The translations under genes were made by a program, and so were the position numbers. This document shows positions 1 to 52,893 of a stretch of 52,893 nt of DNA, one piece after another. Numbering within the stretch: position 1 is the stretch's first letter; each line of letters opens with the position of its first letter. The notes beneath the pieces are model-generated. The model saw only the letters and a list, made by a program, of their open reading frames with translations, did no database searches and was not told where the DNA came from. Origin of the DNA: an archaeon (GTDB taxonomy: Archaea > B1Sed10-29 > JAJSAI01); the NCBI GenBank assembly GCA_024274695.1, contig JAJSAI010000006.1, forward strand, positions 1 through 52,893, given 5' to 3'.

Positions 1-397
1 AAAAGCACTCCGGCTCTGGATCTTCCTGAAGAGCGTGTACTGGAAGACAAAAGAGTTCGTGCTCCCAGCAAAAGCGTACTTCCCGAAAAAGATTGAAGGA
101 AAACAGATCAACGACGAGGACATGAACGTGACGTTCCTGCTCGTAATCCTCTACATAGTCTTCCTGCTGTTCGGTTCACTTGTCCTGACCGCGACAATGC
201 CCGTGAACGGAGAACAGGCCTTCTTTGAGGTGGCCAGCGCGCAGGGCAACGCGGGACTCACCCTCGGCATAACACAGCCGAACATGCCGGAAGCGGCCAA
301 GATAATGCTTTGCATTAACATGATCGTGGGAAGGCTTGAAATCATACCCCTTTTAATAGCAGGAGGCTTCTTGTTAAAGATAAGGAGGAGAGACTGA
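1..397 (+). CDS. trkH: Trk-type K+ transporter membrane subunit, C-terminal part (5' end outside window)
   Basis: Hydrophobic ORF with FEVASAQGNAGLTLG pore-loop motif and MIVGRLEI motif; directly upstream of trkA. Confidence 0.9.
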   Translation, partial: KALRLWIFLKSVYWKTKEFVLPAKAYFPKKIEGKQINDEDMNVTFLLVILYIVFLLFGSLVLTATMPVNGEQAFFEVASAQGNAGLTLGITQPNMPEAAKIMLCINMIVGRLEIIPLLIAGGFLLKIRRRD

Positions 398-1051
398 ATG
401 TACGTGGTCATAGTAGGCGCGGGGATGATCGGATCCCATCTTGCCAGGCTGCTCATAAAAGAAGAGTGTGACGTCGTGGTCATAGACAAGAATGGGGACG
501 TTTGCCAGGAGCTCTCACAAGAACTTGAAATACTCGCGATCAGGGGGGACGCTACAAAACCGAAGACCCTGGAAGACGCGGGAGTCAAAGAAGCTGACGC
601 TGTGGTCGTGCTAACTGGTTCTGACGAAACCAACCTGATAGTCTCGCTGATAGCCAAGCAGGTTGGGGCAGAGTACGTGGTAACAAGGCTAGGAGCGCTG
701 CACTATGACGAGAAGGTTCTGAAAAACCTGGGCATAGACATGGTAGTATACCCAGAAGCGGCTGCAGCAGGATACATTTCCCAGATAATAACCAAGCCAG
801 AAGTGCTTGACCTCACTTTCCTCAGCAGGGGAGACGCAGAAATAATAGAACTCAAAGTAAAACCGGAATCCAAGATCGCCGGCAAAAAACTCTCAGAAAT
901 CACCCAGCCCAAGGGAACAAAGATCATAGCAGTGATAAGGGAAGGTAAACTGTCAATACCCGAGGAGGACACGGTAATAGAACCCGATTCCAAGATACTA
1001 GTGCTGTCCAAAGTGGACAGCGTGAAAGAAGCGAGAAGACTGGCTGATTAA
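398..1051 (+). CDS. trkA: Trk system NAD-binding subunit (RCK_N + RCK_C)
   Basis: VVIVGAGMIG Rossmann motif, GDAT, DETNL; C-terminal RCK_C. Confidence 0.93.
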   Translation: MYVVIVGAGMIGSHLARLLIKEECDVVVIDKNGDVCQELSQELEILAIRGDATKPKTLEDAGVKEADAVVVLTGSDETNLIVSLIAKQVGAEYVVTRLGALHYDEKVLKNLGIDMVVYPEAAAAGYISQIITKPEVLDLTFLSRGDAEIIELKVKPESKIAGKKLSEITQPKGTKIIAVIREGKLSIPEEDTVIEPDSKILVLSKVDSVKEARRLAD

Positions 1052-1052
1052 A

Positions 1053-1385
1053 ATGCCCGTCAAGTTCGAGGCGGCTGGAGAAAAGCACGAAACAGAAGAC
1101 CTCGTGCAAGGGCTCGGGAGAGTGCTGGAAAAAGCATATCCATTGATATGGAAACAGCTTGACGGGCTCATCATACGAAGCGAACTCGTCAGAGAAGCGG
1201 CGGAAAGACTAGTCCCAGAACCCTTCGACTGGAAGGAGGATACTGAAAAAGCCGCAAGAGCCATCGCAGGGATAAGTTCTCCCAAGATCACTAGAATGCT
1301 TGAACCGCGGAACGACGAGGAAAAAGAGATGATGAAAGCCCTTCTCACGAGAATAGTACTTGAAAGAATAGGCATGATAAAATGA
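1053..1385 (+). CDS. Hypothetical protein, possibly DUF2666-like
   Basis: Coupled to trkA and the next ORF; C-terminus KALLTRIVLERIG recalls DUF2666 proteins (from memory, not searched). Confidence 0.55.
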   Translation: MPVKFEAAGEKHETEDLVQGLGRVLEKAYPLIWKQLDGLIIRSELVREAAERLVPEPFDWKEDTEKAARAIAGISSPKITRMLEPRNDEEKEMMKALLTRIVLERIGMIK

Positions 1386-1792
1386 GGGTGGCCCTAGAAG
1401 CAGAAGAAGGGAAGTGGGTGTGCATAAAAAAGGGAGAGTTTGCAGACTCTCCCGAAGAGAGAATAGACTGCGCAAGACTGCTCGCGAGCATAGTAGAATC
1501 TGCCAGAAGAAAACTGAGGCAAGAGAAAGGAATAGACCCTGAAACGATCGCGAGAATCTGCGGGGCCAAGTACAACAGGAGGCAGAAAAAGTATGTTCTC
1601 AAGGGAAGGAAAAAACCTGAACAGGTAAAAGAGTGGCTTGAAAGGGTCAAGGGACTGGACGAGCCTGACGAGTCCGCGGTCCTGCTGCTTGAAATGCTCG
1701 GGTACGACACCGTGCCATCGCAGAAAACGTTTGAAGAGTACTTAAAGAAGATGAGCCTGGGAACAGAGGGATACTGTCCAAGAGAAAACTAA
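1382..1792 (+). CDS. Conserved archaeal hypothetical protein, DUF2666-like
   Basis: N-terminal GKWVCIKK...IDCARLLASI pattern resembles DUF2666; 4-nt overlap with upstream ORF. Confidence 0.6.
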   Translation: MRVALEAEEGKWVCIKKGEFADSPEERIDCARLLASIVESARRKLRQEKGIDPETIARICGAKYNRRQKKYVLKGRKKPEQVKEWLERVKGLDEPDESAVLLLEMLGYDTVPSQKTFEEYLKKMSLGTEGYCPREN

Positions 1793-2331
1793 CTCTTCTT
1801 GTCGGGGATCTTGCTCTCAAGCCAGCCTTCCAGCATTGCGGCCACTTCGTCCCCCAGGGTCTTCCTAACCTCCTCAACAACCCCTTTAGCCAGCTTTCTA
1901 AGGCTTTCTGGAGTTGGGTGCAGGGGATCAACGTAGTACTTCCTCATCTGCGCGAACAAAAGTTTGTTAACGTAGTCATCAACGTCCAGCAGGTACCTCT
2001 TCTCTTGAGACACCTCCTCAGCAGAAAGGGAAGGTCTGAACTCATGCTCCTTCAAACAGTTTGTCATTACCCTCCTGAACCCGTCAAACCAAGGGCCGGG
2101 AGAAAGTGTGCCCTCCTCCAGGGCAGTTATCCTGTCGTGGACAAGGTCTTTCATGAACCTTTCCTCAGCCTCCCTTAGCTTGCGCCTGGCCTCCCTGTCC
2201 CTCCTGATGCGGTAAACGGCCTTGTCGTACCACGGCCTGTAAACCTTTTCCAGAATCTCCCTCGGGTGAGGGAAATAATCCCTCATCGTCTTTCCTTCAA
2301 GCTTCCTCTTACGCCGCTTCGCGTCAGCCAT
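1789..2331 (-). CDS. Hypothetical charged helical protein
   Basis: 180-aa ORF fills the gap; TTATAAAC TATA-like element upstream on minus strand (about 2354-2361). Confidence 0.7.
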   Translation of the reverse strand: MADAKRRKRKLEGKTMRDYFPHPREILEKVYRPWYDKAVYRIRRDREARRKLREAEERFMKDLVHDRITALEEGTLSPGPWFDGFRRVMTNCLKEHEFRPSLSAEEVSQEKRYLLDVDDYVNKLLFAQMRKYYVDPLHPTPESLRKLAKGVVEEVRKTLGDEVAAMLEGWLESKIPDKKS

Positions 2332-2385
2332 CCAATTAGATAACTCAACAAGTGTTTATAACTCCCGCAGGAGTGCCTCCAGCCC

Positions 2386-2397
2386 AAAGGTTTAAAA
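2386..2397 (+). promoter_or_regulatory. BRE/TATA promoter of tRNA-Pro
   Basis: AAAGG-TTTAAAA ending about 30 nt upstream of the tRNA 5' end. Confidence 0.6.
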
Positions 2398-2426
2398 CGG
2401 TTCCTGAAGAAAAATAAAACCTGGCC

Positions 2427-2600
2427 GGGGCCATAGGGTAGCCTGGTGATCCTACCGGCTTTGGGAGGGGAGACACCTACGGTTTCTCCCTCTACCCTCT
2501 TCCCTTCGAGGGAAATCAGAAATACTAACTGTAGGGGGAGAGACCAAGGATTTCCCAAAAACAGCCGGTGACTCCGGTTCGAATCCGGGTGGCCCCACCA
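2427..2600 (+). tRNA. tRNA-Pro(TGG) with 97-nt intron at 37/38 (2466-2562)
   Basis: Acceptor GGGGCCA/TGGCCCC, anticodon stem CCGGC/GCCGG, T-loop GGTTCGAATCC, encoded CCA; BHB with one G.A mismatch. Confidence 0.93.
2466..2556. mobile_element. Two inverted family A copies forming the body of the tRNA-Pro(TGG) intron (MITE-like)
   Basis: GGTTTCTCCCTCTAC (2481-2495) pairs with GTAGGGGGAGAGACC (2531-2545); left copy about 33/43 identical to the reverse complement of 46243-46285. Confidence 0.6.
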
Positions 2601-2602
2601 CC

Positions 2603-3406
2603 CTACTCTTCAAGAAGGCGTCTTAAACGGTTGACGTACTCCTCGTAACTCCTTTTTGACAGGGACAGGGCGGAGACTTCTTCAACAGCGCTCCTAGCGT
2701 CCTCAGGAAGCCTCTTCAGGACACTGGCCGGAACGTTCCCCTCCGCCAGGGCCCTTGAAATGTTCTTGATACCAGCGTCCCTGAACGCCTGCCGGACCTC
2801 TTTGCGGGACAGCAGGCTCTTTGAGACCTCATCAATCCTTGAAGAAATCTTGCTCACGTTACGCTCGTACTCTGAAAGCCTCTTGAGCAGGATTTCCCTG
2901 CTGATCCCCAGACCACGCGCTGCTGAAGCCTGGCCAGGAGCCTCAGCCTCGCGGGCCTTCTTCACTTCCTTTCTCTTGATCTTCTTCTTCGCCCTCGCGA
3001 TCTCCGAGTCAATGATCCTCAAGGCCTCCTTACGCAGGGACTCCGCCAATTTCCTGCGCTCCCGCCTGAGGACCACTTCAGAATCCGAGTCCCACCTGCC
3101 CGCGCTCTTGAGGAACTTCACCACTTCCTCAACATTCCCCTCCTCCACGAGAAGAACAGGGTTCGGGTAAACCTTACGGTCCAGGAGAAGCTTCCTGAAC
3201 TCCTGCAAGTGCACGAGCCGCTGACGAGGGTCCTGGGGCAGGCTTTCCAGCACGCTGTCAACATACCTTTTCGCGGCGTGCGGCACCTTGGCATGAAAGT
3301 CCTCATGCTGGAACACCATGCTGTGCTCGTCCCCTTCCACGACAAGCCTCGCGTTCTTCTTCGCGAGCTCTCTTGCCCTCTTCCTTGAAACGGTCCTGGC
3401 CCTCAC
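2603..3406 (-). CDS. Hypothetical basic, coiled-coil-rich protein
   Basis: 267-aa ORF, GTG start preceded by GGTGGAGG SD; ends 2 nt from the tRNA-Pro CCA. Confidence 0.75.
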   Translation of the reverse strand: MRARTVSRKRARELAKKNARLVVEGDEHSMVFQHEDFHAKVPHAAKRYVDSVLESLPQDPRQRLVHLQEFRKLLLDRKVYPNPVLLVEEGNVEEVVKFLKSAGRWDSDSEVVLRRERRKLAESLRKEALRIIDSEIARAKKKIKRKEVKKAREAEAPGQASAARGLGISREILLKRLSEYERNVSKISSRIDEVSKSLLSRKEVRQAFRDAGIKNISRALAEGNVPASVLKRLPEDARSAVEEVSALSLSKRSYEEYVNRLRRLLEE

Positions 3407-3468
3407 GTTCCTCCACCTGAAAGAGTATAAGGAAGAAAGGGCTAATAAAAGGAGAGGTTGGAGGTCCT

Positions 3469-3689
3469 GTGACGAAAGGCAACTATGTTATCCTTGTCCG
3501 CCTGGACAAGAAATTGGAAATAACCGGAGGGCTTCTCAACGACCTTGTGCTAGAGCCGGGAGTGTACGCGTACGCTGGGTCAGCGATGAACGGGGTGGAA
3601 GCCAGGGTCAGGAGGCACTACAGGAAAGGCAAGAGCAGAAGGTGCACGCTGAGACTGCCGCGTGGCTGGAAAAGTACCTGAAGGGCTAA
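3469..3689 (+). pseudogene. Truncated GIY-YIG (DUF123/Uri family) endonuclease
   Basis: KGNYVILV...GVYAYAGSAMNGVEARVRRH matches the DUF123 N-terminus, but the ORF stops at 70 aa without the WHIDY motif or Cys-rich C-terminus. Confidence 0.75.
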
Positions 3690-3734
3690 CCGCTCCTTTT
3701 AAATCACAAAAAGCACAAAATCATTTGGTAGCGA

Positions 3735-3819
3735 GCGGGAGTTGCCTAGCCAGGTCATGGCGCAGGGCTTAGGACCCTGTGGGTTAGTCCCGTCGAGGGT
3801 TCAAATCCCTCCTCCCGCA
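3735..3819 (+). tRNA. tRNA-Leu(TAG)
   Basis: GCGGGAG/CTCCCGC acceptor, CAGGG-CTTAGGA-CCCTG anticodon arm, long variable arm. Confidence 0.96.
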
Positions 3820-3845
3820 TCAAGAAAAAGGAAGGGAGTGTGAGC

Positions 3846-4511
3846 ATGGCCAAAAAGGAGAGAACCGTCTTCAACCTGATAGAGGACGCGTTAAAGGCGC
3901 ACGGGGTCAAGCCAACCCCTGAAGCCGTGGACGCCGTCTGGAACAAGCTCTACGTAGAACTAAAGTACGAGATCAACCCGCGCGAGCTCCAGGAAGAAAT
4001 AAGAAAGGGAGTCACTGGAAAAGCCACACTCAAGGCATACGAGATCGTCTCTGACATGATAAAAGACAGGCAACTCAAGACAAGAGAGAGCCTGCCTGAG
4101 GGCGTTAAACGGTCCAGGATAAGCACTAAGGTTGACAAACTTTTCTACGATTACTACACCGCGAAAGGCATTGACAGGGTCATAGCGGACACGCTTGTGA
4201 TGATGGGCGTGAAACCCTCCAGGGAACAAATAGAAGATATCAGGGCAAGCGTCCAAGCCAGGCTGGCCGGCGAAGCGGATCCCAGGGTGATAAAAGAAGA
4301 GATAAGAACAGGAAAACCCGGCCCAGTGACGTACGCGGTCATGGACCTCGTCAAAGAAAGGAAGAACAGGCTGGAGCCCCTGTCGCCCGAGGAGCTTGAG
4401 CGCCTGAGAGAAATGGAGAAGGTGACAAAGGAGAAGATGAAAAAACCGGTGCTCACAAAACCAAAGTTCATAGAAGACCTGGAGAAAAGGCTGAGGAGAA
4501 GGAAGCGCTAA
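3846..4511 (+). CDS. Hypothetical protein with two internal ~63-aa repeats
   Basis: GVKP...PRxxxEEIRxG..G motif occurs twice; GGAGTG SD-like sequence upstream. Confidence 0.8.
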   Translation: MAKKERTVFNLIEDALKAHGVKPTPEAVDAVWNKLYVELKYEINPRELQEEIRKGVTGKATLKAYEIVSDMIKDRQLKTRESLPEGVKRSRISTKVDKLFYDYYTAKGIDRVIADTLVMMGVKPSREQIEDIRASVQARLAGEADPRVIKEEIRTGKPGPVTYAVMDLVKERKNRLEPLSPEELERLREMEKVTKEKMKKPVLTKPKFIEDLEKRLRRRKR

Positions 4512-4552
4512 CCTTTTTTAAACAACCTCCCAGAAAAAATAAGGGAGGGACT

Positions 4553-4626
4553 GCCTCGGTAGCTCAGCGTGGCGGAGCGCTTGCTTGGTAAGCAAGAGGT
4601 CCCGGGTTCAAATCCCGGCCGAGGCT
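4553..4626 (+). tRNA. tRNA-Thr(GGT)
   Basis: GCCTCGG/CCGAGGC acceptor; CTTGC-TTGGTAA-GCAAG. Confidence 0.96.
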
Positions 4627-4633
4627 CTCAAAC

Positions 4634-4716
4634 GCCGGGATTGCGGAGTGGTTAACGCGCCAGCCTTGAGAGCTGGTGGGCTTCGGCCCACGTGGGTTCG
4701 AATCCCACTCCCGGCG
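4634..4716 (+). tRNA. tRNA-Ser(TGA)
   Basis: GCCGGGA/TCCCGGC acceptor; CCAGC-CTTGAGA-GCTGG; long variable arm; G73. Confidence 0.96.
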
Positions 4717-4752
4717 TTCTATTAACATCCAAAAAGAAGGGAGTAAAAGAAC

Positions 4753-5388
4753 ATGGAGCCCTTGACAATACTCGGAATAATCTTCCTGGGAATAATCCTC
4801 TTCCTAACGTGCGGGATAGCCATCACGGGAATCACGCTCCTGCTGGCAGTGAACAAGGGCCACTCCAGGTTCCAGAGGCTGTTCATGATACTTGCAGGCT
4901 TTTTTGAAAGCCCTCTGAAAACAATGGCAAAACTTTTCCGGCTCGATCCCAAGGTCATAGACAACATGATAATAGAAATAGAGAACAACCTAATGAGAAA
5001 CGACTACATGCGGACAGATTACAAGGACAGGCTCATGATAGTCCCGCAGTGCCTGAGGCACCCTAACTGTCCCGCCAGGACAAGCCCTAACACGATAGAG
5101 TGCATCGGGTGCGGGCTTTGCAGCATAAAGGAAATAAAAAAAGAAGCAGAAGAGTTGGGGTACACCTTCGTGATATCCCCCGGAGGCACGTTCTCCAAGA
5201 GGAGGATAAAAGAGGTGAAGCCCAAGGCAGTGCTCGGAGTCGCCTGCGAGTTCGAGCTAAGGGAGGGGCTTGACGCCTGCATGGAGTACGGAGTACCAGC
5301 ACAGGGAATCCCCCTCTTGAAGGGAGGGTGCGTGCAGACCCTAGTTGACTGGGACAAGGTAAGAGAGACCATGAGGGCAAAAATATAA
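4753..5388 (+). CDS. DUF116 family membrane-anchored Cys-rich protein
   Basis: N-terminal TM; PQCLR..CPA, CIGCGLC, PGGT, GVAC motifs. Confidence 0.85.
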   Translation: MEPLTILGIIFLGIILFLTCGIAITGITLLLAVNKGHSRFQRLFMILAGFFESPLKTMAKLFRLDPKVIDNMIIEIENNLMRNDYMRTDYKDRLMIVPQCLRHPNCPARTSPNTIECIGCGLCSIKEIKKEAEELGYTFVISPGGTFSKRRIKEVKPKAVLGVACEFELREGLDACMEYGVPAQGIPLLKGGCVQTLVDWDKVRETMRAKI

Positions 5389-5420
5389 AACCCTGACAAG
5401 CCCAAAACAATACGAAAGAT

Positions 5421-5495
5421 GCCGGGGTGGCTTAGCCTGGTCAGAGCGCCTGACTCATAATCAGGAGGTCGCTGGTTCAAATCCGGCCCCCGGCA
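5421..5495 (+). tRNA. tRNA-Met(CAT), probably elongator
   Basis: GCCGGGG/CCCCGGC acceptor; CCTGA-CTCATAA-TCAGG; lacks initiator A1-U72 and GGG/CCC anticodon stem. Confidence 0.92.
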
Positions 5496-5561
5496 CTACC
5501 GAACAACACTGTTTTTATATGCCGGCTCTTTTTCTCTTGTGAAGGAAAGACATTCCTGAGA

Positions 5562-6404
5562 GTGATCTCCTTGAAAGTGATAGCCGTCGGAGGAAACTAT
5601 ATTAAAGGAAAAGAGGAGATTGCACGCGCCGCGGAGACCATCGCCAGGCACTTCAAGTCCCCCTTCATAGTAACCCACGGGAACGGCCCTCAAGCAGGAG
5701 AACTGCAGGAAAAAACGGGCCTGCCCCTGGACGAAGTTGTTGCGCTAACCCAGGCGAGCATAGGCTATCCCCTCGCCCAGGAGATAGAAAGAAGAACGCG
5801 CAAAAGCGCGGTTGTAGTGCTCACGCGCTCGCTCGTCTCAGAAAGAGATCCTGCGTTCAAGAGCCCTTCAAAACCGGTAGGAGAATACAAGAGAAAAAGG
5901 TTTCCCGGAGCAAAGTACTTTCCAGGAAGGGGCTGGAGAAGAGTAGTGCCCTCTCCACAACCCCTTAGGATAGTAGAGGCAGGAGTGATAAAAGAGATTG
6001 TCAAAAAAGCAGGAGCCAGCGTGGTCTGCTGTGGAGGAGGAGGAATTCCAGTAACCCGAACGAGAGGGGGGCTGAAGGGAGTACAGGCCGTTGTTGACAA
6101 GGACCTCGCCAGCGCAGTGCTCGCAAGGCAGCTGGGCGCAAGAGAACTGGTGATACTAATGCAGGAGCCATGCGTTTACAGGGACTATGGGAAGCGGGCT
6201 CAGGAGAGGATTCCTTGCATGACCCCTGCCAGCGCGCTCAGGATGTTGAGACAGGGGGCTTTCGAGCAGGGAACGATCGCCCCGAAGATCCTTGCCGCGG
6301 CAAGGTTCGCGAGAACAGGAGGCAGGGCGATCATAACAAACTCCGAAAGCCTTGGCAGGGCCCTAAAAGGGGAGGAGGGAACATGCGTGCAAAACACCTG
6401 CTGA
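5562..6404 (+). CDS. arcC: Carbamate kinase
   Basis: AVGGN, THGNGPQAG, PSKPVG, WRRVVPSPQP, CCGGGGIPV, AVVDKD motifs. Confidence 0.93.
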   Translation: MISLKVIAVGGNYIKGKEEIARAAETIARHFKSPFIVTHGNGPQAGELQEKTGLPLDEVVALTQASIGYPLAQEIERRTRKSAVVVLTRSLVSERDPAFKSPSKPVGEYKRKRFPGAKYFPGRGWRRVVPSPQPLRIVEAGVIKEIVKKAGASVVCCGGGGIPVTRTRGGLKGVQAVVDKDLASAVLARQLGARELVILMQEPCVYRDYGKRAQERIPCMTPASALRMLRQGAFEQGTIAPKILAAARFARTGGRAIITNSESLGRALKGEEGTCVQNTC

Positions 6405-7237
6405 GCATAAAAGATCTTTCCAGAAAAGAGTGCCAGAGGATCGTGAAAGGCAAGTTCAAGAAGAGTAAAGGGAACGCCATCCTTTTCTTCCAGCTCCCGA
6501 GCACCAGGACCAGGAGCGCGTTCGAGCTCGGCCTGAAAGAAATGGGAATGGTAACAGAATACGTTGACGCGAGAACCACGCACCTGAACAGAGGAGAGAC
6601 AATCCAGGACACTGCGAGGGTACTGTCGTCCTACTGTGACGTAATAGTAGCCAGGATCCAGGAGCACGACACCCTCCTGGAATTCGCTTCAGCCTCGGAA
6701 GCCACAGTGGTCAACGCGCTAACAAACCTAGAGCATCCCACTCAGGCGCTGAACGACTTCTACACAATAGAAAAGGAGATAGGGCTGAAGAACGCACGGA
6801 TAGCATGGGTGGGAGACGGGACCAACGTATGCAATTCAATAGTCCTCTTGTCCGAGAAAATGGGCGTTCCCCTGAAGGTTTCCACACCCAGAGGGTACGA
6901 GCCCGCGTACGAGTGCGACTGGACAGAAGACCCTGAAGAAGCGGTTGAAGGAGCGAACGTTATAATGACGGACGCGTGGGTCAGCATGGGACAAGAAAAA
7001 CAAGCGAAGAAAAAACTGAAAGCCCTGAAAGAATACCAGGTGAACAAAAAACTTTTAGAGCACGCCAGCCCTGACTGGGTTTTCATGCACTGCCTTCCCG
7101 CGCACAGGGGACAGGAGGTCACAGGAGAAGTTATTGACGGGCCGAGGAGCCTGGTGTGGGAACAGGCCAAGAACAAGAAGAAAACAGCGAAGGCAGTGGT
7201 GTCAGAACTCCTCCAAAACCGCGGGAAAAGATTATAA
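6383..7237 (+). CDS. argF: Ornithine carbamoyltransferase
   Basis: STRTR, HPTQ, WVSMG, HCLP motifs; ATG at 6383 after GGAGG. Confidence 0.93.
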   Translation: MRAKHLLSIKDLSRKECQRIVKGKFKKSKGNAILFFQLPSTRTRSAFELGLKEMGMVTEYVDARTTHLNRGETIQDTARVLSSYCDVIVARIQEHDTLLEFASASEATVVNALTNLEHPTQALNDFYTIEKEIGLKNARIAWVGDGTNVCNSIVLLSEKMGVPLKVSTPRGYEPAYECDWTEDPEEAVEGANVIMTDAWVSMGQEKQAKKKLKALKEYQVNKKLLEHASPDWVFMHCLPAHRGQEVTGEVIDGPRSLVWEQAKNKKKTAKAVVSELLQNRGKRL

Positions 7238-7261
7238 CCCCTGACGTCCAGAAGGAATATC

Positions 7262-7684
7262 ATGAAGAATACCCTGCTCGCAGGAGCAATCATGCTAGGC
7301 GTGCTCGCGCTCGCGGGCTGCATTAAGATCACGCACAACAACGTGGACATACACCTCACAAGGTACGTTGGAAACTGCGAGGACCCGGAAAAGTACTGCG
7401 AGTGCGAGCCATTCCCGATGAAGAACACGGAAATCTGGGTGGACGACCAATACTACTACACTGACTCCCAGGGGAGAGTATCCCTGGAGCTTGAGGAAGG
7501 AGAGCACAAGATCTTCTACCCAGGATGCTACGACAAGAACATGACCAACGAGCTGGACTTCAAGATAGACCAAGGAAAGATCTACTACATTAAGAACAGA
7601 GTGTACCGGAACGGGTACAACGAGAGCCTGCCCACGCAGTCAGACCGGCTGATAGAAGTGAACGTGTACTGCTGCAGGGCCTGA
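7262..7684 (+). CDS. Putative Cys-rich lipoprotein
   Basis: Signal peptide ending in LAGC lipobox; beta-rich body with six further Cys. Confidence 0.75.
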   Translation: MKNTLLAGAIMLGVLALAGCIKITHNNVDIHLTRYVGNCEDPEKYCECEPFPMKNTEIWVDDQYYYTDSQGRVSLELEEGEHKIFYPGCYDKNMTNELDFKIDQGKIYYIKNRVYRNGYNESLPTQSDRLIEVNVYCCRA

Positions 7685-7727
7685 AAAAACATTTTTATAC
7701 CACCAGCACAAAACAAGAATGCTGGAG

Positions 7728-7852
7728 GCCTCGGTAGCACAGCGGTAGTGCGGCTGCCTTGTAAGAGCCCTTTGCGCTGAACGCGCAAAGCCCTCGGGGA
7801 AAGGCTCTAGGAAAGCAGCAGGCCGTGGGTTCGAATCCCACCCGAGGCTCCA
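7728..7852 (+). tRNA. tRNA-Thr(TGT) with 50-nt intron at 37/38 (7764-7813)
   Basis: GCCTCGG/CCGAGGC acceptor; GCTGC/GCAGC anticodon stem; strict BHB (CTTG/TAGG helix, GAGCC/GGCTC). Confidence 0.95.
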
Positions 7853-7889
7853 ACCCCCACCTCCATTCTCTCAAGAAAGGGTGAACAAA

Positions 7890-8804
7890 ATGAGCGAAAT
7901 AGAGTGTGACGTGCTAATCATAGGAGCAGGCCCTGCAGGGCTCGCGGCCAGTATCTGGACGAGCAGAAGAAAGCTCAGCACTGTGGTAGTGGAAAAAGCA
8001 ATGCCCGGCGGGCAAATGCTCTTGGCCCACGACATAGAAAACTATCCTGGAATCGAGAGGATTTCTGGACAGGAACTGGCAGAGAGGATGAAAAAGCATG
8101 CTGAAAAATTCGGTGCCAAAATAGTGTATGACATGATAACGAGAGTGTACACTGAAGGGGACAAGAAAAAAGCCGTCGGCAACACTAACACCTACACCGC
8201 AAAAGCACTGATAATAGCCACAGGCGGACAGCACAGGCCCCTCAAGGTCCCCGGGGAAGAAGAACTCGTTGGCAAGGGAGTCGCGTACTGCGCCACCTGC
8301 GACGCGCCCTTCTACAAAGGAAAAGAAGTGGCAGTCATAGGAGGAGGGAACAGCGCAGTAGAGGACGCAATATACCTGTCCAAAATAGCCAGCAAAACGT
8401 ACATCGTGCACAGGAGAGAAGAATTCAGGGCAGAGCCTGACAGGGTAGAGGAGATGGAAAGACTTGGAGTGGAAAAAATCCTGGGAAAGTCCCCCGAAAA
8501 GTTCGAAAAAAAGGAGGACGGCAGGATAGTAGTGCACTTCAAGGAAGGAGGATCTCTTGAGGTTGACGGGGTGTTCGTGTCCATAGGATACATCCCCGCC
8601 TCAGAGCTCTTCAAGGAAACAGGAATAGAATTCACCGAAACAGGGCACATAAAGACAGACCTGCAGCAGAGGACCAACATCCCTGGAATCTTCGCTGCAG
8701 GAGACGTGACAGGCAGGCTCGCCCAGATCGCCACCGCGGTAGGGGACGGGGCCGTGGCTGGGATGAACGCTTACAAGTACATTCAAAAACCTTACTGGGG
8801 ATGA
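7890..8804 (+). CDS. trxB: Thioredoxin reductase
   Basis: GAGPAG, CATCD, GGGNSA, GIFAAGD motifs. Confidence 0.96.
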   Translation: MSEIECDVLIIGAGPAGLAASIWTSRRKLSTVVVEKAMPGGQMLLAHDIENYPGIERISGQELAERMKKHAEKFGAKIVYDMITRVYTEGDKKKAVGNTNTYTAKALIIATGGQHRPLKVPGEEELVGKGVAYCATCDAPFYKGKEVAVIGGGNSAVEDAIYLSKIASKTYIVHRREEFRAEPDRVEEMERLGVEKILGKSPEKFEKKEDGRIVVHFKEGGSLEVDGVFVSIGYIPASELFKETGIEFTETGHIKTDLQQRTNIPGIFAAGDVTGRLAQIATAVGDGAVAGMNAYKYIQKPYWG

Positions 8805-9139
8805 AAATGATAAGAGTTTACAAGATAAGCGCTGAAGCGCTCAAGAACGTGAAAAAAGTCCTGGAAGCACAGGAGACCGTGGACGAGCAGGGGAACCTGG
8901 AAAAGAACGAGTTCGCCCGGAACGGGTACACCCTGCAGAACGCAAGATCACTGGACCTAGAAGGAGAAGAGTACTACCTGTACATTGACGCCCCAGAAGA
9001 CTTCTGGGAAAGGAACGAGAAAAAACTGGAGATAGAAGGAGTCACAAGACTGGAAGGAGAAGAGTACGAAAAGGTCAAGAACGCGTTCGAGAAAGGAAAA
9101 GAAGGAGTCGCCACAGGCATAGGAGCAATGTTCGGGTGA
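8801..9139 (+). CDS. Conserved archaeal hypothetical protein
   Basis: Overlaps trxB stop; acidic 112-aa protein ending GIGAMFG. Confidence 0.8.
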   Translation: MKMIRVYKISAEALKNVKKVLEAQETVDEQGNLEKNEFARNGYTLQNARSLDLEGEEYYLYIDAPEDFWERNEKKLEIEGVTRLEGEEYEKVKNAFEKGKEGVATGIGAMFG

Positions 9140-9169
9140 AAAAAGGGAGGCGAGACCCCCTTTTCTCAC

Positions 9170-9348
9170 GGGGCCGTGGGGTAGCCTGGCAGCCTTCCAG
9201 CTTCGGGAGGGAAACCGCCAGCGGGTATACCCGAAACCTTTGGTTCGGGATAATCCAAAAGGCGAAAGCCTTTTGGTATTTTCCTCTACCTTCCCGCGAC
9301 CGGAGCCCGGAAGAGCTGGCGAGCCGAGTTCAAATCTCGGCGGCCCCA
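9170..9348 (+). tRNA. tRNA-Pro(CGG) with 106-nt intron at 37/38 (9208-9313)
   Basis: GGGGCCG/CGGCCCC acceptor; CCAGC/GCTGG; BHB helix TTCG/CGGA; exons nearly identical to tRNA-Pro(GGG) at 44683. Confidence 0.94.
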
Positions 9349-9408
9349 TCACCCTGGCTGGAAAGAAACCATTTAAAAACCAGAAAGTGCCAACTATAAA
9401 CTGCTCGC

Positions 9409-9533
9409 CCCGTGGTAGCATAGTGGTAGTGCGCCCGGCTGTAGTAGAGTCTCTCGCGCTCTCGCGCGAGACCCCCTGGGGAAACCCTGCGGGGACCGGG
9501 AGATCGCCGGTTCAAATCCGGCCCACGGGACCA
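9409..9533 (+). tRNA. tRNA-Tyr(GTA) with 50-nt intron at 37/38 (9445-9494)
   Basis: C1-G72 acceptor CCCGTGG/CCACGGG; CCCGG/CCGGG; BHB helix CTGT/GCGG. Confidence 0.95.
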
Positions 9534-9542
9534 TTTTTTCAA

Positions 9543-9617
9543 GGGCCTGTAGATCAGTGGAAGATCGCCTGCCTTGCACGCAGGAGGTCGGGGGTTCAAA
9601 TCCCCCCGGGTCCACCA
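9543..9617 (+). tRNA. tRNA-Ala(TGC)
   Basis: G3.U70 pair; CCTGC-CTTGCAC-GCAGG; CCA. Confidence 0.96.
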
Positions 9618-9658
9618 AGGGAAACCTCCAGCGGGTTTCCTCTACCTTCCAGCAACCG
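9618..9658 (+). repeat. Family A tRNA-associated hairpin element
   Basis: AGGGAAACCTCCAGCGGGTTTCCTCTACCTTCCAGCAACCG; 36/41 identical to the reverse complement of 41011-41051; matches both parts of the Pro(CGG) intron. Confidence 0.85.
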
Positions 9659-9660
9659 AA

Positions 9661-9720
9661 AATAAGGGGCCGCACCCCCCTTATCAACCCTCCTCACCAG
9701 AACGAGGGGCCGCACCCCTC
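9661..9720 (+). repeat. Two related hairpins ATAAGGGG-CCGCACC-CCCCTTAT and GAGGGG-CCGCA-CCCCTC
   Basis: Shared AGGGGCCGCACCCC core; related copy at 44759-44794. Confidence 0.7.
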
Positions 9721-9738
9721 TGAAACCAGAGCACGGGC

Positions 9739-9814
9739 GGGTCCGTGGTCTAGTGGCTAGGACGCCACCCTCACACGGTGGAGATCGGTGGTTCAAATCC
9801 GCCCGGACCCACCA
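9739..9814 (+). tRNA. tRNA-Val(CAC)
   Basis: GGGTCCG/CGGACCC; CCACC-CTCACAC-GGTGG; CCA. Confidence 0.96.
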
Positions 9815-9844
9815 AAACAAAAAAACCAGCACACCAGAAAAACA

Positions 9845-9922
9845 GGTCCCGTAGTCTAGTCCGGCTAAGGATATCGGCCTTTCGAGCCGAAGACCCGGGT
9901 TCAAATCCCGGCGGGACCACCA
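9845..9922 (+). tRNA. tRNA-Glu(TTC)
   Basis: GGTCCCG/CGGGACC; TCGGC-CTTTCGA-GCCGA; CCA. Confidence 0.96.
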
Positions 9923-9933
9923 AACCGTGAGAC

Positions 9934-10009
9934 GCCCCGGTAGTCTAGCGGCCTAGGATACCGGACTGTCGATCCGGTGACCCGGGTTCAAATCCCGGCT
10001 GGGGCGCCA
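9934..10009 (+). tRNA. tRNA-Asp(GTC)
   Basis: GCCCCGG/CTGGGGC; CCGGA-CTGTCGA-TCCGG; CCA. Confidence 0.96.
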
Positions 10010-10027
10010 TACCCTCTTTCCAATCAT

Positions 10028-10103
10028 AGCCCCGTAGTCTAGCGGCCAAGGATACAGGGCTCTGGACCCTGGGACGGCGGTTCGAATCCGCCCGGGGCTA
10101 CCA
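10028..10103 (+). tRNA. tRNA-Gln(CTG)
   Basis: A1-U72 AGCCCCG/CGGGGCT; CAGGG-CTCTGGA-CCCTG; CCA. Confidence 0.96.
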
Positions 10104-10123
10104 AAAGGGAAACCGCTTGAGCT

Positions 10124-10198
10124 GGTCCCGTAGTCTAGTCCGGCTAAGGATATCGGCCTCTCGAGCCGAAGACCCGGGTTCAAATCCCGGCGGGACCA
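10124..10198 (+). tRNA. tRNA-Glu(CTC)
   Basis: Identical to tRNA-Glu(TTC) except position 34. Confidence 0.96.
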
Positions 10199-10219
10199 CG
10201 TCAAAAGCACAAAAAAGAG

Positions 10220-10323
10220 AGCCCCGTAGTCTAGCGGCCAATCCTGTTCGGCGTTGCCAGCGGGAGCCGAAAGGATGGCGGGCTTTGGACCCGCAGACGG
10301 CGGTTCGAATCCGCCCGGGGCTA
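10220..10323 (+). tRNA. tRNA-Gln(TTG) with 31-nt D-loop intron (10241-10271)
   Basis: Comparison with Gln(CTG) shows a 31-nt insert; CGGC/GCCG central helix with CA|A and AA|A bulges; GCGGG-CTTTGGA-CCCGC. Confidence 0.92.
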
Positions 10324-10346
10324 CTAGAGAGGCTGTCAAGCGGGAC

Positions 10347-10422
10347 GGGTCCGTGGTCTAGTGGCTAGGACGCCACCCTTACAAGGTGGAGATCGGTGGT
10401 TCAAATCCGCCCGGACCCACCA
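10347..10422 (+). tRNA. tRNA-Val(TAC)
   Basis: CCACC-CTTACAA-GGTGG; CCA. Confidence 0.96.
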
Positions 10423-10467
10423 GGAAACAATTTAAACCCCTGCCGCGAGAACAATAATCTGGGAGAA

Positions 10468-10543
10468 GGGTCCGTGGTCTAGTGGCTAGGACGTCGCCTT
10501 GACGTGGCGAAGATCGGTGGTTCGAATCCGCCCGGACCCACCA
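10468..10543 (+). tRNA. tRNA-Val(GAC)
   Basis: TCGCC-TTGACGT-GGCGA; CCA. Confidence 0.96.
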
Positions 10544-10567
10544 AAACAAAAAAAAACTTGGGGCACA

Positions 10568-10584
10568 GAAAAGTTTTTATATAA
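10568..10584 (+). promoter_or_regulatory. BRE/TATA promoter of the RNA polymerase operon
   Basis: GAAAAG-TTTTTATATAA upstream of rpoH. Confidence 0.65.
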
Positions 10585-10630
10585 GTGGGCTTGAACATTT
10601 CATATCCAGCTAGTTTTCGGGGGGAAACTT

Positions 10631-10864
10631 TTGAAGAAAAGCATCATCCTGGAGCATCAGCTCGTGCCGAAACACGAGATAATGACGGACGAGGAAGTCC
10701 GGGCTCTCCTCAAGGAGTATGGAGTGACCTTAGAACAGCTTCCGAAGATATTCTCAGACGATCCTGTCGTGAAAGCGATAGGCGCCAAAAAAGGACAGGT
10801 TCTTAGGATAACCAGGAACAGCCCCACGGCTGGAGAATATTACTATTACAGGGTCGTGGTCTGA
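10631..10864 (+). CDS. rpoH: RNA polymerase subunit H (Rpo5)
   Basis: HQLVPKHEI, LPKI, DPVV, SPTAG..YYRVV. Confidence 0.97.
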   Translation: MKKSIILEHQLVPKHEIMTDEEVRALLKEYGVTLEQLPKIFSDDPVVKAIGAKKGQVLRITRNSPTAGEYYYYRVVV

Positions 10865-10888
10865 GGCCCTGCAAAAGGAGACGATCGG

Positions 10889-12349
10889 ATGCCCTACTGG
10901 GAGGTAGCAGAGGCTTTCATAAAAGAGTATGGTGTTGTAAGGCAACACATTGACTCGTACAACGAGCTCATAACACACAGGATCCCACAGATAATAGAAA
11001 ACTATCCTCTTATTGAAACCAACAAGGAAAACTGTTACATAAAACTGCATTCTGTCAGAATGGAAAAACCAATAGTAGTGGAAGCAGACGGCTCAAGAAA
11101 GCCCATCCTGCCCATTGACTGCAGGCTAAGGAACAAGAGCTACTCCAGCATGATCTACGCGGACATAAGCATTCTGGACGGGGAAAAAGAGATAGACAGG
11201 GACGAGGTGATGATAGGAAAGTTCCCTGTCATGGTAAAGTCCAAGCTCTGTTACCTTTCTGAAATGAGCGAGAAGGAGCTCATCAAAGCAAAGGAAGACC
11301 CCCTGGACCAAGGAGGGTACTTCATAATAAACGGGAACGAAAGATCCCTGGTGAGCATAGAAAACCCCGTCTACAACAGGATAATGCTTGACACGGAAAA
11401 AAGATCAGGACAACTCTTGTACGTCAGCACAGTGTTCTCCCAGAGCATGTACCACTCCGGAAAGAACACTGTGAGGAGAACGCCTGACGGGTACCTTTAC
11501 GTGGAATTTCCCGCATCCCCCAAAAACCTTAACCTGTTCCTGCTCCTCAAAGCCCTGGGCCTTGAAACCACGCAAAAGATACTGAACGCATTCTCCGAAA
11601 AAGCGAGGAACGACGTGTTCCTGAACCTTGAGAAAGTGCAGGCCGAAAGCGCTGAGGAAGCGCTTGACCAGATAGGAAAGAGGCTCGCGGCAAGCCAGTC
11701 AGAGGAATACAGGAAGAGGAGGGCCGCGCACGTTATAGACAACTACCTACTGCCCCACCTGGGAAGAACACCTGAGGACAGGAAGACCAAGGCATTCTAT
11801 CTCATAAGAATGGCCGAAAGGACGATTGAAGGTGCTAGAGGAGAGAGAAAGCCTGATGACAAAGACCACTACGCGAACAAGAGGCTCAAGATATCAGGGC
11901 ACCTGCTAGAAGACCTGTTCAAGCTCGCGCTGACCGCGTTCGCAAGGGACCTGAGGTACCAGGTTGACAGGGCCCACACCAGGAGAAGAAAACTCCAGAT
12001 AAAGACCCTGGTGAGGCCGGACATTTTCACCACCAAGGTGTTCGGAGCCATGGCCACAGGAAACTGGGTCGGAGGAAGAACTGGAGTGTCCCAGCCAATA
12101 GACAGGCACTCGTACGCATCAGCAATGTCACAGATGAGAAGAGTGAGAACCCCGTTGTCCCAGACGTACCCGCACTACGAGGCCAGGGACGCACACCCGA
12201 CGACCTTCGGAAAAATATGTCCTGTGGAAACACCTGAAGGACACAACGTCGGGCTCCAGAAGCACCTTGCGATAGGATGCCTTATTTCCAGCAGGCTCGT
12301 TCCCGACGTTGAGGATGTCCTTAAGAAAATGGGAGTCAAAAGCAAGTGA
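10889..12349 (+). CDS. rpoB2: RNA polymerase subunit B'' (Rpo2N)
   Basis: GGYFIINGNER, DDKDHYANKRL, CPVETPEG. Confidence 0.97.
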   Translation: MPYWEVAEAFIKEYGVVRQHIDSYNELITHRIPQIIENYPLIETNKENCYIKLHSVRMEKPIVVEADGSRKPILPIDCRLRNKSYSSMIYADISILDGEKEIDRDEVMIGKFPVMVKSKLCYLSEMSEKELIKAKEDPLDQGGYFIINGNERSLVSIENPVYNRIMLDTEKRSGQLLYVSTVFSQSMYHSGKNTVRRTPDGYLYVEFPASPKNLNLFLLLKALGLETTQKILNAFSEKARNDVFLNLEKVQAESAEEALDQIGKRLAASQSEEYRKRRAAHVIDNYLLPHLGRTPEDRKTKAFYLIRMAERTIEGARGERKPDDKDHYANKRLKISGHLLEDLFKLALTAFARDLRYQVDRAHTRRRKLQIKTLVRPDIFTTKVFGAMATGNWVGGRTGVSQPIDRHSYASAMSQMRRVRTPLSQTYPHYEARDAHPTTFGKICPVETPEGHNVGLQKHLAIGCLISSRLVPDVEDVLKKMGVKSK

Positions 12350-12354
12350 TTCTT

Positions 12355-14172
12355 ATGAAGAAGGAAGCAAGCGTTTACTGTAACGGGAAGCTCATAGGCT
12401 TCCACCCTAACCCTGAACAGCTCGTGAAGGCTGTCCGGGAAAAAAGAAGAAAAGGAGAACTGCCCTACGATGTCACGGTAGCGTACTATCACGACCTGAA
12501 TGAAGTGTACATCAACAGCGACCCGGGCAGGGCAATGAGGCCCCTCATTATCGTAGAGAACGGCAAGCCCAAGCTCACCAAAGAACACCTGAAAATGCTC
12601 AAGGAGGGCAAGATAAAGTTCAGTGACCTTGTTAGCATGGGGGTCATAGAATTCCTTGACGCGGAAGAAGAGGAAAACGCGTACATAGCACTCAGCGAAA
12701 AAGAGCTGACCCCAGAGCACACTCACCTGGAAGTCTACCCTGCAATGCTCTTCGGGGCAATAGCATCAATGCTACCGTACCCTGAACACAACACCTCGCC
12801 CAGGGACAGCATGGCAACACAGTACATAAAACAGTCCTTGGGGCTGTTCGCGTCCAACTTCACCAAAAGGGTTGACACAAGAGCCCACGTGATGTTATAT
12901 CCTCAGAGAACGCTCGTGACCTCAAAGTTTTACGATGCCCTGGGAGCCAGCAGGAGGCCCGCCGGGCAGAACTTCGTTGTCGCAGTCCTCCCGTACTACG
13001 GTTACAACATTGACGACGCCATAGTAATGAACAAGGCAAGCATAGAAAGGGGCATTGGAAGGACGATGAGCTTCAGGACGTACGAGAACGAGGAAAGGAG
13101 GTACCCCGGAGGACAGAGGGACAGGTTCGAGAGACCCAGGCCAGAAGTCTTCGGCTACAGGGGAGAAGAGGCATACCAGTACCTTGACGAGGACGGGATA
13201 ATAGAGCCAGAGTTTGACGTGAACGAAGGAGACGTGCTCATAGGAAAAACCTCTCCCCCAAGATTCCTTGAGGACGTGAGAGAACTTGAGGTCCTGGAGG
13301 AAAAGAGAAGGGAGAACTCCACCACGGTCAGGCACAGGGAGCACGGTACCGTGGACTGGGTGCTGGCAACAGAAGGCGAAGGGAAGAACAGGCTCGTCAA
13401 GGTAAGAGTAAGGACCCTGATGATACCCGAGATCGGGGACAAGTTCGCGGCAAGGCACGGGCAAAAGGGAGTCATCGGGCTCATAGCAGACGAGGCAGAC
13501 ATGCCCTTCACCGAAAAAGGAATAATCCCTGACCTCATCTTCAACCCTCACGCTGTTCCAAGCAGAACCACGGTCGGATACCTGCTGGAAACCCTCGGGG
13601 GCAAGGTAGCCTGCATGAGAGGAAAAGAAGTTGACGCAACTCCATTTGACGGGGAGAACGAGAAAGACCTGAGGAACTTCATGAAACAGTACGGGTTCAG
13701 GGACTCAGGAAAAGAAATCCTGTACAACGGAATAACAGGAGAAAAGATGGAAGCCAGAATATTCGTGGGAGTCACGTACTACATGAGGCTCAAGCACCTG
13801 GTGGCTGACAAGATGTACGCCAGGGCAAGAGGGCCTGTCCAGATCCTAACAAGACAGCCGACAGAAGGAAGGGCCAGAGAAGGAGGACTCAGGTTCGGGG
13901 AAATGGAAAGGGACACCCTGATAGGACACGGGGCAGCGATGCTCCTGAAGGAGAGGCTGCTTGAAGAGTCTGACAAGGTAATCGAGCACGTGTGCGGAAA
14001 GTGCGGTGTGATAGCAGTGTACGACCAGGTCAGGGGAAGAAAATGGTGCCCGATATGCGGAGAGAGCAAGGACATTCACCCGATTGAAATGAGCTACGCG
14101 TTCAAGCTCCTCTTGAACGAGATAATGGCCCTCGGAATATACCCGCGGCTCGTCCTGAAGGACAGGGTGTGA
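12355..14172 (+). CDS. rpoB1: RNA polymerase subunit B' (Rpo2C)
   Basis: GDKFAARHGQKG, RQPTEGRAREGGLRFGEMERD, C-terminal Zn finger; alternative GTG start at 12346. Confidence 0.97.
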   Translation: MKKEASVYCNGKLIGFHPNPEQLVKAVREKRRKGELPYDVTVAYYHDLNEVYINSDPGRAMRPLIIVENGKPKLTKEHLKMLKEGKIKFSDLVSMGVIEFLDAEEEENAYIALSEKELTPEHTHLEVYPAMLFGAIASMLPYPEHNTSPRDSMATQYIKQSLGLFASNFTKRVDTRAHVMLYPQRTLVTSKFYDALGASRRPAGQNFVVAVLPYYGYNIDDAIVMNKASIERGIGRTMSFRTYENEERRYPGGQRDRFERPRPEVFGYRGEEAYQYLDEDGIIEPEFDVNEGDVLIGKTSPPRFLEDVRELEVLEEKRRENSTTVRHREHGTVDWVLATEGEGKNRLVKVRVRTLMIPEIGDKFAARHGQKGVIGLIADEADMPFTEKGIIPDLIFNPHAVPSRTTVGYLLETLGGKVACMRGKEVDATPFDGENEKDLRNFMKQYGFRDSGKEILYNGITGEKMEARIFVGVTYYMRLKHLVADKMYARARGPVQILTRQPTEGRAREGGLRFGEMERDTLIGHGAAMLLKERLLEESDKVIEHVCGKCGVIAVYDQVRGRKWCPICGESKDIHPIEMSYAFKLLLNEIMALGIYPRLVLKDRV

Positions 14173-14177
14173 TTAAG

Positions 14178-16826
14178 ATGATGATACCGAAAGAGATAGG
14201 ATCCGTAAGGTTCGGGATACTTGACCCTGAAAAAATAAGGAAGATGTCCCAGGTAAGGGTCATCACCCCTGACACTTACGATGACGACGGATACCCGATA
14301 GAAGGAGGGCTCATGGACCTTAGGATGGGAGTAATAGACCCTGGGCTGAGGTGCAAGACCTGCTCGGGAAGGCCAGCAACATGCCCAGGTCACTTCGGCC
14401 ACATAGAACTCGTAAGGCCCGTCATCCACATAGGCTACGTGAAAATAATCTACTCTCTTCTCAGATCAACCTGCCGGAAGTGCGGCAGGATACTACTACC
14501 AGAAGACGAAATAGAGACCCTGAAGAGGATCCTGTTCTCCGAAGAACTCCCAGAAAAGCCATCCCACGAGGAAAAAGAAGGGGAAGAAGAACTCAAGACA
14601 AGCGTGGAAGAAGAGGAAATGGAGCAGATGGCCCTCAACCTGATAGACAAGAGCAAGAGGATCACAAAGTGCCCCCACTGCGGAGAAGAGCAGGGGAAGA
14701 TAAAGCTTGTCAGGCCAACCACGTTCTACGAGAACGATCAAAGACTGTTCCCATCACAGATCAGGGAAAGGCTGGAGAGAATCCCCGACGACGAGCTCAG
14801 GATATTCGGGATAGACCCGAAGGTCGCAAGACCTGAATGGGCTGTGCTGACAGTACTCCCTGTTCCTCCCGTGACCACAAGGCCAAGCATCACCCTGGAA
14901 ACAGGGGAAAGGTCAGAAGACGATCTCACTCACAAACTCGTGGACATAATCAGGATAAACCAGAGGCTCGCTGACAACATCTCCGCAGGAGCACCACAGC
15001 TCATCATAGAGGACCTGTGGGACCTTCTCCAGTACCATGTCACCACATACTTTAACAACAACGTGAGCGGGATACCCCCCGCAAAGCACAGGTCAGGAAG
15101 AGCACTTAAAACACTGTACCAGAGGCTGAAAGGAAAGGAGGGAAGGTTCAGGTACTACCTCTCAGGAAAGAGGGTCAACTTCTCTGCCAGGACAGTAATC
15201 ACTCCTGACCCCAACATAAAAATAGAAGAAGTGGGCGTGCCTCAGCAGATCGCCGAAGAACTAACAGTCCCCGTGACTGTCACGGAATGGAACATAGACA
15301 AGCTAAAGAAGATGGTACTGAGCGACAAGTACCCGAGAGTAAAGTACGTGATAAGCCCTGAAGGACGCAAGAAGATAATAACAGAATTCAACAAGGAAGA
15401 AGTGGCAGAAGAGCTCGCGCCAGGGTACGTCGTAGAAAGACAACTGCTGGACGGGGACGTGGTAGTATTCAACAGGCAACCGTCACTGCACAGGATGTCC
15501 ATGATGGGACACCTTGTGAGAGTAATGCCAGGAAAAACATTCAGGCTGAACGACGCCGCTGCAAGACCGTACAACGCGGACTTCGACGGAGACGAAATGA
15601 ACCTGCACGTGCCACAAACCGAAGAAGCCAGACAGGAAGTAGAAGAGCTAATGCTAATACCTAAGAACATCATCTCAGTAAGGCACGGGGAAGCGATCAT
15701 GGGCGCTAACCTGGAACAGGTAACAGGAACGTACCTGCTCACCAAGGGCAACAGAAAGTTTGACAGGAAAACCGCGATGAGACTGCTCGGAAGAATAGGA
15801 ATCAAAGACCTGCCCAAGAAGGAAACGTTCACAGGAAAAGAAATCTTCAGCATGCTACTACCAGACGACCTGAACGTAGAGTACATTGGAAAAACGTGCA
15901 AGAAATGTGCCACCTGCGAAAAAGAAAAATGCCCGTTCGAAGCTTACATAAAAATAAAAGACGGAAAGCTCGTGGCAGGAGCTGTAGAAGGAGCGGGAGT
16001 GAAGAGCCCTGGGCACATAATAAAAGAGATTTATCACAAGCACGGCCCGCAGGCAGCTGCTGATTTCATAAACAACCTGACCGTGCTCGCCCTGCACGTG
16101 ATCTCAGAAATCGGTTTCACCACGAGCCTTGAAGAAGGAGACCTTCCTGAAGAGATACTGAAGGAAATAAAGAAGGTCGCCGACAAAGCAGAAAAAGAAG
16201 TTGACAAGCTCATAGAAAAGTACAAGCAAGGGCAACTGCCGGAAGTTCCTGGAAAAACGCCGGAAGAAGTTCTTGAAGACCTGATAATGGCAGAACTGAG
16301 CAAGGCCAGGAAGATCGCGATAAGCCTCACCCAGAGGGGCCTTGGCCAGGACAACGCTGACGTTATAATGGCGACGATAGGAGCCAAAGGAAACCCACTC
16401 AACCTCGTGCAAATGCAGGGAATGCTGGGCCAGTCCAGCCTCAGAGGAAAGAGACTTACCCAGAGAGGATACAGGTACAAAATGCTTCCCCACTTCAAGC
16501 CAGGCGACATATCCGCAAAGCCAGGAGGGTTCATAAAAAGCAGTTTCAAGAAAGGCCTTGACCCAATAGAAGCATTCCTCCAGGCTATGAGCGGAAGGGA
16601 CAGTATAGTGGACAAGGGAATTAACACCTCAAGGTCAGGGTACTTCTACAGGAGAGCCCTGCACGCCATGCTGGACATGTGGGTGAGAGAAGACGGAACA
16701 GTCAGGGACTCATCCGGAGCGATAATACAGTTCAGATTCGGAGAAGACGGAATAAACCCGATGAACACGTGGAACGGAAAAATAGACGTGGACAGAATCA
16801 TAAAAGAAGTGAAAGAGGGATCATGA
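14178..16826 (+). CDS. rpoA1: RNA polymerase subunit A' (Rpo1N)
   Basis: [28 protein letters not shown]. Confidence 0.98.
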
Positions 16827-17923
16827 TGGAAGAACTCTTCAAAGAATACTCTTATCTCCCGAAAAGCCTGCTGGAAGAGATAAAGGAAAAAGCAAAAGGT
16901 TTAAATAAAGAACAGCTCAGAAAAGTACTTGAAAAGGCAGCCTCTTATTATGAGGTTTCCAAAGTAGAGCCTGGGGAGGCAGTTGGAACAGTCGCTGCCG
17001 AATCAATTGGGGAACCAGGCACCCAAATGACCATGCTAACATTCCACTTCGCAGGAGTAGCAGAAATGGGTATATCCCAAGGGTTCCCGAGGCTGCTGGA
17101 ACTCGTGGACGCTGTGAAAAAGCCGAAGGACCCGATGATGTGGATATACCTGAAGGAAGGCAAGAAAGAAGAAAAAGCAAGGGAATTCGCGGAAAAAATA
17201 CAGGAAAAAAGCCTTGGAAAAGTGGCTGTCATAAACGAGGACCTGAAGGAAAAAAGCATAGTAATAGAACTCAAGACCAAAGGAATAAACGCGAAAGAAC
17301 TCGCGGAAAAAATAGAAAAGAAGATCAAAATAAAACCCGCTGAAGTAACAGGCAAAAAAATCGTGATAAAATCAAAGTCATACACCAGGCAGAAGCTCAG
17401 GAGAATAGCAATGAACCTGCACAAGCTCCAAGTGTCAGGAGTGAAAGGAATAATAAAAGCAGGAGTAGTCCAGGAAAACGGGGAGTACGTGGTGCAGACT
17501 CTCGGAACTAACCTGAAAGAAGTGCTGGAAATGCCTGAAGTTGATGCCACAAGAACAGTGTCCAACAACATCCACGAAGTACACAAGGTACTCGGAATAG
17601 AAGCCGCGAGAAACATGCTGCTCTCAGAAATCTCTGACGTGCTAACCGCCAACAAACTCAAGGTGGACATCAGGCACATAATGCTCTTGTGCGACACAAT
17701 GTGCTTTGAAGGGCAGGTGCTCCCAATAGGAAGGAAAGGGGTTTCAGGCAGGAAAACATCAGTCTTCGCAAGAGCTGCTTTCGAGGAAACGGTCGCGCAC
17801 CTGCTCAACGCCGCGATAAGCGGTGCGGAAGACGAACTGAAAGGGGTTGCTGAAAACATAATAGTCGGGAAAACAATACCCCTCGGAACAGGAAGCGTTA
17901 AACTCAGCATGAGTAGGAAGTGA
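16823..17923 (+). CDS. rpoA2: RNA polymerase subunit A'' (Rpo1C)
   Basis: [38 protein letters not shown]; ATG overlaps the rpoA' stop. Confidence 0.97.
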
Positions 17924-18225
17924 ACAGGATGGATGTGAACACAGCGCTCAAAAAAATGCTCAAGACAGGACAGCTGGAGTTCGGATACCGCAGGGGAGTC
18001 AAGAACCTCCTCGCGGGAAACGCGAAAGCAGTCATAATCGCAAGCGAAGGGCCTGAAAGAATAAAGAGCGACATAATAAAATACGCGTCAGCAGCGGGCG
18101 TGCCAGTGCTAAATTTCCCTGGCACCAGCCTGGAGCTCGGCAGAGCCTGCGGAAAACCTTTCCTGATAAGCACAATAACAGTGCTAAACCCAGGAGACGT
18201 TTCAGTAAAAGAGGTTGAACAATGA
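17920..18225 (+). CDS. rpl30e: 50S ribosomal protein L30e
   Basis: [10 protein letters not shown] motif; conserved position. Confidence 0.95.
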
Positions 18226-18629
18226 GAAAACTGAGCGCCGAAGAAATAGGGTACATGAACCTGTTCGAGGAGATGACCAAAGCAAAGGTCATAGACTGCA
18301 TCCTCAAGGACAATGACATAACTTTCATAGTAGACAAAGGGAACATCGGGCTCGCGATCGGGAAAAAAGGAGTGATCGTAGAAAGGGTTAAAAACAAGAT
18401 GGGGAAAGAGATACACGTATACGAGTACTCCCCCGACCCAAAACAGTTCGTCAAAAACCTGCTGTTCCCAATAAAGGTGAACGAGGTAACCATTGAAGAT
18501 AACAAGATGATTATAAAAGTAAACCCTGAAGAAAAGAAGAGAGCCATCGGAAGGGATGGTAAGAAAATAAGAAATGTTAAAGAAATCATGGAAAGGCACT
18601 TTGGTATAACCGAGATCAAGGTCATGTGA
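18222..18629 (+). CDS. nusA: Archaeal NusA (two KH domains)
   Basis: AIGKKG and AIGRDGK KH motifs. Confidence 0.95.
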
Positions 18630-18640
18630 GGGTGAAAATA

Positions 18641-19069
18641 ATGCCAGGAGAATTCGCAGCAAGAAAACTCGCGAGGGACAGACAAAGGTTCAGGTGGAAG
18701 TCTGTCAAGTACGTGGAAAGAATGAGGCGCAAAATGGGTAAAGCAGCCGACCCGCTGGAAGGAGCGCCTCAGGCCACGGGAATAGTCATAGAAAAGACCA
18801 GCAGGGAGCAGAAGCAACCTAGCTCTGGACTCATCAAGGCAGTGAGAGTCCAGCTTAGGAAGAACGGTAAAATGGTCACCGCGCACGTTCCAAAGGACAA
18901 GTCAATAAACTACATTGACGAGCACGACGAGGTCATGATAGAAGGCCTTGGAGGATCACAGGGAGGAGCGATAGGAACCATGTGGGGGATAAAGTACAGG
19001 GTAATAAAAGTGAACGGAGTCGCCCTATTAGAAATAAGGAAAGGAAAGAAGGAGAAGCCGAGGAGATAA
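18641..19069 (+). CDS. rps12: 30S ribosomal protein S12
   Basis: [32 protein letters not shown]. Confidence 0.97.
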
Positions 19070-19070
19070 C

Positions 19071-19670
19071 ATGAACGCACTCGTTTTCGGCAAGTATGAC
19101 ACAAAGGTTGAGGTCGCGGACCCCGGGCTGAAAGCATACATTAACCTAGAGCCCAGGATAGTAGTGCACACCCAGGGAAGGCACGCCAAGAAGAACTTCG
19201 GACGGAAAAATGTTCACGTCGTGGAAAGGCTCATCAACAACCTGATGAGAAGCGGCACTGGAGGAAAGATAGGAGGAAAGCTCATAAGAGACAGGGGAGC
19301 CTGCGGTAAGAAGACAAAGGTCATGAACGCTCTGATGGAAGCGTTTGAGATAATAGAAAAAAGGGAGAAACAGAACCCCCTGCAGGTCCTGGTAAGAGCC
19401 ATAGAAAACGCGGCCCCGAGAGAAGAGGTCACCAGGATCAGGACAGGTGGAGTAATCTCACCCATTGCTGTTGACATTTCTCCACTGAGAAGGCTTGACA
19501 TAGCCCTCAGGAACATCGGGCTGGCCGTCGTGATACAATCATTCAACAATCCCAAGTCTTTTTCTCAGGCCATTGCCGATGAGATAATCCTCGCGTCCAA
19601 GAACGATCCTGCCAGCTACGCCATCAAAAGGAAGCTGGAGATCGAGAGAATCGCCAAGAGCTCAAGGTGA
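19071..19670 (+). CDS. rps7: 30S ribosomal protein S7
   Basis: NPLQVLVRAIENAAPREE, VDISPLRR, ERIAKSSR. Confidence 0.97.
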   Translation: MNALVFGKYDTKVEVADPGLKAYINLEPRIVVHTQGRHAKKNFGRKNVHVVERLINNLMRSGTGGKIGGKLIRDRGACGKKTKVMNALMEAFEIIEKREKQNPLQVLVRAIENAAPREEVTRIRTGGVISPIAVDISPLRRLDIALRNIGLAVVIQSFNNPKSFSQAIADEIILASKNDPASYAIKRKLEIERIAKSSR

Positions 19671-19677
19671 GTTTTAG

Positions 19678-21873
19678 ATGGGAAGAAGAGAACAAATGGT
19701 AGAAAAGATAAAGGAATTAATGGACAAGCCTGAGATGATAAGGAACATAGGAATCGTGGCGCACATAGACCACGGCAAGACAACCCTGTCAGACAACCTT
19801 GTGGCAGGAGCAGGCCTGCTGAGCGAACAGCTTGCCGGGAAAGAGTGCGTCATGGACTCCTACGAGCTGGAAGCAGAGAGAGGGATCACAATCTTCTCTG
19901 CTAACATCTCCCTCGTTTTCCCTCACCAGAACAAGGAGTACCTTGTCAACATGATTGATACCCCCGGGCACGTTGACTTCGGAGGAGCCGTGACAAGAGC
20001 AATGAGGGCCGTTGACGGAATCATACTCGTCGTGTGCGCCGTGGAAGGAGTAATGCCTCAGACTGAAAGGAACCTGATAACCGCACTAAAGGAAAAGGTA
20101 AAGCCCGTCCTGTTCATAAACAAGGTGGACAGACTCATCAACGAGCTCCAACTGGACGAGAACCAAATGCAAGAGAGACTGCTGAAGATCATAAACAAGG
20201 TTAACGAGCTCATAAGAAAACACGCTCCAGAAGAGTTCAAAGAATCCTGGCAGGTCAGGGTACAGGACGGGTCAGTGGCCTTCGGGTCAGCGTATAACAA
20301 CTGGGCCATCTCCGTTCCCCTGATGCAGGAGACTGGGATAAAGTTCAAGGACATATACCAGTACTGCAGGGACGGCAAGCAGGACGAGCTTGCCAAAAAG
20401 ATCCCAGGACACAAGGCAGTCGTGGACATGATAATAAAACACATTCCTAACCCCAAGGACGCGCAGAAGTACAGAATACCGAAAATATGGAAGAACGGAG
20501 ACCTCAATTCGGACATAGGAAAGGCAATGCTTTCATGCGATCCTAACGGGAAGACCGTGATCATGATAACCAGCGTGGATATTGATCCGCACGCTGGAGA
20601 AATCGCCACAGGAAGAGTGTACTCCGGGAAGGTCAGGAGAGGAATGAAGCTCCACATGATAAACTCTAAGACAGTGGACACAGTACAGCAGGTCGCGTTC
20701 TACATGAACACCGGAAGAGCGCAGGTGGACGAGATTCCTGCAGGGAACATTGCTGCGCTCTCCGGGCTCAAGTCAGCCTTCGCGGGAGAAACCGCTGCCG
20801 AGGAAGAGATAGCTCCTTTCGAGTCAATAAAACACTATTCAGAGCCAGTCATGACAAAAGCGGTAGAGGCAAAGAACCCAAGAGACCTCCCCAAGCTCAT
20901 TGAGGTCCTGCACGACATTGCCAAGGAAGACCCCACCGTGAAGGTGGAAATAGACGAGGAAACCGGGGAGCACAGGATCTCAGGAATGGGAGAACTGCAC
21001 CTTGAAATCATAGAGCACAGGATCTCCCACGACAAGGGAATCCCGATAACAACATCTCCTCCTATAGTCGTGTACAGGGAGACCGTGAAGTCAACAGGAC
21101 AGCAGATAGAAGCGAAGTCTCCTAACAAGCACAACAGGTTCTACATCGTCGTGGAGCCCCTGGAGGATGAAGTGTACAAGGCAATAATAGAGGGAGAAAT
21201 CCCAGAAGGAAAAATAAAGGACTCAAAGACCCTTGCCAAGAAACTCGCAGAGTACGGCATGCCCCTTGACCAGGCCAAGGGAATCTGGGAAGTGAAGAAC
21301 GGGAACGTGTTCCTGGACAACACCAAGGGAGTTCAGTACCTGAACGAAGCCAAAGAGCTTATCCTGCAAGGGTTCGAGGAGGCCATGGAAAAAGGGCCTC
21401 TGGCCAACGAGAAGGTTACCAAAGTAAAGGTAAGGCTCGTGGACGCTGTCCTGCACGAGGACGCGGTCCACAGGGGTCCGTCACAAGTAATCCCAGCAGT
21501 AAAAAGAGGAATACTAGCGGCGATACTCACCGCGGACCCGATACTCCTGGAGCCAAAGCAAAAGATATTTATTACCGTGCCCCAGGAATATATGGGTGCT
21601 GTTAGCACGGACATACAAGGGAGAAGAGGGCAAATCCTGGACATAGAACAGGACGGAGAACTCCTCACAATAATAACAAAGGTTCCTGTTGCTGAAACCT
21701 TCGGGTTCGCTGGAGAGATAAGGTCAGCGACCCAGGGCAGGGCCCAATGGTCCACAGAGTACTTCGGGTACGAGCCCCTGCCCAGGGACTTGCAACAGAA
21801 TGTTATAAAAAGGATTAGAGAAAGAAAAGGATTAAAACCAGAGATACCAACCCCTGAAGAACTGCTTTCATGA
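19678..21873 (+). CDS. fusA: Elongation factor 2
   Basis: [21 protein letters not shown], diphthamide-site HEDAVHRG. Confidence 0.98.
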
Positions 21874-21904
21874 TAACACAAAAAGACAAAGAGGTGTATG
21901 GGAT

Positions 21905-23179
21905 ATGGCAGACAAGAAGCCGCACATGAACCTTGTGTTCATAGGACACGTGGACCACGGAAAGTCCACCACAGTAGGAAGACTGCTGTTCGACTCGAAG
22001 GCACTTCCAGAACAGGAGCTCAGGAAGCTCAGGGAAGAAGCAGAAAGGCTCGGTAAGGCCACCTTCGAGTTCGCCTTCGCCATGGACAGGCTGAAGGAAG
22101 AGAGGGAAAGGGGAGTAACAATAGACGTTGCTCACAAGGACTTCCAGACCAACAAGTACTACTTCACAATCATAGACGCTCCTGGACACAAGGACTTCAT
22201 CAAGAACATGATCACAGGGACCAGCCAGGCTGACGCCGCGGTGCTCGTGGTATCAGCAAAGGACGGTCCCCAGGAGCAGACGAGAGAGCACGCGTTCCTG
22301 GCAAGGACTCTCGGAGTCGGCCAGATGATCGTGGCCCTGAACAAGATGGATGCTGTTGACTACAGCCAGGACGCTTACAACAAGGTAAAACAAGAGCTTA
22401 TTGACAAGATACTCAAGCCCATTGGGTACAAAGTAGACCAGATGCACTTCATCCCTATCTCCGCATACAAGGGAGACAATGTGGTGCACAAGTCAGAGAA
22501 CATGCCATGGTACAACGGTCCTACCCTGGTAGAAGCGCTGGACCAGCTTCAGCCTCCTGAAAAGCCGATAGACAAGCCTCTCAGGCTACCGGTCCAGGAC
22601 GTCTACAACATCAGGGGAGTGGGACTCGTTCCTGTCGGAAGAGTAGAAACAGGAGTCCTGAGGGTAGGAGACAAGGTCTCCATAATGCCCGCAGGAGTGG
22701 TAGGAGAAGTGAAGAGCATAGAAATGCACCACCAGGCAATGCAGCAGGCAGAACCCGGAGACAACATCGGGTTCAACCTGAAGGGAGTGGACAAGAAGAA
22801 CATAAGCAGAGGATCAGTAATCGGGCCTGCAGACAACCCACCGACAGTGGCAGAGGAGTTCACGGCACAGATAATCGTACTCAACCACCCGACAGCAATA
22901 ACAGTAGGATACCAGCCAGTCGTACACTGCCACACAGCACAAGTCGCCTGCAGCATCGTGGCAATAGAGAAGAAGATAGACCCGAGGAGCGGTCAGGTCA
23001 TAGAAGAGAACCCAGAGTTCATCAAAACAGGAGACGCTGCCATAGTAAGAATGAAGCCAACAAGGCCAATGGTCATAGAAAAGGCAAGCGAGTTCTCCCC
23101 TCTCGGGAGGTTCGCGGTCAGGGACATGGGAATGACCGTGGCAGCAGGAATGGTACTAGATGTAAAGAAGAAAGCGTGA
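21905..23179 (+). CDS. tuf: Elongation factor 1-alpha
   Basis: [21 protein letters not shown]. Confidence 0.98.
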
Positions 23180-23186
23180 TACGAGA

Positions 23187-23504
23187 ATGGCTGCACAGAT
23201 AGCTAGCATCAAGCTGGTAAGCCCGGACTACAAGAAGCTTGAGAGCGTCTGCTCTGAAATCAAGGAGATTGCCAAGAGGACAGGAGCCAATGTGAAGGGC
23301 CCCATACCCCTTCCCACCAGGAAACTTGTCGTCCCGACCATGAAATCACCGTGCGGCGACGGGTCGGAGACATACGAGCACTGGCAGATGAGGATACACA
23401 AGAGGCTCATAAACATAGAAGCAGACGAGCGGACGCTCAGGCAGATAATGAGAGTCCAAGTGCCCGACCAAGTACACATAGAAATAGAGCTCAAGACAGT
23501 CTAA
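23187..23504 (+). CDS. rps10: 30S ribosomal protein S10
   Basis: [23 protein letters not shown]. Confidence 0.97.
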
Positions 23505-23616
23505 AAACCCCTTCTTTTAAACCCCACCACTCCTTTTGTTTTTGACGAACTTTTTCTCGCAGAACAACGAAAGGTTTTTAAATGGCTGCTTTTTCTTAGG
23601 ATACAGGTGAAAGAGT

Positions 23617-23967
23617 ATGGACCTGGACACAATAGGGGGCTATGCATTCATAGCCGGAATCCTCATAGCACTAGGGCTCGGAATAGCAGCGGCAGTAACC
23701 ACGCTAAGCATAAACATAGTGACATGGCTTGTAGCAGTACTAGTAATACTAGGACTCATAGTAGGATTCGTCAACATAGGCAAGAAAGAAATGAGGGACT
23801 TCCTGATAGCAGTGATCGCAATCGGAGTAATCGGCTCAGCAAACCTGGGAGTAATCCCGTACGTAGGAGACGTCCTCGCCAAGATAGTAGCGTACATAGC
23901 AGTGTTCGTAGCACCAGCAGCGCTGATAGTGGCAATCAAAGAGATCCTGAACCTGGCAAAAGCATGA
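23617..23967 (+). CDS. Small membrane protein (about 4 TM), function unknown
   Basis: Hydrophobic 116-aa ORF with own TATA (about 23574-23582) and GGTGA SD. Confidence 0.85.
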   Translation: MDLDTIGGYAFIAGILIALGLGIAAAVTTLSINIVTWLVAVLVILGLIVGFVNIGKKEMRDFLIAVIAIGVIGSANLGVIPYVGDVLAKIVAYIAVFVAPAALIVAIKEILNLAKA

Positions 23968-24067
23968 ATGCGCAAAAAACCATTTTCCTTATTTAAACCC
24001 TCTCTTTTTTATTTACCAGAGTAAAAGGGGAGATCTTAATAAACAACAGGAAGAAAAAGAATATCTA

Positions 24068-24490
24068 ATGAGCTACTTCACTTTCGAGCACGAAGCAGAC
24101 ACAGGAATAAGGGGCGAAGGAAAAACCCTTGAAGAAGCATTCCAGGAAACCGCAAGAGCAATGTTCAGCGTAATGGCCAACCTTGAAAAGGTTGAAGAAA
24201 AAGAAAAGGTTTCTGGAAAAACAGAAGGCAGGGACCTCATCTCCCTACTCGTGAACTGGCTGAACCAACTGCTCGCAGAAAAAGACATCAACGGAATGGT
24301 GTTCAAATCATTCAACGTCAAAATAAAAAAAGAAGGCGAAGGATACTCAATAGAATGGGATGCCTGGGGAGAAGAAATGGACCCTGAAAAACACCAGCTG
24401 GACATAGAGGTAAAAGCAGCCACCTTCCACCAGGCTGCAGTGGAAGAAAAAAACGGCAAGTGGACCGCACAGTGCATTGTGGACGTGTAA
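24068..24490 (+). CDS. Archease
   Basis: FEHEAD, LVNWLNQLL, EVKAATFH, CIVDV. Confidence 0.95.
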   Translation: MSYFTFEHEADTGIRGEGKTLEEAFQETARAMFSVMANLEKVEEKEKVSGKTEGRDLISLLVNWLNQLLAEKDINGMVFKSFNVKIKKEGEGYSIEWDAWGEEMDPEKHQLDIEVKAATFHQAAVEEKNGKWTAQCIVDV

Positions 24491-24505
24491 AAAGGAGGAG
24501 AAAAA

Positions 24506-25936
24506 ATGGACGTGAGCATGTTCACGAAAATAAACGACTACGAGTGGATGATCCCAAAAAAAGGAGACATGAGAGTCCCAGGAATAGTGTTCGGGGACGA
24601 ACCAATAATCAGGGACCTGGACGAGAAAGTATGGGAACAGGTATCAAACGTGGCAACACTCCCGGGAATACAGCTCGCGAGCATTGCCATGCCTGACGCC
24701 CACTGGGGCTACGGTTTCCCTATAGGAGGAGTGGCCGCATTCGATCCCAAAGAAGGAGGCATCATCAGCGCTGGAGGCGTCGGATACGACATCAGCTGCG
24801 GGGTCAGGACCCTGAAAACGAACATGAAAAAAGAAGAAGTGCTCCCAAAGCTTTCGGAGCTGATGGAAGAACTCTTCAGAACCATCCCTGCAGGCCTGGG
24901 GTCAGAGGGAGAAATAACCCTCACAAAAGACCAGGAGGACGAAATGCTCGCCAAGGGAGCGAAATGGGCTGTGGAACAAGGTTACGGGACAGAAGAAGAC
25001 CTGGAGTACACCGAGATGCACGGGACAGCGCCTGACGCTGACCCGAGTAAGGTAAGCGATCTCGCGAAAAAAAGAGAAAAGAAGCAAGCGGGAACCCTGG
25101 GCTCAGGAAACCACTACCTTGAAGTCCAGTGGGTGGAAGAGGTTTACGATCCTGAAATAGCCAGGATATACGGCCTGGAAAAGGACCAGATCCTAATAAC
25201 ATTCCACTGCGGGTCAAGAGGACTCGGGCACCAGGTCGCCTCAGACTACATGAAAGTGCTGGACCAGGCAGCGCCGAAGTACGGGATAAAACTTCCAGAC
25301 AGACAGCTAGCGTGCGCGCCAATAGATTCCCAAGAGGGCAGGGACTACTGGCAGGCCATGAACGCAGCAATAAACAACGCGCTCGCGAACAGGCAGATAA
25401 TATCCCACCTCGCGCGGAAAGCGTTCAAGAGAGTGTTCCCGGACGCCGAACTGCCCCAGTTGTACGACACGAGCCACAACACGTGCAGGAGAGAAGAGCA
25501 CGTAGTGGACGGGGTCAAGAAGATAGTGTACGTGCACAGAAAAGGAGCCACGAGTGCCCTGGGGCCCGGCCGGCCGGAAATCCCGAAAGCATACATGAAC
25601 GCGGGCCAGCCTGTGCTGATAGGAGGAACCATGGGCACGTACTCCTACATCCTCGCGGGAACAAGAGAAGGGATGGAAAAAGCGTTCGGAAGCGCGTGCC
25701 ACGGGGCGGGCAGGAGGATGAGCAGGGCGAAAGCAAAGAAAACGTGGAAAGGAGAACAAGTCATCAGGGACCTCGCAGAAAGGGGGATAATAGTGAAAGC
25801 CCACTCCTTCAGAGGAGCTGCAGAAGAAGCCCCCGGAGCGTACAAGGACGTCAGACAGGTCGTGGACGCGGTGCACAACGCGGGCCTCGCCAAGAAGGTC
25901 GTAAGAGTAAGGCCGCTCGGGGTAGTGAAAGGGTGA
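24506..25936 (+). CDS. rtcB: RNA-splicing ligase RtcB
   Basis: MPDAHWGYGFPIGGV, GVGYDISCG, GSGNHYLE, HRKGAT, HGAGR, EEAPGAYK. Confidence 0.98.
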   Translation: MDVSMFTKINDYEWMIPKKGDMRVPGIVFGDEPIIRDLDEKVWEQVSNVATLPGIQLASIAMPDAHWGYGFPIGGVAAFDPKEGGIISAGGVGYDISCGVRTLKTNMKKEEVLPKLSELMEELFRTIPAGLGSEGEITLTKDQEDEMLAKGAKWAVEQGYGTEEDLEYTEMHGTAPDADPSKVSDLAKKREKKQAGTLGSGNHYLEVQWVEEVYDPEIARIYGLEKDQILITFHCGSRGLGHQVASDYMKVLDQAAPKYGIKLPDRQLACAPIDSQEGRDYWQAMNAAINNALANRQIISHLARKAFKRVFPDAELPQLYDTSHNTCRREEHVVDGVKKIVYVHRKGATSALGPGRPEIPKAYMNAGQPVLIGGTMGTYSYILAGTREGMEKAFGSACHGAGRRMSRAKAKKTWKGEQVIRDLAERGIIVKAHSFRGAAEEAPGAYKDVRQVVDAVHNAGLAKKVVRVRPLGVVKG

Positions 25937-25952
25937 ATAAAAGCGCCCGCAG

Positions 25953-26094
25953 TAACCTTTAAATACCCTTTGCTGTGAAAAAAATACTAACTCCTGCTGT
26001 AAAAAGGAGTGGGAAAGGTCCAGCCCCAGAGGCTCTTGCCTTTCGGGCGATGAAGACCGCAGGGATCCGAAAAATGTTTTGAGGCTGTGTAAGA
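25953..26094 (+). promoter_or_regulatory. TATA plus ~105-nt structured 5' leader of the rpl3 operon
   Basis: CTTTAAATA box; ACTCCT/AGGAGT hairpin; CAGCCCCAGA/TTTGAGGCTG helix; motifs shared with the rps13 leader. Confidence 0.55.
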
Positions 26095-27066
26095 ATGGCA
26101 AAGAGGCATGCACCTAGGAGAGGGTCCAGAGCATTCTACCCTCGCAAGAGAGCCAAGAGGATATACCCCAGGGTGAACTCTTACCCTGAAACCAGCGAGG
26201 TGTGCGTGCAGGCATTCCCCGTGTACAAAGCGGGAATGACCCAGCTCATAACAATAAACGAGGACGAGAAGTCACCCAAGTTCAAGCAAGAAGAAGCAAT
26301 CCCCGTGACAATACTTGAAGCCCCCGCAGTCAAGGTATACGGGATCAGGGCGTACAAAGCGTACCCTGAAGGCCTGAAAGCATTCACAGAGGTGTACGCT
26401 GAAAAACTTGACAAGAGGCTCGCGCGCAAGATCACTCTTCCTAAGGAATACTCCGCAGAAGACAGGATCAAAGCAATAGAATCAAACTTAGATGACATTG
26501 CCGAGATAAGGCTGCTCGTTCACACACAACCTCCGTTCAAGAAAACCCCTGAAATCCTTGAGCTCACCGTGTTCGGCCCGATAAAGGAAGCGTGGGAGTA
26601 CGCAAAGCAGAAGCTCGGGCAGGAACTAGAGGCCAAGGAAGTGTTCCAGGAAGGGAAAATGGTTGACGCGATCGCTGTCACCAAAGGAAAGGGAACCCAA
26701 GGCCCTGTAAAGAGGTTCGGGATCAGAATCCAGATAAGGAAGAACAAGTGGCACAGGAGGAACCCAGGGTCCCTGGGAGCGTTCAGCGTCGCGAGAACAT
26801 TCTGGACCGTGCCAATGTCAGGGCAGATGGGATTCCAGACAAGGACAGAGTACAACAAGTTCCTGCTCAAGATGGGAGAAAACGGTGAAGAAGCCACTCC
26901 CAAAGGAGGCCTGGTCCACTACGGAGTAGTGAGAGGCCCGTACATTCTGGTCAAAGGAAGCGTGCCAGGACCAAAGAAAAGGCTTGTGGTCCTCAGGAAC
27001 GCGATAAGACCCTACGAAATGAAAATGCCCACAATAAAAGAAGTAGTAACAACACCACAACAGTGA
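26095..27066 (+). CDS. rpl3: 50S ribosomal protein L3
   Basis: HAPRRGS, YKAGMT, TKGKGTQGPVKRFG, GSVPGPKKR. Confidence 0.97.
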   Translation: MAKRHAPRRGSRAFYPRKRAKRIYPRVNSYPETSEVCVQAFPVYKAGMTQLITINEDEKSPKFKQEEAIPVTILEAPAVKVYGIRAYKAYPEGLKAFTEVYAEKLDKRLARKITLPKEYSAEDRIKAIESNLDDIAEIRLLVHTQPPFKKTPEILELTVFGPIKEAWEYAKQKLGQELEAKEVFQEGKMVDAIAVTKGKGTQGPVKRFGIRIQIRKNKWHRRNPGSLGAFSVARTFWTVPMSGQMGFQTRTEYNKFLLKMGENGEEATPKGGLVHYGVVRGPYILVKGSVPGPKKRLVVLRNAIRPYEMKMPTIKEVVTTPQQ

Positions 27067-27072
27067 TAAAAG

Positions 27073-27870
27073 ATGAAGGCAAAGGTTTACGATCTTAACG
27101 GGAACGAAGTGAAAGAAATAGACCTGCCGAGAGTGTTCTCGGAAGAAATAAGGCCCGATCTCATAAGAAGGGCCACCCTCGCGATACTGAGCTCAGGATA
27201 CCAGCCGAAGGGAACATTCCCCCTGGCAGGACTGCAAACAAGCGCAAAGTATGTCGGGAGAAGAGGAAGATATCACGCCATGATAAACAGGGGAATCTCA
27301 AGACTGCCCAGAATAATAGGACCCAAGGGATACATAGGAGAAGTAAGAAGAGTGCCCCAAGCCAAGGGAGGGCACAGAGCACATCCCCCGAAGGTTGAAA
27401 AGATAATAGAAGAAAAAATAAACAAGAAGGAGAAAAGGAAGGCGACCGCGAGCGCCATAGCCGCGACGGCCGTACCCGAGCTAGTCAAAAAGAGGGGTCA
27501 CAGAACAGAAGAGCTCAAGAGCCTGCCCATAATAGTCACTGACGATCTTGAAAAACTCAGCAAAACAAAAGAGGTCAAGAGAGTCCTTGAAAAACTCGGG
27601 CTTTCCGCAGAGCTCGAGAGGACGTCCGAAAAGAAGATAAGAGCAGGAAAAGGAAAAATGAGAGGAAGAAAGTACAAGAAAAAGAAGGGAGTTCTCATAG
27701 TCACAGGATCGCACGCGCCAGTGCACAAGGCCACTCGGAACATCCCTGGAACTGACGTGTGCCCAGCCAAAGAGCTTAACGCGTACCTGCTCGCTCCAGG
27801 AGGAGACCCTGGAAGGCTCACGATATACACCGAGTCCGCAATAACAGAAATCGGAAAGAGGTTCGGGTGA
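27073..27870 (+). CDS. rpl4: 50S ribosomal protein L4
   Basis: RPDLIRRA, GGHRAHPPK, RAGKGKMRGR, LAPGGDPGRL. Confidence 0.97.
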   Translation: MKAKVYDLNGNEVKEIDLPRVFSEEIRPDLIRRATLAILSSGYQPKGTFPLAGLQTSAKYVGRRGRYHAMINRGISRLPRIIGPKGYIGEVRRVPQAKGGHRAHPPKVEKIIEEKINKKEKRKATASAIAATAVPELVKKRGHRTEELKSLPIIVTDDLEKLSKTKEVKRVLEKLGLSAELERTSEKKIRAGKGKMRGRKYKKKKGVLIVTGSHAPVHKATRNIPGTDVCPAKELNAYLLAPGGDPGRLTIYTESAITEIGKRFG

Positions 27871-27872
27871 AA

Positions 27873-28121
27873 ATGAAGATAAAGTATCCGCTGCTCTCGG
27901 AAAAAGCCGTTGGACTCATAGAAAAAGAGAACAAGATAGTGTTCATCGTTGACCCGAAAGCCACAAAAGATGAAATAAGAAGCGAGGTAGAACAGGAGTA
28001 CGGAGTGAAGGTGAAAAAAGTGAACGTGGTCAACACTATGAGGGGAGAAAAGAAAGCGTACGTGCAGCTCTCTCCCGAGCACAGCGCTGTAGACCTCGCC
28101 ACAAAACTTAAGATACTGTGA
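27873..28121 (+). CDS. rpl23: 50S ribosomal protein L23
   Basis: YPLLSEKA, KVNV, KKAYVQL. Confidence 0.96.
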   Translation: MKIKYPLLSEKAVGLIEKENKIVFIVDPKATKDEIRSEVEQEYGVKVKKVNVVNTMRGEKKAYVQLSPEHSAVDLATKLKIL

Positions 28122-28127
28122 TGCAGG

Positions 28128-28844
28128 ATGGGAAAGCCACTAATCCATCAGAGGAGAGGAAAAGGAAGCCCTGCCTTCAGGGCTCCAAGCACAAGGTTCA
28201 AAGTAGAAGTAGGGTACAGGCCGCTTGACAAGACAGGCCTGCTGAGAGGAGAGGTAGTAGAGTTCATAGACAATCCTGCTCACACTGCCCTCCTCATGAG
28301 GGTAGCGTACGAGGACGGCACCCAGTCGATAATCCCAGCGCCAGAGGGAATATTCATAGGAGACACAGTATACTACGGGGAAACAGCACCCCTATCCCTA
28401 GGGAACACGCTCCCGCTCAAGAGCATCCCTGAAGGATTCCCAGTATACAACATAGAAACGAGGGTAGGGGACGGAGGAAGCCTCGTCAGGGCGAGCGGAG
28501 GAGTAGCCTACGTCTCCTCAAAAGAGGGGGACGTTGTATACGTAAAACTCCCGAGCAAACAGGTAAGGAAATTTAACGCTAACTGCAGAGCAACCATAGG
28601 AAACATTTCAGGAGGAGGAAGAACAGACAAGCCCCTAATGAAAGCAGGGGCAGCACACTACAAGAACAGGATCGCGAGGAACAAGTGGTGGCCGAGAGTA
28701 AGAGGAGTCCACATGAACGCAGTGGACCACCCGTACGGAGGAAAACAGCACCACGGAGCAAAGACCAAGAAAGGCAAGGGAGCGCCTCCAGGACAGCACG
28801 TAGGATCCTTCGGAGCAAGGAGAACAGGACGGAGGAAGAGGTGA
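28128..28844 (+). CDS. rpl2: 50S ribosomal protein L2
   Basis: QRRGKGS, WPRVRGVHMNAVDHPYGG. Confidence 0.97.
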   Translation: MGKPLIHQRRGKGSPAFRAPSTRFKVEVGYRPLDKTGLLRGEVVEFIDNPAHTALLMRVAYEDGTQSIIPAPEGIFIGDTVYYGETAPLSLGNTLPLKSIPEGFPVYNIETRVGDGGSLVRASGGVAYVSSKEGDVVYVKLPSKQVRKFNANCRATIGNISGGGRTDKPLMKAGAAHYKNRIARNKWWPRVRGVHMNAVDHPYGGKQHHGAKTKKGKGAPPGQHVGSFGARRTGRRKR

Positions 28845-28845
28845 A

Positions 28846-29238
28846 ATGGCAAAAAAAGTGTTCAAGTACAGGGGGAAAACGCTTGAAGAACTGCAGAAGA
28901 TGAGCCTGGAAGAGTTCGCCAAGCTCGTTCCAGCCAGGGAAAGGCGGACGCTCCTGAGAGGATTCACAGAACAAGAGAAAAAACTGCTGAAAAAACTGAG
29001 GGCCTGGAAGCCGGGCCAAAAACCCGTTAGAACGCACGTCAGAGAAATGATCATCCTCCCTGAAATGGTCGGAAAAGAGGTTGCAGTCTACAACGGAAAA
29101 GACTGGAATGTCGTCAGAATAAAACCCGAAATGATCGCCATGAGGCTGGGAGACTTCAGCCTCACGAGAAAGCCTGTAAAACACTCCGGCCCAGGAATAG
29201 GGGCCACAAGATCAACCAAGTTCATCTCAGCCAAGTGA
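28846..29238 (+). CDS. rps19: 30S ribosomal protein S19
   Basis: YRGKTLEEL, RTHVREMIILPEMVG, GIGATRS. Confidence 0.97.
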   Translation: MAKKVFKYRGKTLEELQKMSLEEFAKLVPARERRTLLRGFTEQEKKLLKKLRAWKPGQKPVRTHVREMIILPEMVGKEVAVYNGKDWNVVRIKPEMIAMRLGDFSLTRKPVKHSGPGIGATRSTKFISAK

Positions 29239-29244
29239 TGAGGT

Positions 29245-29679
29245 ATGGGATACTCTTACCAGGGTGACATGACAAAAGCCGCCAGGGCAATGGCAAGAGA
29301 AGAGGACGTGAGCAGAAAACTCGCTAGAGAGGCCTGCAACGCCATAAAAGGAATGAAGCTAGAGAGAGCAATACAGTACCTGGAGAACGTGATACAGCAC
29401 AAGGAGTACATCCCTCTGAAAAGGTACAACAGGAAACAGCCCCACAGGAAGGGAGGGCAGCCTGGAAAGTACCCTGAAAAAGCCTGCAGGATACTACTCA
29501 AAACCCTAAAGAACCTGAAGAACAATGCTGAGCAGAAAAACCTTGACCCCGAGAAAATGAAAATCGTGCACGCTGCGGCCTACAAAGGCCTTGAGATCCC
29601 AAGGGTCAGACCAAGGGGGAGAACAAAAGCATCAAACATAGAACTCACTAACATAGAAGTCGTGGCACGCGAGGTATGA
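29245..29679 (+). CDS. rpl22: 50S ribosomal protein L22
   Basis: CNAIKGM, GKYPEKA, NNAEQK; operon position. Confidence 0.95.
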   Translation: MGYSYQGDMTKAARAMAREEDVSRKLAREACNAIKGMKLERAIQYLENVIQHKEYIPLKRYNRKQPHRKGGQPGKYPEKACRILLKTLKNLKNNAEQKNLDPEKMKIVHAAAYKGLEIPRVRPRGRTKASNIELTNIEVVAREV

Positions 29680-30356
29680 ACATGATTGAGAAAAAGTTCG
29701 TTGAAGACGGAATAACAAGGATGCAGACAAAGGAGTTCATAAAAAATGAGATCAAGAGAGCGGGAGTAGTCAACGTTAACATACAGAGGACAACCCTCTC
29801 AACCAGGATAAGCGTGCTCGCAGAAAATCCCGGGATCGTCATAGGAAGGAAAGGGAGAGGAATCCGGGAAATGGTGGAAAAAATAGAAAAAGAGATGAAC
29901 ATAGAGAACCCGCAGATAGAAGTGAGCGGTGTAGAAGAAGGAAGCCTTGAGCCAGTGGTCATAGGAAACTGGATAGCAAGAATGATTGAAAGAGGGTTCA
30001 CGCCAAAAAGGGCGATGGCCAGAGCCCTCCAAAGAGTCATGTCAGCTCACGCTCAAGGATGCGAGATCATAGTAAAAGGAGTAGTAAGAGGAAAAGGAAA
30101 GAAAGCAGGAAAACTAAGGATGTCCGCAGGATACCTGAAAAAAGCAGGATACGGAACCAATCTCGTGAAAGAGTACAAGGGAGTAGCAGTCCTCAAGCAA
30201 GGAGTCCTTGGAATCACCGTCAGAATAGTACCTCCAGACGTCATATTCCCAGACTACGTGAGGATCCCCGCAGAGGAAACAGCGGTTGAAGCCGCTGTTG
30301 TAGAAAAAGAAGCAGAGGTAAAAGAGAATGGCGATAATCAGAAAGAAGGAGCTTAA
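29676..30356 (+). CDS. rps3: 30S ribosomal protein S3
   Basis: PGIVIGRKGRGI KH motif; GVLGITVRI. Confidence 0.96.
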   Translation: MNMIEKKFVEDGITRMQTKEFIKNEIKRAGVVNVNIQRTTLSTRISVLAENPGIVIGRKGRGIREMVEKIEKEMNIENPQIEVSGVEEGSLEPVVIGNWIARMIERGFTPKRAMARALQRVMSAHAQGCEIIVKGVVRGKGKKAGKLRMSAGYLKKAGYGTNLVKEYKGVAVLKQGVLGITVRIVPPDVIFPDYVRIPAEETAVEAAVVEKEAEVKENGDNQKEGA

Positions 30357-30528
30357 AGGAATGAGCAAAGAAGAACTGCTCGCCAAGGAAAAGGAAATCC
30401 GCTCAGAGCTCATGAGAGAACTGGGAGCCGCAAGAAGCGGCACCAGGCCAGAAAACCCAGGAAAAATAAGAGAGATGAAAAGAACAATAGCAAGGATAAA
30501 GACGTACCTGAGAGGTGTAAACGAGTAA
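30328..30528 (+). CDS. rpl29: 50S ribosomal protein L29
   Basis: ENPGKIREMKRTIARIKT. Confidence 0.96.
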   Translation: MAIIRKKELKGMSKEELLAKEKEIRSELMRELGAARSGTRPENPGKIREMKRTIARIKTYLRGVNE

Positions 30529-30834
30529 ATGGGAGAAATCTGCGAGATCTGCGGGCTGCCTAAGGAAATATGCACCTGCGAGGAAATGACAAAGGAAGAG
30601 CAGAAGATACAAATATACGAAAAACAGGCCAAAGGAAGAAAATACGTCACGATCATCGAAGGCTTTGAGCCTTCATTCAACATAGAAAAACTTGCGAAAG
30701 AACTGAAACAGGAACTCGCGTGCGGAGGAACAACCAAAAAAGGAAGAATAGAACTGCAGGGACAACACAAGCAAAAGGTGAAGGCCGCACTGATAAAACG
30801 CGGCTTCAAAGAAAACCAGATAGACGTGTATTAG
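30529..30834 (+). CDS. sui1: Translation initiation factor aIF-1 (SUI1)
   Basis: CEICGLPKEICTC, LACGGT, IELQG. Confidence 0.96.
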   Translation: MGEICEICGLPKEICTCEEMTKEEQKIQIYEKQAKGRKYVTIIEGFEPSFNIEKLAKELKQELACGGTTKKGRIELQGQHKQKVKAALIKRGFKENQIDVY

Positions 30835-31119
30835 ATGCACAAAATAGTAATGGAAGAACTGATAGGCAAGAAAGTCAGAATCAAGAAAAGCAGCATGCCA
30901 GAACTCGAGGGAACGGAAGGAACAGTAACAGGAGAAACCCTGAAAACCCTGAAAATCCGGACGAACGGAAAAGAAATCACAGTACCAAAAAAAGACTGCA
31001 CGTTTGAGTTCGAAAGAAAAGGAAGATGGGTGGAAGTAAAAGGAAAGGACATCATGTTCAGACCCGAAGAACGGATAAAAAAGCACTGGAGGAAAATGCA
31101 TGCAAGAATGCGGAGATAA
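30835..31119 (+). CDS. rnp1: RNase P protein subunit Rpp29
   Basis: [29 protein letters not shown]. Confidence 0.93.
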
Positions 31120-31390
31120 GAACTGCCCGATCCACGGGAACCTTAGAGTCAGGGGTAGCGTGCTCACTGGAGTAGTGGTGAGCAAGAAAACAAAGAACAC
31201 GGTAACCGTGGAAAGACACTACCTCCACTACGTGCCGAAGTACGAAAGGTACGAGAGAAGAAAGAGCAAGATACACGCTCACCTCCCGCAGTGCATGCAG
31301 AAAGAAGTTAATGTGGGAGACACAGTCGTCATAGGAGAATGTAGGAAAATAAGCCGTGGGAAAGCGTTTGTAGTGGTGAGCAAAAAATGA
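31100..31390 (+). CDS. rps17: 30S ribosomal protein S17
   Basis: [25 protein letters not shown]. Confidence 0.96.
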
Positions 31391-31785
31391 GAGGAATATC
31401 CAGCAAGGTGACAGGAGGAGTATCAATAGGCTCTCTGGTAGCCTGTGACGACAACTCGGGAGCCAAGGTACTCAAGGTCATAGGAAAAGAAGGATACAGA
31501 GGAAGAAAGAACAGGAGAGCAACAATAGGAGTTGGGGACATATTCATAGCATCAGTAGTCAAGGGCAACGTTAGAATGAGGAAAAAGAAGGTAAGATGCG
31601 TGCTCATCAGGCAAAGGAAAGAATACAGGAGAGCCAACGGAATGAGAGTAAAATTCGAGGACAACGCCGCAATCATAATCACAGACAAGAACGAACCCCA
31701 AAGCTCTGAAATAAAAGGGGTCGTAGCGAAAGAGGTTGCTGAAAGATTCCCCAAGATCGCAACAATAGCCAAAAACGTGGTGTGA
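31387..31785 (+). CDS. rpl14: 50S ribosomal protein L14
   Basis: [20 protein letters not shown]. Confidence 0.97.
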
Positions 31786-32141
31786 AAATGAAGCCCGGAA
31801 AACAGAGGAAAAAAATCGAAGAGCTTCCCAAGCACGCTAGAAGAAAGCAGATGTCTGCAAGACTGTCCAAAGAACTCTCCGAGAAGTACAAGAGGAGAAA
31901 CTTCAGGATAAGGAAAGGAGACAGAGTAAGGATAATGAGGGGAAAGCACAAGGGAAAAGAAGCAAAAGTCACGAAAGTGCTGCTGAAGGACTACAAGGTT
32001 CTCCTAGAGGGAATAACCTACAAGAAAAAAGACGGGACCGAAAAACAAGTCCCAATAAGCCCGAGCAACCTCATGATCATAGAACTAGACCTCTCTGACA
32101 AGAGAAGGGTTGAAGCCCTAGAAAGAAAGATAAAGGGTTGA
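31782..32141 (+). CDS. rpl24: 50S ribosomal protein L24
   Basis: PGKQRK, RKGDRVRIMRGKHKG KOW motif. Confidence 0.96.
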   Translation: MKMKPGKQRKKIEELPKHARRKQMSARLSKELSEKYKRRNFRIRKGDRVRIMRGKHKGKEAKVTKVLLKDYKVLLEGITYKKKDGTEKQVPISPSNLMIIELDLSDKRRVEALERKIKG

Positions 32142-32145
32142 TTAT

Positions 32146-32850
32146 ATGCACATGAAAAGACTCAACGCACCAAGAGCATGGAACATACCACGCAAAGGAA
32201 AGGTATGGGCCCCGAGAACAGTTCCAGGAGCTCATCCGAAGGAGAAAAGCGTTCCGCTCCTAGTGGTAATCAGGGACATGCTCAAAAAAGCAGATAACGC
32301 AAGAGAAGCCATCAAGATAATAAAAGAAGGAAAAGTTCTTGTGGACGGGAGAGTCATAAAAGAACCCAAGTTCGGCGTTGGGTTCATGGACGTTGTTTCA
32401 ATACCGCTCATAGAAGAGTACTACAGGGTATTGTACGACAAGAAAGGAAGGATAGTACTGGAACAGATAGACGAGAGCGAGAAGGATTTCAAACTCTGCA
32501 AGATACGCAATAAAACAATCTTGAAGAAAGGAAGGCTCCAGCTCAACCTGCATGACGGAAGGAACCAACTTGCAGACAATGATGTTTACAAGACAGGGGA
32601 TGTTATCAAAATAACAATACCAGAACAGAAGATCGTCAAGCACATTCCTCTAGAAAAGGGCTCTCTCGTGTACCTCAGCGGAGGAAAGCACGCTGGAATA
32701 ACCGCGAGAGTCAAGGAGATACTCCCAGGGACCATGACAAGAAAACCAATAGTGGTCCTGGAAAGCGAGGACGGCAAGGAAATAAGAGCCCTCAAGGATC
32801 ACGCGTTCGTGATAGGAAAGGACAAGCCTGAAGTCAAGGTAGGTGTTTGA
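32146..32850 (+). CDS. rps4e: 30S ribosomal protein S4e
   Basis: HMKRLNAP, QLNLHDGRN, GGKHAG. Confidence 0.97.
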   Translation: MHMKRLNAPRAWNIPRKGKVWAPRTVPGAHPKEKSVPLLVVIRDMLKKADNAREAIKIIKEGKVLVDGRVIKEPKFGVGFMDVVSIPLIEEYYRVLYDKKGRIVLEQIDESEKDFKLCKIRNKTILKKGRLQLNLHDGRNQLADNDVYKTGDVIKITIPEQKIVKHIPLEKGSLVYLSGGKHAGITARVKEILPGTMTRKPIVVLESEDGKEIRALKDHAFVIGKDKPEVKVGV

Positions 32851-33347
32851 AAGTGATCAGCATAGACAAGGTAGTAATAAACATTGGGGTTGGATCAGCA
32901 GGAGAAGAACTTGAAAAAGCGAAGACACTAGTAGAAAGAATAAGCGGACAAAAGGCAGTCATCACGAAAGCAAAGAAGAGGATACCAACCTGGGGAATAA
33001 GAAAAAGAATGCCCATAGGCGTGAAAGTCACCCTCAGGAAAGAAAAGGCAGAAAAGTTCCTGAAAGAAGCGCTTGAAGCAGTGGATAACCAAATAAAAGA
33101 ATCCTCCATATCTGACAACGGAACGTTCTCGTTTGGAGTGAAAGAATACATTGACCTGCCAAACATCAAGTACGATCCTGACATAGGAATCTTCGGCTTT
33201 GATGTTTGCGTGAACCTTAAAAAATGGGGTTACAGAATAAGCAAGAGAAAAAGACAGAAGAGAAAAATACCCAAAAAACACAGGATCACTCGTGAGGATG
33301 TCAAAAAGTTCCTGGAAGAAAAATATGCTGTTAAGGTGATCGAATGA
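32847..33347 (+). CDS. rpl5: 50S ribosomal protein L5
   Basis: [25 protein letters not shown]; TTG start. Confidence 0.96.
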
Positions 33348-33514
33348 AGAAGGTCAGAAAGCCAAGATTCAAGAGGCCTAGGAGGAAAGAAGAGGGGAGA
33401 GCCTGCAGGATCTGCGGAAGGCCTGAAGGGCTCATCAGAAAGTACGGCATAAACATGTGCAGGCAGTGCTTCAAAAGAAAGGCGAGGGAGATAGGCTTCG
33501 AAAAATACAACTGA
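33344..33514 (+). CDS. rps14: 30S ribosomal protein S14 (Zn-binding); not in the ORF track
   Basis: Manual translation MKKVRK...[38 protein letters not shown], 56 aa. Confidence 0.96.
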
Positions 33515-33518
33515 GGTA

Positions 33519-33908
33519 ATGCTCATGGACCCGATAGCAGACGGACTCATCAACCTGAAAAACTGTGAGATGGTAGGAAAGAAGGAATGCAGGATAAAGC
33601 CAGCCTCCAAGCTAATGGGGGAAATCCTCAGGCTAATGCAGAAAGAAGGGTACATAGGAGAATTCGAGTTCATAGAAAACGGCAGAGGAGGAGAATACAA
33701 GGTAAAGCTCTTGGGAAGAATAAACAACTGCAAGGCCATCAAACCAAGATACCCCGTAAAAAAGGATGAGTACCCCGACTGGGAAAAGAGGTACCTTCCC
33801 GCCAAGAACTTCGGAATGCTCATAGTCTCAACACCAAAAGGTCTCATGACCCACAACGAGGCCAAAAAAGAGGGCACAGGAGGAAGGCTTATTGCCTTCG
33901 TCTACTGA
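33519..33908 (+). CDS. rps8: 30S ribosomal protein S8
   Basis: [27 protein letters not shown]. Confidence 0.97.
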
Positions 33909-33918
33909 GGTGCGGAGA

Positions 33919-34443
33919 ATGGAAAGAGTAATCCCAATACCAGAAGGCGTTGAAGTAACACCCACGACAACAGGATTCAAGGTAAAAGGGAAACTGGGAG
34001 AGCTTGAAAGAGAGTTTGACATGAGCATGATAAAAACAGAAAAGAGAGGAGACTCAATCGCCATAATCATGGACAAGCCCAAGATAAGGAGGAAGGACAA
34101 AGCAATGCTCGGAACAATAGCCGCGCACCTGAAGAACATGATAAGAGGAGTTAATGAAGGATTCGAGTACAAGCTCAAGATAATCTACACTCACTTCCCC
34201 ATGAACGTTAGCGTTCAAGGCAATGAAGTGGTGATAAAGAACTTCTTCGGAGAAAAACACCCGAGGAAGGCCAAGATAGTGGGGAACGTCCAGGTAGAGA
34301 TCAATGGCCAGGAAGTCATAGTCAAGGGGATAAACAGAGAAGAGGTCGGACAGACCGCCGCTAACATAGAACAAGCAACAAGAGTAAAAGGAAGGGACGT
34401 TAGGAAATTCCAGGACGGAATATACATCGTGTCTAAGGGATGA
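33919..34443 (+). CDS. rpl6: 50S ribosomal protein L6
   Basis: HLKNMIRGV, YTHFPM, GQTAANIEQ, FQDGIYI. Confidence 0.97.
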   Translation: MERVIPIPEGVEVTPTTTGFKVKGKLGELEREFDMSMIKTEKRGDSIAIIMDKPKIRRKDKAMLGTIAAHLKNMIRGVNEGFEYKLKIIYTHFPMNVSVQGNEVVIKNFFGEKHPRKAKIVGNVQVEINGQEVIVKGINREEVGQTAANIEQATRVKGRDVRKFQDGIYIVSKG

Positions 34444-34796
34444 TGCTCATGGAGAAAAGAAAGAAGCCTTCGTTCCACAGGCAAAACTCGCACAGGAAAG
34501 AAAGGGTCTCGGACAGCTGGAGAAGGCCGAGAGGAATAGACTCCAAGCAGGCCCTCAAGAAAAAGTACATGGGCGCAAGGCCAACTCCAGGGTACGGGCA
34601 GCCTAAAAAAGTCAGGGGGAAACACCCTTCTGGACTTGAGGACGTTCTCGTCCACAACCCGAAAGAACTTGAAGGGCTTGACAAAGAAAAGCATGCTGTG
34701 AGGATAGCACACACTGTAGGAAAGAAAAAGAGGCTTGAAATAATAAAACAGGCGGAGGAAATGGGCCTCAAGATACTTAACAAGGGTGTAGCGTGA
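34440..34796 (+). CDS. rpl32e: 50S ribosomal protein L32e
   Basis: WRRPRGIDSK, RGKHPSG. Confidence 0.97.
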   Translation: MMLMEKRKKPSFHRQNSHRKERVSDSWRRPRGIDSKQALKKKYMGARPTPGYGQPKKVRGKHPSGLEDVLVHNPKELEGLDKEKHAVRIAHTVGKKKRLEIIKQAEEMGLKILNKGVA

Positions 34797-35230
34797 TGGA
34801 GCTAAAGCAGGTAAAAAGGCTGGCAGCAAGAGTAACTGGCGCCGGAGAAAAGAGGATCAGGATCAGGGACCCAGAGAAAGCGCAGCAGGCGATGACAGGA
34901 GATGACATAAGAGCACTCATCAAGCAAGGCGCGATAGAAGTAATCCAGAAGAAGGGAGTCAGCAGGGCAAGGGCTAACAAAATAAGAGCCCAGAAGAAAA
35001 AGGGCCTCAGGAAAGGCAGGGGAAAAAGAAAGGGAGGAACAAAGAGCAGGACTCCCAAGAAAGAAAAGTGGATGAAGAGAGTGAGAGCCCTCAGAAGAAA
35101 ACTCAGAGGAGAGAAGAAGAACCTCACACCCAACGCGTACCAGAGACTCTACAGGATGATAAAAGGAGGGTTCTTCAGGGATAAGGGCCACCTAGAGCTC
35201 TACCTGAAGGAAAGAGGAATAAAGAAGTGA
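34796..35230 (+). CDS. rpl19e: 50S ribosomal protein L19e
   Basis: KRLAA, GRGKRKG, WMKRVRALRR, KGGFFR. Confidence 0.96.
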   Translation: MELKQVKRLAARVTGAGEKRIRIRDPEKAQQAMTGDDIRALIKQGAIEVIQKKGVSRARANKIRAQKKKGLRKGRGKRKGGTKSRTPKKEKWMKRVRALRRKLRGEKKNLTPNAYQRLYRMIKGGFFRDKGHLELYLKERGIKK

Positions 35231-35736
35231 TGCTAATGGCCAACAAACCAACGTACAAGGTTCCGAGAAGAAGGAGAAGAGAAGGGAAAACGAACTACAG
35301 GAAAAGGCTAGAGCTCCTTAAGAGCGGTAAGCCAAGGCTAGTCGTCAGGATGACACACAATCAGGCGATAGCCCAGGTCATAGAATACCATCCTGAAGGA
35401 GACAGAACAATTGTCTCCGCGACCAGCAGAGAACTCAAAAAATACGGGTGGACAGGGCACGGAGGAAACTGCGCCGCAGCATACCTCACAGGATACCTGT
35501 GCGGAAAGAAAGCGTTAAAGGCGGGAATAAAAGAACTCGTGCCGGACATAGGACTGCACACTCCAGTCCACGGTTCCAACGTATTCGCGGTCATAAAAGG
35601 AGGGATAGACGCGGGAGTGCTCATTCCTGCTGACGAAAGCGCGTTCCCGGCAGCGGACAGGCTGGCAGGAAAGCACTTGAAAAACAAGCAGGACGTGGAG
35701 AGCATAAAAAACAAAATAGGTGAAGAGAATGTCTGA
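35230..35736 (+). CDS. rpl18: 50S ribosomal protein L18
   Basis: RRRREGKTNYRKRL, AAYLTG. Confidence 0.97.
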   Translation: MLMANKPTYKVPRRRRREGKTNYRKRLELLKSGKPRLVVRMTHNQAIAQVIEYHPEGDRTIVSATSRELKKYGWTGHGGNCAAAYLTGYLCGKKALKAGIKELVPDIGLHTPVHGSNVFAVIKGGIDAGVLIPADESAFPAADRLAGKHLKNKQDVESIKNKIGEENV

Positions 35737-36322
35737 ATGGACTCCTAAGACCAAGCTCGGCAGAATGGTGCTCAACGGGGAGATCACCAATCTTGAAGAA
35801 GTGTACTCCCGGAACATGGCAATACTCGAGCCAGAGATAATAGACCTACTTGTACCCAACCTAGAGCACGAAATACTCCAGAAGAACAGCGTGCAGAGGA
35901 TAACAAAGAACGGTAGAAGGATCTCCTTCAGGGTCGTGTCAGCCGTAGGGAACAAGGACGGATACGTTGGTGTAGGAGTCGGAAAAGGCCTTGAAATGAG
36001 AACAGCCATAGAAAAGTCAATCAAAAACGCGAAAAGAAACCTGATCCACATTCACAGGGGCTGCGGGAGCTGGGAATGCGCCTGCGGCGAAGAACACAGC
36101 CTCCCGTTCAAGGTTTCAGGAAAGAACTCTTCAGTAAAAATAGAGATATACCCTGCCCCGAAGGGAACAGGGGTCGTGGCAGGAGGGACAGCAAGGAAGA
36201 TACTGGAACTCGCTGGAATAAAGGACGCGTGGTCCAAGACCTTCGGCCAGACCACCACAAGAGTAAACTTCGCGCTCGCAACCCTTGACGCGCTGAGACA
36301 ACTTAGGAAGATAAGAAGGTGA
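35729..36322 (+). CDS. rps5: 30S ribosomal protein S5
   Basis: WTPKTKLG, RGCGSWECACG, PAPKGTG. Confidence 0.97.
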   Translation: MSEWTPKTKLGRMVLNGEITNLEEVYSRNMAILEPEIIDLLVPNLEHEILQKNSVQRITKNGRRISFRVVSAVGNKDGYVGVGVGKGLEMRTAIEKSIKNAKRNLIHIHRGCGSWECACGEEHSLPFKVSGKNSSVKIEIYPAPKGTGVVAGGTARKILELAGIKDAWSKTFGQTTTRVNFALATLDALRQLRKIRR

Positions 36323-36329
36323 ACACGGG

Positions 36330-36779
36330 ATGATAGTAGCAATAAGAGTCAGAGGCCCAGCAGACGTGAAAAAAGAGATTAACGATACCCTGGAAATGCT
36401 TAAGCTAAAAAAGCCTAACAACTGTGTCGTGCTTCCTGAAAATGACTCAATAAAGGGAATGCTCCAGAAGGCGAAGGACTACATAACCTGGGGAGAAATT
36501 AACAGGGACAACCTGGAAAGACTCCTGTTCAAGTGGGGAAGAGTCCCCGGAGGAAGGATAACAGAAGAATACCTGAAGGAAAAAGGTTATACTAAAGCAA
36601 AGTTCTTGGACGACGTTTACAACGGAAAAATAAAGCTGAAAGACTACGGGATAAAACAGCCGTTCAGACTACACCCCCCGAGGAAAGGCTGGGGAAGCGT
36701 GAAGAAAGGGTTCCATGAAAAGGGAGCCCTTGGATACAGGGGAGAAAAAATAAACGAGCTCCTTGAAAGAATGCTGTGA
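36330..36779 (+). CDS. rpl30: 50S ribosomal protein L30
   Basis: AIRVRG, DYITWGE, FRLHPPRKG, GALGYRG. Confidence 0.97.
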   Translation: MIVAIRVRGPADVKKEINDTLEMLKLKKPNNCVVLPENDSIKGMLQKAKDYITWGEINRDNLERLLFKWGRVPGGRITEEYLKEKGYTKAKFLDDVYNGKIKLKDYGIKQPFRLHPPRKGWGSVKKGFHEKGALGYRGEKINELLERML

Positions 36780-36790
36780 GGGAGACAAAA

Positions 36791-37195
36791 ATGAAGAGGA
36801 GGAAAAGAAAGATACACAAGAAAGGAAGAGGAACAAGGACAGTATTCAGGGGAAACACCAAGAAAGGCAGAGGAAGAGGAAGCAGGATGGGGAACCCAAG
36901 CGTCAAGTCAAAAGGAGGGGGAGGAGAGAGAAACATACAGCACGTTTACAAAAAACAGAGGCACAGACTGCTTGAAAGAAAAGGGTTTACTTCAATCAAG
37001 AAAAAACCAAGAGCAATAAACCTGAAGGACCTTGACTACTCGCAAAAAGAGATTGACGTCACGAAAATGGGCTACGAGAAGGTTCTCGGGGCTGGAGAAG
37101 TCCTAGCACCTGTCACTATCATCGCAAAGTTTTTTACCCAGAAGGCCATTGAAAAGATCGAGAAAGCAGGCGGAAAGGCGATGGTGAAACAGTGA
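36791..37195 (+). CDS. rpl15: 50S ribosomal protein L15
   Basis: GYEKVLGAG, AIEKIEKAGG; position before secY. Confidence 0.93.
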   Translation: MKRRKRKIHKKGRGTRTVFRGNTKKGRGRGSRMGNPSVKSKGGGGERNIQHVYKKQRHRLLERKGFTSIKKKPRAINLKDLDYSQKEIDVTKMGYEKVLGAGEVLAPVTIIAKFFTQKAIEKIEKAGGKAMVKQ

Positions 37196-38637
37196 TGGAC
37201 ATAAAAGTGTTCGAAAAGCTCGGGTCCTTTCTCCCAGAAATACAGCCCCCGAGCGGAAAACCTCCCCTGAAAGCAAGGGTAAAATGGACGTTAGCGGCGC
37301 TTATCCTTTTCTTTCTGCTAGGAATAGTAACACCAGTAGGCCTTGCTCCTGCAGCGCAGGCACAGCACCTTGAAAGCCTGCAGATGATACTCGCTAGCAA
37401 GATAGGAACAATAGCAACACTGGGTATCGGACCCATAGTGATGGGAAGCATAATCCTACAGCTGCTGGTGGGCGCCGGGCTCATAAAAATGGACAGGAGC
37501 AGCCCTAAGGACAGGAGAGCGTTCCAAACAGCTCAGAAGATTTTAGCCATATTCTTCTGCTTCTTTGAAGCAGGAATTTACACCATGTCAGGGTACATAC
37601 CCGCGGCGCCCGGAATGCAGGCTCTTGTGCTACTGCAGATCGCGTTCGGCGGTATAATCATAATGTACCTTGACGAGCTGATAAACAAGTACGGTATAGG
37701 ATCTGGAGTCGGAATATTCATCGCAGCAGGAGTCTCACAATCAATAGTCTGGAAAGCATTCTCCTTCTTCCAGACAGGGGGGACATTCATAGGGCTGGTG
37801 CCCCAGCTCCTAGCAGGGCTCGGCGCAGGAGAAATTTCAGAGGCTGCTTTGACACCCCTGCTGTTCACGCTACTCGTGTTCCTGATAGTAGTATACTTTG
37901 AGTCCATGAAAATAGAGATACCACTCACCTTCGGGCAGATAAGGGGAATGGGTGCAAGGTATCCTCTGAAGTTCTTGTACGTGAGCAACATTCCAGTGAT
38001 CTTCGCGATAGCCCTGTTCGCCAACGTCCAGCTGGTGGGCGCCGCGTTTGACAGCATGGGAATGCCCATCCTAGGACACTTTGAGGGAGGGAGAGCCACT
38101 CAAGAACCAATAATGTGCCTGGGAGGAGAGATGATAACAAAGGGGAGCACTGTGGTGTGCCAGGGAGGAATAGGCGTGCCTGGAATAGCGTACTTCCTTT
38201 CAACACCCTACAGGTACCTTGCAACAAGCCAGGAAATAAGCATTACTCTAGCAAGCCCCCTCAGGATAATGCAGATAGTATTCTTCACGATCGCACTAAT
38301 GCTAATGTGCGTGGTCTTCGGCAAAATATGGGTAGAACTCTCTGGAATGAGCGCTAGGGATGTTGCAAGACAACTGCAGCAGGTCGGCCTGCACGTGCCA
38401 GGATTCAGGAGAGACCCGAGAGTCATAGAAAGAGTGCTAGAAAGGTACATCCCCACCGTCACCGTGCTAGGATCACTGGCAGTAGGGTTCCTGGCGGTGC
38501 TCGCGGACCTTACCGGCGCGCTGGGAACCGGAACAGGGATACTCCTGACAGTAGGAATACTCTACAGGCTGTACGAGGAGCTGGCGTCCGAGCAAGCCAT
38601 GGAAATGATGCCCGCCCTGAAAAAGTTCATGAGCTGA
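37195..38637 (+). CDS. secY: Protein translocase SecY
   Basis: LGIGPIV, GIGSGVGIFI, YVSNIPVI, PGFRRD, GTGILL. Confidence 0.98.
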   Translation: MDIKVFEKLGSFLPEIQPPSGKPPLKARVKWTLAALILFFLLGIVTPVGLAPAAQAQHLESLQMILASKIGTIATLGIGPIVMGSIILQLLVGAGLIKMDRSSPKDRRAFQTAQKILAIFFCFFEAGIYTMSGYIPAAPGMQALVLLQIAFGGIIIMYLDELINKYGIGSGVGIFIAAGVSQSIVWKAFSFFQTGGTFIGLVPQLLAGLGAGEISEAALTPLLFTLLVFLIVVYFESMKIEIPLTFGQIRGMGARYPLKFLYVSNIPVIFAIALFANVQLVGAAFDSMGMPILGHFEGGRATQEPIMCLGGEMITKGSTVVCQGGIGVPGIAYFLSTPYRYLATSQEISITLASPLRIMQIVFFTIALMLMCVVFGKIWVELSGMSARDVARQLQQVGLHVPGFRRDPRVIERVLERYIPTVTVLGSLAVGFLAVLADLTGALGTGTGILLTVGILYRLYEELASEQAMEMMPALKKFMS

Positions 38638-38674
38638 AGGCTTTTTATAAAAGATTCCTGGAATAAAAAGAAAG

Positions 38675-39139
38675 GTGAATAGAATGTCCGCCGCTCTGGA
38701 AGTTGCCCTGATCGCGTTCCTGGTCTCACTCGGCAGCATAGCCCTGAGCAAGAAAATGGTTGACCAGGACAGGGTAGAGGAAATAAAGGCAAGAATAAAA
38801 GAGTACAACAAGAAGTACCGGAAGGCCCTAAAAGAGAACGATAAGCAGGCTCTCAAGAAACTAGAGGCAGAGGGCAAGGAGGTCACGAGGATGAGCATGG
38901 AACTGATGAAGTACTCCTTCAAGCCCACGATGTTCACGATAATACCCATCCTCATAGTCATAAGCGCGATAAGAGCAAACTACGGGAACCAAGTTGTCGC
39001 GTCACTTCCCCTGATAGGAGGGGTTGACGCGTTCTGGTGGTATGTTATAGTGGCAATGGCCACTAGCATAACCCTAGAAATAGTGTACAGCGCTTACAGG
39101 AGGAGAAAAAAGAATGGTGGAACCAGGAAAAAGGACTAA
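38675..39139 (+). CDS. DUF106 / EMC3-TMCO1 (Oxa1 superfamily) membrane protein
   Basis: TM-coiled coil-TM-TM layout, FKPTMFT and WWY motifs, conserved position after secY. Confidence 0.88.
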   Translation: MNRMSAALEVALIAFLVSLGSIALSKKMVDQDRVEEIKARIKEYNKKYRKALKENDKQALKKLEAEGKEVTRMSMELMKYSFKPTMFTIIPILIVISAIRANYGNQVVASLPLIGGVDAFWWYVIVAMATSITLEIVYSAYRRRKKNGGTRKKD

Positions 39140-39389
39140 GAAGATGAGGAAGATATTCTACAGGACACCAGGAGGAGAAACAAGAACAAGGTACAAGAGA
39201 AGGAAGAGCAAGAAGAAGAGCTGCGAGATCTGCGGGAGGCAGATACAAGGAAAAAGACCCGGCAGAGCGTACTCTCAGAAACTGTGCCCGTCCTGCCTTG
39301 AAGAGTTCCTAAAGGCCAAAGCAAGAGCAGAAGAAGGACAACCCATCCCCCTAAAGTTCAGGCACCTGCTCAAGAGTGAAGCCGAATGA
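39114..39389 (+). CDS. rpl34e: 50S ribosomal protein L34e
   Basis: RTPGG, CEICG, RAYSQKLCPSC. Confidence 0.93.
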   Translation: MVEPGKRTKKMRKIFYRTPGGETRTRYKRRKSKKKSCEICGRQIQGKRPGRAYSQKLCPSCLEEFLKAKARAEEGQPIPLKFRHLLKSEAE

Positions 39390-39898
39390 TAATAGCCATA
39401 AGCGGCACAACAGGCTCGGGAAAAGACACTCTGGCAAAGGAACTCGCGGACAGGCTCGGACTACGCCTCGTGAAAGGAAGCCTGAAGGAGTACGCGAAAA
39501 GAGAAGGAGAAGACGTGCTGGAATTCGTAGAAAGAGAGAATATAATAGAATACGACAAAACGCTTGACCAGAAACTCAAAAAAGAAGCGTCCAAGGGAGA
39601 CTGCGTGATAGCAAGCAGGCTCTCAGCAGCCATGATCGCCCCAAACGCTGACCTAAGAATATGGCTTGACGCACCGGAAGAGGAGAGAGCGAGAAGAATA
39701 GAAAAAAGGGATGGAATAAGAAACGGGCTTGAGTACGTTCGCCTGAGGGACAAAGAAAGCAGGGAAAGATTCATCAAAACATACGGGATAGATTACGCTG
39801 ACCTGAAGTATTATGACATGTACCTGAACACAGCAAAATGGAGGCCAAGACAGCTCGCTGACATTGTAATAAAAGCGCTGGAGGGGATGAAAAAATGA
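39386..39898 (+). CDS. cmk: Cytidylate kinase (archaeal type)
   Basis: ISGTTGSGKDT P-loop, SRLS, RARRI; position between L34e and L14e. Confidence 0.9.
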   Translation: MIIAISGTTGSGKDTLAKELADRLGLRLVKGSLKEYAKREGEDVLEFVERENIIEYDKTLDQKLKKEASKGDCVIASRLSAAMIAPNADLRIWLDAPEEERARRIEKRDGIRNGLEYVRLRDKESRERFIKTYGIDYADLKYYDMYLNTAKWRPRQLADIVIKALEGMKK

Positions 39899-40059
39899 TA
39901 AAAGAAGGAACAGAGTGCATCATCCTTAAGGGAAGTGATGCTGGAAAAAAGGTAGTAGTCAAAAAGGTGCTTGATAACACTTTCGTGGAAATAGAAGGAG
40001 AAAGAGTAAAGAGAAGGAGAATAAACGTAAGGCACATAGAACCCTTGCTCAAGGGCTGA
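39895..40059 (+). CDS. rpl14e: 50S ribosomal protein L14e, short (54 aa); not in the ORF track
   Basis: Manual translation MIKEGTECIILKGSDAGKKVVVKKVLDNTFVEIEGERVKRRRINVRHIEPLLKG*. Confidence 0.92.
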   Translation: MIKEGTECIILKGSDAGKKVVVKKVLDNTFVEIEGERVKRRRINVRHIEPLLKG

Positions 40060-40066
40060 GCAGAAG

Positions 40067-40882
40067 ATGAATGCTCTTGTTCTCGTGGACAAGCCCCCTG
40101 GCATAACCTGCGCCAGAATAGACCTCCTGGTCAGAGAATGGTCAGGGGAAAAAGTAGCGCACGCGGGAACCCTTGACCCGCAGGTCACAGGGGTCCTCCC
40201 ACTCCTGATAGGCAAGAAGGCGATCAAGCTCCTTGAGTACCTGCAGAAGAGCGAGAAGGAGTACGTCTGCCTCATGAGGGTCCAAAACGCGCAGGAAGAA
40301 AGGGTAAAGGAAGTGCTAAAGGAGTTCGTCGGAAAAGTTTACCAGACTCCCCCCGAAACCTCTGCGGTCGCGAAGAAGACGAGGGTCAGGAAGATATACA
40401 GGATAGACATTCTGGACATAGACGGAGATTACTTTCTCATAAAAGTGGCCTGCCAGCACGGGACATACATCCGCGTTCTCGTCAGGGACGTGGGAAGAGT
40501 GCTCGGGACAAAAACAGAAATGATAGAACTAAGGAGGATCAGGAGCAACGGGTTCTCAGAAGAAGAATGCGTTCCACTCGTCAGGCTAAAGGACGCGCTG
40601 AGCCTAGAGAACCCTCCAGAAGGAGTCCTCCTTCCTCTGGAAGAGGCAGTAAGGAGTCTTCCGAAGATAAAGGTTAAGAAAACTGCTGAAAAGAATATCA
40701 TAAAGGGAGCCCCGGTCATGGCCCCCGGGGTTCTTGAGAAAAATGGACACATACAAAAAGGAAAGCCTGTCGCAATACTTTCAGAGGACGGAAAGCTGAT
40801 CGGCGTTGGGATAGCGGAGTATGATAAAAACGAGTTTCCAGAGAGAGGGATTGTGGTAAGGACTCGGAAGGTCCTTGCGTAA
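40067..40882 (+). CDS. cbf5: Pseudouridine synthase Cbf5 (TruB family, PUA domain)
   Basis: DKPPG, HAGTLDP, KEYVC, GTYIR, APGV. Confidence 0.96.
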   Translation: MNALVLVDKPPGITCARIDLLVREWSGEKVAHAGTLDPQVTGVLPLLIGKKAIKLLEYLQKSEKEYVCLMRVQNAQEERVKEVLKEFVGKVYQTPPETSAVAKKTRVRKIYRIDILDIDGDYFLIKVACQHGTYIRVLVRDVGRVLGTKTEMIELRRIRSNGFSEEECVPLVRLKDALSLENPPEGVLLPLEEAVRSLPKIKVKKTAEKNIIKGAPVMAPGVLEKNGHIQKGKPVAILSEDGKLIGVGIAEYDKNEFPERGIVVRTRKVLA

Positions 40883-40919
40883 ACATTAAAATAACCTCTT
40901 CGGAAAAAGTATTAACAAT

Positions 40920-41002
40920 GCCGGGATTGCGGAGTGGTTAACGCGCCAGCCTGGAGAGCTGGTGGGCTTCGGCCCACGTGGGTTCGAATCCCACTCCCGG
41001 CG
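40920..41002 (+). tRNA. tRNA-Ser(GGA)
   Basis: Identical to tRNA-Ser(TGA) at 4634 except position 34. Confidence 0.96.
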
Positions 41003-41003
41003 T

Positions 41004-41051
41004 AGCCGGCCGGTGGCAGGAGGGTAGAGGGAACCCGCTGGAGGTTCCCCT
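41004..41051 (-). mobile_element. Family A element, inverted, between duplicated tRNA-Ser 3' ends
   Basis: Direct repeat TCCC(A/G)CTCCCGGCGT at 40989-41003 and 41052-41066; reverse complement 36/41 identical to 9618-9658. Confidence 0.75.
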
Positions 41052-41090
41052 TCCCGCTCCCGGCGTCATTAACAGCGCCCGCGGAGGACA

Positions 41091-41219
41091 GAAACCTTTT
41101 TAAACACCAGCATGAGAAAAAATAATACTCCTTTGGAGAGTACTTGGGAAAAACTGGCGAGGCCTTTCGGCCGGTGACCTACAGATAACCCCGCAAATTG
41201 TTTGAGGATCGGTGAATGT
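41091..41219 (+). promoter_or_regulatory. BRE/TATA plus ~93-nt leader of the rps13 operon
   Basis: GAAACC-TTTTTAAA; GGCC-TTTC-GGCC hairpin; GGTGA SD; motifs shared with the rpl3 leader. Confidence 0.55.
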
Positions 41220-41678
41220 ATGGCAGAGTTCAAAGGACGTCTTAGGATAGCCGGGAAAGACGTTGACGGAAACCTCCCCATACCCAAAGCCCTGAAACTG
41301 ATAAAGGGCATAGGAACGAACCTTGCTGACAGCATAGCCAAGGTGTTCTCTGCATAAGCAGGCGTCGCTTTTTCAGAGAAAGCAGGGAACCTTACTGAAG
41401 AACAGATAGCACTAATAGAAAAGATAATAGCCAACCCGACAGCCTACGGTATTCCAGCGTACATGGTGAACAGAAGAAAAGATCCCGAGACAGGGGAGGA
41501 TGTACACCTCACAGGCTCTGACCTTGACTTCGCAATAAAACAGGACAAAGAAAAGCACATGGCCCTGAAGAGCTGGAAGGGAGTAAGGTACGCTGCAGGA
41601 CTCCCTGTAAGGGGCCAGAGGACCAGAACCATGGGAAGAAAGGGTAAGACCGTTGGAGTGCACAGGAAGAAGAAGTGA
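41220..41678 (+). CDS. rps13: 30S ribosomal protein S13 with in-frame TAA at codon 46 (41355-41357)
   Basis: MAEFKGRLRIAGKDVDGN...IKGIG...FSA*AGVAF...NRRKD...GLPVRGQRTR, all in one frame. Confidence 0.93.
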
Positions 41679-41683
41679 TACTC

Positions 41684-42238
41684 ATGGGAGATCCTAGGAG
41701 ACTGAGGAAAAAGTATGACACCCCAAACCACCCTTGGGAGAAGAAAAGGATAGAAGAAGAAAAAAAGCTCGTTATAGAGTACGGTCTTAAGAACAAGAGA
41801 GAGCTCTGGCGCGCCCAGACATTGCTCAGGAAGTACAGACACCTCGCAAGAAGCCTTGTAGGACTTCCTCAAGAAGAGAGGGCAGACAAGGAAAAGGTTA
41901 TCCTCGGCAAAATGATTGACCTCGGGCTGATAAAAGAGGGAGGAAGCCTTGATGATATCCTGTCCCTGAAGGTGGAGGATATTCTTGAAAGAAGGCTTCA
42001 GACCCTCGTGTGGAAGAAGGGAATGGCTCTGACGCCAAAACAGGCGAGGCAGTTCATCGTGCACGGGCACATACAAGTCAACGGAAGGCGCACTACCGCG
42101 CCAGGGATGATCGTGGACAAGAAAACAGAGCCCACAATAGACTGGGTCAAGGAACCCATACAACTGGCTCCGCCGAAACAGCAGGCGATGGTGGAAGCGC
42201 AGGATAAAGCAATAGGAGAAGGTGAGTCGAATGCCTGA
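41684..42238 (+). CDS. rps4: 30S ribosomal protein S4
   Basis: [31 protein letters not shown]. Confidence 0.97.
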
Positions 42239-42617
42239 ACACTGGGGCGTAGCACACATTTACTCTAGCCAGAACAACACGATAATCACCCTGACAGACC
42301 TCACAGGGGCTGAAACAATAGCAAAATGCTCTGGCGGCATGGTGGTGGACGCGCAGAGAAAAGAAGGAAGCCCCTACGCCGCAATGCTCGCGGCCCAAAA
42401 GGTTGCCGAGATAGCAAAAGCAAAGGGAATAACAGGAGTGCACATAAAAGTGAGAGCCCCAGGAGGCCACTTCAGCAAGATACCTGGGCCAGGAGCACAA
42501 GCGTGCATAAGAGCCCTCGCGAGAAGCGGTCTCAGGATAGGAAGGATAGAGGACGTTACCCCAATACCACACGACACCACCAGAAGACCTGGTGGAAAGA
42601 GAGGAAGAAGACCATGA
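42231..42617 (+). CDS. rps11: 30S ribosomal protein S11
   Basis: [27 protein letters not shown]. Confidence 0.97.
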
Positions 42618-43213
42618 AGCTCACCATAAAAAAAGAGGACGAGAACAGGATAAAATTCGAGCTTACTGACGCGAACTACGCGTACGCGAACGCCCTGAGG
42701 AGAACACTCATGAGAGAAGTTCCCGTTATGGCAGTAAGAGAAATAGACCTGTACGAGAACACGAGCAGCATATTCCCGGAGTACATCGCCCACAGGATAG
42801 GAATGATCCCCCTCAAAACAGACCTGAAAAGGTACGTGCTTCCCGAAGAATGCTGCGGAGGCAACTGCTCAAAATGCTCCACCATACTAACCCTTGACGT
42901 GGAAGGGCCTAGAACAGTGTACGCGGAGGACCTCAAACCAACAGACCCTAACATCTCCCCGGTGTACGGGAGGATCCCAATAATAAAGCTGGCCGAGGGC
43001 CAGAGGCTAAGGCTGGAAGCAAAAGCAGTGCTCGGAAAGGCAAAGGACCACGCAAGATGGCAAGCGTGTCACGTGACATACAACACGAGCAACGGGAAAG
43101 ACTTCAAGTTCGAGCTGGAATCCTACGGTAACCTGCCCGCCAAGAAGATTCTTGAAAAAGGGATAAAAATACTTGAGGCCCAGGTCAAGGAGATAAAACA
43201 GAAGGTCAAATGA
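42614..43213 (+). CDS. rpoD: RNA polymerase subunit D (Rpo3), short form
   Basis: [34 protein letters not shown]; 199 aa. Confidence 0.96.
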
Positions 43214-43229
43214 AGGAGAGGACGCAGCC

Positions 43230-43595
43230 ATGAAGAGAACAGAAAAGAAGGCAAGAGAAAAAACAAACCCGTTCATACTAGAGACTGTGATAGCCCTCAA
43301 CAAGACGAAGGCAAGAGTATGGAGGGACGTTGCCGAGAGGATAGTGGCGCCCACGAGGCAGATCAAGGGAGTTCCCCTGTGGAGGATAAACAAGTACACC
43401 AACGAAGGGGACACGATAGTGGTGCCCGGGAAAGTTCTTGGCAACGGGAATATTGACCACAAGGTGACAGTGGCAGCATTGTCCTACTCGCAGGCCGCAC
43501 TTGAAAAGCTCAAGGCGGCCAAGTGCAAAACGCTCACAATAAGAGAACTGTCCAAAAAGAATCCCAAGGGCAGCGGGGTCAAGATCATAGGGTGA
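43230..43595 (+). CDS. rpl18e: 50S ribosomal protein L18e
   Basis: KTNP, VVPGKVLG, NPKGS. Confidence 0.96.
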   Translation: MKRTEKKAREKTNPFILETVIALNKTKARVWRDVAERIVAPTRQIKGVPLWRINKYTNEGDTIVVPGKVLGNGNIDHKVTVAALSYSQAALEKLKAAKCKTLTIRELSKKNPKGSGVKIIG

Positions 43596-43602
43596 AAGGA
43601 GA

Positions 43603-44022
43603 ATGAAAGTCTACGACGGGGAAAACAGTGTTCTCGGAAGACTCGCCTCCAGAGTAGCACAGGACCTGCTGGAGGGAGAGGAAGTCAGGATAATAAACGC
43701 TGAAAAGATAGTCATCACAGGAAACGAAAAGGACATAAAAGCTAAGTACGCGCACAGGTTCCAGCAGCTCACAAACGCAGCAAACCCTCGGAAAGGACCC
43801 AACAGGAGCAGGAGACCAGACTACTTCGTGAAAAGGGTCATAAGAGGAATGGTCCCAAGGAAAACAGCAAGAGGAAGAGAGGCCCTCTCCCGTCTAAAAG
43901 TTTACATCGCAGATCCTGAGCAGCTAAAAGAAAAGGCAGAAAAGTACGCTGAGTGCAGGAGCCGGAAGAAAATGACCGTGCTCGAGCTGTGCACGTGGCT
44001 CGGGTGGAGGGGTAGAGCATGA
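43603..44022 (+). CDS. rpl13: 50S ribosomal protein L13
   Basis: LGRLAS, NAEK, RVIRGMVP. Confidence 0.96.
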   Translation: MKVYDGENSVLGRLASRVAQDLLEGEEVRIINAEKIVITGNEKDIKAKYAHRFQQLTNAANPRKGPNRSRRPDYFVKRVIRGMVPRKTARGREALSRLKVYIADPEQLKEKAEKYAECRSRKKMTVLELCTWLGWRGRA

Positions 44023-44456
44023 CCGCGAAGAAAAAGAAAGAGGAAAAGATAGTCCTTGCAAGAGGAAAGAAGAAGAGCGCGGTAGCAAGAGCGAGAATAC
44101 GCGCGGGGCCCAAGAGCCTGAAGATAAACGGCAGGCCCGTGGAGACACTTAACCCTAAGATAGTCCAGGAGATAATAACCGAGCCCATAAAGCTTGCTGA
44201 GAACGTGCTCGGCGAGGGGTTCGACAACAACCTTGACATTGATGTTAACGTTTACGGCGGAGGGATAATGGGCCAAGCGTTCGCCACAAGAACCGCGATC
44301 GGGAAGGCACTGATCGCATGGACAGAATCAGAAGAGCTCAAAAAACTCTTCTCAGAGTATGACACCACCCTCGTGAAAGAGGACGTGAGGAGAAAAGAGC
44401 CTAAGAAGTACCTCAGGAAGGGAGCGAGAGCAAGGCCCACAACGTCGTACAGGTGA
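44019..44456 (+). CDS. rps9: 30S ribosomal protein S9
   Basis: [32 protein letters not shown]. Confidence 0.97.
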
Positions 44457-44463
44457 GAAAAAC

Positions 44464-44658
44464 ATGATGATCCCAGTAAGGTGCTTCTCCTGCGGCAAGC
44501 CCATAGGACACCTGTGGGAAGAGTACAAGAACAGAATAAAAGAAGAGGATCCAGAGAAAGTGCTGGACTCGCTCGGACTAGAAAGGTACTGCTGCAGGAG
44601 AATGCTTATATCCCACGTTGACCTCATAGACGATATAATCGCGTACGACCAGAAATGA
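44464..44658 (+). CDS. rpoN: RNA polymerase subunit N (Rpo10)
   Basis: [16 protein letters not shown]. Confidence 0.98.
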
Positions 44659-44682
44659 AAAAAAAGCCCCCTGCTACTATCC

Positions 44683-44758
44683 GGGGCCGTGGGGTAGCCT
44701 GGCAGCCTTTCACCTTGGGGTGGTGGCGACCCGAGTTCAAATCTCGGCGGCCCCACCA
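44683..44758 (+). tRNA. tRNA-Pro(GGG), intronless
   Basis: GGGGCCG/CGGCCCC; TCACC-TTGGGGT-GGTGG; CCA. Confidence 0.96.
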
Positions 44759-44794
44759 AATAAGGGCGCCTTCCCCGCCCTTATGAACCCTTCC
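44759..44794 (+). repeat. Hairpin element directly after the tRNA-Pro CCA
   Basis: ATAAGGGCG/CGCCCTTAT stem plus GAACCCTTCC tail; related to 9661-9693. Confidence 0.65.
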
Positions 44795-44823
44795 GTGCCG
44801 AATAAAAGTGAATTTCCCCCGCC

Positions 44824-44900
44824 GCGCGGTTAGTCTAGTCTGGTTAGGACATTGGCCTTCCAAGCCAATGACCCGGGTTCGAATCCCGGACCGCGCACCA
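44824..44900 (+). tRNA. tRNA-Gly(TCC)
   Basis: GCGCGGT/ACCGCGC; TTGGC-CTTCCAA-GCCAA; CCA. Confidence 0.96.
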
Positions 44901-44953
44901 CCACCCAAGAACTACAAACAGTTTTAAAGCACTCCTCTTTCTCTTATACTCTG

Positions 44954-46051
44954 ATGAAAAAGTTCAGAGAACTCAGCCTGCAGGAAAGAACAGAACTGCT
45001 AGGGATAGGGAAAAAGCTCTTAGAACGTTCCCTGGCCCCTGAAGACCTTGAAAGGATAGGCGAGAACCCTGCAGGCGTGCACGAGCTCCCCATCAGGATC
45101 CTGGACAGGCTGCCCGTGAACGGCAGGGAGTACACCGTGCCCCTGGTGACAGAAGAGGCTTCTGTTGTGGCCGGCGCGTGCTACGGGGCCAAGCTCTGCA
45201 GGCTTGCCGGAGGAATCCAAGCTAATGTCACAGAATCGCTGGCAAGAGCACAGGTCCTGCTGACGAGACCCTTAAAAAAGTTTGACAAGCGCAGGCTCCT
45301 GGAAAAAGCCAATGAAGGGCACAAGCATTCCAGGGCCGTTGACATTATAATAAAAAATGCTGGCAGTAAGAGGGTTCTGGAAATAGTTTTTGACCCGGGA
45401 GATGCCATGGGGGCTGCTGTGGCGAGCAGTATGGCCGAGGCAGTATCCGAGGAAATAGGCCAGGGTCTGGGGAGAGTGGTTTGCAACAAGTACGGGAGGA
45501 GAGTGCGCGCGAGCGTCAGAATCCCCGTGCAGTTGCTCGAACGAAAGCATGATGGAAGAACGATTCCTGGAGAGGAGGTCGCGCGCAGGATACAAAAGCT
45601 GAGCGAGTGGGCAGAGTCAGACCCTGACAGGGCAGTCACCCACAACAAAGGAATCATGAACGGGATCACGGCAGTCGCTCTCGCCACAGGACAAGACACC
45701 AGGGCAATAGAAGCAGCATGCCACGCGCACGCCGCCGCTAACGGAGATTATTCTCCCCTGAGCAGGTGGAGGGTTTCAGAGAAAGTGCTAGAGGGAACGC
45801 TTGAAGCAGTACTCCCGTGCGGGATTGTGGGCGGAGAACTGAAAACCTATCCGAAAACAAGGATTGCTTTGGAGATAATGGGCGTGCGCAGCGCGAACGA
45901 GCTTGCGCAGGTCATGGCAGGGGTTGGACTGGCACAGAACCTTGCTGCTTTGAGCATGCTCGCGACCATAGGCGTAACCAAAGGCCACGGAGGCCACAGG
46001 ATCCGGCTGACACCCTCAGAGGAGAAGGAAACCAATAAAAGCAGGTGGTAA
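44954..46051 (+). CDS. mvaA: HMG-CoA reductase, class II type
   Basis: TEEASVVA, GDAMGA, RAVTHNKGIMNG, ATGQDTRAIEA, GLAQNLAAL; ATG at 44954 after TTTTAAA. Confidence 0.92.
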   Translation: MKKFRELSLQERTELLGIGKKLLERSLAPEDLERIGENPAGVHELPIRILDRLPVNGREYTVPLVTEEASVVAGACYGAKLCRLAGGIQANVTESLARAQVLLTRPLKKFDKRRLLEKANEGHKHSRAVDIIIKNAGSKRVLEIVFDPGDAMGAAVASSMAEAVSEEIGQGLGRVVCNKYGRRVRASVRIPVQLLERKHDGRTIPGEEVARRIQKLSEWAESDPDRAVTHNKGIMNGITAVALATGQDTRAIEAACHAHAAANGDYSPLSRWRVSEKVLEGTLEAVLPCGIVGGELKTYPKTRIALEIMGVRSANELAQVMAGVGLAQNLAALSMLATIGVTKGHGGHRIRLTPSEEKETNKSRW

Positions 46052-46067
46052 CAGAATAAAGGATAGC

Positions 46068-46235
46068 GCGGGAGTCGCCTAGCCAGGTATGGCGCTGGAC
46101 TCAAGGAACCCTTTCCGCTGGGCGCGCGAAAGCGTTCACGGAAAAGTTGGGGACATCCAGTGGCTTAGTGTGTTTCGCCCTCCGAAGGACGGAGCGCGAG
46201 AACTGCCGCCGAGGGTTCAAATCCCTCCTCCCGCA
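46068..46235 (+). tRNA. tRNA-Leu(CAA) with 49-nt 37/38 intron (46106-46154) and ~35-nt variable-arm insert (about 46169-46203)
   Basis: Removing both inserts gives a body colinear with tRNA-Leu(TAG); CTGGA/TCCAG anticodon stem. Confidence 0.9.
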
Positions 46236-46285
46236 TCAAGAAAAAGGAAGGGGGTAACAGGGGGAAACCAATGGGTGTCCCCCGT
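46236..46285 (-). mobile_element. Family A element, inverted, between duplicated tRNA-Leu 3' ends
   Basis: Perfect 20-bp direct repeat TTCAAATCCCTCCTCCCGCA at 46216-46235 and 46286-46305; reverse complement resembles the start of the Pro(TGG) intron. Confidence 0.75.
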
Positions 46286-46404
46286 TTCAAATCCCTCCTC
46301 CCGCACCAGCATCCTGCAAGCCTGCCGAAAGAGTATTAAAGGTATTCAAAGGAAAATCCAAACAGACGACCTCAAAAAAAAGCGTGACAGAGGAGGGTAC
46401 AGGC

Positions 46405-46480
46405 GCGCCGTTAGTCTAGTCTGGTAGGACACGGCCCTGCCACGGCCGTGGCCCGGGTTCGAATCCCGGACGGCGCACCA
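46405..46480 (+). tRNA. tRNA-Gly(GCC)
   Basis: GCGCCGT/ACGGCGC; CGGCC-CTGCCAC-GGCCG; CCA. Confidence 0.96.
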
Positions 46481-46513
46481 TCCCCTAAAAAGGAAGAAGA
46501 GCAATGGTGCTGG

Positions 46514-47698
46514 ATGAGGAACAAGATAACTGCCGTAAAGCTAAGGACAGTGCTGGACTCCACAGGAAGGAAAACAGTGGAGGCAGAGGTAGTAACAGAC
46601 TTTGGCAGGGGAATTGCAGCATCCCCCAGGGGAACAAGCACAGGAAAACACGAAGCCGTTTTTGCCCCAAGACCAATTGAAGAACTTGTCTCCCAGGCAG
46701 AAAGAGGGCTCGTGCCAAGGCTCTTGACCCTGGAGTCCCAGGCCGAAGTGGACACGGAAATAGAAGAGTATGACGGGACAGGGAACTTCTCGTTCGTGGG
46801 AGGCGCGGTGTCCACAGCAGTATCCATGGCAGCGGCAAAAGCGTTCGCCAGCGCGTTCGGAATGCCGTTGTACCAGACGCTCGCGCTCACTAACACCCTG
46901 CCATTCCTGCTCTCAAAAGTGATCGGGGGAGGAATGCACGCGCATAACGGGTGCGACGTACAAGAGATCCTGGTCCTGGGAAAAGGAAGGAGCGTAAGAG
47001 AGTGCGCGGAGATCAACAGGACGGTGCACGAGAGGATAGGGAACATCCTCAGGACAGGAACAGACCTTGAAGGAGGATGGGTAGCGCCCCTCACATGCGA
47101 GGAGGCCCTTGGGCTCGTCACGGACGTGATAACAGAAGCAGGGCTCAGGGCAAGCGTCGGTATTGACGTGGCAGGGAGCACCATCTACCGCAGGGGAGCA
47201 TACTTTTATAAACGAGAGGGAAGGAAAAGAGATTCAGGGGAACAAGCCGAGTTCATAAAATCGCTCGTCAAAAACTACAAGCTCGTTTACGTGGAAGACC
47301 CCTTCCACGAAGAAGATTTCGAAAACCACCGCCAACTGACAAAAGCCCTTGGGAAAAGGGTTTTCGTGTGCGGAGACGATCTTTACGCGACCAACCTGAA
47401 GAGAGTAGAAGAAAACCCCAAGGCGACCAACACCGTGCTCATAAAACCAAACCAGGCGGGCACGCTCACCCGAATGTTCAATGCGATAACAGCCGCTCAG
47501 AACAACGGGCAGGGCATTGTCCTCTCCCACAGGTCCGCCGAAACAAACGATGCGAGCATCGCACACTACGCGGTCGCGTTCGATGCCAAGATGATAAAGA
47601 TAGGGATAGTCGGCGGAGAGAGGACAGCAAAGATAAACGAGCTCATAAGAATAGAAGAGCAAATGGAAAAACCGCGGATGATCGCACTAAAAAAATGA
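46514..47698 (+). CDS. eno: Enolase
   Basis: LDSTG..TVE, STGKHEA, EDPF, GDDL, IKPNQ, SHRS, ERTAK. Confidence 0.93.
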   Translation: MRNKITAVKLRTVLDSTGRKTVEAEVVTDFGRGIAASPRGTSTGKHEAVFAPRPIEELVSQAERGLVPRLLTLESQAEVDTEIEEYDGTGNFSFVGGAVSTAVSMAAAKAFASAFGMPLYQTLALTNTLPFLLSKVIGGGMHAHNGCDVQEILVLGKGRSVRECAEINRTVHERIGNILRTGTDLEGGWVAPLTCEEALGLVTDVITEAGLRASVGIDVAGSTIYRRGAYFYKREGRKRDSGEQAEFIKSLVKNYKLVYVEDPFHEEDFENHRQLTKALGKRVFVCGDDLYATNLKRVEENPKATNTVLIKPNQAGTLTRMFNAITAAQNNGQGIVLSHRSAETNDASIAHYAVAFDAKMIKIGIVGGERTAKINELIRIEEQMEKPRMIALKK

Positions 47699-47753
47699 CA
47701 AAGAATTGATAACCCGCATTGTTTTCTTGCGGGAGAAAAGGAGGTGCATAAAT

Positions 47754-48374
47754 TTGGCTGAAACAACAAACCAACTGGTACCCCTTGAAAAACTGTTGGA
47801 AGCAGGAGTGCACATAGGCAGCAAGTTCAAGACAGGGAACATGAAAAGGTTCGTGTACAAGCACAGGAACGATGGCCTGTGCGTGCTTGACGTGAACCAG
47901 ACCCAGGAAAGGATAAGGATTGCTGCAAGGTTCTTGGCCACGTACGATCCGGAGGACATCCTGATAGTCGCAGGAAGGGCGTATGCTCAAAAGCCAGCCA
48001 AGACCATGGCGGAAACGATACAAGCGAAGTATGTTATAGGAAGGTTCATTCCAGGAACCCTGACCAACCCTGCTAACGAGAACTTCGTGGAACCACGGGT
48101 AGTGCTCGTAGCAGACCCTCCGATAGACAGGCAGGCGATACAAGAAGCGAAGAAGGCAAAGATACCTGTCATCTCCTTGTGCGACAGCAGCAACCTTACC
48201 AAGAACATTGACCTGGTTATACCAGCCAACAACAAGGGGAAGAAGAGCCTTGCCCTCATCTTCTGGCTTCTGACAAGGGAGTTCCTGAAGAACAAGGGCA
48301 TCATAAAATCTGACTCCGAGTTCAAGAAAAGGCCTGAGGAGTATGAGTCAGGAAGAGAAAGGAGGCAGTCTTAG
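47754..48374 (+). CDS. rps2: 30S ribosomal protein S2
   Basis: AGVHIG, GRFIPGTLTN, IPANNKG; TTG start after GGAGGTG. Confidence 0.96.
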   Translation: MAETTNQLVPLEKLLEAGVHIGSKFKTGNMKRFVYKHRNDGLCVLDVNQTQERIRIAARFLATYDPEDILIVAGRAYAQKPAKTMAETIQAKYVIGRFIPGTLTNPANENFVEPRVVLVADPPIDRQAIQEAKKAKIPVISLCDSSNLTKNIDLVIPANNKGKKSLALIFWLLTREFLKNKGIIKSDSEFKKRPEEYESGRERRQS

Positions 48375-49167
48375 AAGCCCCGCAGTAGCAGGAACATTTT
48401 ATCCTGGAGAGAAGAAAGCGCTCGAAAGAGCACTTCAAAACCTTTTCAAACCCCCTGCCGAAAAGCCCGAGGGGAACATTGTGGGGCTCGTGTGTCCCCA
48501 CGCGGGTTACATTTATTCCGGCAGGACTGCCGCGCGAGCATACTCTCTCCTGCAAGGCTCAACAAGACGGAGTGTTGTGGTAATAGGCCCGAACCACACG
48601 GGCCTAGGCGCTCCCGTCTCCGTTTACCCCGAGGGAGAGTGGGAGACTCCCCTCGGGAGAGTGCCAGTGGACTCCGAAAAAGCCGAAAGGCTGGGGAGCT
48701 TGTTCTGGAAAGACGAGCTGGCTCACCTGCACGAGCACTCGGTCGAAGTCCAGATACCCTTTTTACAGCACACGCTGAAGGAGTTTAGGCTCGTGGCAGT
48801 GTGCATGATGGACCAGAGAATCGGAACGGCCAGGCGCTTGGGCCAAGCCTTGCACGAGATCCTCGACCCAGAGAAAGACCTTGTGGTGGCTTCCACAGAC
48901 TTTTCTCATTACGTTCCCCAGAACGTGGCAGAAGAAAACGACCGGATGGCGATAAAGGCCATAGAAGAAGGAGATCAGGAAGGCCTTTACTCTCTGGTGC
49001 GCAGGGGCCTTAGCATGTGCGGCTACGGGCCAGTGTGCGCGCTAATGGAGTACGTGAGGCTCTTGAAAGGGAGAATTCGGAACATAGAGTACTCCACCAG
49101 CGCTGAAACTAACGGGGACTATTACAATGTTGTCGGGTACGCTTCTTTTTATGCAGAGGTGGAATGA
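48343..49167 (+). CDS. MEMO1 family protein (AmmeMemoRadiSam B)
   Basis: PAVAGTFYP, PHAGYIYSG, GPNHTG, EHSVEVQ, STDFSHY, MCGYGP. Confidence 0.95.
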   Translation: MSQEEKGGSLRSPAVAGTFYPGEKKALERALQNLFKPPAEKPEGNIVGLVCPHAGYIYSGRTAARAYSLLQGSTRRSVVVIGPNHTGLGAPVSVYPEGEWETPLGRVPVDSEKAERLGSLFWKDELAHLHEHSVEVQIPFLQHTLKEFRLVAVCMMDQRIGTARRLGQALHEILDPEKDLVVASTDFSHYVPQNVAEENDRMAIKAIEEGDQEGLYSLVRRGLSMCGYGPVCALMEYVRLLKGRIRNIEYSTSAETNGDYYNVVGYASFYAEVE

Positions 49168-50172
49168 ATGGGGAAAGCTTCGGCACCGGGAAAAATAACC
49201 ATACTCGGAGAATACGCTGTGCTGTACGGAAAGCTTGGGATAGCGGCCGCCGTTCAGGAGAGAGTGCACGCGGAGGCCTCAGAGCACGAGAACATCCTGA
49301 TTGACCTGAACGGAAAGAAAAAGGAGTACTCTATCCAGGAGGCCAAGAGGCTGTTCGTGGAATCAGAGGGAATGATAGAAAGGAAGGACGCGGAGTCCCT
49401 TCACAAGCTGGTCTCCGAAAGGTTTCCGGCGATCTGCGCCCTGGCCTGGAAGTGCCTGGAGCTAAAAGGATCTGAGAATGGAGTGCACCTGAAGATAACC
49501 CACACCCTCCCTGAGGAAAAGGGCCTTGGGTTTTCTTCAGCACTGTCTGTCGCGGTCGCTGGAGCGATAATAGGACACAACACGGACTCCGAGAAGAGAA
49601 GGGTTTTTGACGCGAGCCTGTTCGGTGACAGCATAGCCCACCTTAATCCCAGCGGTTTGGACTGTGAGACGAGCATAAAAGGAGGATTCATCTCGTACAG
49701 GAAAGGGTTCGGGCCGAAAAAAGTGGATGTTGACATGGAACTCCCGATAGTCATAGGAGACACAGGGACCAAGAGCGACGCGGTCAGGATGGTCAGGAGA
49801 GTAATGGACATGGTGAGCACGAACCCTGCTGCCAAGAGATGGATAGAAGAGCTTGACGAGGCTGCCAGGGACGGTCTCGAGGCCCTGAAGAAGAGGGACC
49901 TGGAAGAGCTCGCGTTCAACATAAACAAGTCCCAAGAGCTCTTAAGGCACCTGAGAGTGTCAACCCCGAAAATAGAGGACCTTATCATAGCCAGCCTGCG
50001 GGCAGGGGCGATCGCGGCAGAAATCGCGGGCCAAGGAGGCGGGGGAGCGATGTTCGCGCTGTGCGAGAAACCAGAGGACGTGGAAAAAGTGGCCATGGCC
50101 ATAGAAAAGGCAGGAGGGAGGGTCATAAAAACCACGATAGGCGGGCCAGGACTGCAGGTTACCGGAGAATAA
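49168..50172 (+). CDS. mvk: Mevalonate kinase (GHMP family), divergent motifs
   Basis: APGK..GEYA, GLGFSSA, PSGLD, GQGGGG; located in the rps2-MEMO-mvk-ipk-fni cluster. Confidence 0.85.
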   Translation: MGKASAPGKITILGEYAVLYGKLGIAAAVQERVHAEASEHENILIDLNGKKKEYSIQEAKRLFVESEGMIERKDAESLHKLVSERFPAICALAWKCLELKGSENGVHLKITHTLPEEKGLGFSSALSVAVAGAIIGHNTDSEKRRVFDASLFGDSIAHLNPSGLDCETSIKGGFISYRKGFGPKKVDVDMELPIVIGDTGTKSDAVRMVRRVMDMVSTNPAAKRWIEELDEAARDGLEALKKRDLEELAFNINKSQELLRHLRVSTPKIEDLIIASLRAGAIAAEIAGQGGGGAMFALCEKPEDVEKVAMAIEKAGGRVIKTTIGGPGLQVTGE

Positions 50173-50235
50173 CGGCGGATGCCGTGGCAAGCCTTTTATT
50201 ACGACCGGGAATAATTCCTTGCAGGTGACCGGAAA

Positions 50236-51030
50236 ATGGGGGAACTTATCATAGTCAAGCTCGGCGGGTCCGTAATAACAAAAAAAGACTCCGAGACTCC
50301 TGAAGTGAACAAGGAAACGCTGGACAGACTAGCAGGGGAACTGGGAGAGTGGTATTCTCCTGAAAAAAGGCTTGTGATCATTCACGGGGCCGGCAGCTAC
50401 GGGCACGTTATCGTCAGAAAAACAGGCATACACGAGGGCGTGAAGAATTTTGAGCAAAGGCTTGCTTTCGCAGAAACCCAGAGGCTGCAGAACGAGCTTG
50501 ACGTGATAGTGTGCAAAAGTATGATAAAAGAGGGTATTCCTGCGTTCCCTGTTCAGGCCAGTGCCACGGCGGTCATGAACAAAGGGAAACTGGAAAAAAT
50601 GGATTACGAGGTTGTGAAAGGACTCGTCAACGCTGGGATTGTGCCAGTACTCTACGGCGTGCCAGCGTATGATACCACGAGGGTCTGTTCAATACTGTCC
50701 GGAGACGTCATCGCCCCCTACCTTGCCGTGAGGCTGGGAGCGAAGATGATGATCCACGGGACTAATGTTAACGGAGTGTACACAAAAGATCCTCGGAAGC
50801 ATGAGGACGCAGAGCACATTCCAGAGGTAAGCCCTGAAAACTGGGAGAAAGTAAGAGAAGCGCTGGGAGGATCAGCGGACACGGACGTGACAGGGGGAAT
50901 GAGAGGCAAGGTGGAAGAAGCGTACGAGCTCGCGCGGAAAGGAGTCATGTCCAGGATAGTAGACATTACTGTCCCGGGAATGCTGTTAAAAGCCCTGAAC
51001 GGAGAAAGGGTTGGAACTCTCATAAGGTGA
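50236..51030 (+). CDS. ipk: Isopentenyl phosphate kinase
   Basis: KLGGSVIT, HGAGSYGH, ILSGD, DVTGGMRGK. Confidence 0.93.
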   Translation: MGELIIVKLGGSVITKKDSETPEVNKETLDRLAGELGEWYSPEKRLVIIHGAGSYGHVIVRKTGIHEGVKNFEQRLAFAETQRLQNELDVIVCKSMIKEGIPAFPVQASATAVMNKGKLEKMDYEVVKGLVNAGIVPVLYGVPAYDTTRVCSILSGDVIAPYLAVRLGAKMMIHGTNVNGVYTKDPRKHEDAEHIPEVSPENWEKVREALGGSADTDVTGGMRGKVEEAYELARKGVMSRIVDITVPGMLLKALNGERVGTLIR

Positions 51031-51037
51031 AAAAAAG

Positions 51038-52060
51038 ATGACCAAGACCGAAGAAAGGAAAAACGACCACCTGAACATCTGTGTTAACGAGAATGTTGAG
51101 ACCGGGAGCACGTGGCTGGAGCACGTGAAGCTCGTTCACTATAGCCTGCCCGAGATTAACTTCAACGAGGTTGACACGAGCACGGAGTTCCTCGGCAAAA
51201 AGTTCAGCATGCCTCTGATGATAACCGCGATAACAGGGGGGACCAAAAGAGCTCAGGAGATTAACAGGAAGATCGCGCGCGTAGCGCAGGATAAAGGAAT
51301 CGGGATGGGAGTGGGAAGCCAGAGGATCATGATAGAAAAGCCTGGGACGAGCGAGACGTTCTACGTCAGGGACATCGCTCCCGACATTTTCCTGGCGGGA
51401 AACATTGGAGTCTATCAGATCAAACAGTACTCTCCAGAACAGGTGCTGGAAGCAACGGACAGGATAGAGGCTGACGCCTTGTGCGTTCACCTGAACGCCG
51501 CGCAGGAGGTGTTCCAGCCGGAGGGGGACACTGATTTTTCAGGATGCCTGGACGCACTGTCTGACCTGTGCAAAGCGGCAGGGATCCCGGTGATAGCAAA
51601 AGAGGTCGGAAACGGGATAAACAGGACACTGGCTAAAGAGCTCGTCAGCGCAGGAGTTAGCGCGATAGACACTGAAGGAGTAGGAGGAACCAGCTGGATA
51701 CTTGTGGACTCCTTGAGGGGAGGTCCTGACCCCTCACAGTTCCTTGACTGGGGAATCCCCACAGCCGCGTCCGTCATGGAATGCGCGGCCGCAGGCGTGC
51801 CCGTAATAGCTTCGGGAGGAATCAGGACCGGGCTTGACATGGCCAAGGCGATATCCCTTGGCGCGAGCCTGGCCGGGTTCGCGCTGCCTGCCCTGAAGGC
51901 CGTGGAAGAAAACAGGCTAATAGACCTGCTGGACAGGATAGGGTTTGAGCTCAAGACAAGCATGTTCCTTACAAGGTCCCGGACCGTTTCTGACCTGGCC
52001 AGGGCAGAAAAAGTGATTACAGGCCCCTTACTGGAATGGGCCGGACAGCGCATGAAATAA
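51038..52060 (+). CDS. fni: Type 2 isopentenyl-diphosphate isomerase
   Basis: RKNDH, GVGSQR, HLNAAQE, KEVGNG, GGTSW, WGIPT, SGGIR. Confidence 0.96.
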   Translation: MTKTEERKNDHLNICVNENVETGSTWLEHVKLVHYSLPEINFNEVDTSTEFLGKKFSMPLMITAITGGTKRAQEINRKIARVAQDKGIGMGVGSQRIMIEKPGTSETFYVRDIAPDIFLAGNIGVYQIKQYSPEQVLEATDRIEADALCVHLNAAQEVFQPEGDTDFSGCLDALSDLCKAAGIPVIAKEVGNGINRTLAKELVSAGVSAIDTEGVGGTSWILVDSLRGGPDPSQFLDWGIPTAASVMECAAAGVPVIASGGIRTGLDMAKAISLGASLAGFALPALKAVEENRLIDLLDRIGFELKTSMFLTRSRTVSDLARAEKVITGPLLEWAGQRMK

Positions 52061-52090
52061 ATACTCTCTGCCCCTATATCCTCTTTGAAC

Positions 52091-52893
52091 ATGAACACAG
52101 AGAGCACTTTCCTCCAGGTTTTCGACTCCCTGTCACAAAAGGCTTTGAAGAGAGCAGAGTACAGGGTAATGGACAGCACCGCCCCCCACTTCAATGAATT
52201 GTTCGACCAGGCCCTGAAGAGATTCCCCAAGCTTAAAAACAGCCCTAAGGTCAGAGAAATAAAAAAGAAGGCCATGCAGATCTATGCCCTGAACTTTTTC
52301 GAGCACGCGTACCACAGTGTCATGAAACGAGCGAAGGAACACGGCATAAAGGGCACGGTCAGCAAGCCGGAAGTGTACCTGTCAAAGATCAAGCCAAGGA
52401 TAACAGAACAAATGATGAAAAAAGGCATTCCCAAAGAGATTGCCGAAAACATTGCAGACGCTCCCATAGACAGGCACACCCTGCGGGGATACGCTGGAGA
52501 GCTCGTTACCGAGCTCCTGATGAAGGCAACCTACGGTAAGAAAAATTACTACGGGGAAGCGGGAGACATTTTCGCGCAGCCCAGGGTGTACTCTAAAGGG
52601 AAGAGGGGAAAGTACCTCACGGTGGACGGGAGCATAAAATACGTTCTCCCTGACGACAAGAGCACCCACTACTTTTTCGTGGAAGTGAAAACAGCGCCGA
52701 AGACAAGCGGACAGATAATGAAAATAGTTGATAAATACTCCAAGAAAACGTTGGACACTCCTGATGGGGTGAAAAAAGGAGAGAGGGGACTGTTGGTCTT
52801 GCTGGGCAACGAGGAAGTTGACTTCAAGACGAAACTAGAAGCCTACAAGAAGGGAGTGGTGATTATAGACAAGAGCACGTTCAACAGGCTCAT
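52091..52893 (+). CDS. PD-(D/E)xK nuclease-fold protein, runs off window end; not in the ORF track
   Basis: Open frame MNTESTF...RGYAGELV...LTVDGSI...FFVEVKT...GLLVLLG to the end of the window. Confidence 0.7.
   Translation, partial: MNTESTFLQVFDSLSQKALKRAEYRVMDSTAPHFNELFDQALKRFPKLKNSPKVREIKKKAMQIYALNFFEHAYHSVMKRAKEHGIKGTVSKPEVYLSKIKPRITEQMMKKGIPKEIAENIADAPIDRHTLRGYAGELVTELLMKATYGKKNYYGEAGDIFAQPRVYSKGKRGKYLTVDGSIKYVLPDDKSTHYFFVEVKTAPKTSGQIMKIVDKYSKKTLDTPDGVKKGERGLLVLLGNEEVDFKTKLEAYKKGVVIIDKSTFNRL

What the first reader, a model, noticed from the sequence alone, without database searches (positions are those of the whole stretch)
2466..46305. Family A: a ~40-50-nt tRNA-targeted hairpin element found both as tRNA intron and as tRNA 3'-end insertion
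Seen: one motif, roughly AGGG(R)2-3(CA)CC-loop-GGTTYC(Y)n-TACCY(T/C)C, recurs only at tRNA genes in this window. It starts at the first base of the Pro(TGG) intron (2466) and the Pro(CGG) intron (9208). It follows the CCA of tRNA-Ala (9618-9658) and appears as an 11-nt fragment after tRNA-Gln (10106-10116). It lies inverted behind tRNA-Ser(GGA) (41004-41051) and tRNA-Leu(CAA) (46236-46285). 9618-9658 matches rc(41011-41051) at 36/41 with a compensatory A-T to G-C stem change. The 2466 copy matches the rc(46285) copy at about 33/43, also with a compensatory pair. Established: archaeal tRNA introns are removed by EndA at BHB motifs and ligated by RtcB, and their origin is debated. Inference: a non-autonomous miniature element that targets tRNA genes and is tolerated either by being spliced out or by regenerating the tRNA 3' end. 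This would be a direct link between a mobile repeat and intron birth.
Basis: partly seen in the sequence, partly recalled or inferred. Interest (0 to 1): 0.9.

Follow-up and report, generated by a model that had tools for sequence, protein, structure and literature searches.

The report
Mobile hairpin repeat seeding tRNA introns
A small hairpin-forming repeat sits in and beside transfer-RNA genes of this tiny archaeon, is missing from the same sites in its sister species, and recurs almost unchanged in an unrelated archaeal phylum, so it looks like a mobile element that can become a tRNA intron.

Summary
A 41-nt module (10-bp hairpin plus pyrimidine tail; a ~96-nt long form carries a nested two-hairpin insert) occurs at 11 tRNA loci of this 825-kb genome and nowhere else. 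It starts two canonical BHB introns (Pro-TGG, Pro-CGG). It follows tRNA-Ala directly. It lies inverted after tRNA-Ser and tRNA-Leu, between direct repeats of the tRNA 3' end. The same-genus genome G001 has clean empty sites at 8 of 10 comparable loci and carries the module in two other tRNAs. The module recurs at 95-100% identity in 10 of 31 genomes of the same DPANN-type phylum and in 15 of 61 sampled genomes of a DHVE2-type order. There it lies in tRNA introns, 1-2 nt after tRNA 3' ends, inside RNase P RNA and in intergenic repeat mosaics. Covariation supports the hairpin. No transposase, reverse transcriptase or neighbouring integrase was found. Recombination between tRNA paralogues visibly moved copies. 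Best reading: a non-autonomous, horizontally spreading palindromic element that becomes an intron where its arms complete a BHB. "tRNA-targeted" is too narrow, and the insertion mechanism stays unknown. No description was found in the papers searched.

The parts
2466..2562 (+). 97-nt intron of tRNA-Pro(TGG) at position 37/38; a whole palindromic element
   Evidence: ARAGORN intron call. G001 orthologue is intronless, with exons 100%/95% identical. BHB A7/C3/B6 at these boundaries. Folds as one long hairpin, z -3.4.
2466..2506 (+). S1 module (direct arm): 10-bp hairpin plus pyrimidine tail, starting at the first intron base
   Evidence: R1 71.4 bits, E 2e-16. 41/41 identical to copies inside DHVE2-type RNase P RNA.
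2531..2556 (-). Partial inverted arm that pairs with the direct arm
   Evidence: Coordinates; pairing in the MFE fold.
9208..9313 (+). 106-nt intron of tRNA-Pro(CGG) at 37/38, built on a long-form module
   Evidence: ARAGORN. G001 orthologue intronless. BHB A5/C4/B2. Homologous Pro(CGG) introns in G027, G030 and L039.
9208..9226 (+). 5' half of the S2 module
   Evidence: 18/19 identical to 9618-9636.
9227..9279 (+). Nested two-hairpin insert that defines the long form
   Evidence: Matches the insert of the 96-nt long form (nhmmer E 3e-4; BLAST). Stems differ from other copies by paired changes (read by eye).
9280..9303 (+). 3' half of the stem and tail of the S2 module
   Evidence: 15/15 identical to 9636-9650; coordinates.
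9618..9657 (+). S2 module directly after the encoded CCA of tRNA-Ala(TGC)
   Evidence: Absent after the G001 orthologue. Hairpin -11.8 kcal/mol, not better than shuffles by itself (z -1.0).
10104..10116 (+). 13-nt fragment resembling the S2 start, right after tRNA-Gln CCA
   Evidence: 11/11 match, E 1.3, not significant alone.
40994..41003 (+). First copy of the 10-nt direct repeat (3' end of tRNA-Ser(GGA))
41003..41056 (-). S2 module, inverted, filling the space between the repeats
   Evidence: R1 E 0.002. 36/41 to the Ala copy. G001 has no insert and no repeat here.
41057..41066 (+). Second copy of the 10-nt repeat
46216..46235 (+). First 20-nt copy of the tRNA-Leu(CAA) 3' end (T-loop to discriminator), no CCA
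46210..46252 (+). 43 nt identical to the tRNA-Leu(TAG) T-arm, acceptor strand and 17 nt of its native flank (window 3794-3836)
   Evidence: Exact match. The Leu(TAG) flank leads into the next gene's start and partly resembles the G001 flank.
46244..46284 (-). S module, inverted, abutting the second repeat copy
   Evidence: R1 39.7 bits, E 7e-8.
46286..46308 (+). Second 20-nt copy of the Leu 3' end plus CCA
   Evidence: G001 Leu(CAA) has neither insert nor repeat.
3794..3836 (+). Probable donor stretch: tRNA-Leu(TAG) 3' part and flank

Best explanation
Family A is a family of small structured repeat modules: a covarying 10-bp hairpin with a conserved loop-proximal part, then a pyrimidine-rich tail. 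An optional nested two-hairpin insert gives the long form. Two modules in inverted orientation make a palindromic element of about 80-100 nt. These are non-autonomous mobile elements that spread horizontally between a DPANN-type phylum and a DHVE2-type order of another phylum. In roomy genomes they also fill intergenic mosaics. In this compact genome they survive only where an insertion into a stable-RNA gene does no harm. There are three such cases. (1) In the anticodon loop, the outer ends of the two arms pair next to the splice sites and complete a bulge-helix-bulge, so EndA and RtcB remove the element: a new intron. This step is shown formally, not by RNA data. (2) Just beyond the tRNA 3' end, normal end processing removes it (inferred). 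(3) At the 3' end with a second copy of the last 10-20 nt of the tRNA, the first copy most likely serves as the working end and the second is an orphan (inferred). Arrival at a new site needs an insertion activity that I could not identify. Later spread between tRNA genes, and probably between genomes, uses homologous recombination with the conserved tRNA sequence as homology arms. This is shown for Leu(CAA)/Leu(TAG), Lys(TTT)/Arg(TCT) and Arg(CCG).
For: Real family: R1 E-values from 2e-16 to 7e-8. On 67 distinct copies, 8 of 10 stem pairs change on both sides and 93% of cells pair, against 48-75% when partners are slid (the alignment was fitted to the model). Mobile: 8 of 10 G000 loci are empty in G001, with exact boundaries. 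G001 has the module in Thr(TGT) and Thr(CGT) introns where G000 has another intron or none. Most Pro-tRNA best hits in the order are contiguous, which fits a gain in G000. Horizontal: the exact 23-mer occurs in 12 loci of the species-representative genome collection (185,579 species by the tool's description). All are DPANN-type or DHVE2/Thermoplasmata records. R1 finds it in 10 of 31 genomes of the phylum and 15 of 61 of the other order. The G000 Pro(TGG) copy is 41/41 identical to a copy in RNase P RNA of that order, while G000 and G001 coding DNA is only 68-74% identical. Splicing: BHB at both Pro introns; EndA and RtcB are present. Palindrome: many abutting +/- pairs. The RNase P insert replaces a 4-nt loop of the closest insert-free relative, and its arms are swapped between genomes. 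Recombination: 43-nt identity between Leu(CAA) and Leu(TAG). Lys(TTT) and Arg(TCT) share an identical flank of more than 130 nt. The distal repeat at Arg(CCG) is non-cognate. Non-autonomous: no ORF lies inside. DHVE2 neighbours are housekeeping genes.
Against: No mobilising enzyme was found. G000 has one tyrosine recombinase, far from any copy. Its one Cas1 sits beside a CRISPR array. It has no RT and no Y1 transposase, and only a sub-threshold TnpB-like zinc ribbon. Across the phylum, Y1 is in 1 of 31 genomes (a genome without the module), OrfB_IS605 in 8 of 31 (all without the module) and RT in 0 of 31. Y1 is in 0 of 5 DHVE2-type genomes. No target-site duplication shows at intron, trailer or RNase P sites. 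Orthologous copies are better conserved than a decaying parasite should be: Arg(TCG) 42/42 by eye and Arg(GCG) about 36/41 by eye, while the flanks diverged. The orphan second repeat at Arg(GCG) is 19/20 conserved between species. Copies begin 0-3 nt from RNA processing sites far too regularly for tolerance alone to explain. No RNA data could be obtained. Genomes are MAGs; G000 is 91% complete.
Confidence: 0.6

Rival explanations
1. A host-beneficial RNA signal, not a parasite. The hairpin plus tail would bind a processing or stability factor of stable-RNA precursors, be recruited repeatedly, and be kept by selection.
For: Strong conservation of hairpin and tail across phyla, with covariation. 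Orthologous copies are conserved while flanks diverged. The start sits exactly at 37/38 splice sites in 6 tRNAs of 4 genomes. It lies 1-2 nt after tRNA 3' ends in at least 8 tRNAs, and 3 nt before one tRNA 5' end.
Against: 8 of 10 sites are empty in the sister species. Copies occur in both orientations. They lie inside RNase P RNA and in intergenic arrays without RNA genes. No Rfam family matches. The tail shows no complementarity to rRNA beyond chance. This reading still cannot explain near-identity between phyla without transfer.
Confidence: 0.2
2. Scars of integrated plasmids or viruses. The repeated tRNA 3' ends would be attL/attR of tyrosine-recombinase elements whose cargo was lost, and the module an arm-type binding site.
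For: Direct repeats of tRNA 3' ends. The distal copy carries CCA and the proximal one does not. The same T-loop variant (G at position 58) appears in 4 distal copies at different tRNAs, as if carried by the element.
Against: No integrase lies near any copy. G000 has a single Xer-like recombinase on another contig. There were 0 matches in viral contigs. DHVE2 loci show housekeeping genes and no distal repeat within 4-7 kb. It does not explain the intron and RNase P copies. The repeats are cognate to different tRNAs.
Confidence: 0.08
3. RNA-level mobility. Excised or partly processed RNAs carrying the module would be ligated or reverse-spliced into other RNAs and copied back into DNA. The G at T-loop position 58 of distal repeats would be a misreading of m1A58 (recalled: m1A58 makes reverse transcriptases misincorporate).
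For: Module ends coincide with RNA processing sites. Distal repeats start at T-loop position 54 and include CCA. G58 appears in 4 of the 6 distal copies that span position 58.
Against: RVT_1 was found in 0 of 31 genomes of the phylum. CCA is genome-encoded in about 28 of 45 G000 tRNAs anyway. The strand logic needs an intron-3'-exon intermediate at 53/54, for which no BHB was found.
Confidence: 0.07
4. The 3'-end copies are unusual introns: the second repeat is the true 3' exon and the first repeat plus module is spliced out.
For: The second copy carries CCA and a T-run (Lys, Arg GCG). The inverted module abuts it as it abuts 3' splice sites elsewhere.
Against: No consistent BHB at any offset in the 4 loci tested. 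The only hits come from the palindromic acceptor stem. In G001 the first Arg(GCG) copy is followed by T9. Using the second copy would put G58 in the T-loop. EndA is a 172-aa single-domain form. Such forms are reported to need a strict BHB (recalled).
Confidence: 0.04

Closest known systems
Transposed tRNA introns of Thermoproteales (Fujishima et al. 2010; seen only as described in passages of PMC4090602, otherwise recalled)
   Same: [quoted passage not shown] The mechanism is stated to be unknown.
   Different: Here the same sequence also lies outside introns: in tRNA trailers, in 3'-end duplications, in RNase P RNA and in intergenic arrays. It is shared between two phyla, and empty sites in a sister species are shown.
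Bacterial REP/BIME elements with RAYT transposases (PMC3733652 passages; otherwise recalled)
   Same: Short hairpin repeats in both orientations, forming intergenic mosaics (G063). They are conserved in structure and lack their own genes.
   Different: No Y1/RAYT gene in 5 of 5 DHVE2-type genomes, and in only 1 of 31 DPANN-type genomes, one without the module. The elements sit inside stable-RNA genes and serve as introns. They are archaeal.
MITEs and eukaryotic transposon-derived introns ('introners'; PMC11282704, search listing only)
   Same: A small inverted-repeat element with presence/absence polymorphism that becomes an intron once the host can splice it.
   Different: No target-site duplication and no autonomous partner were found. 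Splicing is by the protein endonuclease at a BHB that the element's own arms help to form.
Mobile GC clusters of yeast mitochondria (PMC4478555, search listing only; otherwise recalled)
   Same: Palindromes of 30-50 nt that move without a known enzyme and land in or beside RNA genes.
   Different: Different domain of life and different sequence. Not known to be spliced.
Casposon target at tRNA-Pro of Aciduliprofundum boonei (PMC5137440, abstract and passages)
   Same: An integrase that reads the T-loop region and duplicates a segment overlapping the tRNA 3' end. In G050 the 15-bp duplicated segment includes the first 7 nt of a long-form module.
   Different: The module is the native flank there, not the casposon end. 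G000 has no casposon, and its Cas1 is next to a CRISPR array.

Membership tests
Archaeal BHB (EndA/RtcB) tRNA intron | Interrupts the mature tRNA sequence | tested here: met
   Pro(TGG) and Pro(CGG): the intronless G001 orthologues define exact boundaries.
Archaeal BHB (EndA/RtcB) tRNA intron | Bulge-helix-bulge at the two splice sites | tested here: met
   A7/C3/B6 and A5/C4/B2 at the expected positions. Not met for the 3'-end repeat loci (4 tested) or the RNase P insert.
Archaeal BHB (EndA/RtcB) tRNA intron | Splicing endonuclease and ligase encoded | tested here: met
   PF01974 at G000:C23:7541-7801; RtcB at window 24638-25933.
Archaeal BHB (EndA/RtcB) tRNA intron | Removal seen in RNA | not testable with these tools
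   No sequencing run was listed.
MITE | Terminal inverted repeats, small size, several copies, insertion polymorphism | tested here: met
   Inverted arms; 11 loci in G000; 8 of 10 empty in G001.
MITE | Target-site duplication of fixed length | tested here: not met
   None at intron, trailer or RNase P sites. The repeats at 3' ends vary from 10 to 20 nt, and one derives from a paralogue.
MITE | Autonomous relative with a transposase and the same ends | tested here: not met
   Not found in the genomes searched. DDE families were not searched.
REP/BIME-RAYT | Y1 (RAYT) transposase in genomes carrying the repeats | tested here: not met
   0 of 5 DHVE2-type genomes. 1 of 31 DPANN-type genomes, one without the module.
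IS200/IS605-derived palindromic element | TnpA or TnpB present | tested here: not met
   OrfB_IS605 occurs in 8 of 31 genomes, none with the module.
Integrative-element att scar | Direct repeats overlapping the tRNA 3' end | tested here: met
   7 loci in G000 and G001.
Integrative-element att scar | Integrase or cargo between or beside the repeats | tested here: not met
   50-220 nt between the repeats with no ORF. The only recombinase is on contig C4.
Casposon | Cas1 with PolB inside the inverted repeats; 14-15-bp duplication | tested here: not met
   The G000 Cas1 adjoins a CRISPR array.
Any Rfam RNA family | Match to a curated covariance model | tested here: not met
   Only tRNA at gathering score. 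Nothing credible at E up to 5 on two element-rich loci.

The most novel reading that the evidence does not exclude
These modules are the ends of a transposase-less mobile element that homes to the RNA-processing sites of stable-RNA genes: splice sites, tRNA 5' and 3' ends, and loops of RNase P RNA. It is exchanged between DPANN-type cells and DHVE2-type archaea, possibly symbiont and host. It would be an actual vehicle by which archaeal BHB introns are born. The distal tRNA-end copies with G at T-loop position 58 would be retro-copied, modification-scarred tRNA ends, which implies an RNA intermediate and an unrecognised copying activity.
Probability: 0.12. Interest if true: 0.95.

Novelty: new variant of a known kind. 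Interest (0 to 1): 0.8.

Why it matters
How archaeal tRNA introns arrive is an open question. A 2014 review calls the mechanism of intron transposition unknown (PMC4090602, passages). A 2026 preprint on Asgard tRNAs found no general route and says arrival remains open (abstract only). Here one sequence family is caught in several states at once. It is a freshly gained canonical intron with an empty site in a sister species. It is a T-loop intron in a relative. It is an extragenic trailer, an insert in RNase P RNA and an intergenic repeat. That makes the transposon-to-intron route testable in archaea. It also points to tRNA genes as landing pads for recombination-driven transfer. And it offers a sequence marker of DNA exchange between ultrasmall archaea and a Thermoplasmatota lineage from similar habitats.

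Tried and rejected
Chance or low-complexity similarity: rejected by the E-values and covariation.

Known RNA family: none.

C/D-box or other guide RNA: no boxes seen by eye. Complementarity of the module to 23S and partial 16S rRNA of G027 is within the shuffle range.

CRISPR relation: the 30-nt repeat is unrelated by eye. Spacers were not searched against the element.

Casposon or Cas1 partner in G000: rejected.

IS200/IS605, RAYT and RT partners: not found. DDE, serine-recombinase and other transposase families were not searched.

Border of a large integrated element in DHVE2-type loci: rejected for the two loci checked.

BHB splicing of the 3'-end repeat loci: no support. That script stopped with an error after four loci, so Arg(CCG), which has no exact repeat, and G001 Arg(GCG) were not scored. 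In one search the 'Leu DR' scan anchored on the wrong Leu gene and is void. The 'Ser DR' hits there would not give a tRNA.

RNA or read evidence: no sequencing run was listed for window 38001-48000.

Structure, complex and protein-homology tools were not needed.

Print search: five searches found no description of this repeat family. This covers only the held library. Fujishima 2010 itself was not read. Supplements were not opened and may list intron groups or repeats that bear on novelty.

Papers seen: PMC4090602, PMC12558985, PMC5137440 and PMC3733652 as passages; the 2026 Asgard preprint as abstract and outline; all others as search listings or recalled.

Full report
WHAT IS THERE. The window is contig C32 of an 825-kb, 32-contig archaeal genome, 91% complete. 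It is rich in tRNA genes. ARAGORN with introns finds 45 in the genome and 22 in the window. Its unit, called S here, is 41 nt. It has a 10-bp hairpin with a nearly invariant loop-proximal part and one conserved mismatch, followed by a pyrimidine-rich tail (alignment). The Ala, Ser and Pro(CGG) copies form a sub-type, S2. A long form of about 96 nt, L, carries a 53-nt two-hairpin insert in the 3' side of the stem.

SIGNIFICANCE. The covariance model R1 finds 8 matches at E<0.01 in G000, all in or within 250 nt of tRNA genes. That territory is 3.3% of the genome. Only the Gln fragment is not significant by itself.

THE FULL SET IN THIS GENOME. There are eleven significant loci.
- Introns starting with the module: Pro(TGG), Pro(CGG) and Arg(TCG) on C9.
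- Module or long form directly after the 3' end: Ala. Also the tRNA that ARAGORN calls Phe(gaa) with a D-arm intron, which by its anticodon loop reads as Lys(TTT).
- Module inverted after a first copy of the tRNA 3' end and abutting a second copy: Ser, Leu(CAA), Lys(CTT), Arg(GCG), Arg(TCT) and Arg(CCG).

Four contigs (C19, C22, C26, C27) end inside identical L copies. The second repeat on C26 matches the Arg(TCT) gene at the end of C27. The C19 end is orthologous to the flank of G001 Lys(TTT). So C27 joins C26 and C22 joins C19 (inference).

The Pro(TGG) intron contains a direct and a partial inverted arm and folds as one long hairpin.

PRESENCE AND ABSENCE. G001 is the only other genome of the genus held. 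It is syntenic, and coding DNA is 68-74% identical. At orthologous sites it has no intron in Pro(TGG) or Pro(CGG). It has no module after Ala, Arg(TCT), Arg(CCG) or Lys(TTT). It has no insert and no repeat at Ser or Leu(CAA). That makes 8 of 10 comparable loci empty, with exact boundaries. Arg(GCG) and Arg(TCG) are shared. No G001 orthologue of Lys(CTT) was retrieved. Conversely, G001 has the module at the start of introns in Thr(TGT) and Thr(CGT). In G000, Thr(TGT) has an unrelated intron and Thr(CGT) has none. Across the order, most best Pro-tRNA matches are contiguous, which fits a gain in G000, though isoacceptors were not verified.

BEYOND THE GENUS. The invariant 23-mer occurs in 12 loci of the species-representative genome collection. 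Their record titles name DHVE2/Aciduliprofundum, Thermoplasmata, Micrarchaeota, Iainarchaeum, Nanobdellati and an unclassified archaeon. It occurs in none of the viral contigs and in 3 metagenome contigs. R1 finds it in 10 of 31 genomes of G000's phylum, patchily by family. It finds it in 15 of 61 sampled genomes of the order of G041, with up to 19 copies.

Contexts in those genomes:
- The first base of Pro(CGG) introns in two further genomes.
- Inverted in the 3' part of an Asp intron, and inverted inside a Trp intron.
- The start of T-loop introns in 5 tRNAs of G020.
- 3 nt upstream of a tRNA-Glu.
- 1-2 nt after the discriminator region of at least 8 tRNAs in DHVE2-type genomes and one metagenome contig.
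- Inside RNase P RNA.
- In an RNA-like stretch beyond 23S rRNA in two genomes.

In the complete genome G050, 9 of 11 copies lie within 300 nt of a tRNA or inside RNase P RNA. In G063 only 5 of 16 regions hold such a gene. The rest are intergenic mosaics of S2, S3 and long-form modules in both orientations. So the family is not tRNA-specific.

RNase P RNA. Genomes with the module have RNase P RNA of 356-377 nt. Most genomes without it have 290-301 nt (three have 316-325 nt). The closest insert-free relative is 83% identical. It has a 4-nt loop where the others hold an ~85-nt palindrome. No duplication is visible there. The two arms are swapped between G041 and G050. No BHB flanks that insert.

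STRUCTURE. On 80 copies (67 distinct), 8 of 10 stem pairs show changes on both sides. 93% of cells pair, against 48-75% with slid partners. Zero of 500 shuffles reach the observed score. The alignment was fitted to the model, which favours it. The two inner hairpins of the long form also differ between copies by paired changes (read; not counted formally).

HOW THE INSERTS ARE TOLERATED. For both Pro introns, a BHB with the outer helix (the anticodon stem), a 4-bp central helix and an inner helix made by the module's first bases sits exactly at the boundaries that G001 defines. EndA (a 172-aa frame) and RtcB (inside the window) are encoded. Copies after the 3' end lie outside the mature tRNA.

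For the repeat-flanked copies I found no consistent BHB. In G001 the first Arg(GCG) copy is followed by nine T. Four of the six distal copies that span position 58 carry G there, which is A in the working copies. About 28 of 45 tRNAs encode CCA. The first copies never do, and the second mostly do. I infer that the first copy is the working end and the second an orphan of the original gene. RNA data are needed.

HOW THEY MOVE. No gene lies inside any copy, and no partner enzyme was found (details under evidence against). Recombination between tRNA genes is directly visible in three places. First, 43 nt at Leu(CAA) (the T-arm, the acceptor strand and 17 nt beyond) are identical to Leu(TAG) and its native flank 42 kb away, and they end in a 9-nt overlap with the module. 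Second, Lys(TTT) and Arg(TCT) share an acceptor strand and an identical flank of more than 130 nt. Third, the distal repeat at Arg(CCG) is of the Arg(TCT)/Lys type.

A cassette flanked by two copies of a conserved tRNA end, or an intron flanked by two conserved exons, can be copied into any gene with those sequences by repair of a break. This needs no enzyme of its own and would also work on foreign DNA. It does not explain first arrivals at unrelated sites, nor the regular 0-3-nt distance from processing sites. Those remain unexplained.

COMPARISON AND NOVELTY. The closest known phenomenon is intron transposition in Thermoproteales. The closest in form are bacterial REP/BIME repeats, MITE-derived introns and mitochondrial GC clusters. 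Defining features of MITE, REP-RAYT, IS200/IS605 derivatives, att scars and casposons were tested and not met. Five literature searches found no description of this family.

VERDICT. A new variant of a known kind, of high interest. It links an extragenic mobile repeat to fresh BHB-intron gain and is shared between two archaeal phyla.

Noticed in passing
G000:C26:46995-47144 (- strand), outside the window: Apparent circularly permuted tRNA-Ser(CGA). The T-arm and 3' acceptor strand come first, then a 5-nt linker, then the 5' acceptor strand, D-arm and anticodon stem-loop. The outer flanks are complementary over 11 nt. ARAGORN does not call it. Permuted archaeal tRNAs are reported from Thermofilum (PMC3218864, listing and recall).
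   Followed up: partly
window 44761-44783; variant at 9663-9683; also G000:C19, C24 and G001 loci: A second conserved tRNA-trailer hairpin of 23 nt. It is identical after Pro(GGG), Ala(GGC) and Lys(CTT) in G000 and after Ala genes in G001, with a further conserved ~17 nt at some loci.
   Followed up: no
window 7728-7852; G000:C27:2442-2567; G001 L107: Another intron family. The introns of Thr(TGT) and Arg(TCT) share both ends and a central hairpin. The Arg(TCT) intron is conserved in G001.
   Followed up: no
window about 46176-46208: tRNA-Leu(CAA) has an extra ~33-nt insert in the variable arm that G001 lacks. Its canonical intron also differs in length.
   Followed up: no
G001 L013 (C8:1-500) and L015 (C1:1-1000): G001 has its own shared intron families: a ~40-nt T-loop intron in His and Glu, and a D-loop intron in several tRNAs. 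Its tRNA-Ala has a D-loop intron that G000 lacks.
   Followed up: no
window 40919-41003 vs G001:C1:32727-32809: The orthologous Ser tRNA has anticodon GGA in G000 and TGA in G001.
   Followed up: no
G050:C1:380309-380323 and 389400-389414: A 15-nt segment is duplicated 9.09 kb apart. It consists of 5 nt of a tRNA-Pro end, 3 nt, and the first 7 nt of a long-form module. This fits the published description of the A. boonei casposon target (15-bp duplication overlapping tRNA-Pro by 5 bp; PMC5137440). The repeat module would then form part of that target.
   Followed up: partly
G000:C4:1-1100 with Cas1 at C4:1752-2549; G000:C6:8963-9391: CRISPR arrays with a 30-nt repeat. Both lie at contig ends and share spacers, so C6 and C4 probably join.
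   Followed up: no
G001:C1:15001-17772: RtcB matches in two pieces within a 988-aa open frame, against 481 aa in G000. This is possibly an intein.
   Followed up: no
L044 (G027) 16S 3' end vs the module: The module's start and loop region resemble the 3' strand of 16S helix 45, which is also followed by a pyrimidine-rich end. The predicted folds differ. Unexplained and possibly chance.
   Followed up: no
L044 about 3398-3480 (G027) and L073 (G019): A direct-plus-inverted module pair is inserted at the same place in a helix-rich stretch downstream of 23S rRNA in two genomes. By eye it looks like an SRP-RNA-like gene, but Rfam does not call it.
   Followed up: no
G009 loci L070, L078, L083: Modules alternate with another ~52-nt repeat in tandem arrays next to tRNA genes. 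One module is flanked by two copies of that repeat.
   Followed up: no

Follow-up and report, generated by a model that had tools for sequence, protein, structure and literature searches.

A hairpin-plus-mirror-tail repeat within and next to the tRNA genes of many small archaea

Related repeats and tRNA introns

The class II intrastrand triplex motif consists of a pyrimidine domain, followed by a purine domain and then by a reverse-Hoogsteen domain, as set out in the available text of Holder et al. 2015 (PMC4666352). The same text covers the bacterial PIT elements (also BoxC or TM; Hoyne et al. 2000, via Holder et al. 2015) and reports that R-type triplexes arrest polymerases and that the bacterial motif is linked to rearranged loci. 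Judged by that text, the repeat described here resembles PIT/BoxC in carrying three tracts on one strand in the order pyrimidine, purine, and mirror purine, and in being a short non-coding repeat with many copies per genome at rearranged, unstable loci. It differs in that (i) its hosts are archaea; (ii) its tracts are A/G-rich and U/C-rich, not G/C-rich, the likeness being one of layout, with sequence homology not expected; (iii) its second and third tracts are separated by a conserved 2-bp helix, with a loop that base-pairs to a fourth segment lying upstream of the hairpin; and (iv) it is strongly associated with tRNA genes, with copies used as spliced introns, and its triplex is putative.

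For Thermoproteales, a “large-scale intron transposition” of tRNA introns (Fujishima et al. 2010) is summarized in the available parts of PMC4090602, PMC3239211, and the preprint 10.64898/2026.10.13.758758; a sequence-only reading of the present DNA had named this proposal, and the review PMC4090602 has it in print. According to these summaries, the two systems share similar bulge-helix-bulge introns in tRNAs of different identity and a pattern read as DNA-level gain limited by the need for a splicing motif. Unlike in Thermoproteales as summarized there, (i) the present host is a small-genome archaeon (825 kb at 91% completeness); (ii) what the introns share is a defined structured module, which is also present outside tRNA genes, in more than one phylum, and with direct-repeat flanks; (iii) the identity of most intron pairs in this genome lies well under 80%; and (iv) all seven copies here lie at the canonical position 37/38. 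Candidatus Micrarchaeum acidiphilum ARMAN-2, with disrupted tRNA genes and a three-unit epsilon2 splicing endonuclease (PMC3239211, available text), is likewise an ultrasmall archaeon whose tRNA genes contain many introns, including ones at non-canonical sites (e.g., the T-loop). By contrast, the single splicing endonuclease gene of the present genome encodes a one-unit protein of 172 aa, and the available text of PMC3239211 mentions no shared intron module for ARMAN-2. Our literature search found no paper that describes the present repeat, which offers a concrete lead on the way tRNA genes of archaea acquire introns.

An intron family in the tRNA genes

The window, the whole stretch of 52,893 nt that was analyzed, contains the intron-bearing tRNA genes listed in Table 1. 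The sequence-only reading had given the positions and letters of the Thr(TGT), Tyr(GTA), and Leu(CAA) introns exactly, and its by-eye counts of identical positions (35 for Thr/Leu and 32 for Thr/Tyr) were reproduced by global alignment, which yields 28 for Tyr/Leu. Each intron 3′ end fits its host anticodon, as had been noticed: tRNA positions 32–35 pair with intron positions n-5 to n-2 and form the 4-layer central helix of the bulge-helix-bulge motif. In the Thr intron, the central helix is CG/TG/TA/GT, the 3-nt bulges are TA^A and AA^A, and the outer helix has 5 bp. In the Tyr intron, the central helix and the bulges are canonical, and the outer helix is just 2 bp long; in the Leu(CAA) intron, the fourth central-helix layer is A.G. 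ARAGORN labels the Thr gene Ser(tga) because it sets the intron three bases early; in G001, a genome of the same genus, the gene with near-identical exons is called Thr(tgt), which backs the Thr(TGT) identity. The Tyr gene is miscalled His(gtg) by ARAGORN, and the Leu(CAA) gene has no Rfam match at the gathering score.

Table 1. Features of the window and the basis of their assignment
Feature	Position	Strand	Basis and details
tRNA-Thr(TGT) gene, one intron	7728–7852	+	Rfam tRNA match 7728–7849, 59.9 bits; ARAGORN with introns allowed; bulge-helix-bulge geometry gives anticodon TGT
Family-B intron of tRNA-Thr, 50 nt, position 37/38	7764–7813	+	Canonical hBHBh' motif
Thr intron main hairpin (P2)	7770–7790	+	Pyrimidine-start arm 7770–7777, loop 7778–7782, purine-end arm 7783–7790; perfect 8-bp stem
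Thr intron turn and tail	7791–7803	+	Turn helix 7791–7792/7797–7798; loop 7793–7795 pairs with 7765–7767 (P1); mirror tail 7799–7803; column counts
tRNA-Tyr(GTA) gene, one intron	9409–9533	+	Rfam tRNA match 9409–9530, 58.9 bits; bulge-helix-bulge geometry gives anticodon GTA
Tyr intron, 50 nt, position 37/38	9445–9494	+	Arms 9452–9459/9464–9471; turn helix 9472–9473/9478–9479; A-rich tract 9480–9484
RtcB-family RNA ligase gene	24638–25933	+	Pfam PF01139, 576 bits; open frame of 481 aa, no stops
tRNA-Leu(CAA) gene, two intervening sequences	46068–46235	+	ARAGORN with introns allowed; comparison with the G001 Leu(CAA) gene
Family-B intron of tRNA-Leu(CAA), 49 nt, position 37/38	46106–46154	+	P1 46106–46108/46135–46137; arms 46111–46118/46124–46132; turn helix 46133–46134/46139–46140; tail 46141–46146

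Compared with composition-matched hairpins, as the sequence-only reading had proposed, the Thr–Leu similarity stands out (z 8.2; 0/500 shuffles that keep the 8-bp hairpin reach the score), and its local alignment reaches z 7.3 against dinucleotide shuffles (0/300). The Thr–Tyr similarity is marginal: hairpin-preserving shuffles give z 2.2–2.4, with 15–25/500 reaching the score, dinucleotide shuffles give z 1.2 (40/300), and the global identity is matched by 6/300 mononucleotide shuffles. The Leu–Tyr similarity is not significant against dinucleotide (95/300 reach the score) or hairpin-preserving shuffles (100/500). Two covariance models were used, R1 from the six other introns of this genome, with Tyr left out, and R2 from 53 copies of many genomes. 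The Thr intron scores 53.8 bits with R1 and 48.5 bits with R2, and the Leu(CAA) intron 53.2 and 45.0 bits. R1 finds the Tyr intron from its base 2 on as the third-best match in the window, with no non-standard pair (21.3 bits, E 1e-4), whereas R2 with filters off does not match it at E <= 0.1. From these shuffle tests and model scores, the Thr and Leu(CAA) introns are a real family, and the Tyr intron, which had been counted as an equal member, is a marginal or degenerate one. The 8-bp stems of Thr and Tyr, which had been matched to each other, are both perfect hairpins in an equivalent place.

The family is larger than the three introns noticed at first. Its clear members in this genome are the introns of Thr TGT, Leu CAA, Leu TAA, Arg TCT, Arg CCT, and Arg GCG, with Tyr as a marginal seventh. 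R1 finds these six copies at 49–54 bits, and its next match, of 18.3 bits, lies inside a 416-aa ORF. Pairwise z values range from 3.3 to 19 among most members of this genome, and in each of the seven introns a 4-layer central helix and 3-nt bulges are placed exactly at 37/38. The genome has one RtcB gene, whose product we take to be the enzyme that would join the tRNA exons and circularize the introns.

Fold and mirror tail of the element

The element is non-coding, about 35–75 nt long, and consists on one strand of a short variable arm, a pyrimidine tract, a purine tract, a turn helix, and a purine tail; the length of its hairpin is variable. The turn helix has 2 bp and a 4-nt loop that pairs back to the first arm. 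Pairs homologous to the Thr-intron P2 covary across 67 distinct copies. In an alignment not fitted to the outer helix (A3), the pairs of this helix are GC23/CG20/AU6 and AU29/GC21, and in an alignment not fitted to the turn helix (A5), those of the turn helix are CG67 and GC49/CG12/GU3/AU2. For the whole pseudoknot, 98.4% of the cells are paired, and 147 cells are changed on both sides versus 41 ± 7 after shuffling (0/500 reach this value); slid controls are all at most 58.5% paired. This covariation supports the pyrimidine/purine hairpin, the 3-bp outer helix, and the 2-bp turn helix. The conserved fold claimed by the sequence-only reading is therefore upheld as a covarying fold but not as two plain hairpins. 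The second “hairpin” was rejected, since it is actually the 2-bp turn helix, and intron bases 2–4 pair with the loop of this helix.

The 3′ purine tract mirrors the purine strand of the hairpin. Across 82 distinct elements, on average 7.07 of 8.71 positions match the reversed purine strand, versus 4.16 ± 0.18 (maximum 4.87) in 2000 permutations of the tails among elements, a comparison that overstates the significance of the mirror tail because the copies are related. For purine runs of at least 8, the extra mirror match past the common first five positions is 3.74 versus -0.34 ± 0.34, and the tail is more similar to the purine strand as a mirror repeat (0.85) than as a direct repeat (0.64). 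In this genome, the mirror holds at 12/12 positions in Arg GCG, 8/8 in Arg CCT, 4/4 in Thr, 4/4 in Arg TCT, and 4/5 in Leu(CAA). As read from these letters, the order of pyrimidine, purine, and mirror purine is the layout of a putative class II intrastrand triplex.

Distribution, rearrangement, and origin of the copies

R1 has matches at E <= 0.01 in 22/61 relatives, and R2 at E <= 1e-3 in 16/31 genomes of the phylum, with up to 28 copies (in a 0.7-Mb genome); in a second phylum, 51/61 genomes have matches at E <= 1e-5. Among the matches listed for the two phyla, at least 12 lie within 120 nt of a contig start. With six clear introns here and hundreds of copies in other genomes, the lineage is indeed common to tRNAs of different identity, as had been suggested. 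The core occurs in tRNA introns, directly 5′ or 3′ of tRNA genes, and in tandem arrays. A scan for copies outside tRNAs, proposed in the sequence-only reading, found such copies: about half of those examined lie outside tRNA genes, and the element is thus not specific to introns. Among 100 examined loci, which are the best-scoring ones and no random sample, 53 copies lie inside a predicted tRNA gene or no more than 100 nt from one, and 47 have no tRNA within 100 nt; tRNA genes make up about 1–2% of such genomes, as estimated from 45 genes in 825 kb. Of the tRNA-associated copies, 45/53 are co-oriented with the tRNA gene, and 7 copies are antisense to the neighboring tRNA. Securely inside tRNA genes, 23 copies are on the same strand versus 1 doubtful copy on the opposite strand. 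A further 12 begin 0–100 nt past the tRNA 3′ end on the same strand, several of these trailer copies 0–6 nt after it, and 10 lie just upstream. DNA-level insertion would not have to produce near-strict co-orientation in tRNA genes, whereas an RNA-level process or function would; from the same-strand positions flanking tRNAs, an RNA would be released by tRNA-processing enzymes, and these positions also fit a processed small RNA. The core letters are conserved in at least two phyla, which is unusual for junk DNA unless it is transferred or strongly constrained.

Direct repeats of 14–51 nt flank 17/71 copies, with a null maximum of 13 nt in 399 cross-locus pairings; such flanks are absent from the copies in the tRNA introns of this genome, and no empty site at high identity was found for any repeat-flanked copy. 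One copy is nested within another, inverted copy, one lies in the duplicated 5′ end of an ORF, and tandem arrays include one of 132 nt x 6.4 (in genome G112) and another of 25 nt x 2.6 within the Arg GCG intron here. Comparison of this genome with its congener G001 revealed that (i) the Thr(TGT) gene, with the family-B intron here, carries a 58-nt intron of another family in G001; (ii) the introns of Pro TGG, Pro CGG, Thr CGT, Lys (T-loop), Ala (D-loop), and Tyr (T-loop) are present in one congener only; (iii) the orthologous G001 introns of Tyr (35 nt) and Leu CAA have the hairpin only and not the turn-plus-tail module; and (iv) G001 has one family copy in a T-loop, and the corresponding gene here lacks it. 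These signs of turnover (replacement, gain, and loss in G001) agree with the mobile intron or repeat lineage that the sequence-only reading had envisaged.

We consider it somewhat probable (roughly 55%) that each family-B intron is a copy of a DNA repeat that is unstable, spreads by itself, and is tolerated in tRNA genes since it is spliced out. A single DNA strand, the non-template strand where a copy is co-oriented with the tRNA gene, would fold back twice to give a hairpin plus a third strand, the triplex thus forming in DNA rather than in RNA. Polymerase stalling and template switching at this structure would make the repeat unstable and self-propagating, and the instability could lead to the tandem arrays, the direct-repeat brackets, the nested copies, and the gain, loss, and swapping among close relatives. 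Because searches of 5 genomes, including high-copy ones, found no mobility enzyme (RVT_1 in 0/5 and Y1 transposase in 0/5), structure-induced template switching as the means of spread can only be inferred. Copies inside tRNA genes would persist only if the transcript forms a bulge-helix-bulge around them, the splicing endonuclease cutting the copy out and RtcB joining the exons; this genome would have kept six copies and the degenerate Tyr intron as ordinary 37/38 introns.

The strand bias inside tRNA genes, and the 22 same-strand copies within 100 nt up- or downstream, some almost abutting the tRNA end, would also suit a functional small RNA, or a module for RNA stability, carried along on tRNA transcripts, a tentative reading to which we give clearly less weight. 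The splicing endonuclease would free the RNA, possibly circular, from introns, RNase Z would free it from trailers, and RNase P from leaders; it would then serve the cell, folded into a compact pseudoknot of outer helix, turn helix, and hairpin with its A-rich tail docked on the hairpin. Both pseudoknot helices show covariation in alignments that had not been fitted to them, conservation of the core extends across phyla, RtcB as a circularizer of introns is present, and the helices contain 13 G:T versus 2 A:C pairs, which points to the transcribed-sense strand, although this excess may partly stem from the model's own scoring. However, the host does not need the turn-plus-tail module in the Tyr and Leu(CAA) introns, because their G001 counterparts lack it; copies vary from 0 to 28 per genome in one phylum, with 15/31 genomes having none at E <= 1e-3; and the antisense copies, the copy in the duplicated ORF end, and the nested copy also speak against this reading. 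No Rfam family matches the element, even at E <= 1. According to PMC4666352 (available text), RNA does not form a third strand of the mirror purine type, and with this and the module missing in G001, the functional excised RNA suggested earlier is unsupported.

The concentration of copies at tRNA genes could instead reflect a host cis-acting signal of tRNA loci, either a T-tract with hairpin that would act as a transcription stop or boundary, or a mark for processing, replication, or recombination, with the intron copies as by-products. Many copies start with a T-rich tract that directly adjoins the tRNA 3′ end, and some lie 7–46 nt past ORF ends on the same strand. Such a signal is nevertheless improbable: the same T-tracts (up to six T) are inside introns of essential tRNAs, where a stop would be harmful, the position relative to tRNA starts varies from 24 to 65 nt, nearly half of the examined copies have no tRNA nearby, the same tRNA genes differ in presence between congeners, and the mirror tail is superfluous for a terminator. 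Descent without mobility, in which one ancient intron was passed on by tRNA gene duplication, anticodon switching, and gene conversion, any other similarity being convergence of A/U-rich hairpins, is very improbable. It would account for the close Leu CAA and Leu TAA introns (z 19) of paralogous genes, for the one intron type shared by Thr CGT and Thr TGT in G001, as expected from gene conversion, and for the recurrence of Arg CCT, Leu TAA, and Thr introns in the same tRNA types of distant genomes. Yet the Thr, Leu, Arg, and Tyr hosts are not close paralogues and their introns match at z 6–11, the T-loop copy of G001 has no counterpart here, and scores of 45–58 bits in other phyla exclude convergence. 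This explanation is largely refuted because of the copies outside tRNA genes, which occur in both orientations, flanked by direct repeats, and nested.

Intron family and splicing motif

The three introns that the sequence-only reading had reported occur exactly, letter for letter, in the anticodon loops of the Thr(TGT), Tyr(GTA) and Leu(CAA) tRNA genes (see the table). The Rfam tRNA model covers the Thr and Tyr genes, in both cases skipping the insert, and gives no match to the Leu(CAA) gene in the window at the gathering score. ARAGORN with introns allowed recovered these three genes, and likewise all seven hosts of the intron family, which we designate family B; because the intron was placed a few bases off, Thr(TGT) was wrongly labeled Ser(tga) and Tyr(GTA) was labeled His(gtg). 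The genome (G000; 825 kb, 32 contigs, 91% complete) contains 45 tRNA genes predicted by ARAGORN, 14 of them with an intervening sequence, and 22 of the 45 are located on the 53-kb contig that forms the window (C32), which includes a run of nine tRNA genes.

Global alignment reproduced the identities that had been counted by eye (35 identical positions for Thr and Leu, 32 for Thr and Tyr). For Thr and Leu(CAA), the local alignment had a z of 7.3 and its score was reached by 0 of 300 dinucleotide shuffles; against shuffles that keep both the composition and an 8-bp hairpin, which correspond to the refuting comparison proposed earlier, z was 8.2 (0 of 500). The relatedness of Thr and Tyr is weak (z 1.2; reached by 40 of 300 dinucleotide shuffles and 15–25 of 500 hairpin-preserving shuffles), and the similarity between Leu and Tyr is at chance level with both kinds of shuffle. 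A covariance model built from the six other introns of this genome (R1) places the Tyr intron third among its matches in the window (21.3 bits, E 1e-4), in register and free of non-standard pairs, and a later cross-phylum model (R2) does not match it at E ≤ 0.1 with filters off. Because R1 finds it and R2 does not, the Tyr intron is classed from its sequence as a marginal or degenerate member; of the proposed family shared by three tRNA species, the Thr and Leu members hold.

Four further members were found, in the Arg(TCT), Arg(CCT), Leu(TAA) and Arg(GCG) genes. None of 300 shuffles reached the scores of Thr–Arg(TCT) (z 10.7), Leu(CAA)–Leu(TAA) (z 19.4), Leu(CAA)–Arg(CCT) (z 6.3), Leu(CAA)–Arg(GCG) (z 8.9), or Arg(CCT)–Arg(GCG) (z 9.7). 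A direct match is absent for some pairs of members (e.g., Thr–Arg(GCG), z 0.6), and only the two Leu introns approach identity, the similarity of the others being moderate. Five other introns tested (from the 97–107-nt family described below, Trp, and Ile) did not match family B. Genome-wide scans of G000 with R1 and R2 revealed nothing convincing beyond the six copies, the next matches having 18.3 bits with R1 (inside a 416-aa ORF) and 15.6 bits with R2, and no element outside tRNA genes. The Arg(GCG) intron begins with the same core and continues with 2.6 copies of a 25-nt unit, which is a repeat of the turn-and-tail part of the element; its orthologue in G001, a genome of the same genus, has a run of N at the place of this repeat.

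All seven introns have a bulge–helix–bulge motif (hBHBh'), in which 3-nt bulges carry the splice sites at position 37/38 and flank a four-layer central helix. The central helix is formed by tRNA positions 32–35 and intron bases n-2 to n-5 in all seven, which accounts for the earlier remark that each 3' end fits its host anticodon. Its four pairs are standard in 5 of the 7 introns; in the two Leu introns, the fourth layer is A.G. The motif's outer helix comprises 2–7 pairs, and the 5-bp anticodon stem is intact and fully paired after intron removal. Minimum free energy folding failed to reproduce these motifs as a route to finding them, and the geometry was checked directly. The seven introns are ordinary bulge–helix–bulge introns, the splicing of which is predicted from this geometry. 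A search of sequencing runs listed no RNA run with positions 7600–10600 of the window; four runs share 5–6% of the sampled words.

A one-unit splicing endonuclease and an RtcB ligase gene were identified (see the table). ARMAN-2, whose disrupted tRNA genes are treated in PMC3239211, has a three-unit epsilon2 endonuclease encoded in one gene, whereas the search of the 91% complete G000 by Pfam and by self-search (E ≤ 10) yielded only the 172-aa one-unit homologue and no three-unit endonuclease. This single one-unit enzyme coexists with inserts at non-canonical tRNA positions (variable arm and D-arm). Such positions are usually tied to broad-specificity enzymes. A structural subunit of the endonuclease may have escaped detection or may lie within the missing 9% of the genome.

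Coordinates of introns, genes and related features (contigs belong to G000 unless another genome is named)
Feature	Contig	Positions	Remark
Thr(TGT) intron	window	7764-7813	family B
Thr(TGT) gene, Rfam match	window	7728-7849	59.9 bits
Tyr(GTA) intron	window	9445-9494	family B, marginal
Tyr(GTA) gene, Rfam match	window	9409-9530	58.9 bits
Leu(CAA) intron	window	46106-46154	family B
Leu(CAA) second insert	window	46171-46205	about 35 nt, variable arm; boundaries ambiguous by 1-2 nt
Arg(TCT) intron	C27		family B
Arg(CCT) intron	C12		family B
Leu(TAA) intron	C19		family B
Arg(GCG) intron	C22	10208-10441 (span holding the intron)	family B, 158 nt; 25-nt repeat at 144-209 of locus L003
Pro(TGG), Pro(CGG), Arg(TCG)	window; C9	2427-2600, 9170-9348; 13045-13229	second family, 97-107 nt
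Trp intron	C17	474-606 (span holding the intron)	60 nt
Run of nine tRNA genes	window	9543-10543	
Interrupted tRNA gene	window	10220-10324	ARAGORN: Arg(tcg), 19-nt intron
Partial Rfam tRNA match	window	10263-10323	32 bits; only match for the interrupted gene
Similar interrupted gene	G001 C1	758-874	
Splicing endonuclease	C23	7310-7825	PF01974, 110.6 bits, 172 aa
RtcB ligase	window	24638-25933	PF01139, 576 bits
Two copies within 41-nt repeats	G024 C44 (locus L066)	343-570	
ORF with similar N-terminus	window	48343-49167	
R1 hit	window	48437-48478	weak, chance level

Fold of the element and its mirror tail

The fold was read from alignments of 59–71 copies. The hairpin P2 has a 5' arm beginning with C and a U run and a 3' arm ending in an A run and G; its pairs are 98% standard and its top is freely variable. 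In the outer helix P1, bases 2–4 pair with three bases further 3' (GC 23, CG 20, AU 6 and AU 29, GC 21 in A3, an alignment made with a model lacking P1). The three 3' bases of P1 are enclosed by a 2-bp turn helix, S2 (CG 67 of 67, and GC 49, CG 12, GU 3, AU 2 and 1 other, in the later alignment A5, made with a model lacking S2). Two nearly invariant cytosines between P1 and P2 are opposite the two G-C pairs of S2. P1 and S2 together would form either an H-type pseudoknot or two mutually exclusive folds. With the pseudoknot layout, 98.4% of the cells are paired versus 80.7% in shuffles (slid controls, at most 58.5%), and 147 cells are changed on both sides versus 41 ± 7 in shuffles (0 of 500 reach this number). 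The conserved, covarying fold proposed earlier is thus borne out in its covariation, and its layout is replaced by a pseudoknot with a mirror tail. A three-way-junction layout, in which a 2-bp tetraloop hairpin stood apart, was discarded because the loop bases covary with intron bases 2–4.

On one strand, the domains follow the order of pyrimidine tract, Watson–Crick purine partner and third, 3' tract (A3, A5 and the subsequent alignment A6). The third tract (tail) is the mirror image of the purine arm; it copies the hairpin arms neither directly nor in inverted form. Over 82 distinct elements, the tail matches the mirror at a mean of 7.07 of 8.71 positions, compared with 4.16 ± 0.18 when tails are permuted (maximum 4.87 in 2000). 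Elements with purine runs of at least 8 have 3.74 extra mirror positions past the common first five versus -0.34 ± 0.34, and the tail identity is 0.85 as a mirror repeat and 0.64 as a direct repeat. Where tract patterns differ between copies, each tail mirrors the purine tract of its own copy, at up to 15 of 17 positions. Among the G000 introns, the mirror holds for Arg(GCG) (12/12), Arg(CCT) (8/8), Arg(TCT) (4/4), Thr (4/4) and Leu(CAA) (4/5), the last two being the window's own copies, which have short tracts; Leu(TAA) has 1/5, which reflects a one-base register shift, and Tyr breaks the mirror rule. Pairing of the tail with the pyrimidine arm by Watson–Crick rules was rejected because the tail is parallel to this arm and asymmetric tracts match only as a mirror.

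A mirror tail running antiparallel to the purine tract would give G.G-C and A.A-T layers. The first such layer is CGG in 54 rows, TAA in 8 and mixed in 5, and the next three layers are TAA in 64–67 of 67 rows. Mirror repeats cannot arise by polymerase copying, and for this reason the co-variation between tail and hairpin suggests selection for a non-Watson–Crick, three-stranded pairing. In the helices, G:T pairs (13) exceed A:C pairs (2), an excess to which the model's own scoring may contribute and which points to the strand co-oriented with the tRNAs as the probable folding strand. Folding energies do not tell the strands apart (in 21 of 67, the more stable fold is that of the sense strand).

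Distribution of the element and signs of instability

R1 matched 22 of 61 related genomes (E ≤ 0.01). R2, which was built from 53 copies and has 41 positions and 12 pairs, matched 16 of 31 genomes of the phylum at E ≤ 1e-3, among them every one of the 6 genomes of a single family (3 to 28 copies per genome), and 15 of 31 at E ≤ 1e-4. For the phylum of another archaeon (G044), 51 of 61 genomes contain R2 matches at E ≤ 1e-5; their total exceeds 330, and the highest number in one genome is 22. At least 12 among the R2 matches listed lie no more than 120 nt from the start of a contig, as would be expected of an assembly-breaking repeat. Exact matches to one strict degenerate core pattern were absent from a viral contig collection, and no Rfam family other than tRNA was found in the window at the gathering score. 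On 14 loci scanned at E ≤ 1, Rfam gave tRNAs and three hits at chance level, and no family matching the element.

The genomic context was counted for 100 aligned copies, which are the best-scoring ones and not a random sample. Twenty-three lie within a predicted tRNA gene and share its strand, with one more, doubtful, on the opposite strand; within 100 nt of a tRNA on the same strand are 12 downstream and 10 upstream copies; 7 are downstream on the opposite strand; and the remaining 47 are more than 100 nt away from any predicted tRNA. Several copies start 0–6 nt past the 3' end of a tRNA. No clear pattern emerged when the ORF context was surveyed roughly in 1.5-kb loci. Within tRNA genes, the family-B position is 37/38 for all 7 introns of G000; a T-loop copy occurs in G001 and a D-loop-region copy in a further genome, G003.

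Direct repeats of 14–51 nt bracket 17 of the 71 copies with enough flank; in 399 cross-locus control pairings, shared strings reached 13 at most. The upstream repeat ends 0–9 nt before the element in 15 of these 17. The repeats are often the first 14–26 or the last 20–26 bases of a tRNA gene, so that an intact copy of the gene remains; no flanking repeats are present at the intron copies of G000. One copy is nested inside another, inverted copy. Units of target fragment plus element are tandemly repeated: 81-nt units upstream of tRNA-Ser (G018), 95-nt units at the 5' end of an ORF (G024), three copies around tRNA-Gly (also G024), and a 132-nt unit 6.4 times before tRNA-Lys (G112). For a repeat-flanked copy of G024, the search for an empty site in four related genomes returned only fragments of 71–77% identity, which are too distant. 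Also in G024, two copies lie between three copies of a 41-nt stretch carrying an ORF start codon and the first codons; by eye, the N-terminal peptide of a window ORF resembles that of this ORF, and R1 gave a weak hit, at chance level, within that window ORF (48437-48478).

Comparison with G001 (95% complete) covered 31 recovered loci, which represent the majority of the 41 Rfam tRNA matches of that genome but not its Arg(CCT) and Leu(TAA) genes. The earlier suggestion of a mobile or repeat lineage gains from the additional members, from the copies in other genomes and from the intron differences between these two congeners, as follows: (i) the Thr(TGT) exons are near-identical, and G001 has a 58-nt intron of the 97–107-nt family at the site of the G000 family-B intron; (ii) Thr(CGT) has an intron of that family (its 57–58-nt version) in G001 and is intron-less in G000; (iii) Pro(TGG) and Pro(CGG) have introns in G000 and none in G001; (iv) Leu(CAA) and Tyr of G001 retain the hairpin part alone (34 and 35 nt), the turn and tail being missing; and (v) additional inserts occur in G001 in the Tyr T-loop, the D-loop of Ala(TGC) and a Lys T-loop, the last of which carries a complete family-B core (54.8 bits with R2). 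Family-B introns are present in Arg(TCT) and Arg(GCG) of both genomes.

Neither PF01797 (Y1 transposase) nor PF00078 (RVT_1, reverse transcriptase) was detected in any of five genomes (G000, G023, G024, G102, and G106; completeness 67–93%), high-copy ones included. This result argues against an IS200/IS605-type, REP/RAYT-type or retroelement origin.

Possible origin of the element and other tRNA inserts

The class II intrastrand triplex motif (PIT/BoxC type), known from bacterial repeats, is defined in PMC4666352 by the order of pyrimidine, purine and mirror purine tracts. The present element agrees with it in tract order and mirror tail, and its third strand is predicted from sequence. We favor, with a probability of roughly 0.55, the reading that the element is a selfish or unstable DNA repeat of the intrastrand-triplex type that colonizes tRNA loci and survives in genes as a spliced intron. 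According to PMC4666352, triplexes of the purine type cause polymerase arrest and are not formed by RNA. The element would spread by template switching that its structure induces, and a copy inside a tRNA gene would survive by being spliced out. Several observations argue against a DNA repeat: the copies within tRNA genes are strictly co-oriented (apart from the doubtful one), tRNA-processing enzymes could release copies from the leader and trailer positions, the core has been conserved in different phyla, and no mobilizing enzyme was found in the five genomes. The first three would fit a functional pseudoknotted small RNA, the main rival, which we consider unlikely: the tail is dispensable in G001, copy numbers range from 0 to 28 among genomes of one phylum, antisense, nested and ORF-internal copies occur, and the purine motif is the one reported not to form in RNA.

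A bolder version of the triplex-repeat reading is put forward tentatively. The element, as a pseudoknotted hairpin that brings its own third strand, might represent a new class of self-propagating nucleic-acid structure, which spreads in the tRNA loci of at least two archaeal phyla without a transposase or reverse transcriptase, through such switching on the non-template strand of strongly transcribed genes, and which is the main source of new tRNA introns there. If this version holds, it would be the first concrete DNA-level mechanism of archaeal tRNA intron gain and a natural case of a triple helix under selection. To our knowledge, archaeal tRNA intron gain is an old open question, for which the only printed proposal is "transposition" in Thermoproteales, with its mechanism unknown. 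As in the transposed introns of Thermoproteales (discussed in PMC4090602, PMC3239211 and the preprint 10.64898/2026.10.13.758758), the element occurs in tRNAs of different isoacceptor families of one genome, here with moderate similarity. No description of the archaeal element was found in the full-text literature, supplements aside; the intron tables of PMC3239211 might list relatives.

The moving unit can now be named, modeled (41 positions, 12–13 pairs plus the mirror tail) and searched for, and it was seen in several forms: spliced introns, insertions in leaders or trailers that come with duplicated ends of the tRNA, tandem arrays, decaying hairpin-only remnants, and differences between congeners. 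Intron gain thereby becomes testable by strain comparison and simple oligonucleotide biophysics, and intrastrand triplex repeats, so far bacterial, would be extended to archaea. For annotation, many tRNA genes of small archaea are missed or mislabeled because of these inserts.

Other inserts were observed in the same tRNA genes and elsewhere. The second insert of Leu(CAA) has its own small hairpin and is absent from the Leu(CAA) gene of G001. In the second intron family, Pro(TGG) and Arg(TCG) are related (z 9.4), and Pro(CGG) is significant with neither. The Trp intron is unrelated to family B and is conserved in G001 with small changes. The gene annotated by ARAGORN as Arg(tcg) has, by eye, a TTG anticodon arm (Gln) and, within the D-arm region, an apparent interruption of about 30 nt; an interrupted gene resembling it is present in G001.

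Follow-up and report, generated by a model that had tools for sequence, protein, structure and literature searches.

The intron of a tRNA-Pro(CGG) gene in this archaeon carries a 54-nt insert, and the same insert recurs elsewhere in the genome inside copies of a second hairpin repeat, which we call family A. The insert, termed DH for its double hairpin, forms a separate repeat family that is restricted to this lineage and obeys a strict target rule. On balance, we regard DH as a non-autonomous, gene-less, lineage-specific DNA element whose targets are family-A hairpins and which leaves the tRNA-Pro(CGG) transcript as a passenger of splicing. We infer that DH moves as DNA and that it recognizes a folded target.

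The tRNA-Pro(CGG) intron and its splice signals

The window, by which we mean the whole 52,893-nt stretch of DNA analysed here, is contig C32 of an 825-kb assembly (32 contigs, 91% complete) coded G000. ARAGORN with introns allowed, combined with reading of the sequence, places tRNA-Pro(CGG) at 9170-9348 on the forward strand (Table 1), and many other tRNA genes of G000 are intron-bearing according to the same program. The Rfam tRNA model does not report a tRNA-Pro(CGG) at 9170-9348. Removal of the intron leaves a complete tRNA-Pro(CGG) with a 7-nt anticodon loop in the ARAGORN model. Compared with the gene in a genome from the same genus (G001), which has no intron, the exons show 97-98% identity, and once joined they match it except at 2 letters.

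Table 1. Features of the tRNA-Pro(CGG) locus, uninterrupted family-A copies in the window and places of DH in the assembly
Feature	Position	Strand	Evidence
Uninterrupted family A3 at 5' end of tRNA-Pro(TGG) intron	2466..2506	+	ARAGORN; R2 41.5 bits
tRNA-Pro(CGG) 5' exon, ending after position 37	9170..9207	+	ARAGORN
Intron, 106 nt, at the canonical 37/38 position	9208..9313	+	ARAGORN; top bulge-helix-bulge geometry in scan
Family A1 5' part: 5' arm, loop and start of 3' arm of host hairpin	9208..9226	+	Pattern, 0 mismatches; 18/19 identical to 9618-9636
Double-hairpin insert (DH): 53 nt ATACC...GGTAT plus one ambiguous T	9227..9280	+	Covariance model R1 72.9 bits; fold z -5.0; precisely skipped (9225|9280) in X4 contig
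DH hairpin 1	9227..9251	+	Fold; 4/11 pairs changed on both sides across copies
DH hairpin 2, GAAA loop	9253..9279	+	Fold; 2/11 pairs changed on both sides
Family A1 3' part: remaining 3' arm and pyrimidine-rich tail	9281..9302	+	Pattern, 0 mismatches; 20/22 identical to 9637-9658
Intron 3' end: 3' strand of central helix and 3' bulge	9303..9313	+	Bulge-helix-bulge scan
tRNA-Pro(CGG) 3' exon	9314..9348	+	ARAGORN
Uninterrupted family A1 directly behind CCA of tRNA-Ala(TGC)	9618..9658	+	Pattern; R2 43 bits
Uninterrupted family A1, reversed, behind tRNA-Ser(GGA)	41011..41051	-	Pattern; R2 46.1 bits
DH places in G000	C32:9227; C19:11203; C26:46712, 46816, 47295; ends of C19, C22, C26, C27		R1

Without positions 9227-9280, the intron is 52 nt long and, of its first 41 nt, 38 are identical to the family-A copy at 9618-9658, which upholds the claim of a preliminary description of this DNA that deleting these letters restores a contiguous element. 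That description also placed family A inside the intron. It is indeed present there, but because it accounts for 41 of the 52 nt left after DH removal, family A is the body of the intron and not a guest in it. The separated halves (9209-9226 and 9281-9302) each match the window three times, versus 0.11 and 0.01 matches expected from shuffles, and they are contiguous at 9618-9658 (+) and 41011-41051 (-).

The insert begins ATACC and ends GGTAT, and its two hairpins, like these ends, are borne out: the predicted RNA fold has an energy of -24.0 kcal/mol (z -5.0), with none of 200 shuffles as stable, and the DNA fold has a z-score of -5.9. The junction is ambiguous by one T, and the insert is therefore best described as 53 nt plus one T.

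Splice geometry was evaluated by a script that scans the pre-tRNA, over all position pairs, for a 4-bp helix between two 3-nt bulges together with flanking helices. The canonical cuts, 9207|9208 and 9313|9314, rank first, in agreement with the earlier view that the outer bulge-helix-bulge is intact. Its central helix pairs 9202-9205 with 9308-9311 (4 bp, UUCG/CGGA, with one G-U pair) between 3-nt bulges at 9206-9208 and 9312-9314, flanked by an outer helix of 5 bp and an inner helix of only 2 bp. With 19 nt between it and the 5' cut and 33 nt between it and the 3' cut, the insert leaves these outer splice parts untouched. Neither with the insert nor after its removal does the bulge-helix-bulge come out as the minimum-energy fold. 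Because forcing it costs 12-15 kcal/mol in both cases, fold prediction neither backs nor separates the long and short forms; we relied on the geometric scan because the minimum-energy folds do not show the motif. Genes for an archaeal-type splicing endonuclease (PF01974, 110.6 bits, C23:7541-7801) and for RtcB (PF01139, 576 bits, window 24638-25933) are present in the genome. On this modelled geometry, DH would be removed together with the intron in one step.

Family A itself is widespread. A sequence model of its short, DH-less form (R2) finds 7 short copies in G000, and matches in 8 of 31 genomes of the phylum include 39 outside G000, 4 of them in G001. In G000, family A forms part of three tRNA introns, those of Pro(CGG), Pro(TGG) and Arg(TCG); an uninterrupted A2 copy lies in the Arg(TCG) intron, and uninterrupted A3 copies lie in the Pro(TGG) intron and at two intergenic sites. 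Behind tRNA-Ser(GGA), the reversed A1 copy at 41011..41051 is followed by a 15-nt near-copy of the 3' end of the tRNA, and the stretch 9616-9662, around the copy behind tRNA-Ala(TGC), is missing from G001 and from one contig of the public run X5. The exact core pattern of family A1 matches no stretch of the viral contigs searched.

DH copies and their target site

The first BLAST pass with the insert gave partial matches at four contig ends, where reading of the sequence revealed complete double hairpins. A covariance model built from five DH copies (R1) finds DH at 9 places in G000, scoring 42-79 bits on the better strand, and thus the proposal that the insert represents an element family of its own was correct. 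Four contigs end in a DH-bearing repeat; these four contig-end copies are identical, lie within an identical repeat of ~130 nt and may stand for 2 genomic ones, and we therefore count at least 7 distinct DH copies. Set against the 7 short copies, this means that DH is present in about half of the ~14 family-A copies of the genome.

Each DH consists of two hairpins of 9-11 bp in tandem and in direct order, the two units being unlike each other. The hairpins stand 3 nt from each end, there is no long terminal inverted repeat, and the repeat at the junctions is at most 1 nt (T). The linkers, which are short and AT-rich, and the ATACC/GGAT.ATCC/GGTAT frame are invariant or almost so across copies. 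Over six distinct copies and 22 stem pairs, 94.7% of stem cells hold standard pairs and 6 of the 22 pairs show compensatory changes on both sides, values that none of 500 column shuffles reaches; sliding the pairing partners lowers pairing to 29-58%. The covariation count is conservative because, in hairpin 2, a divergent copy is out of register by a single column. Stem-breaking substitutions occur in two copies. Rfam searches (E up to 1) of the window region and four DH or family-A loci returned only tRNAs and chance-level matches. Several other identities for DH were dropped by eye: CRISPR repeats, as the copies at contig ends do not form spaced arrays; a K-turn, as the tandem G-A signature of that motif is not present; and an Xer/dif site, considered against the general consensus of such sites.

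The position of DH follows one rule. At all 9 places, DH points the same way and is embedded in the 3' strand of a family-A-like hairpin, 4-5 bp above the base of the stem, between a GG(G/T)T.. 3' arm and a (T)CCC.. base. The hosts fall into four subfamilies, A1, A2, A3-like and A4. The 5' flanks end in GGGT, TTTT, TTTC or TTCC and the 3' flanks start with (T)(T)CCC, sequences that are similar but not constant; no fixed 4-6-nt target word appears in the letters that flank the copies, and what all of them have in common is the structural position. Each host subfamily carries its own DH variant. Between subfamilies, DH copies are 62-79% identical and their flanks 47-74%, DH being more alike than its hosts in most pairs. 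Two copies are 98% identical to each other in DH and 69% in their flanks, which differ right at the junctions (ggtttc|..|cccc vs tgttcc|..|tcccc). Perhaps only 4 independent insertion events lie behind the copies seen today.

The intron described above houses one of the 7 distinct copies. The other 6 lie in blocks behind tRNA 3' ends, ~190-270 nt long and directly downstream of tRNA-Lys(CTT), tRNA-Arg(TCT), tRNA-Arg(CCG) and tRNA-Lys(TTT). Three of these blocks have a single layout, in which the tRNA is followed by a forward family-A copy with DH, a spacer, a reversed A3 copy, TTCG and a second tRNA end. This second end repeats the last 19-20 nt of the tRNA at the head of the block, with CCA, and is followed by a T-run. 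Similar units, in which a reversed tRNA 3' fragment is followed by CGAA and family A, occur in two other genomes of the comparison (G019 and G030) and behind tRNA-Ser(GGA) in the window. In the block behind tRNA-Arg(CCG), the distal fragment has the T-stem of tRNA-Arg(TCT), an arrangement that would fit recombination within TGGGCCCG, which is common to these acceptor stems. For tRNA-Lys(CTT), it is the distal copy that serves as the true 3' exon in G001, where a T-loop intron of another family comes before it. We also considered the blocks as T-loop introns and rejected this idea, as our scan detected no splice geometry by which the blocks could be taken out and none linking the first T-loop with the duplicated 3' fragment; the canonical intron of the control, tRNA-Arg(TCT), was recovered.

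These locations bear on the suggestion that the insert uses the spliced-out region as a safe haven. With a single copy in an intron and two of the three family-A introns of G000 free of DH, the element is not confined to spliced-out RNA and follows its hairpin target, and the suggestion is therefore not borne out.

Probable gain of DH and competing explanations

At E values up to 0.05, R1 matched G000 alone among the phylum's 31 species-level genomes (1 of 31), and G000 was likewise its single match among 150 relatives (1 of 150). In the same-genus genome G001, family A is present and DH was not found; its tRNA-Pro(CGG) gene has no intron and lies at a syntenic locus, where the neighbouring gene is 71% identical in DNA. 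Orthologous tRNA-Pro(CGG) introns, a comparison proposed at the outset, consist of family A free of DH in three other genomes: 51 nt of A1 type in G021, 66 nt of A3 type in G027 and 139 nt with two A3 copies in G030. A pattern search of the 31 genomes for any 40-70 nt splitting an A1 or A3 hairpin gave 3 matches, and the sole such case is the Pro(CGG) copy of G000.

No public sequencing run contained more than 0.10 of the sampled words; the assemblies of four coded runs were aligned to 8900-9900. One contig of run X4 (220 nt, depth 2.3) joins 9225 to 9280 and has the intron minus exactly 54 nt. Its aligned parts, of 194 and 26 letters, make up its whole length, and over 9280-9470 it differs from G000 by 8 other letters and 3 gaps (~96% identical). 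The empty site is read from this one contig of an assembled public run, through its alignment. A contig of run X1 skips the whole 106-nt intron, a contig of run X6 has a mini-intron of ~16 nt, and none of the four runs covers the interior of DH. A scan of metagenomes with a pattern built on the second DH hairpin found 11 loci, which resemble that hairpin only and score at best 35.4 bits, versus 42-79 bits for true DH copies. With a pattern for the DH architecture, genome contigs gave at least 120 stretches, of which 80, among the matches listed, were scored and reached a maximum of 26.4 bits; in viral contigs, 0 of 80 loci among the matches listed match R1.

From the empty site in the X4 contig and the DH-less introns of three phylum genomes, we infer that the change was a gain rather than a loss, and the 54 nt are a later, nested insertion in a family-A intron, as originally proposed. 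The preliminary description would have yielded to an ancestral long form with no other copy of the insert; other copies exist, and the short form is widespread. Relatives, public assemblies and the comparison of insert with host together lead us to favour repeated, exact gains of DH in this lineage.

In the mechanism that we envisage, DH would enter, as DNA, the stem of the family-A hairpin on which the tRNA-Pro(CGG) intron is built. Insertion would be guided by the folded target, would always occur in one orientation, in the 3' strand and 4-5 bp above the stem base, and would add 53 nt and one T with no longer target duplication. As part of the pre-tRNA transcript, DH would then leave as a passenger once the endonuclease cuts the canonical outer bulge-helix-bulge and RtcB joins the exons, and it would have no role of its own in the tRNA. 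Searches of the 91%-complete assembly gave no matches for Y1 transposase (PF01797), OrfB_IS605 (PF01385), DDE_Tnp_1 (PF01609, the only DDE family searched) or reverse transcriptase (PF00078). The TnpB zinc-ribbon (PF07282) has one match of 20.4 bits, below the cut-off, and the assembly encodes one tyrosine recombinase of the Phage_integrase family, at C4:13346-13828. A more specific, tentative possibility is that DH is a hyperparasite, that is, a structure-guided 53-nt mobile element that recognizes family A, itself a mobile hairpin, by its folded stem and inserts there at a fixed depth and orientation, presumably with the help of a host replication, repair or recombination enzyme. If this were true, family A and DH would be two layers of one system in which archaeal tRNA introns grow by stacking, and DH would be the counterpart of the SMR-A elements of haloarchaea.

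DH might alternatively have entered one family-A copy once and spread from there as paralogs exchanged sequence across their common flanks, by gene conversion or recombination. The homologous position of all copies in related hosts would follow naturally, as would the absence of matches to the searched transposase families, and a separate DH variant in each host subfamily would be expected from conversion or from copying of long forms as units. For the 98%-identical pair, however, the flanks differ at the junctions and a conversion tract would have to stop exactly at the insert; moreover, the flanks of A1 and A2 are only 59% identical and offer little homology for recombination. We therefore consider this route rather unlikely. 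It is improbable, in our estimation, that the double hairpin is instead a selected functional RNA or DNA module of long family A, such as a protein platform or a tRNA-shaped fold that steers trailer or intron processing. Such a module would account for the compensatory changes that maintain both hairpins, for the nearly invariant AT-rich linkers and ATACC/GGAT.ATCC/GGTAT frame, and for the fold of the long A2 form into a cloverleaf-like four-way junction (z -5.3), which we regard as a by-product. Palindromic mobile DNA keeps its hairpins too, however, and a close relative has the intron without DH. No DH turned up in the 149 other genomes searched, among them that of the same-genus relative with its family-A copies and its own tRNA introns, and the stem-breaking changes in two copies and the lack of a match to any Rfam family also speak against selected function.

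The reverse direction of change, in which short family-A copies would have arisen from an ancestral long form by precise deletion, appears very unlikely to us. A stable hairpin between identical letters (T..T) can be lost by slippage, and long and short forms do occur together within subfamilies. Yet short forms are found in 8 of 31 phylum genomes and DH in G000 only, A1 and A3 both lack DH in other families of the phylum, and at least 3 separate exact deletions in this genome plus loss everywhere else would be needed. Finally, the 54 nt could be an intron within an intron, cut in a first step by the splicing endonuclease, and in that case excision would proceed in two steps, an option raised in the early account. 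The scan shows no convincing bulge-helix-bulge geometry at the junctions of the insert, and two-step excision finds no support. A weak candidate, cut after 9230 and 9281 around a GUAU/GUAU central helix (two A-U pairs and two G-U), is among 27 arrangements of this sort that the scan gives for the 179 nt. Its use would take out 51 nt, the cuts being displaced by 4 and 1 nt, and the family-A sequence would stay disrupted. Both hairpins would have to unfold, the corresponding letters are unpaired in the A2 copies, and the empty site is seen in a DNA contig. We give this explanation almost no credence and retain a targeted DNA insertion that is removed with the outer intron as the preferred reading.

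Significance and comparison with known systems

How archaeal tRNA introns originate, spread and lengthen is an open question. For tRNA-Pro(CGG), three states can be compared: no intron (G001 and the X1 contig), an intron made of one repeat (the X4 contig and G021) and an intron with a second repeat nested in the first (the window). Because these states occur in close relatives, a single step in the growth of an intron becomes datable and its rule legible: DH goes to a hairpin target and not to the intron as such. That the splice signals are left untouched explains why DH is tolerated. More broadly, DH is one more element that carries no gene and takes another element's palindrome as its target, and it does so without a transposase of the four searched families in an 825-kb genome, making the host enzyme that moves such hairpins an experimentally approachable question. 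There is also a practical side, in that DH inserts hide tRNA genes from standard scans and break assemblies.

Tiny mobile inserts with two hairpins are familiar from fungal mitochondria, where double-hairpin elements and GC clusters occupy non-coding or intronic DNA and are sometimes nested. The likeness of these inserts to DH is one of form only, as they are organellar and unrelated in sequence and host. Nor does DH resemble the MITEs of DDE transposons, whose terminal inverted repeats are related to a resident transposon and which have a target duplication of 2 bp or more: its inverted ends measure only 5 nt, the junction repeat is at most 1 nt, and PF01609 has no match in the assembly.

Family A has a parallel in the transposed bulge-helix-bulge tRNA introns of Thermoproteales (Fujishima et al. 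2010, summarised in PMC4090602), where near-identical introns occur in different tRNA genes, with patchy presence and presumed spread at the DNA level. Family A likewise occupies several tRNA genes and is absent from the Pro(CGG) gene of G001 and of the X1 contig, as expected of a mobile tRNA intron. Unlike the Thermoproteales introns, it is also found outside introns, behind tRNA 3' ends and beside duplicated tRNA 3' fragments. A second element nested in the intron, as in G000, is not mentioned for Thermoproteales in the passages of PMC4090602 consulted, and within the reach of our literature search, which covered its sources in part, we found no paper on an archaeal tRNA intron with a hairpin element inside it.

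Among bacterial-type repeats, the REPIN, in which two REPs in inverted orientation are paired with a single-copy RAYT gene and which is extragenic (PMC3337134, PMC3116915), is like DH in being short and non-autonomous, in having two palindromic units and in persisting within one lineage. In DH, by contrast, the hairpins are in direct order, no Y1/RAYT gene (PF01797) was found, and the target is another repeat. Judged by analogy from these accounts, the REPIN/RAYT system seems to fit DH less well than do two groups of haloarchaeal elements, SMR-A and PATEs. The SMR-A elements of Haloquadratum walsbyi are transposase-free and make no target duplication, their mobilisation being described as 'enigmatic' (Dyall-Smith et al. 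2011, PMC3119063), and they insert within the near-terminal palindromes of palindrome-associated transposable elements (PATEs) and of IS605-type transposons (PMC3119063). DH is likewise transposase-free, makes no target duplication and, in an archaeal host, strongly prefers to insert in the palindromes of another mobile element; it differs in its length of 53-54 nt, its 5-nt inverted ends, its tRNA-linked hairpin target and a genome in which no IS605-type gene was found. Terminal-only PATEs of 52 bp are IS605-derived and possibly mobilised in this short form (PMC3119063). Like DH, they are ~52 bp long, have two near-terminal palindromes in direct order and lack long inverted repeats and target duplications. 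PATEs, however, derive from IS200/IS605 transposons, share their ends and adjoin a 4-6-nt target word, whereas the letters flanking DH are similar but not constant and no Y1 transposase or TnpB gene was found in its genome (the TnpB zinc-ribbon match falling below the cut-off). On the described portions of these systems, SMR-A would be the closest described behaviour and the terminal-only 52-bp PATEs the closest described form. DH belongs to a known kind, miniature palindromic mobile DNA, and within it is a new lineage-restricted repeat family.

Intron content of tRNA genes

At the tRNA-Pro(CGG) locus, one contig from public run X6 carries a mini-intron of ~16 nt at the same position as the window intron, made up of the first 3 nt of that intron, AAACC and its last 8 nt; this form counts as a fourth state at this locus. 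The window intron is present in the genome under study (G000) and missing from the same-genus genome G001. Comparison of the tRNA-His/tRNA-Ala region between the two genomes revealed an additional T-loop intron in tRNA-His and a D-loop intron in tRNA-Ala of G001, both absent from G000. Intron content turns over fast inside this one genus.

A second intron family of G000, with the pattern ..CCCTTTTC.. ..GCGTTYACGGAAAAG.., is found as the canonical intron in four tRNA genes, Arg(GCG), Leu(CAA), Arg(CCT) and Leu(TAA), and its Arg(GCG) member is 158 nt long with internal tandem repeats. Elsewhere in the window, a gene that ARAGORN reports as Arg(tcg), giving it a 19-nt intron, reads more like tRNA-Gln(TTG) carrying a longer intron in the D-loop; positions 10263-10323 score only 32.2 bits with the Rfam tRNA model.

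Family A copies and the long A2 form

The window carries a copy of A1, a subfamily of the small hairpin repeat family A, directly 3' of the tRNA-Ala(TGC) CCA. Because this copy is missing at the syntenic G001 site and in one contig of public run X5, where TAG stands in its place, it is itself a recent indel of 47 nt, whether insertion or deletion. On the 3' side of tRNA-Ser(GGA) lies a reversed A1, and after it comes a 15-nt stretch nearly identical to the tRNA 3' end. In G030, another genome of the phylum, the reversed A1 at tRNA-Ser(GGA) is flanked by a ~62-nt duplication that extends from the T-loop into the 3' flank.

The long A2 form, a host hairpin with the nested 53-54-nt double-hairpin insert (DH), is predicted to adopt a cloverleaf-like four-way junction (z -5.3), closed by a 6-bp stem and containing three hairpins, and matched neither the tRNA model nor other Rfam models. 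An identical DH-bearing repeat of ~130 nt occupies contig ends of C19, C22, C26 and C27, and this repeat family is one cause of the fragmentation of the G000 assembly.

Positions of the features discussed (tRNA-Arg loci paired in listing order)
Feature	Genome	Position	Remark
tRNA-Lys(CTT) + block	G000	C19:11100-11396 (L025)	
tRNA-Arg(CCG) + block	G000	C26:46690-46968 (L024)	
tRNA-Arg(TCT) + block	G000	C27:2442-2698	runs on into C26 end
tRNA-Lys(CTT)	G001	C15, L187:1560-1750	minus strand; compared with G000 tRNA-Lys(CTT)
tRNA-Pro(CGG) intron	G000	window 9208-9313	
tRNA-His/tRNA-Ala	G000	window 9409-9617	
tRNA-His/tRNA-Ala	G001	C8 (L002):1630-1915	reverse strand
A1 behind tRNA-Ala(TGC)	G000	window 9616-9662	
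Reversed A1 behind tRNA-Ser(GGA)	G000	window 41004-41066	
tRNA-Ser(GGA)	G030	C8, L058:133-237	
Long A2 form	G000	C27, L021:170-253	
Arg(tcg) call	G000	window 10220-10324	
Second-intron-family loci	G000	C22:10208-10441; window 46068-46235; C12:21449-21582; C19:24758-24898	

Blocks behind tRNA 3' ends

Three tRNA genes of G000, tRNA-Lys(CTT), tRNA-Arg(CCG) and tRNA-Arg(TCT), each have a 190-270-nt block behind them, in which a forward family A copy with DH leads through a spacer to a reversed copy of subfamily A3, TTCG and a copy of the tRNA 3' end. This distal copy repeats the last 19-20 nt of the tRNA, with CCA and a T-run. The distal fragment 3' of tRNA-Arg(CCG) contains the T-stem of tRNA-Arg(TCT).

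The tRNA-Lys(CTT) of G001 has two introns, one in the D-loop and one, of a different family, in the T-loop. Because the G000 block sits at exactly the position of this T-loop intron, and the true 3' exon of the G001 gene is the ortholog of the distal 3' fragment in G000, the tRNA-Lys(CTT) block may derive from a T-loop intron, with duplication of its 3' exon. In appearance, the DH-bearing block resembles a very small integrated element whose att-type direct repeats lie in the common acceptor sequence TGGGCCCG.
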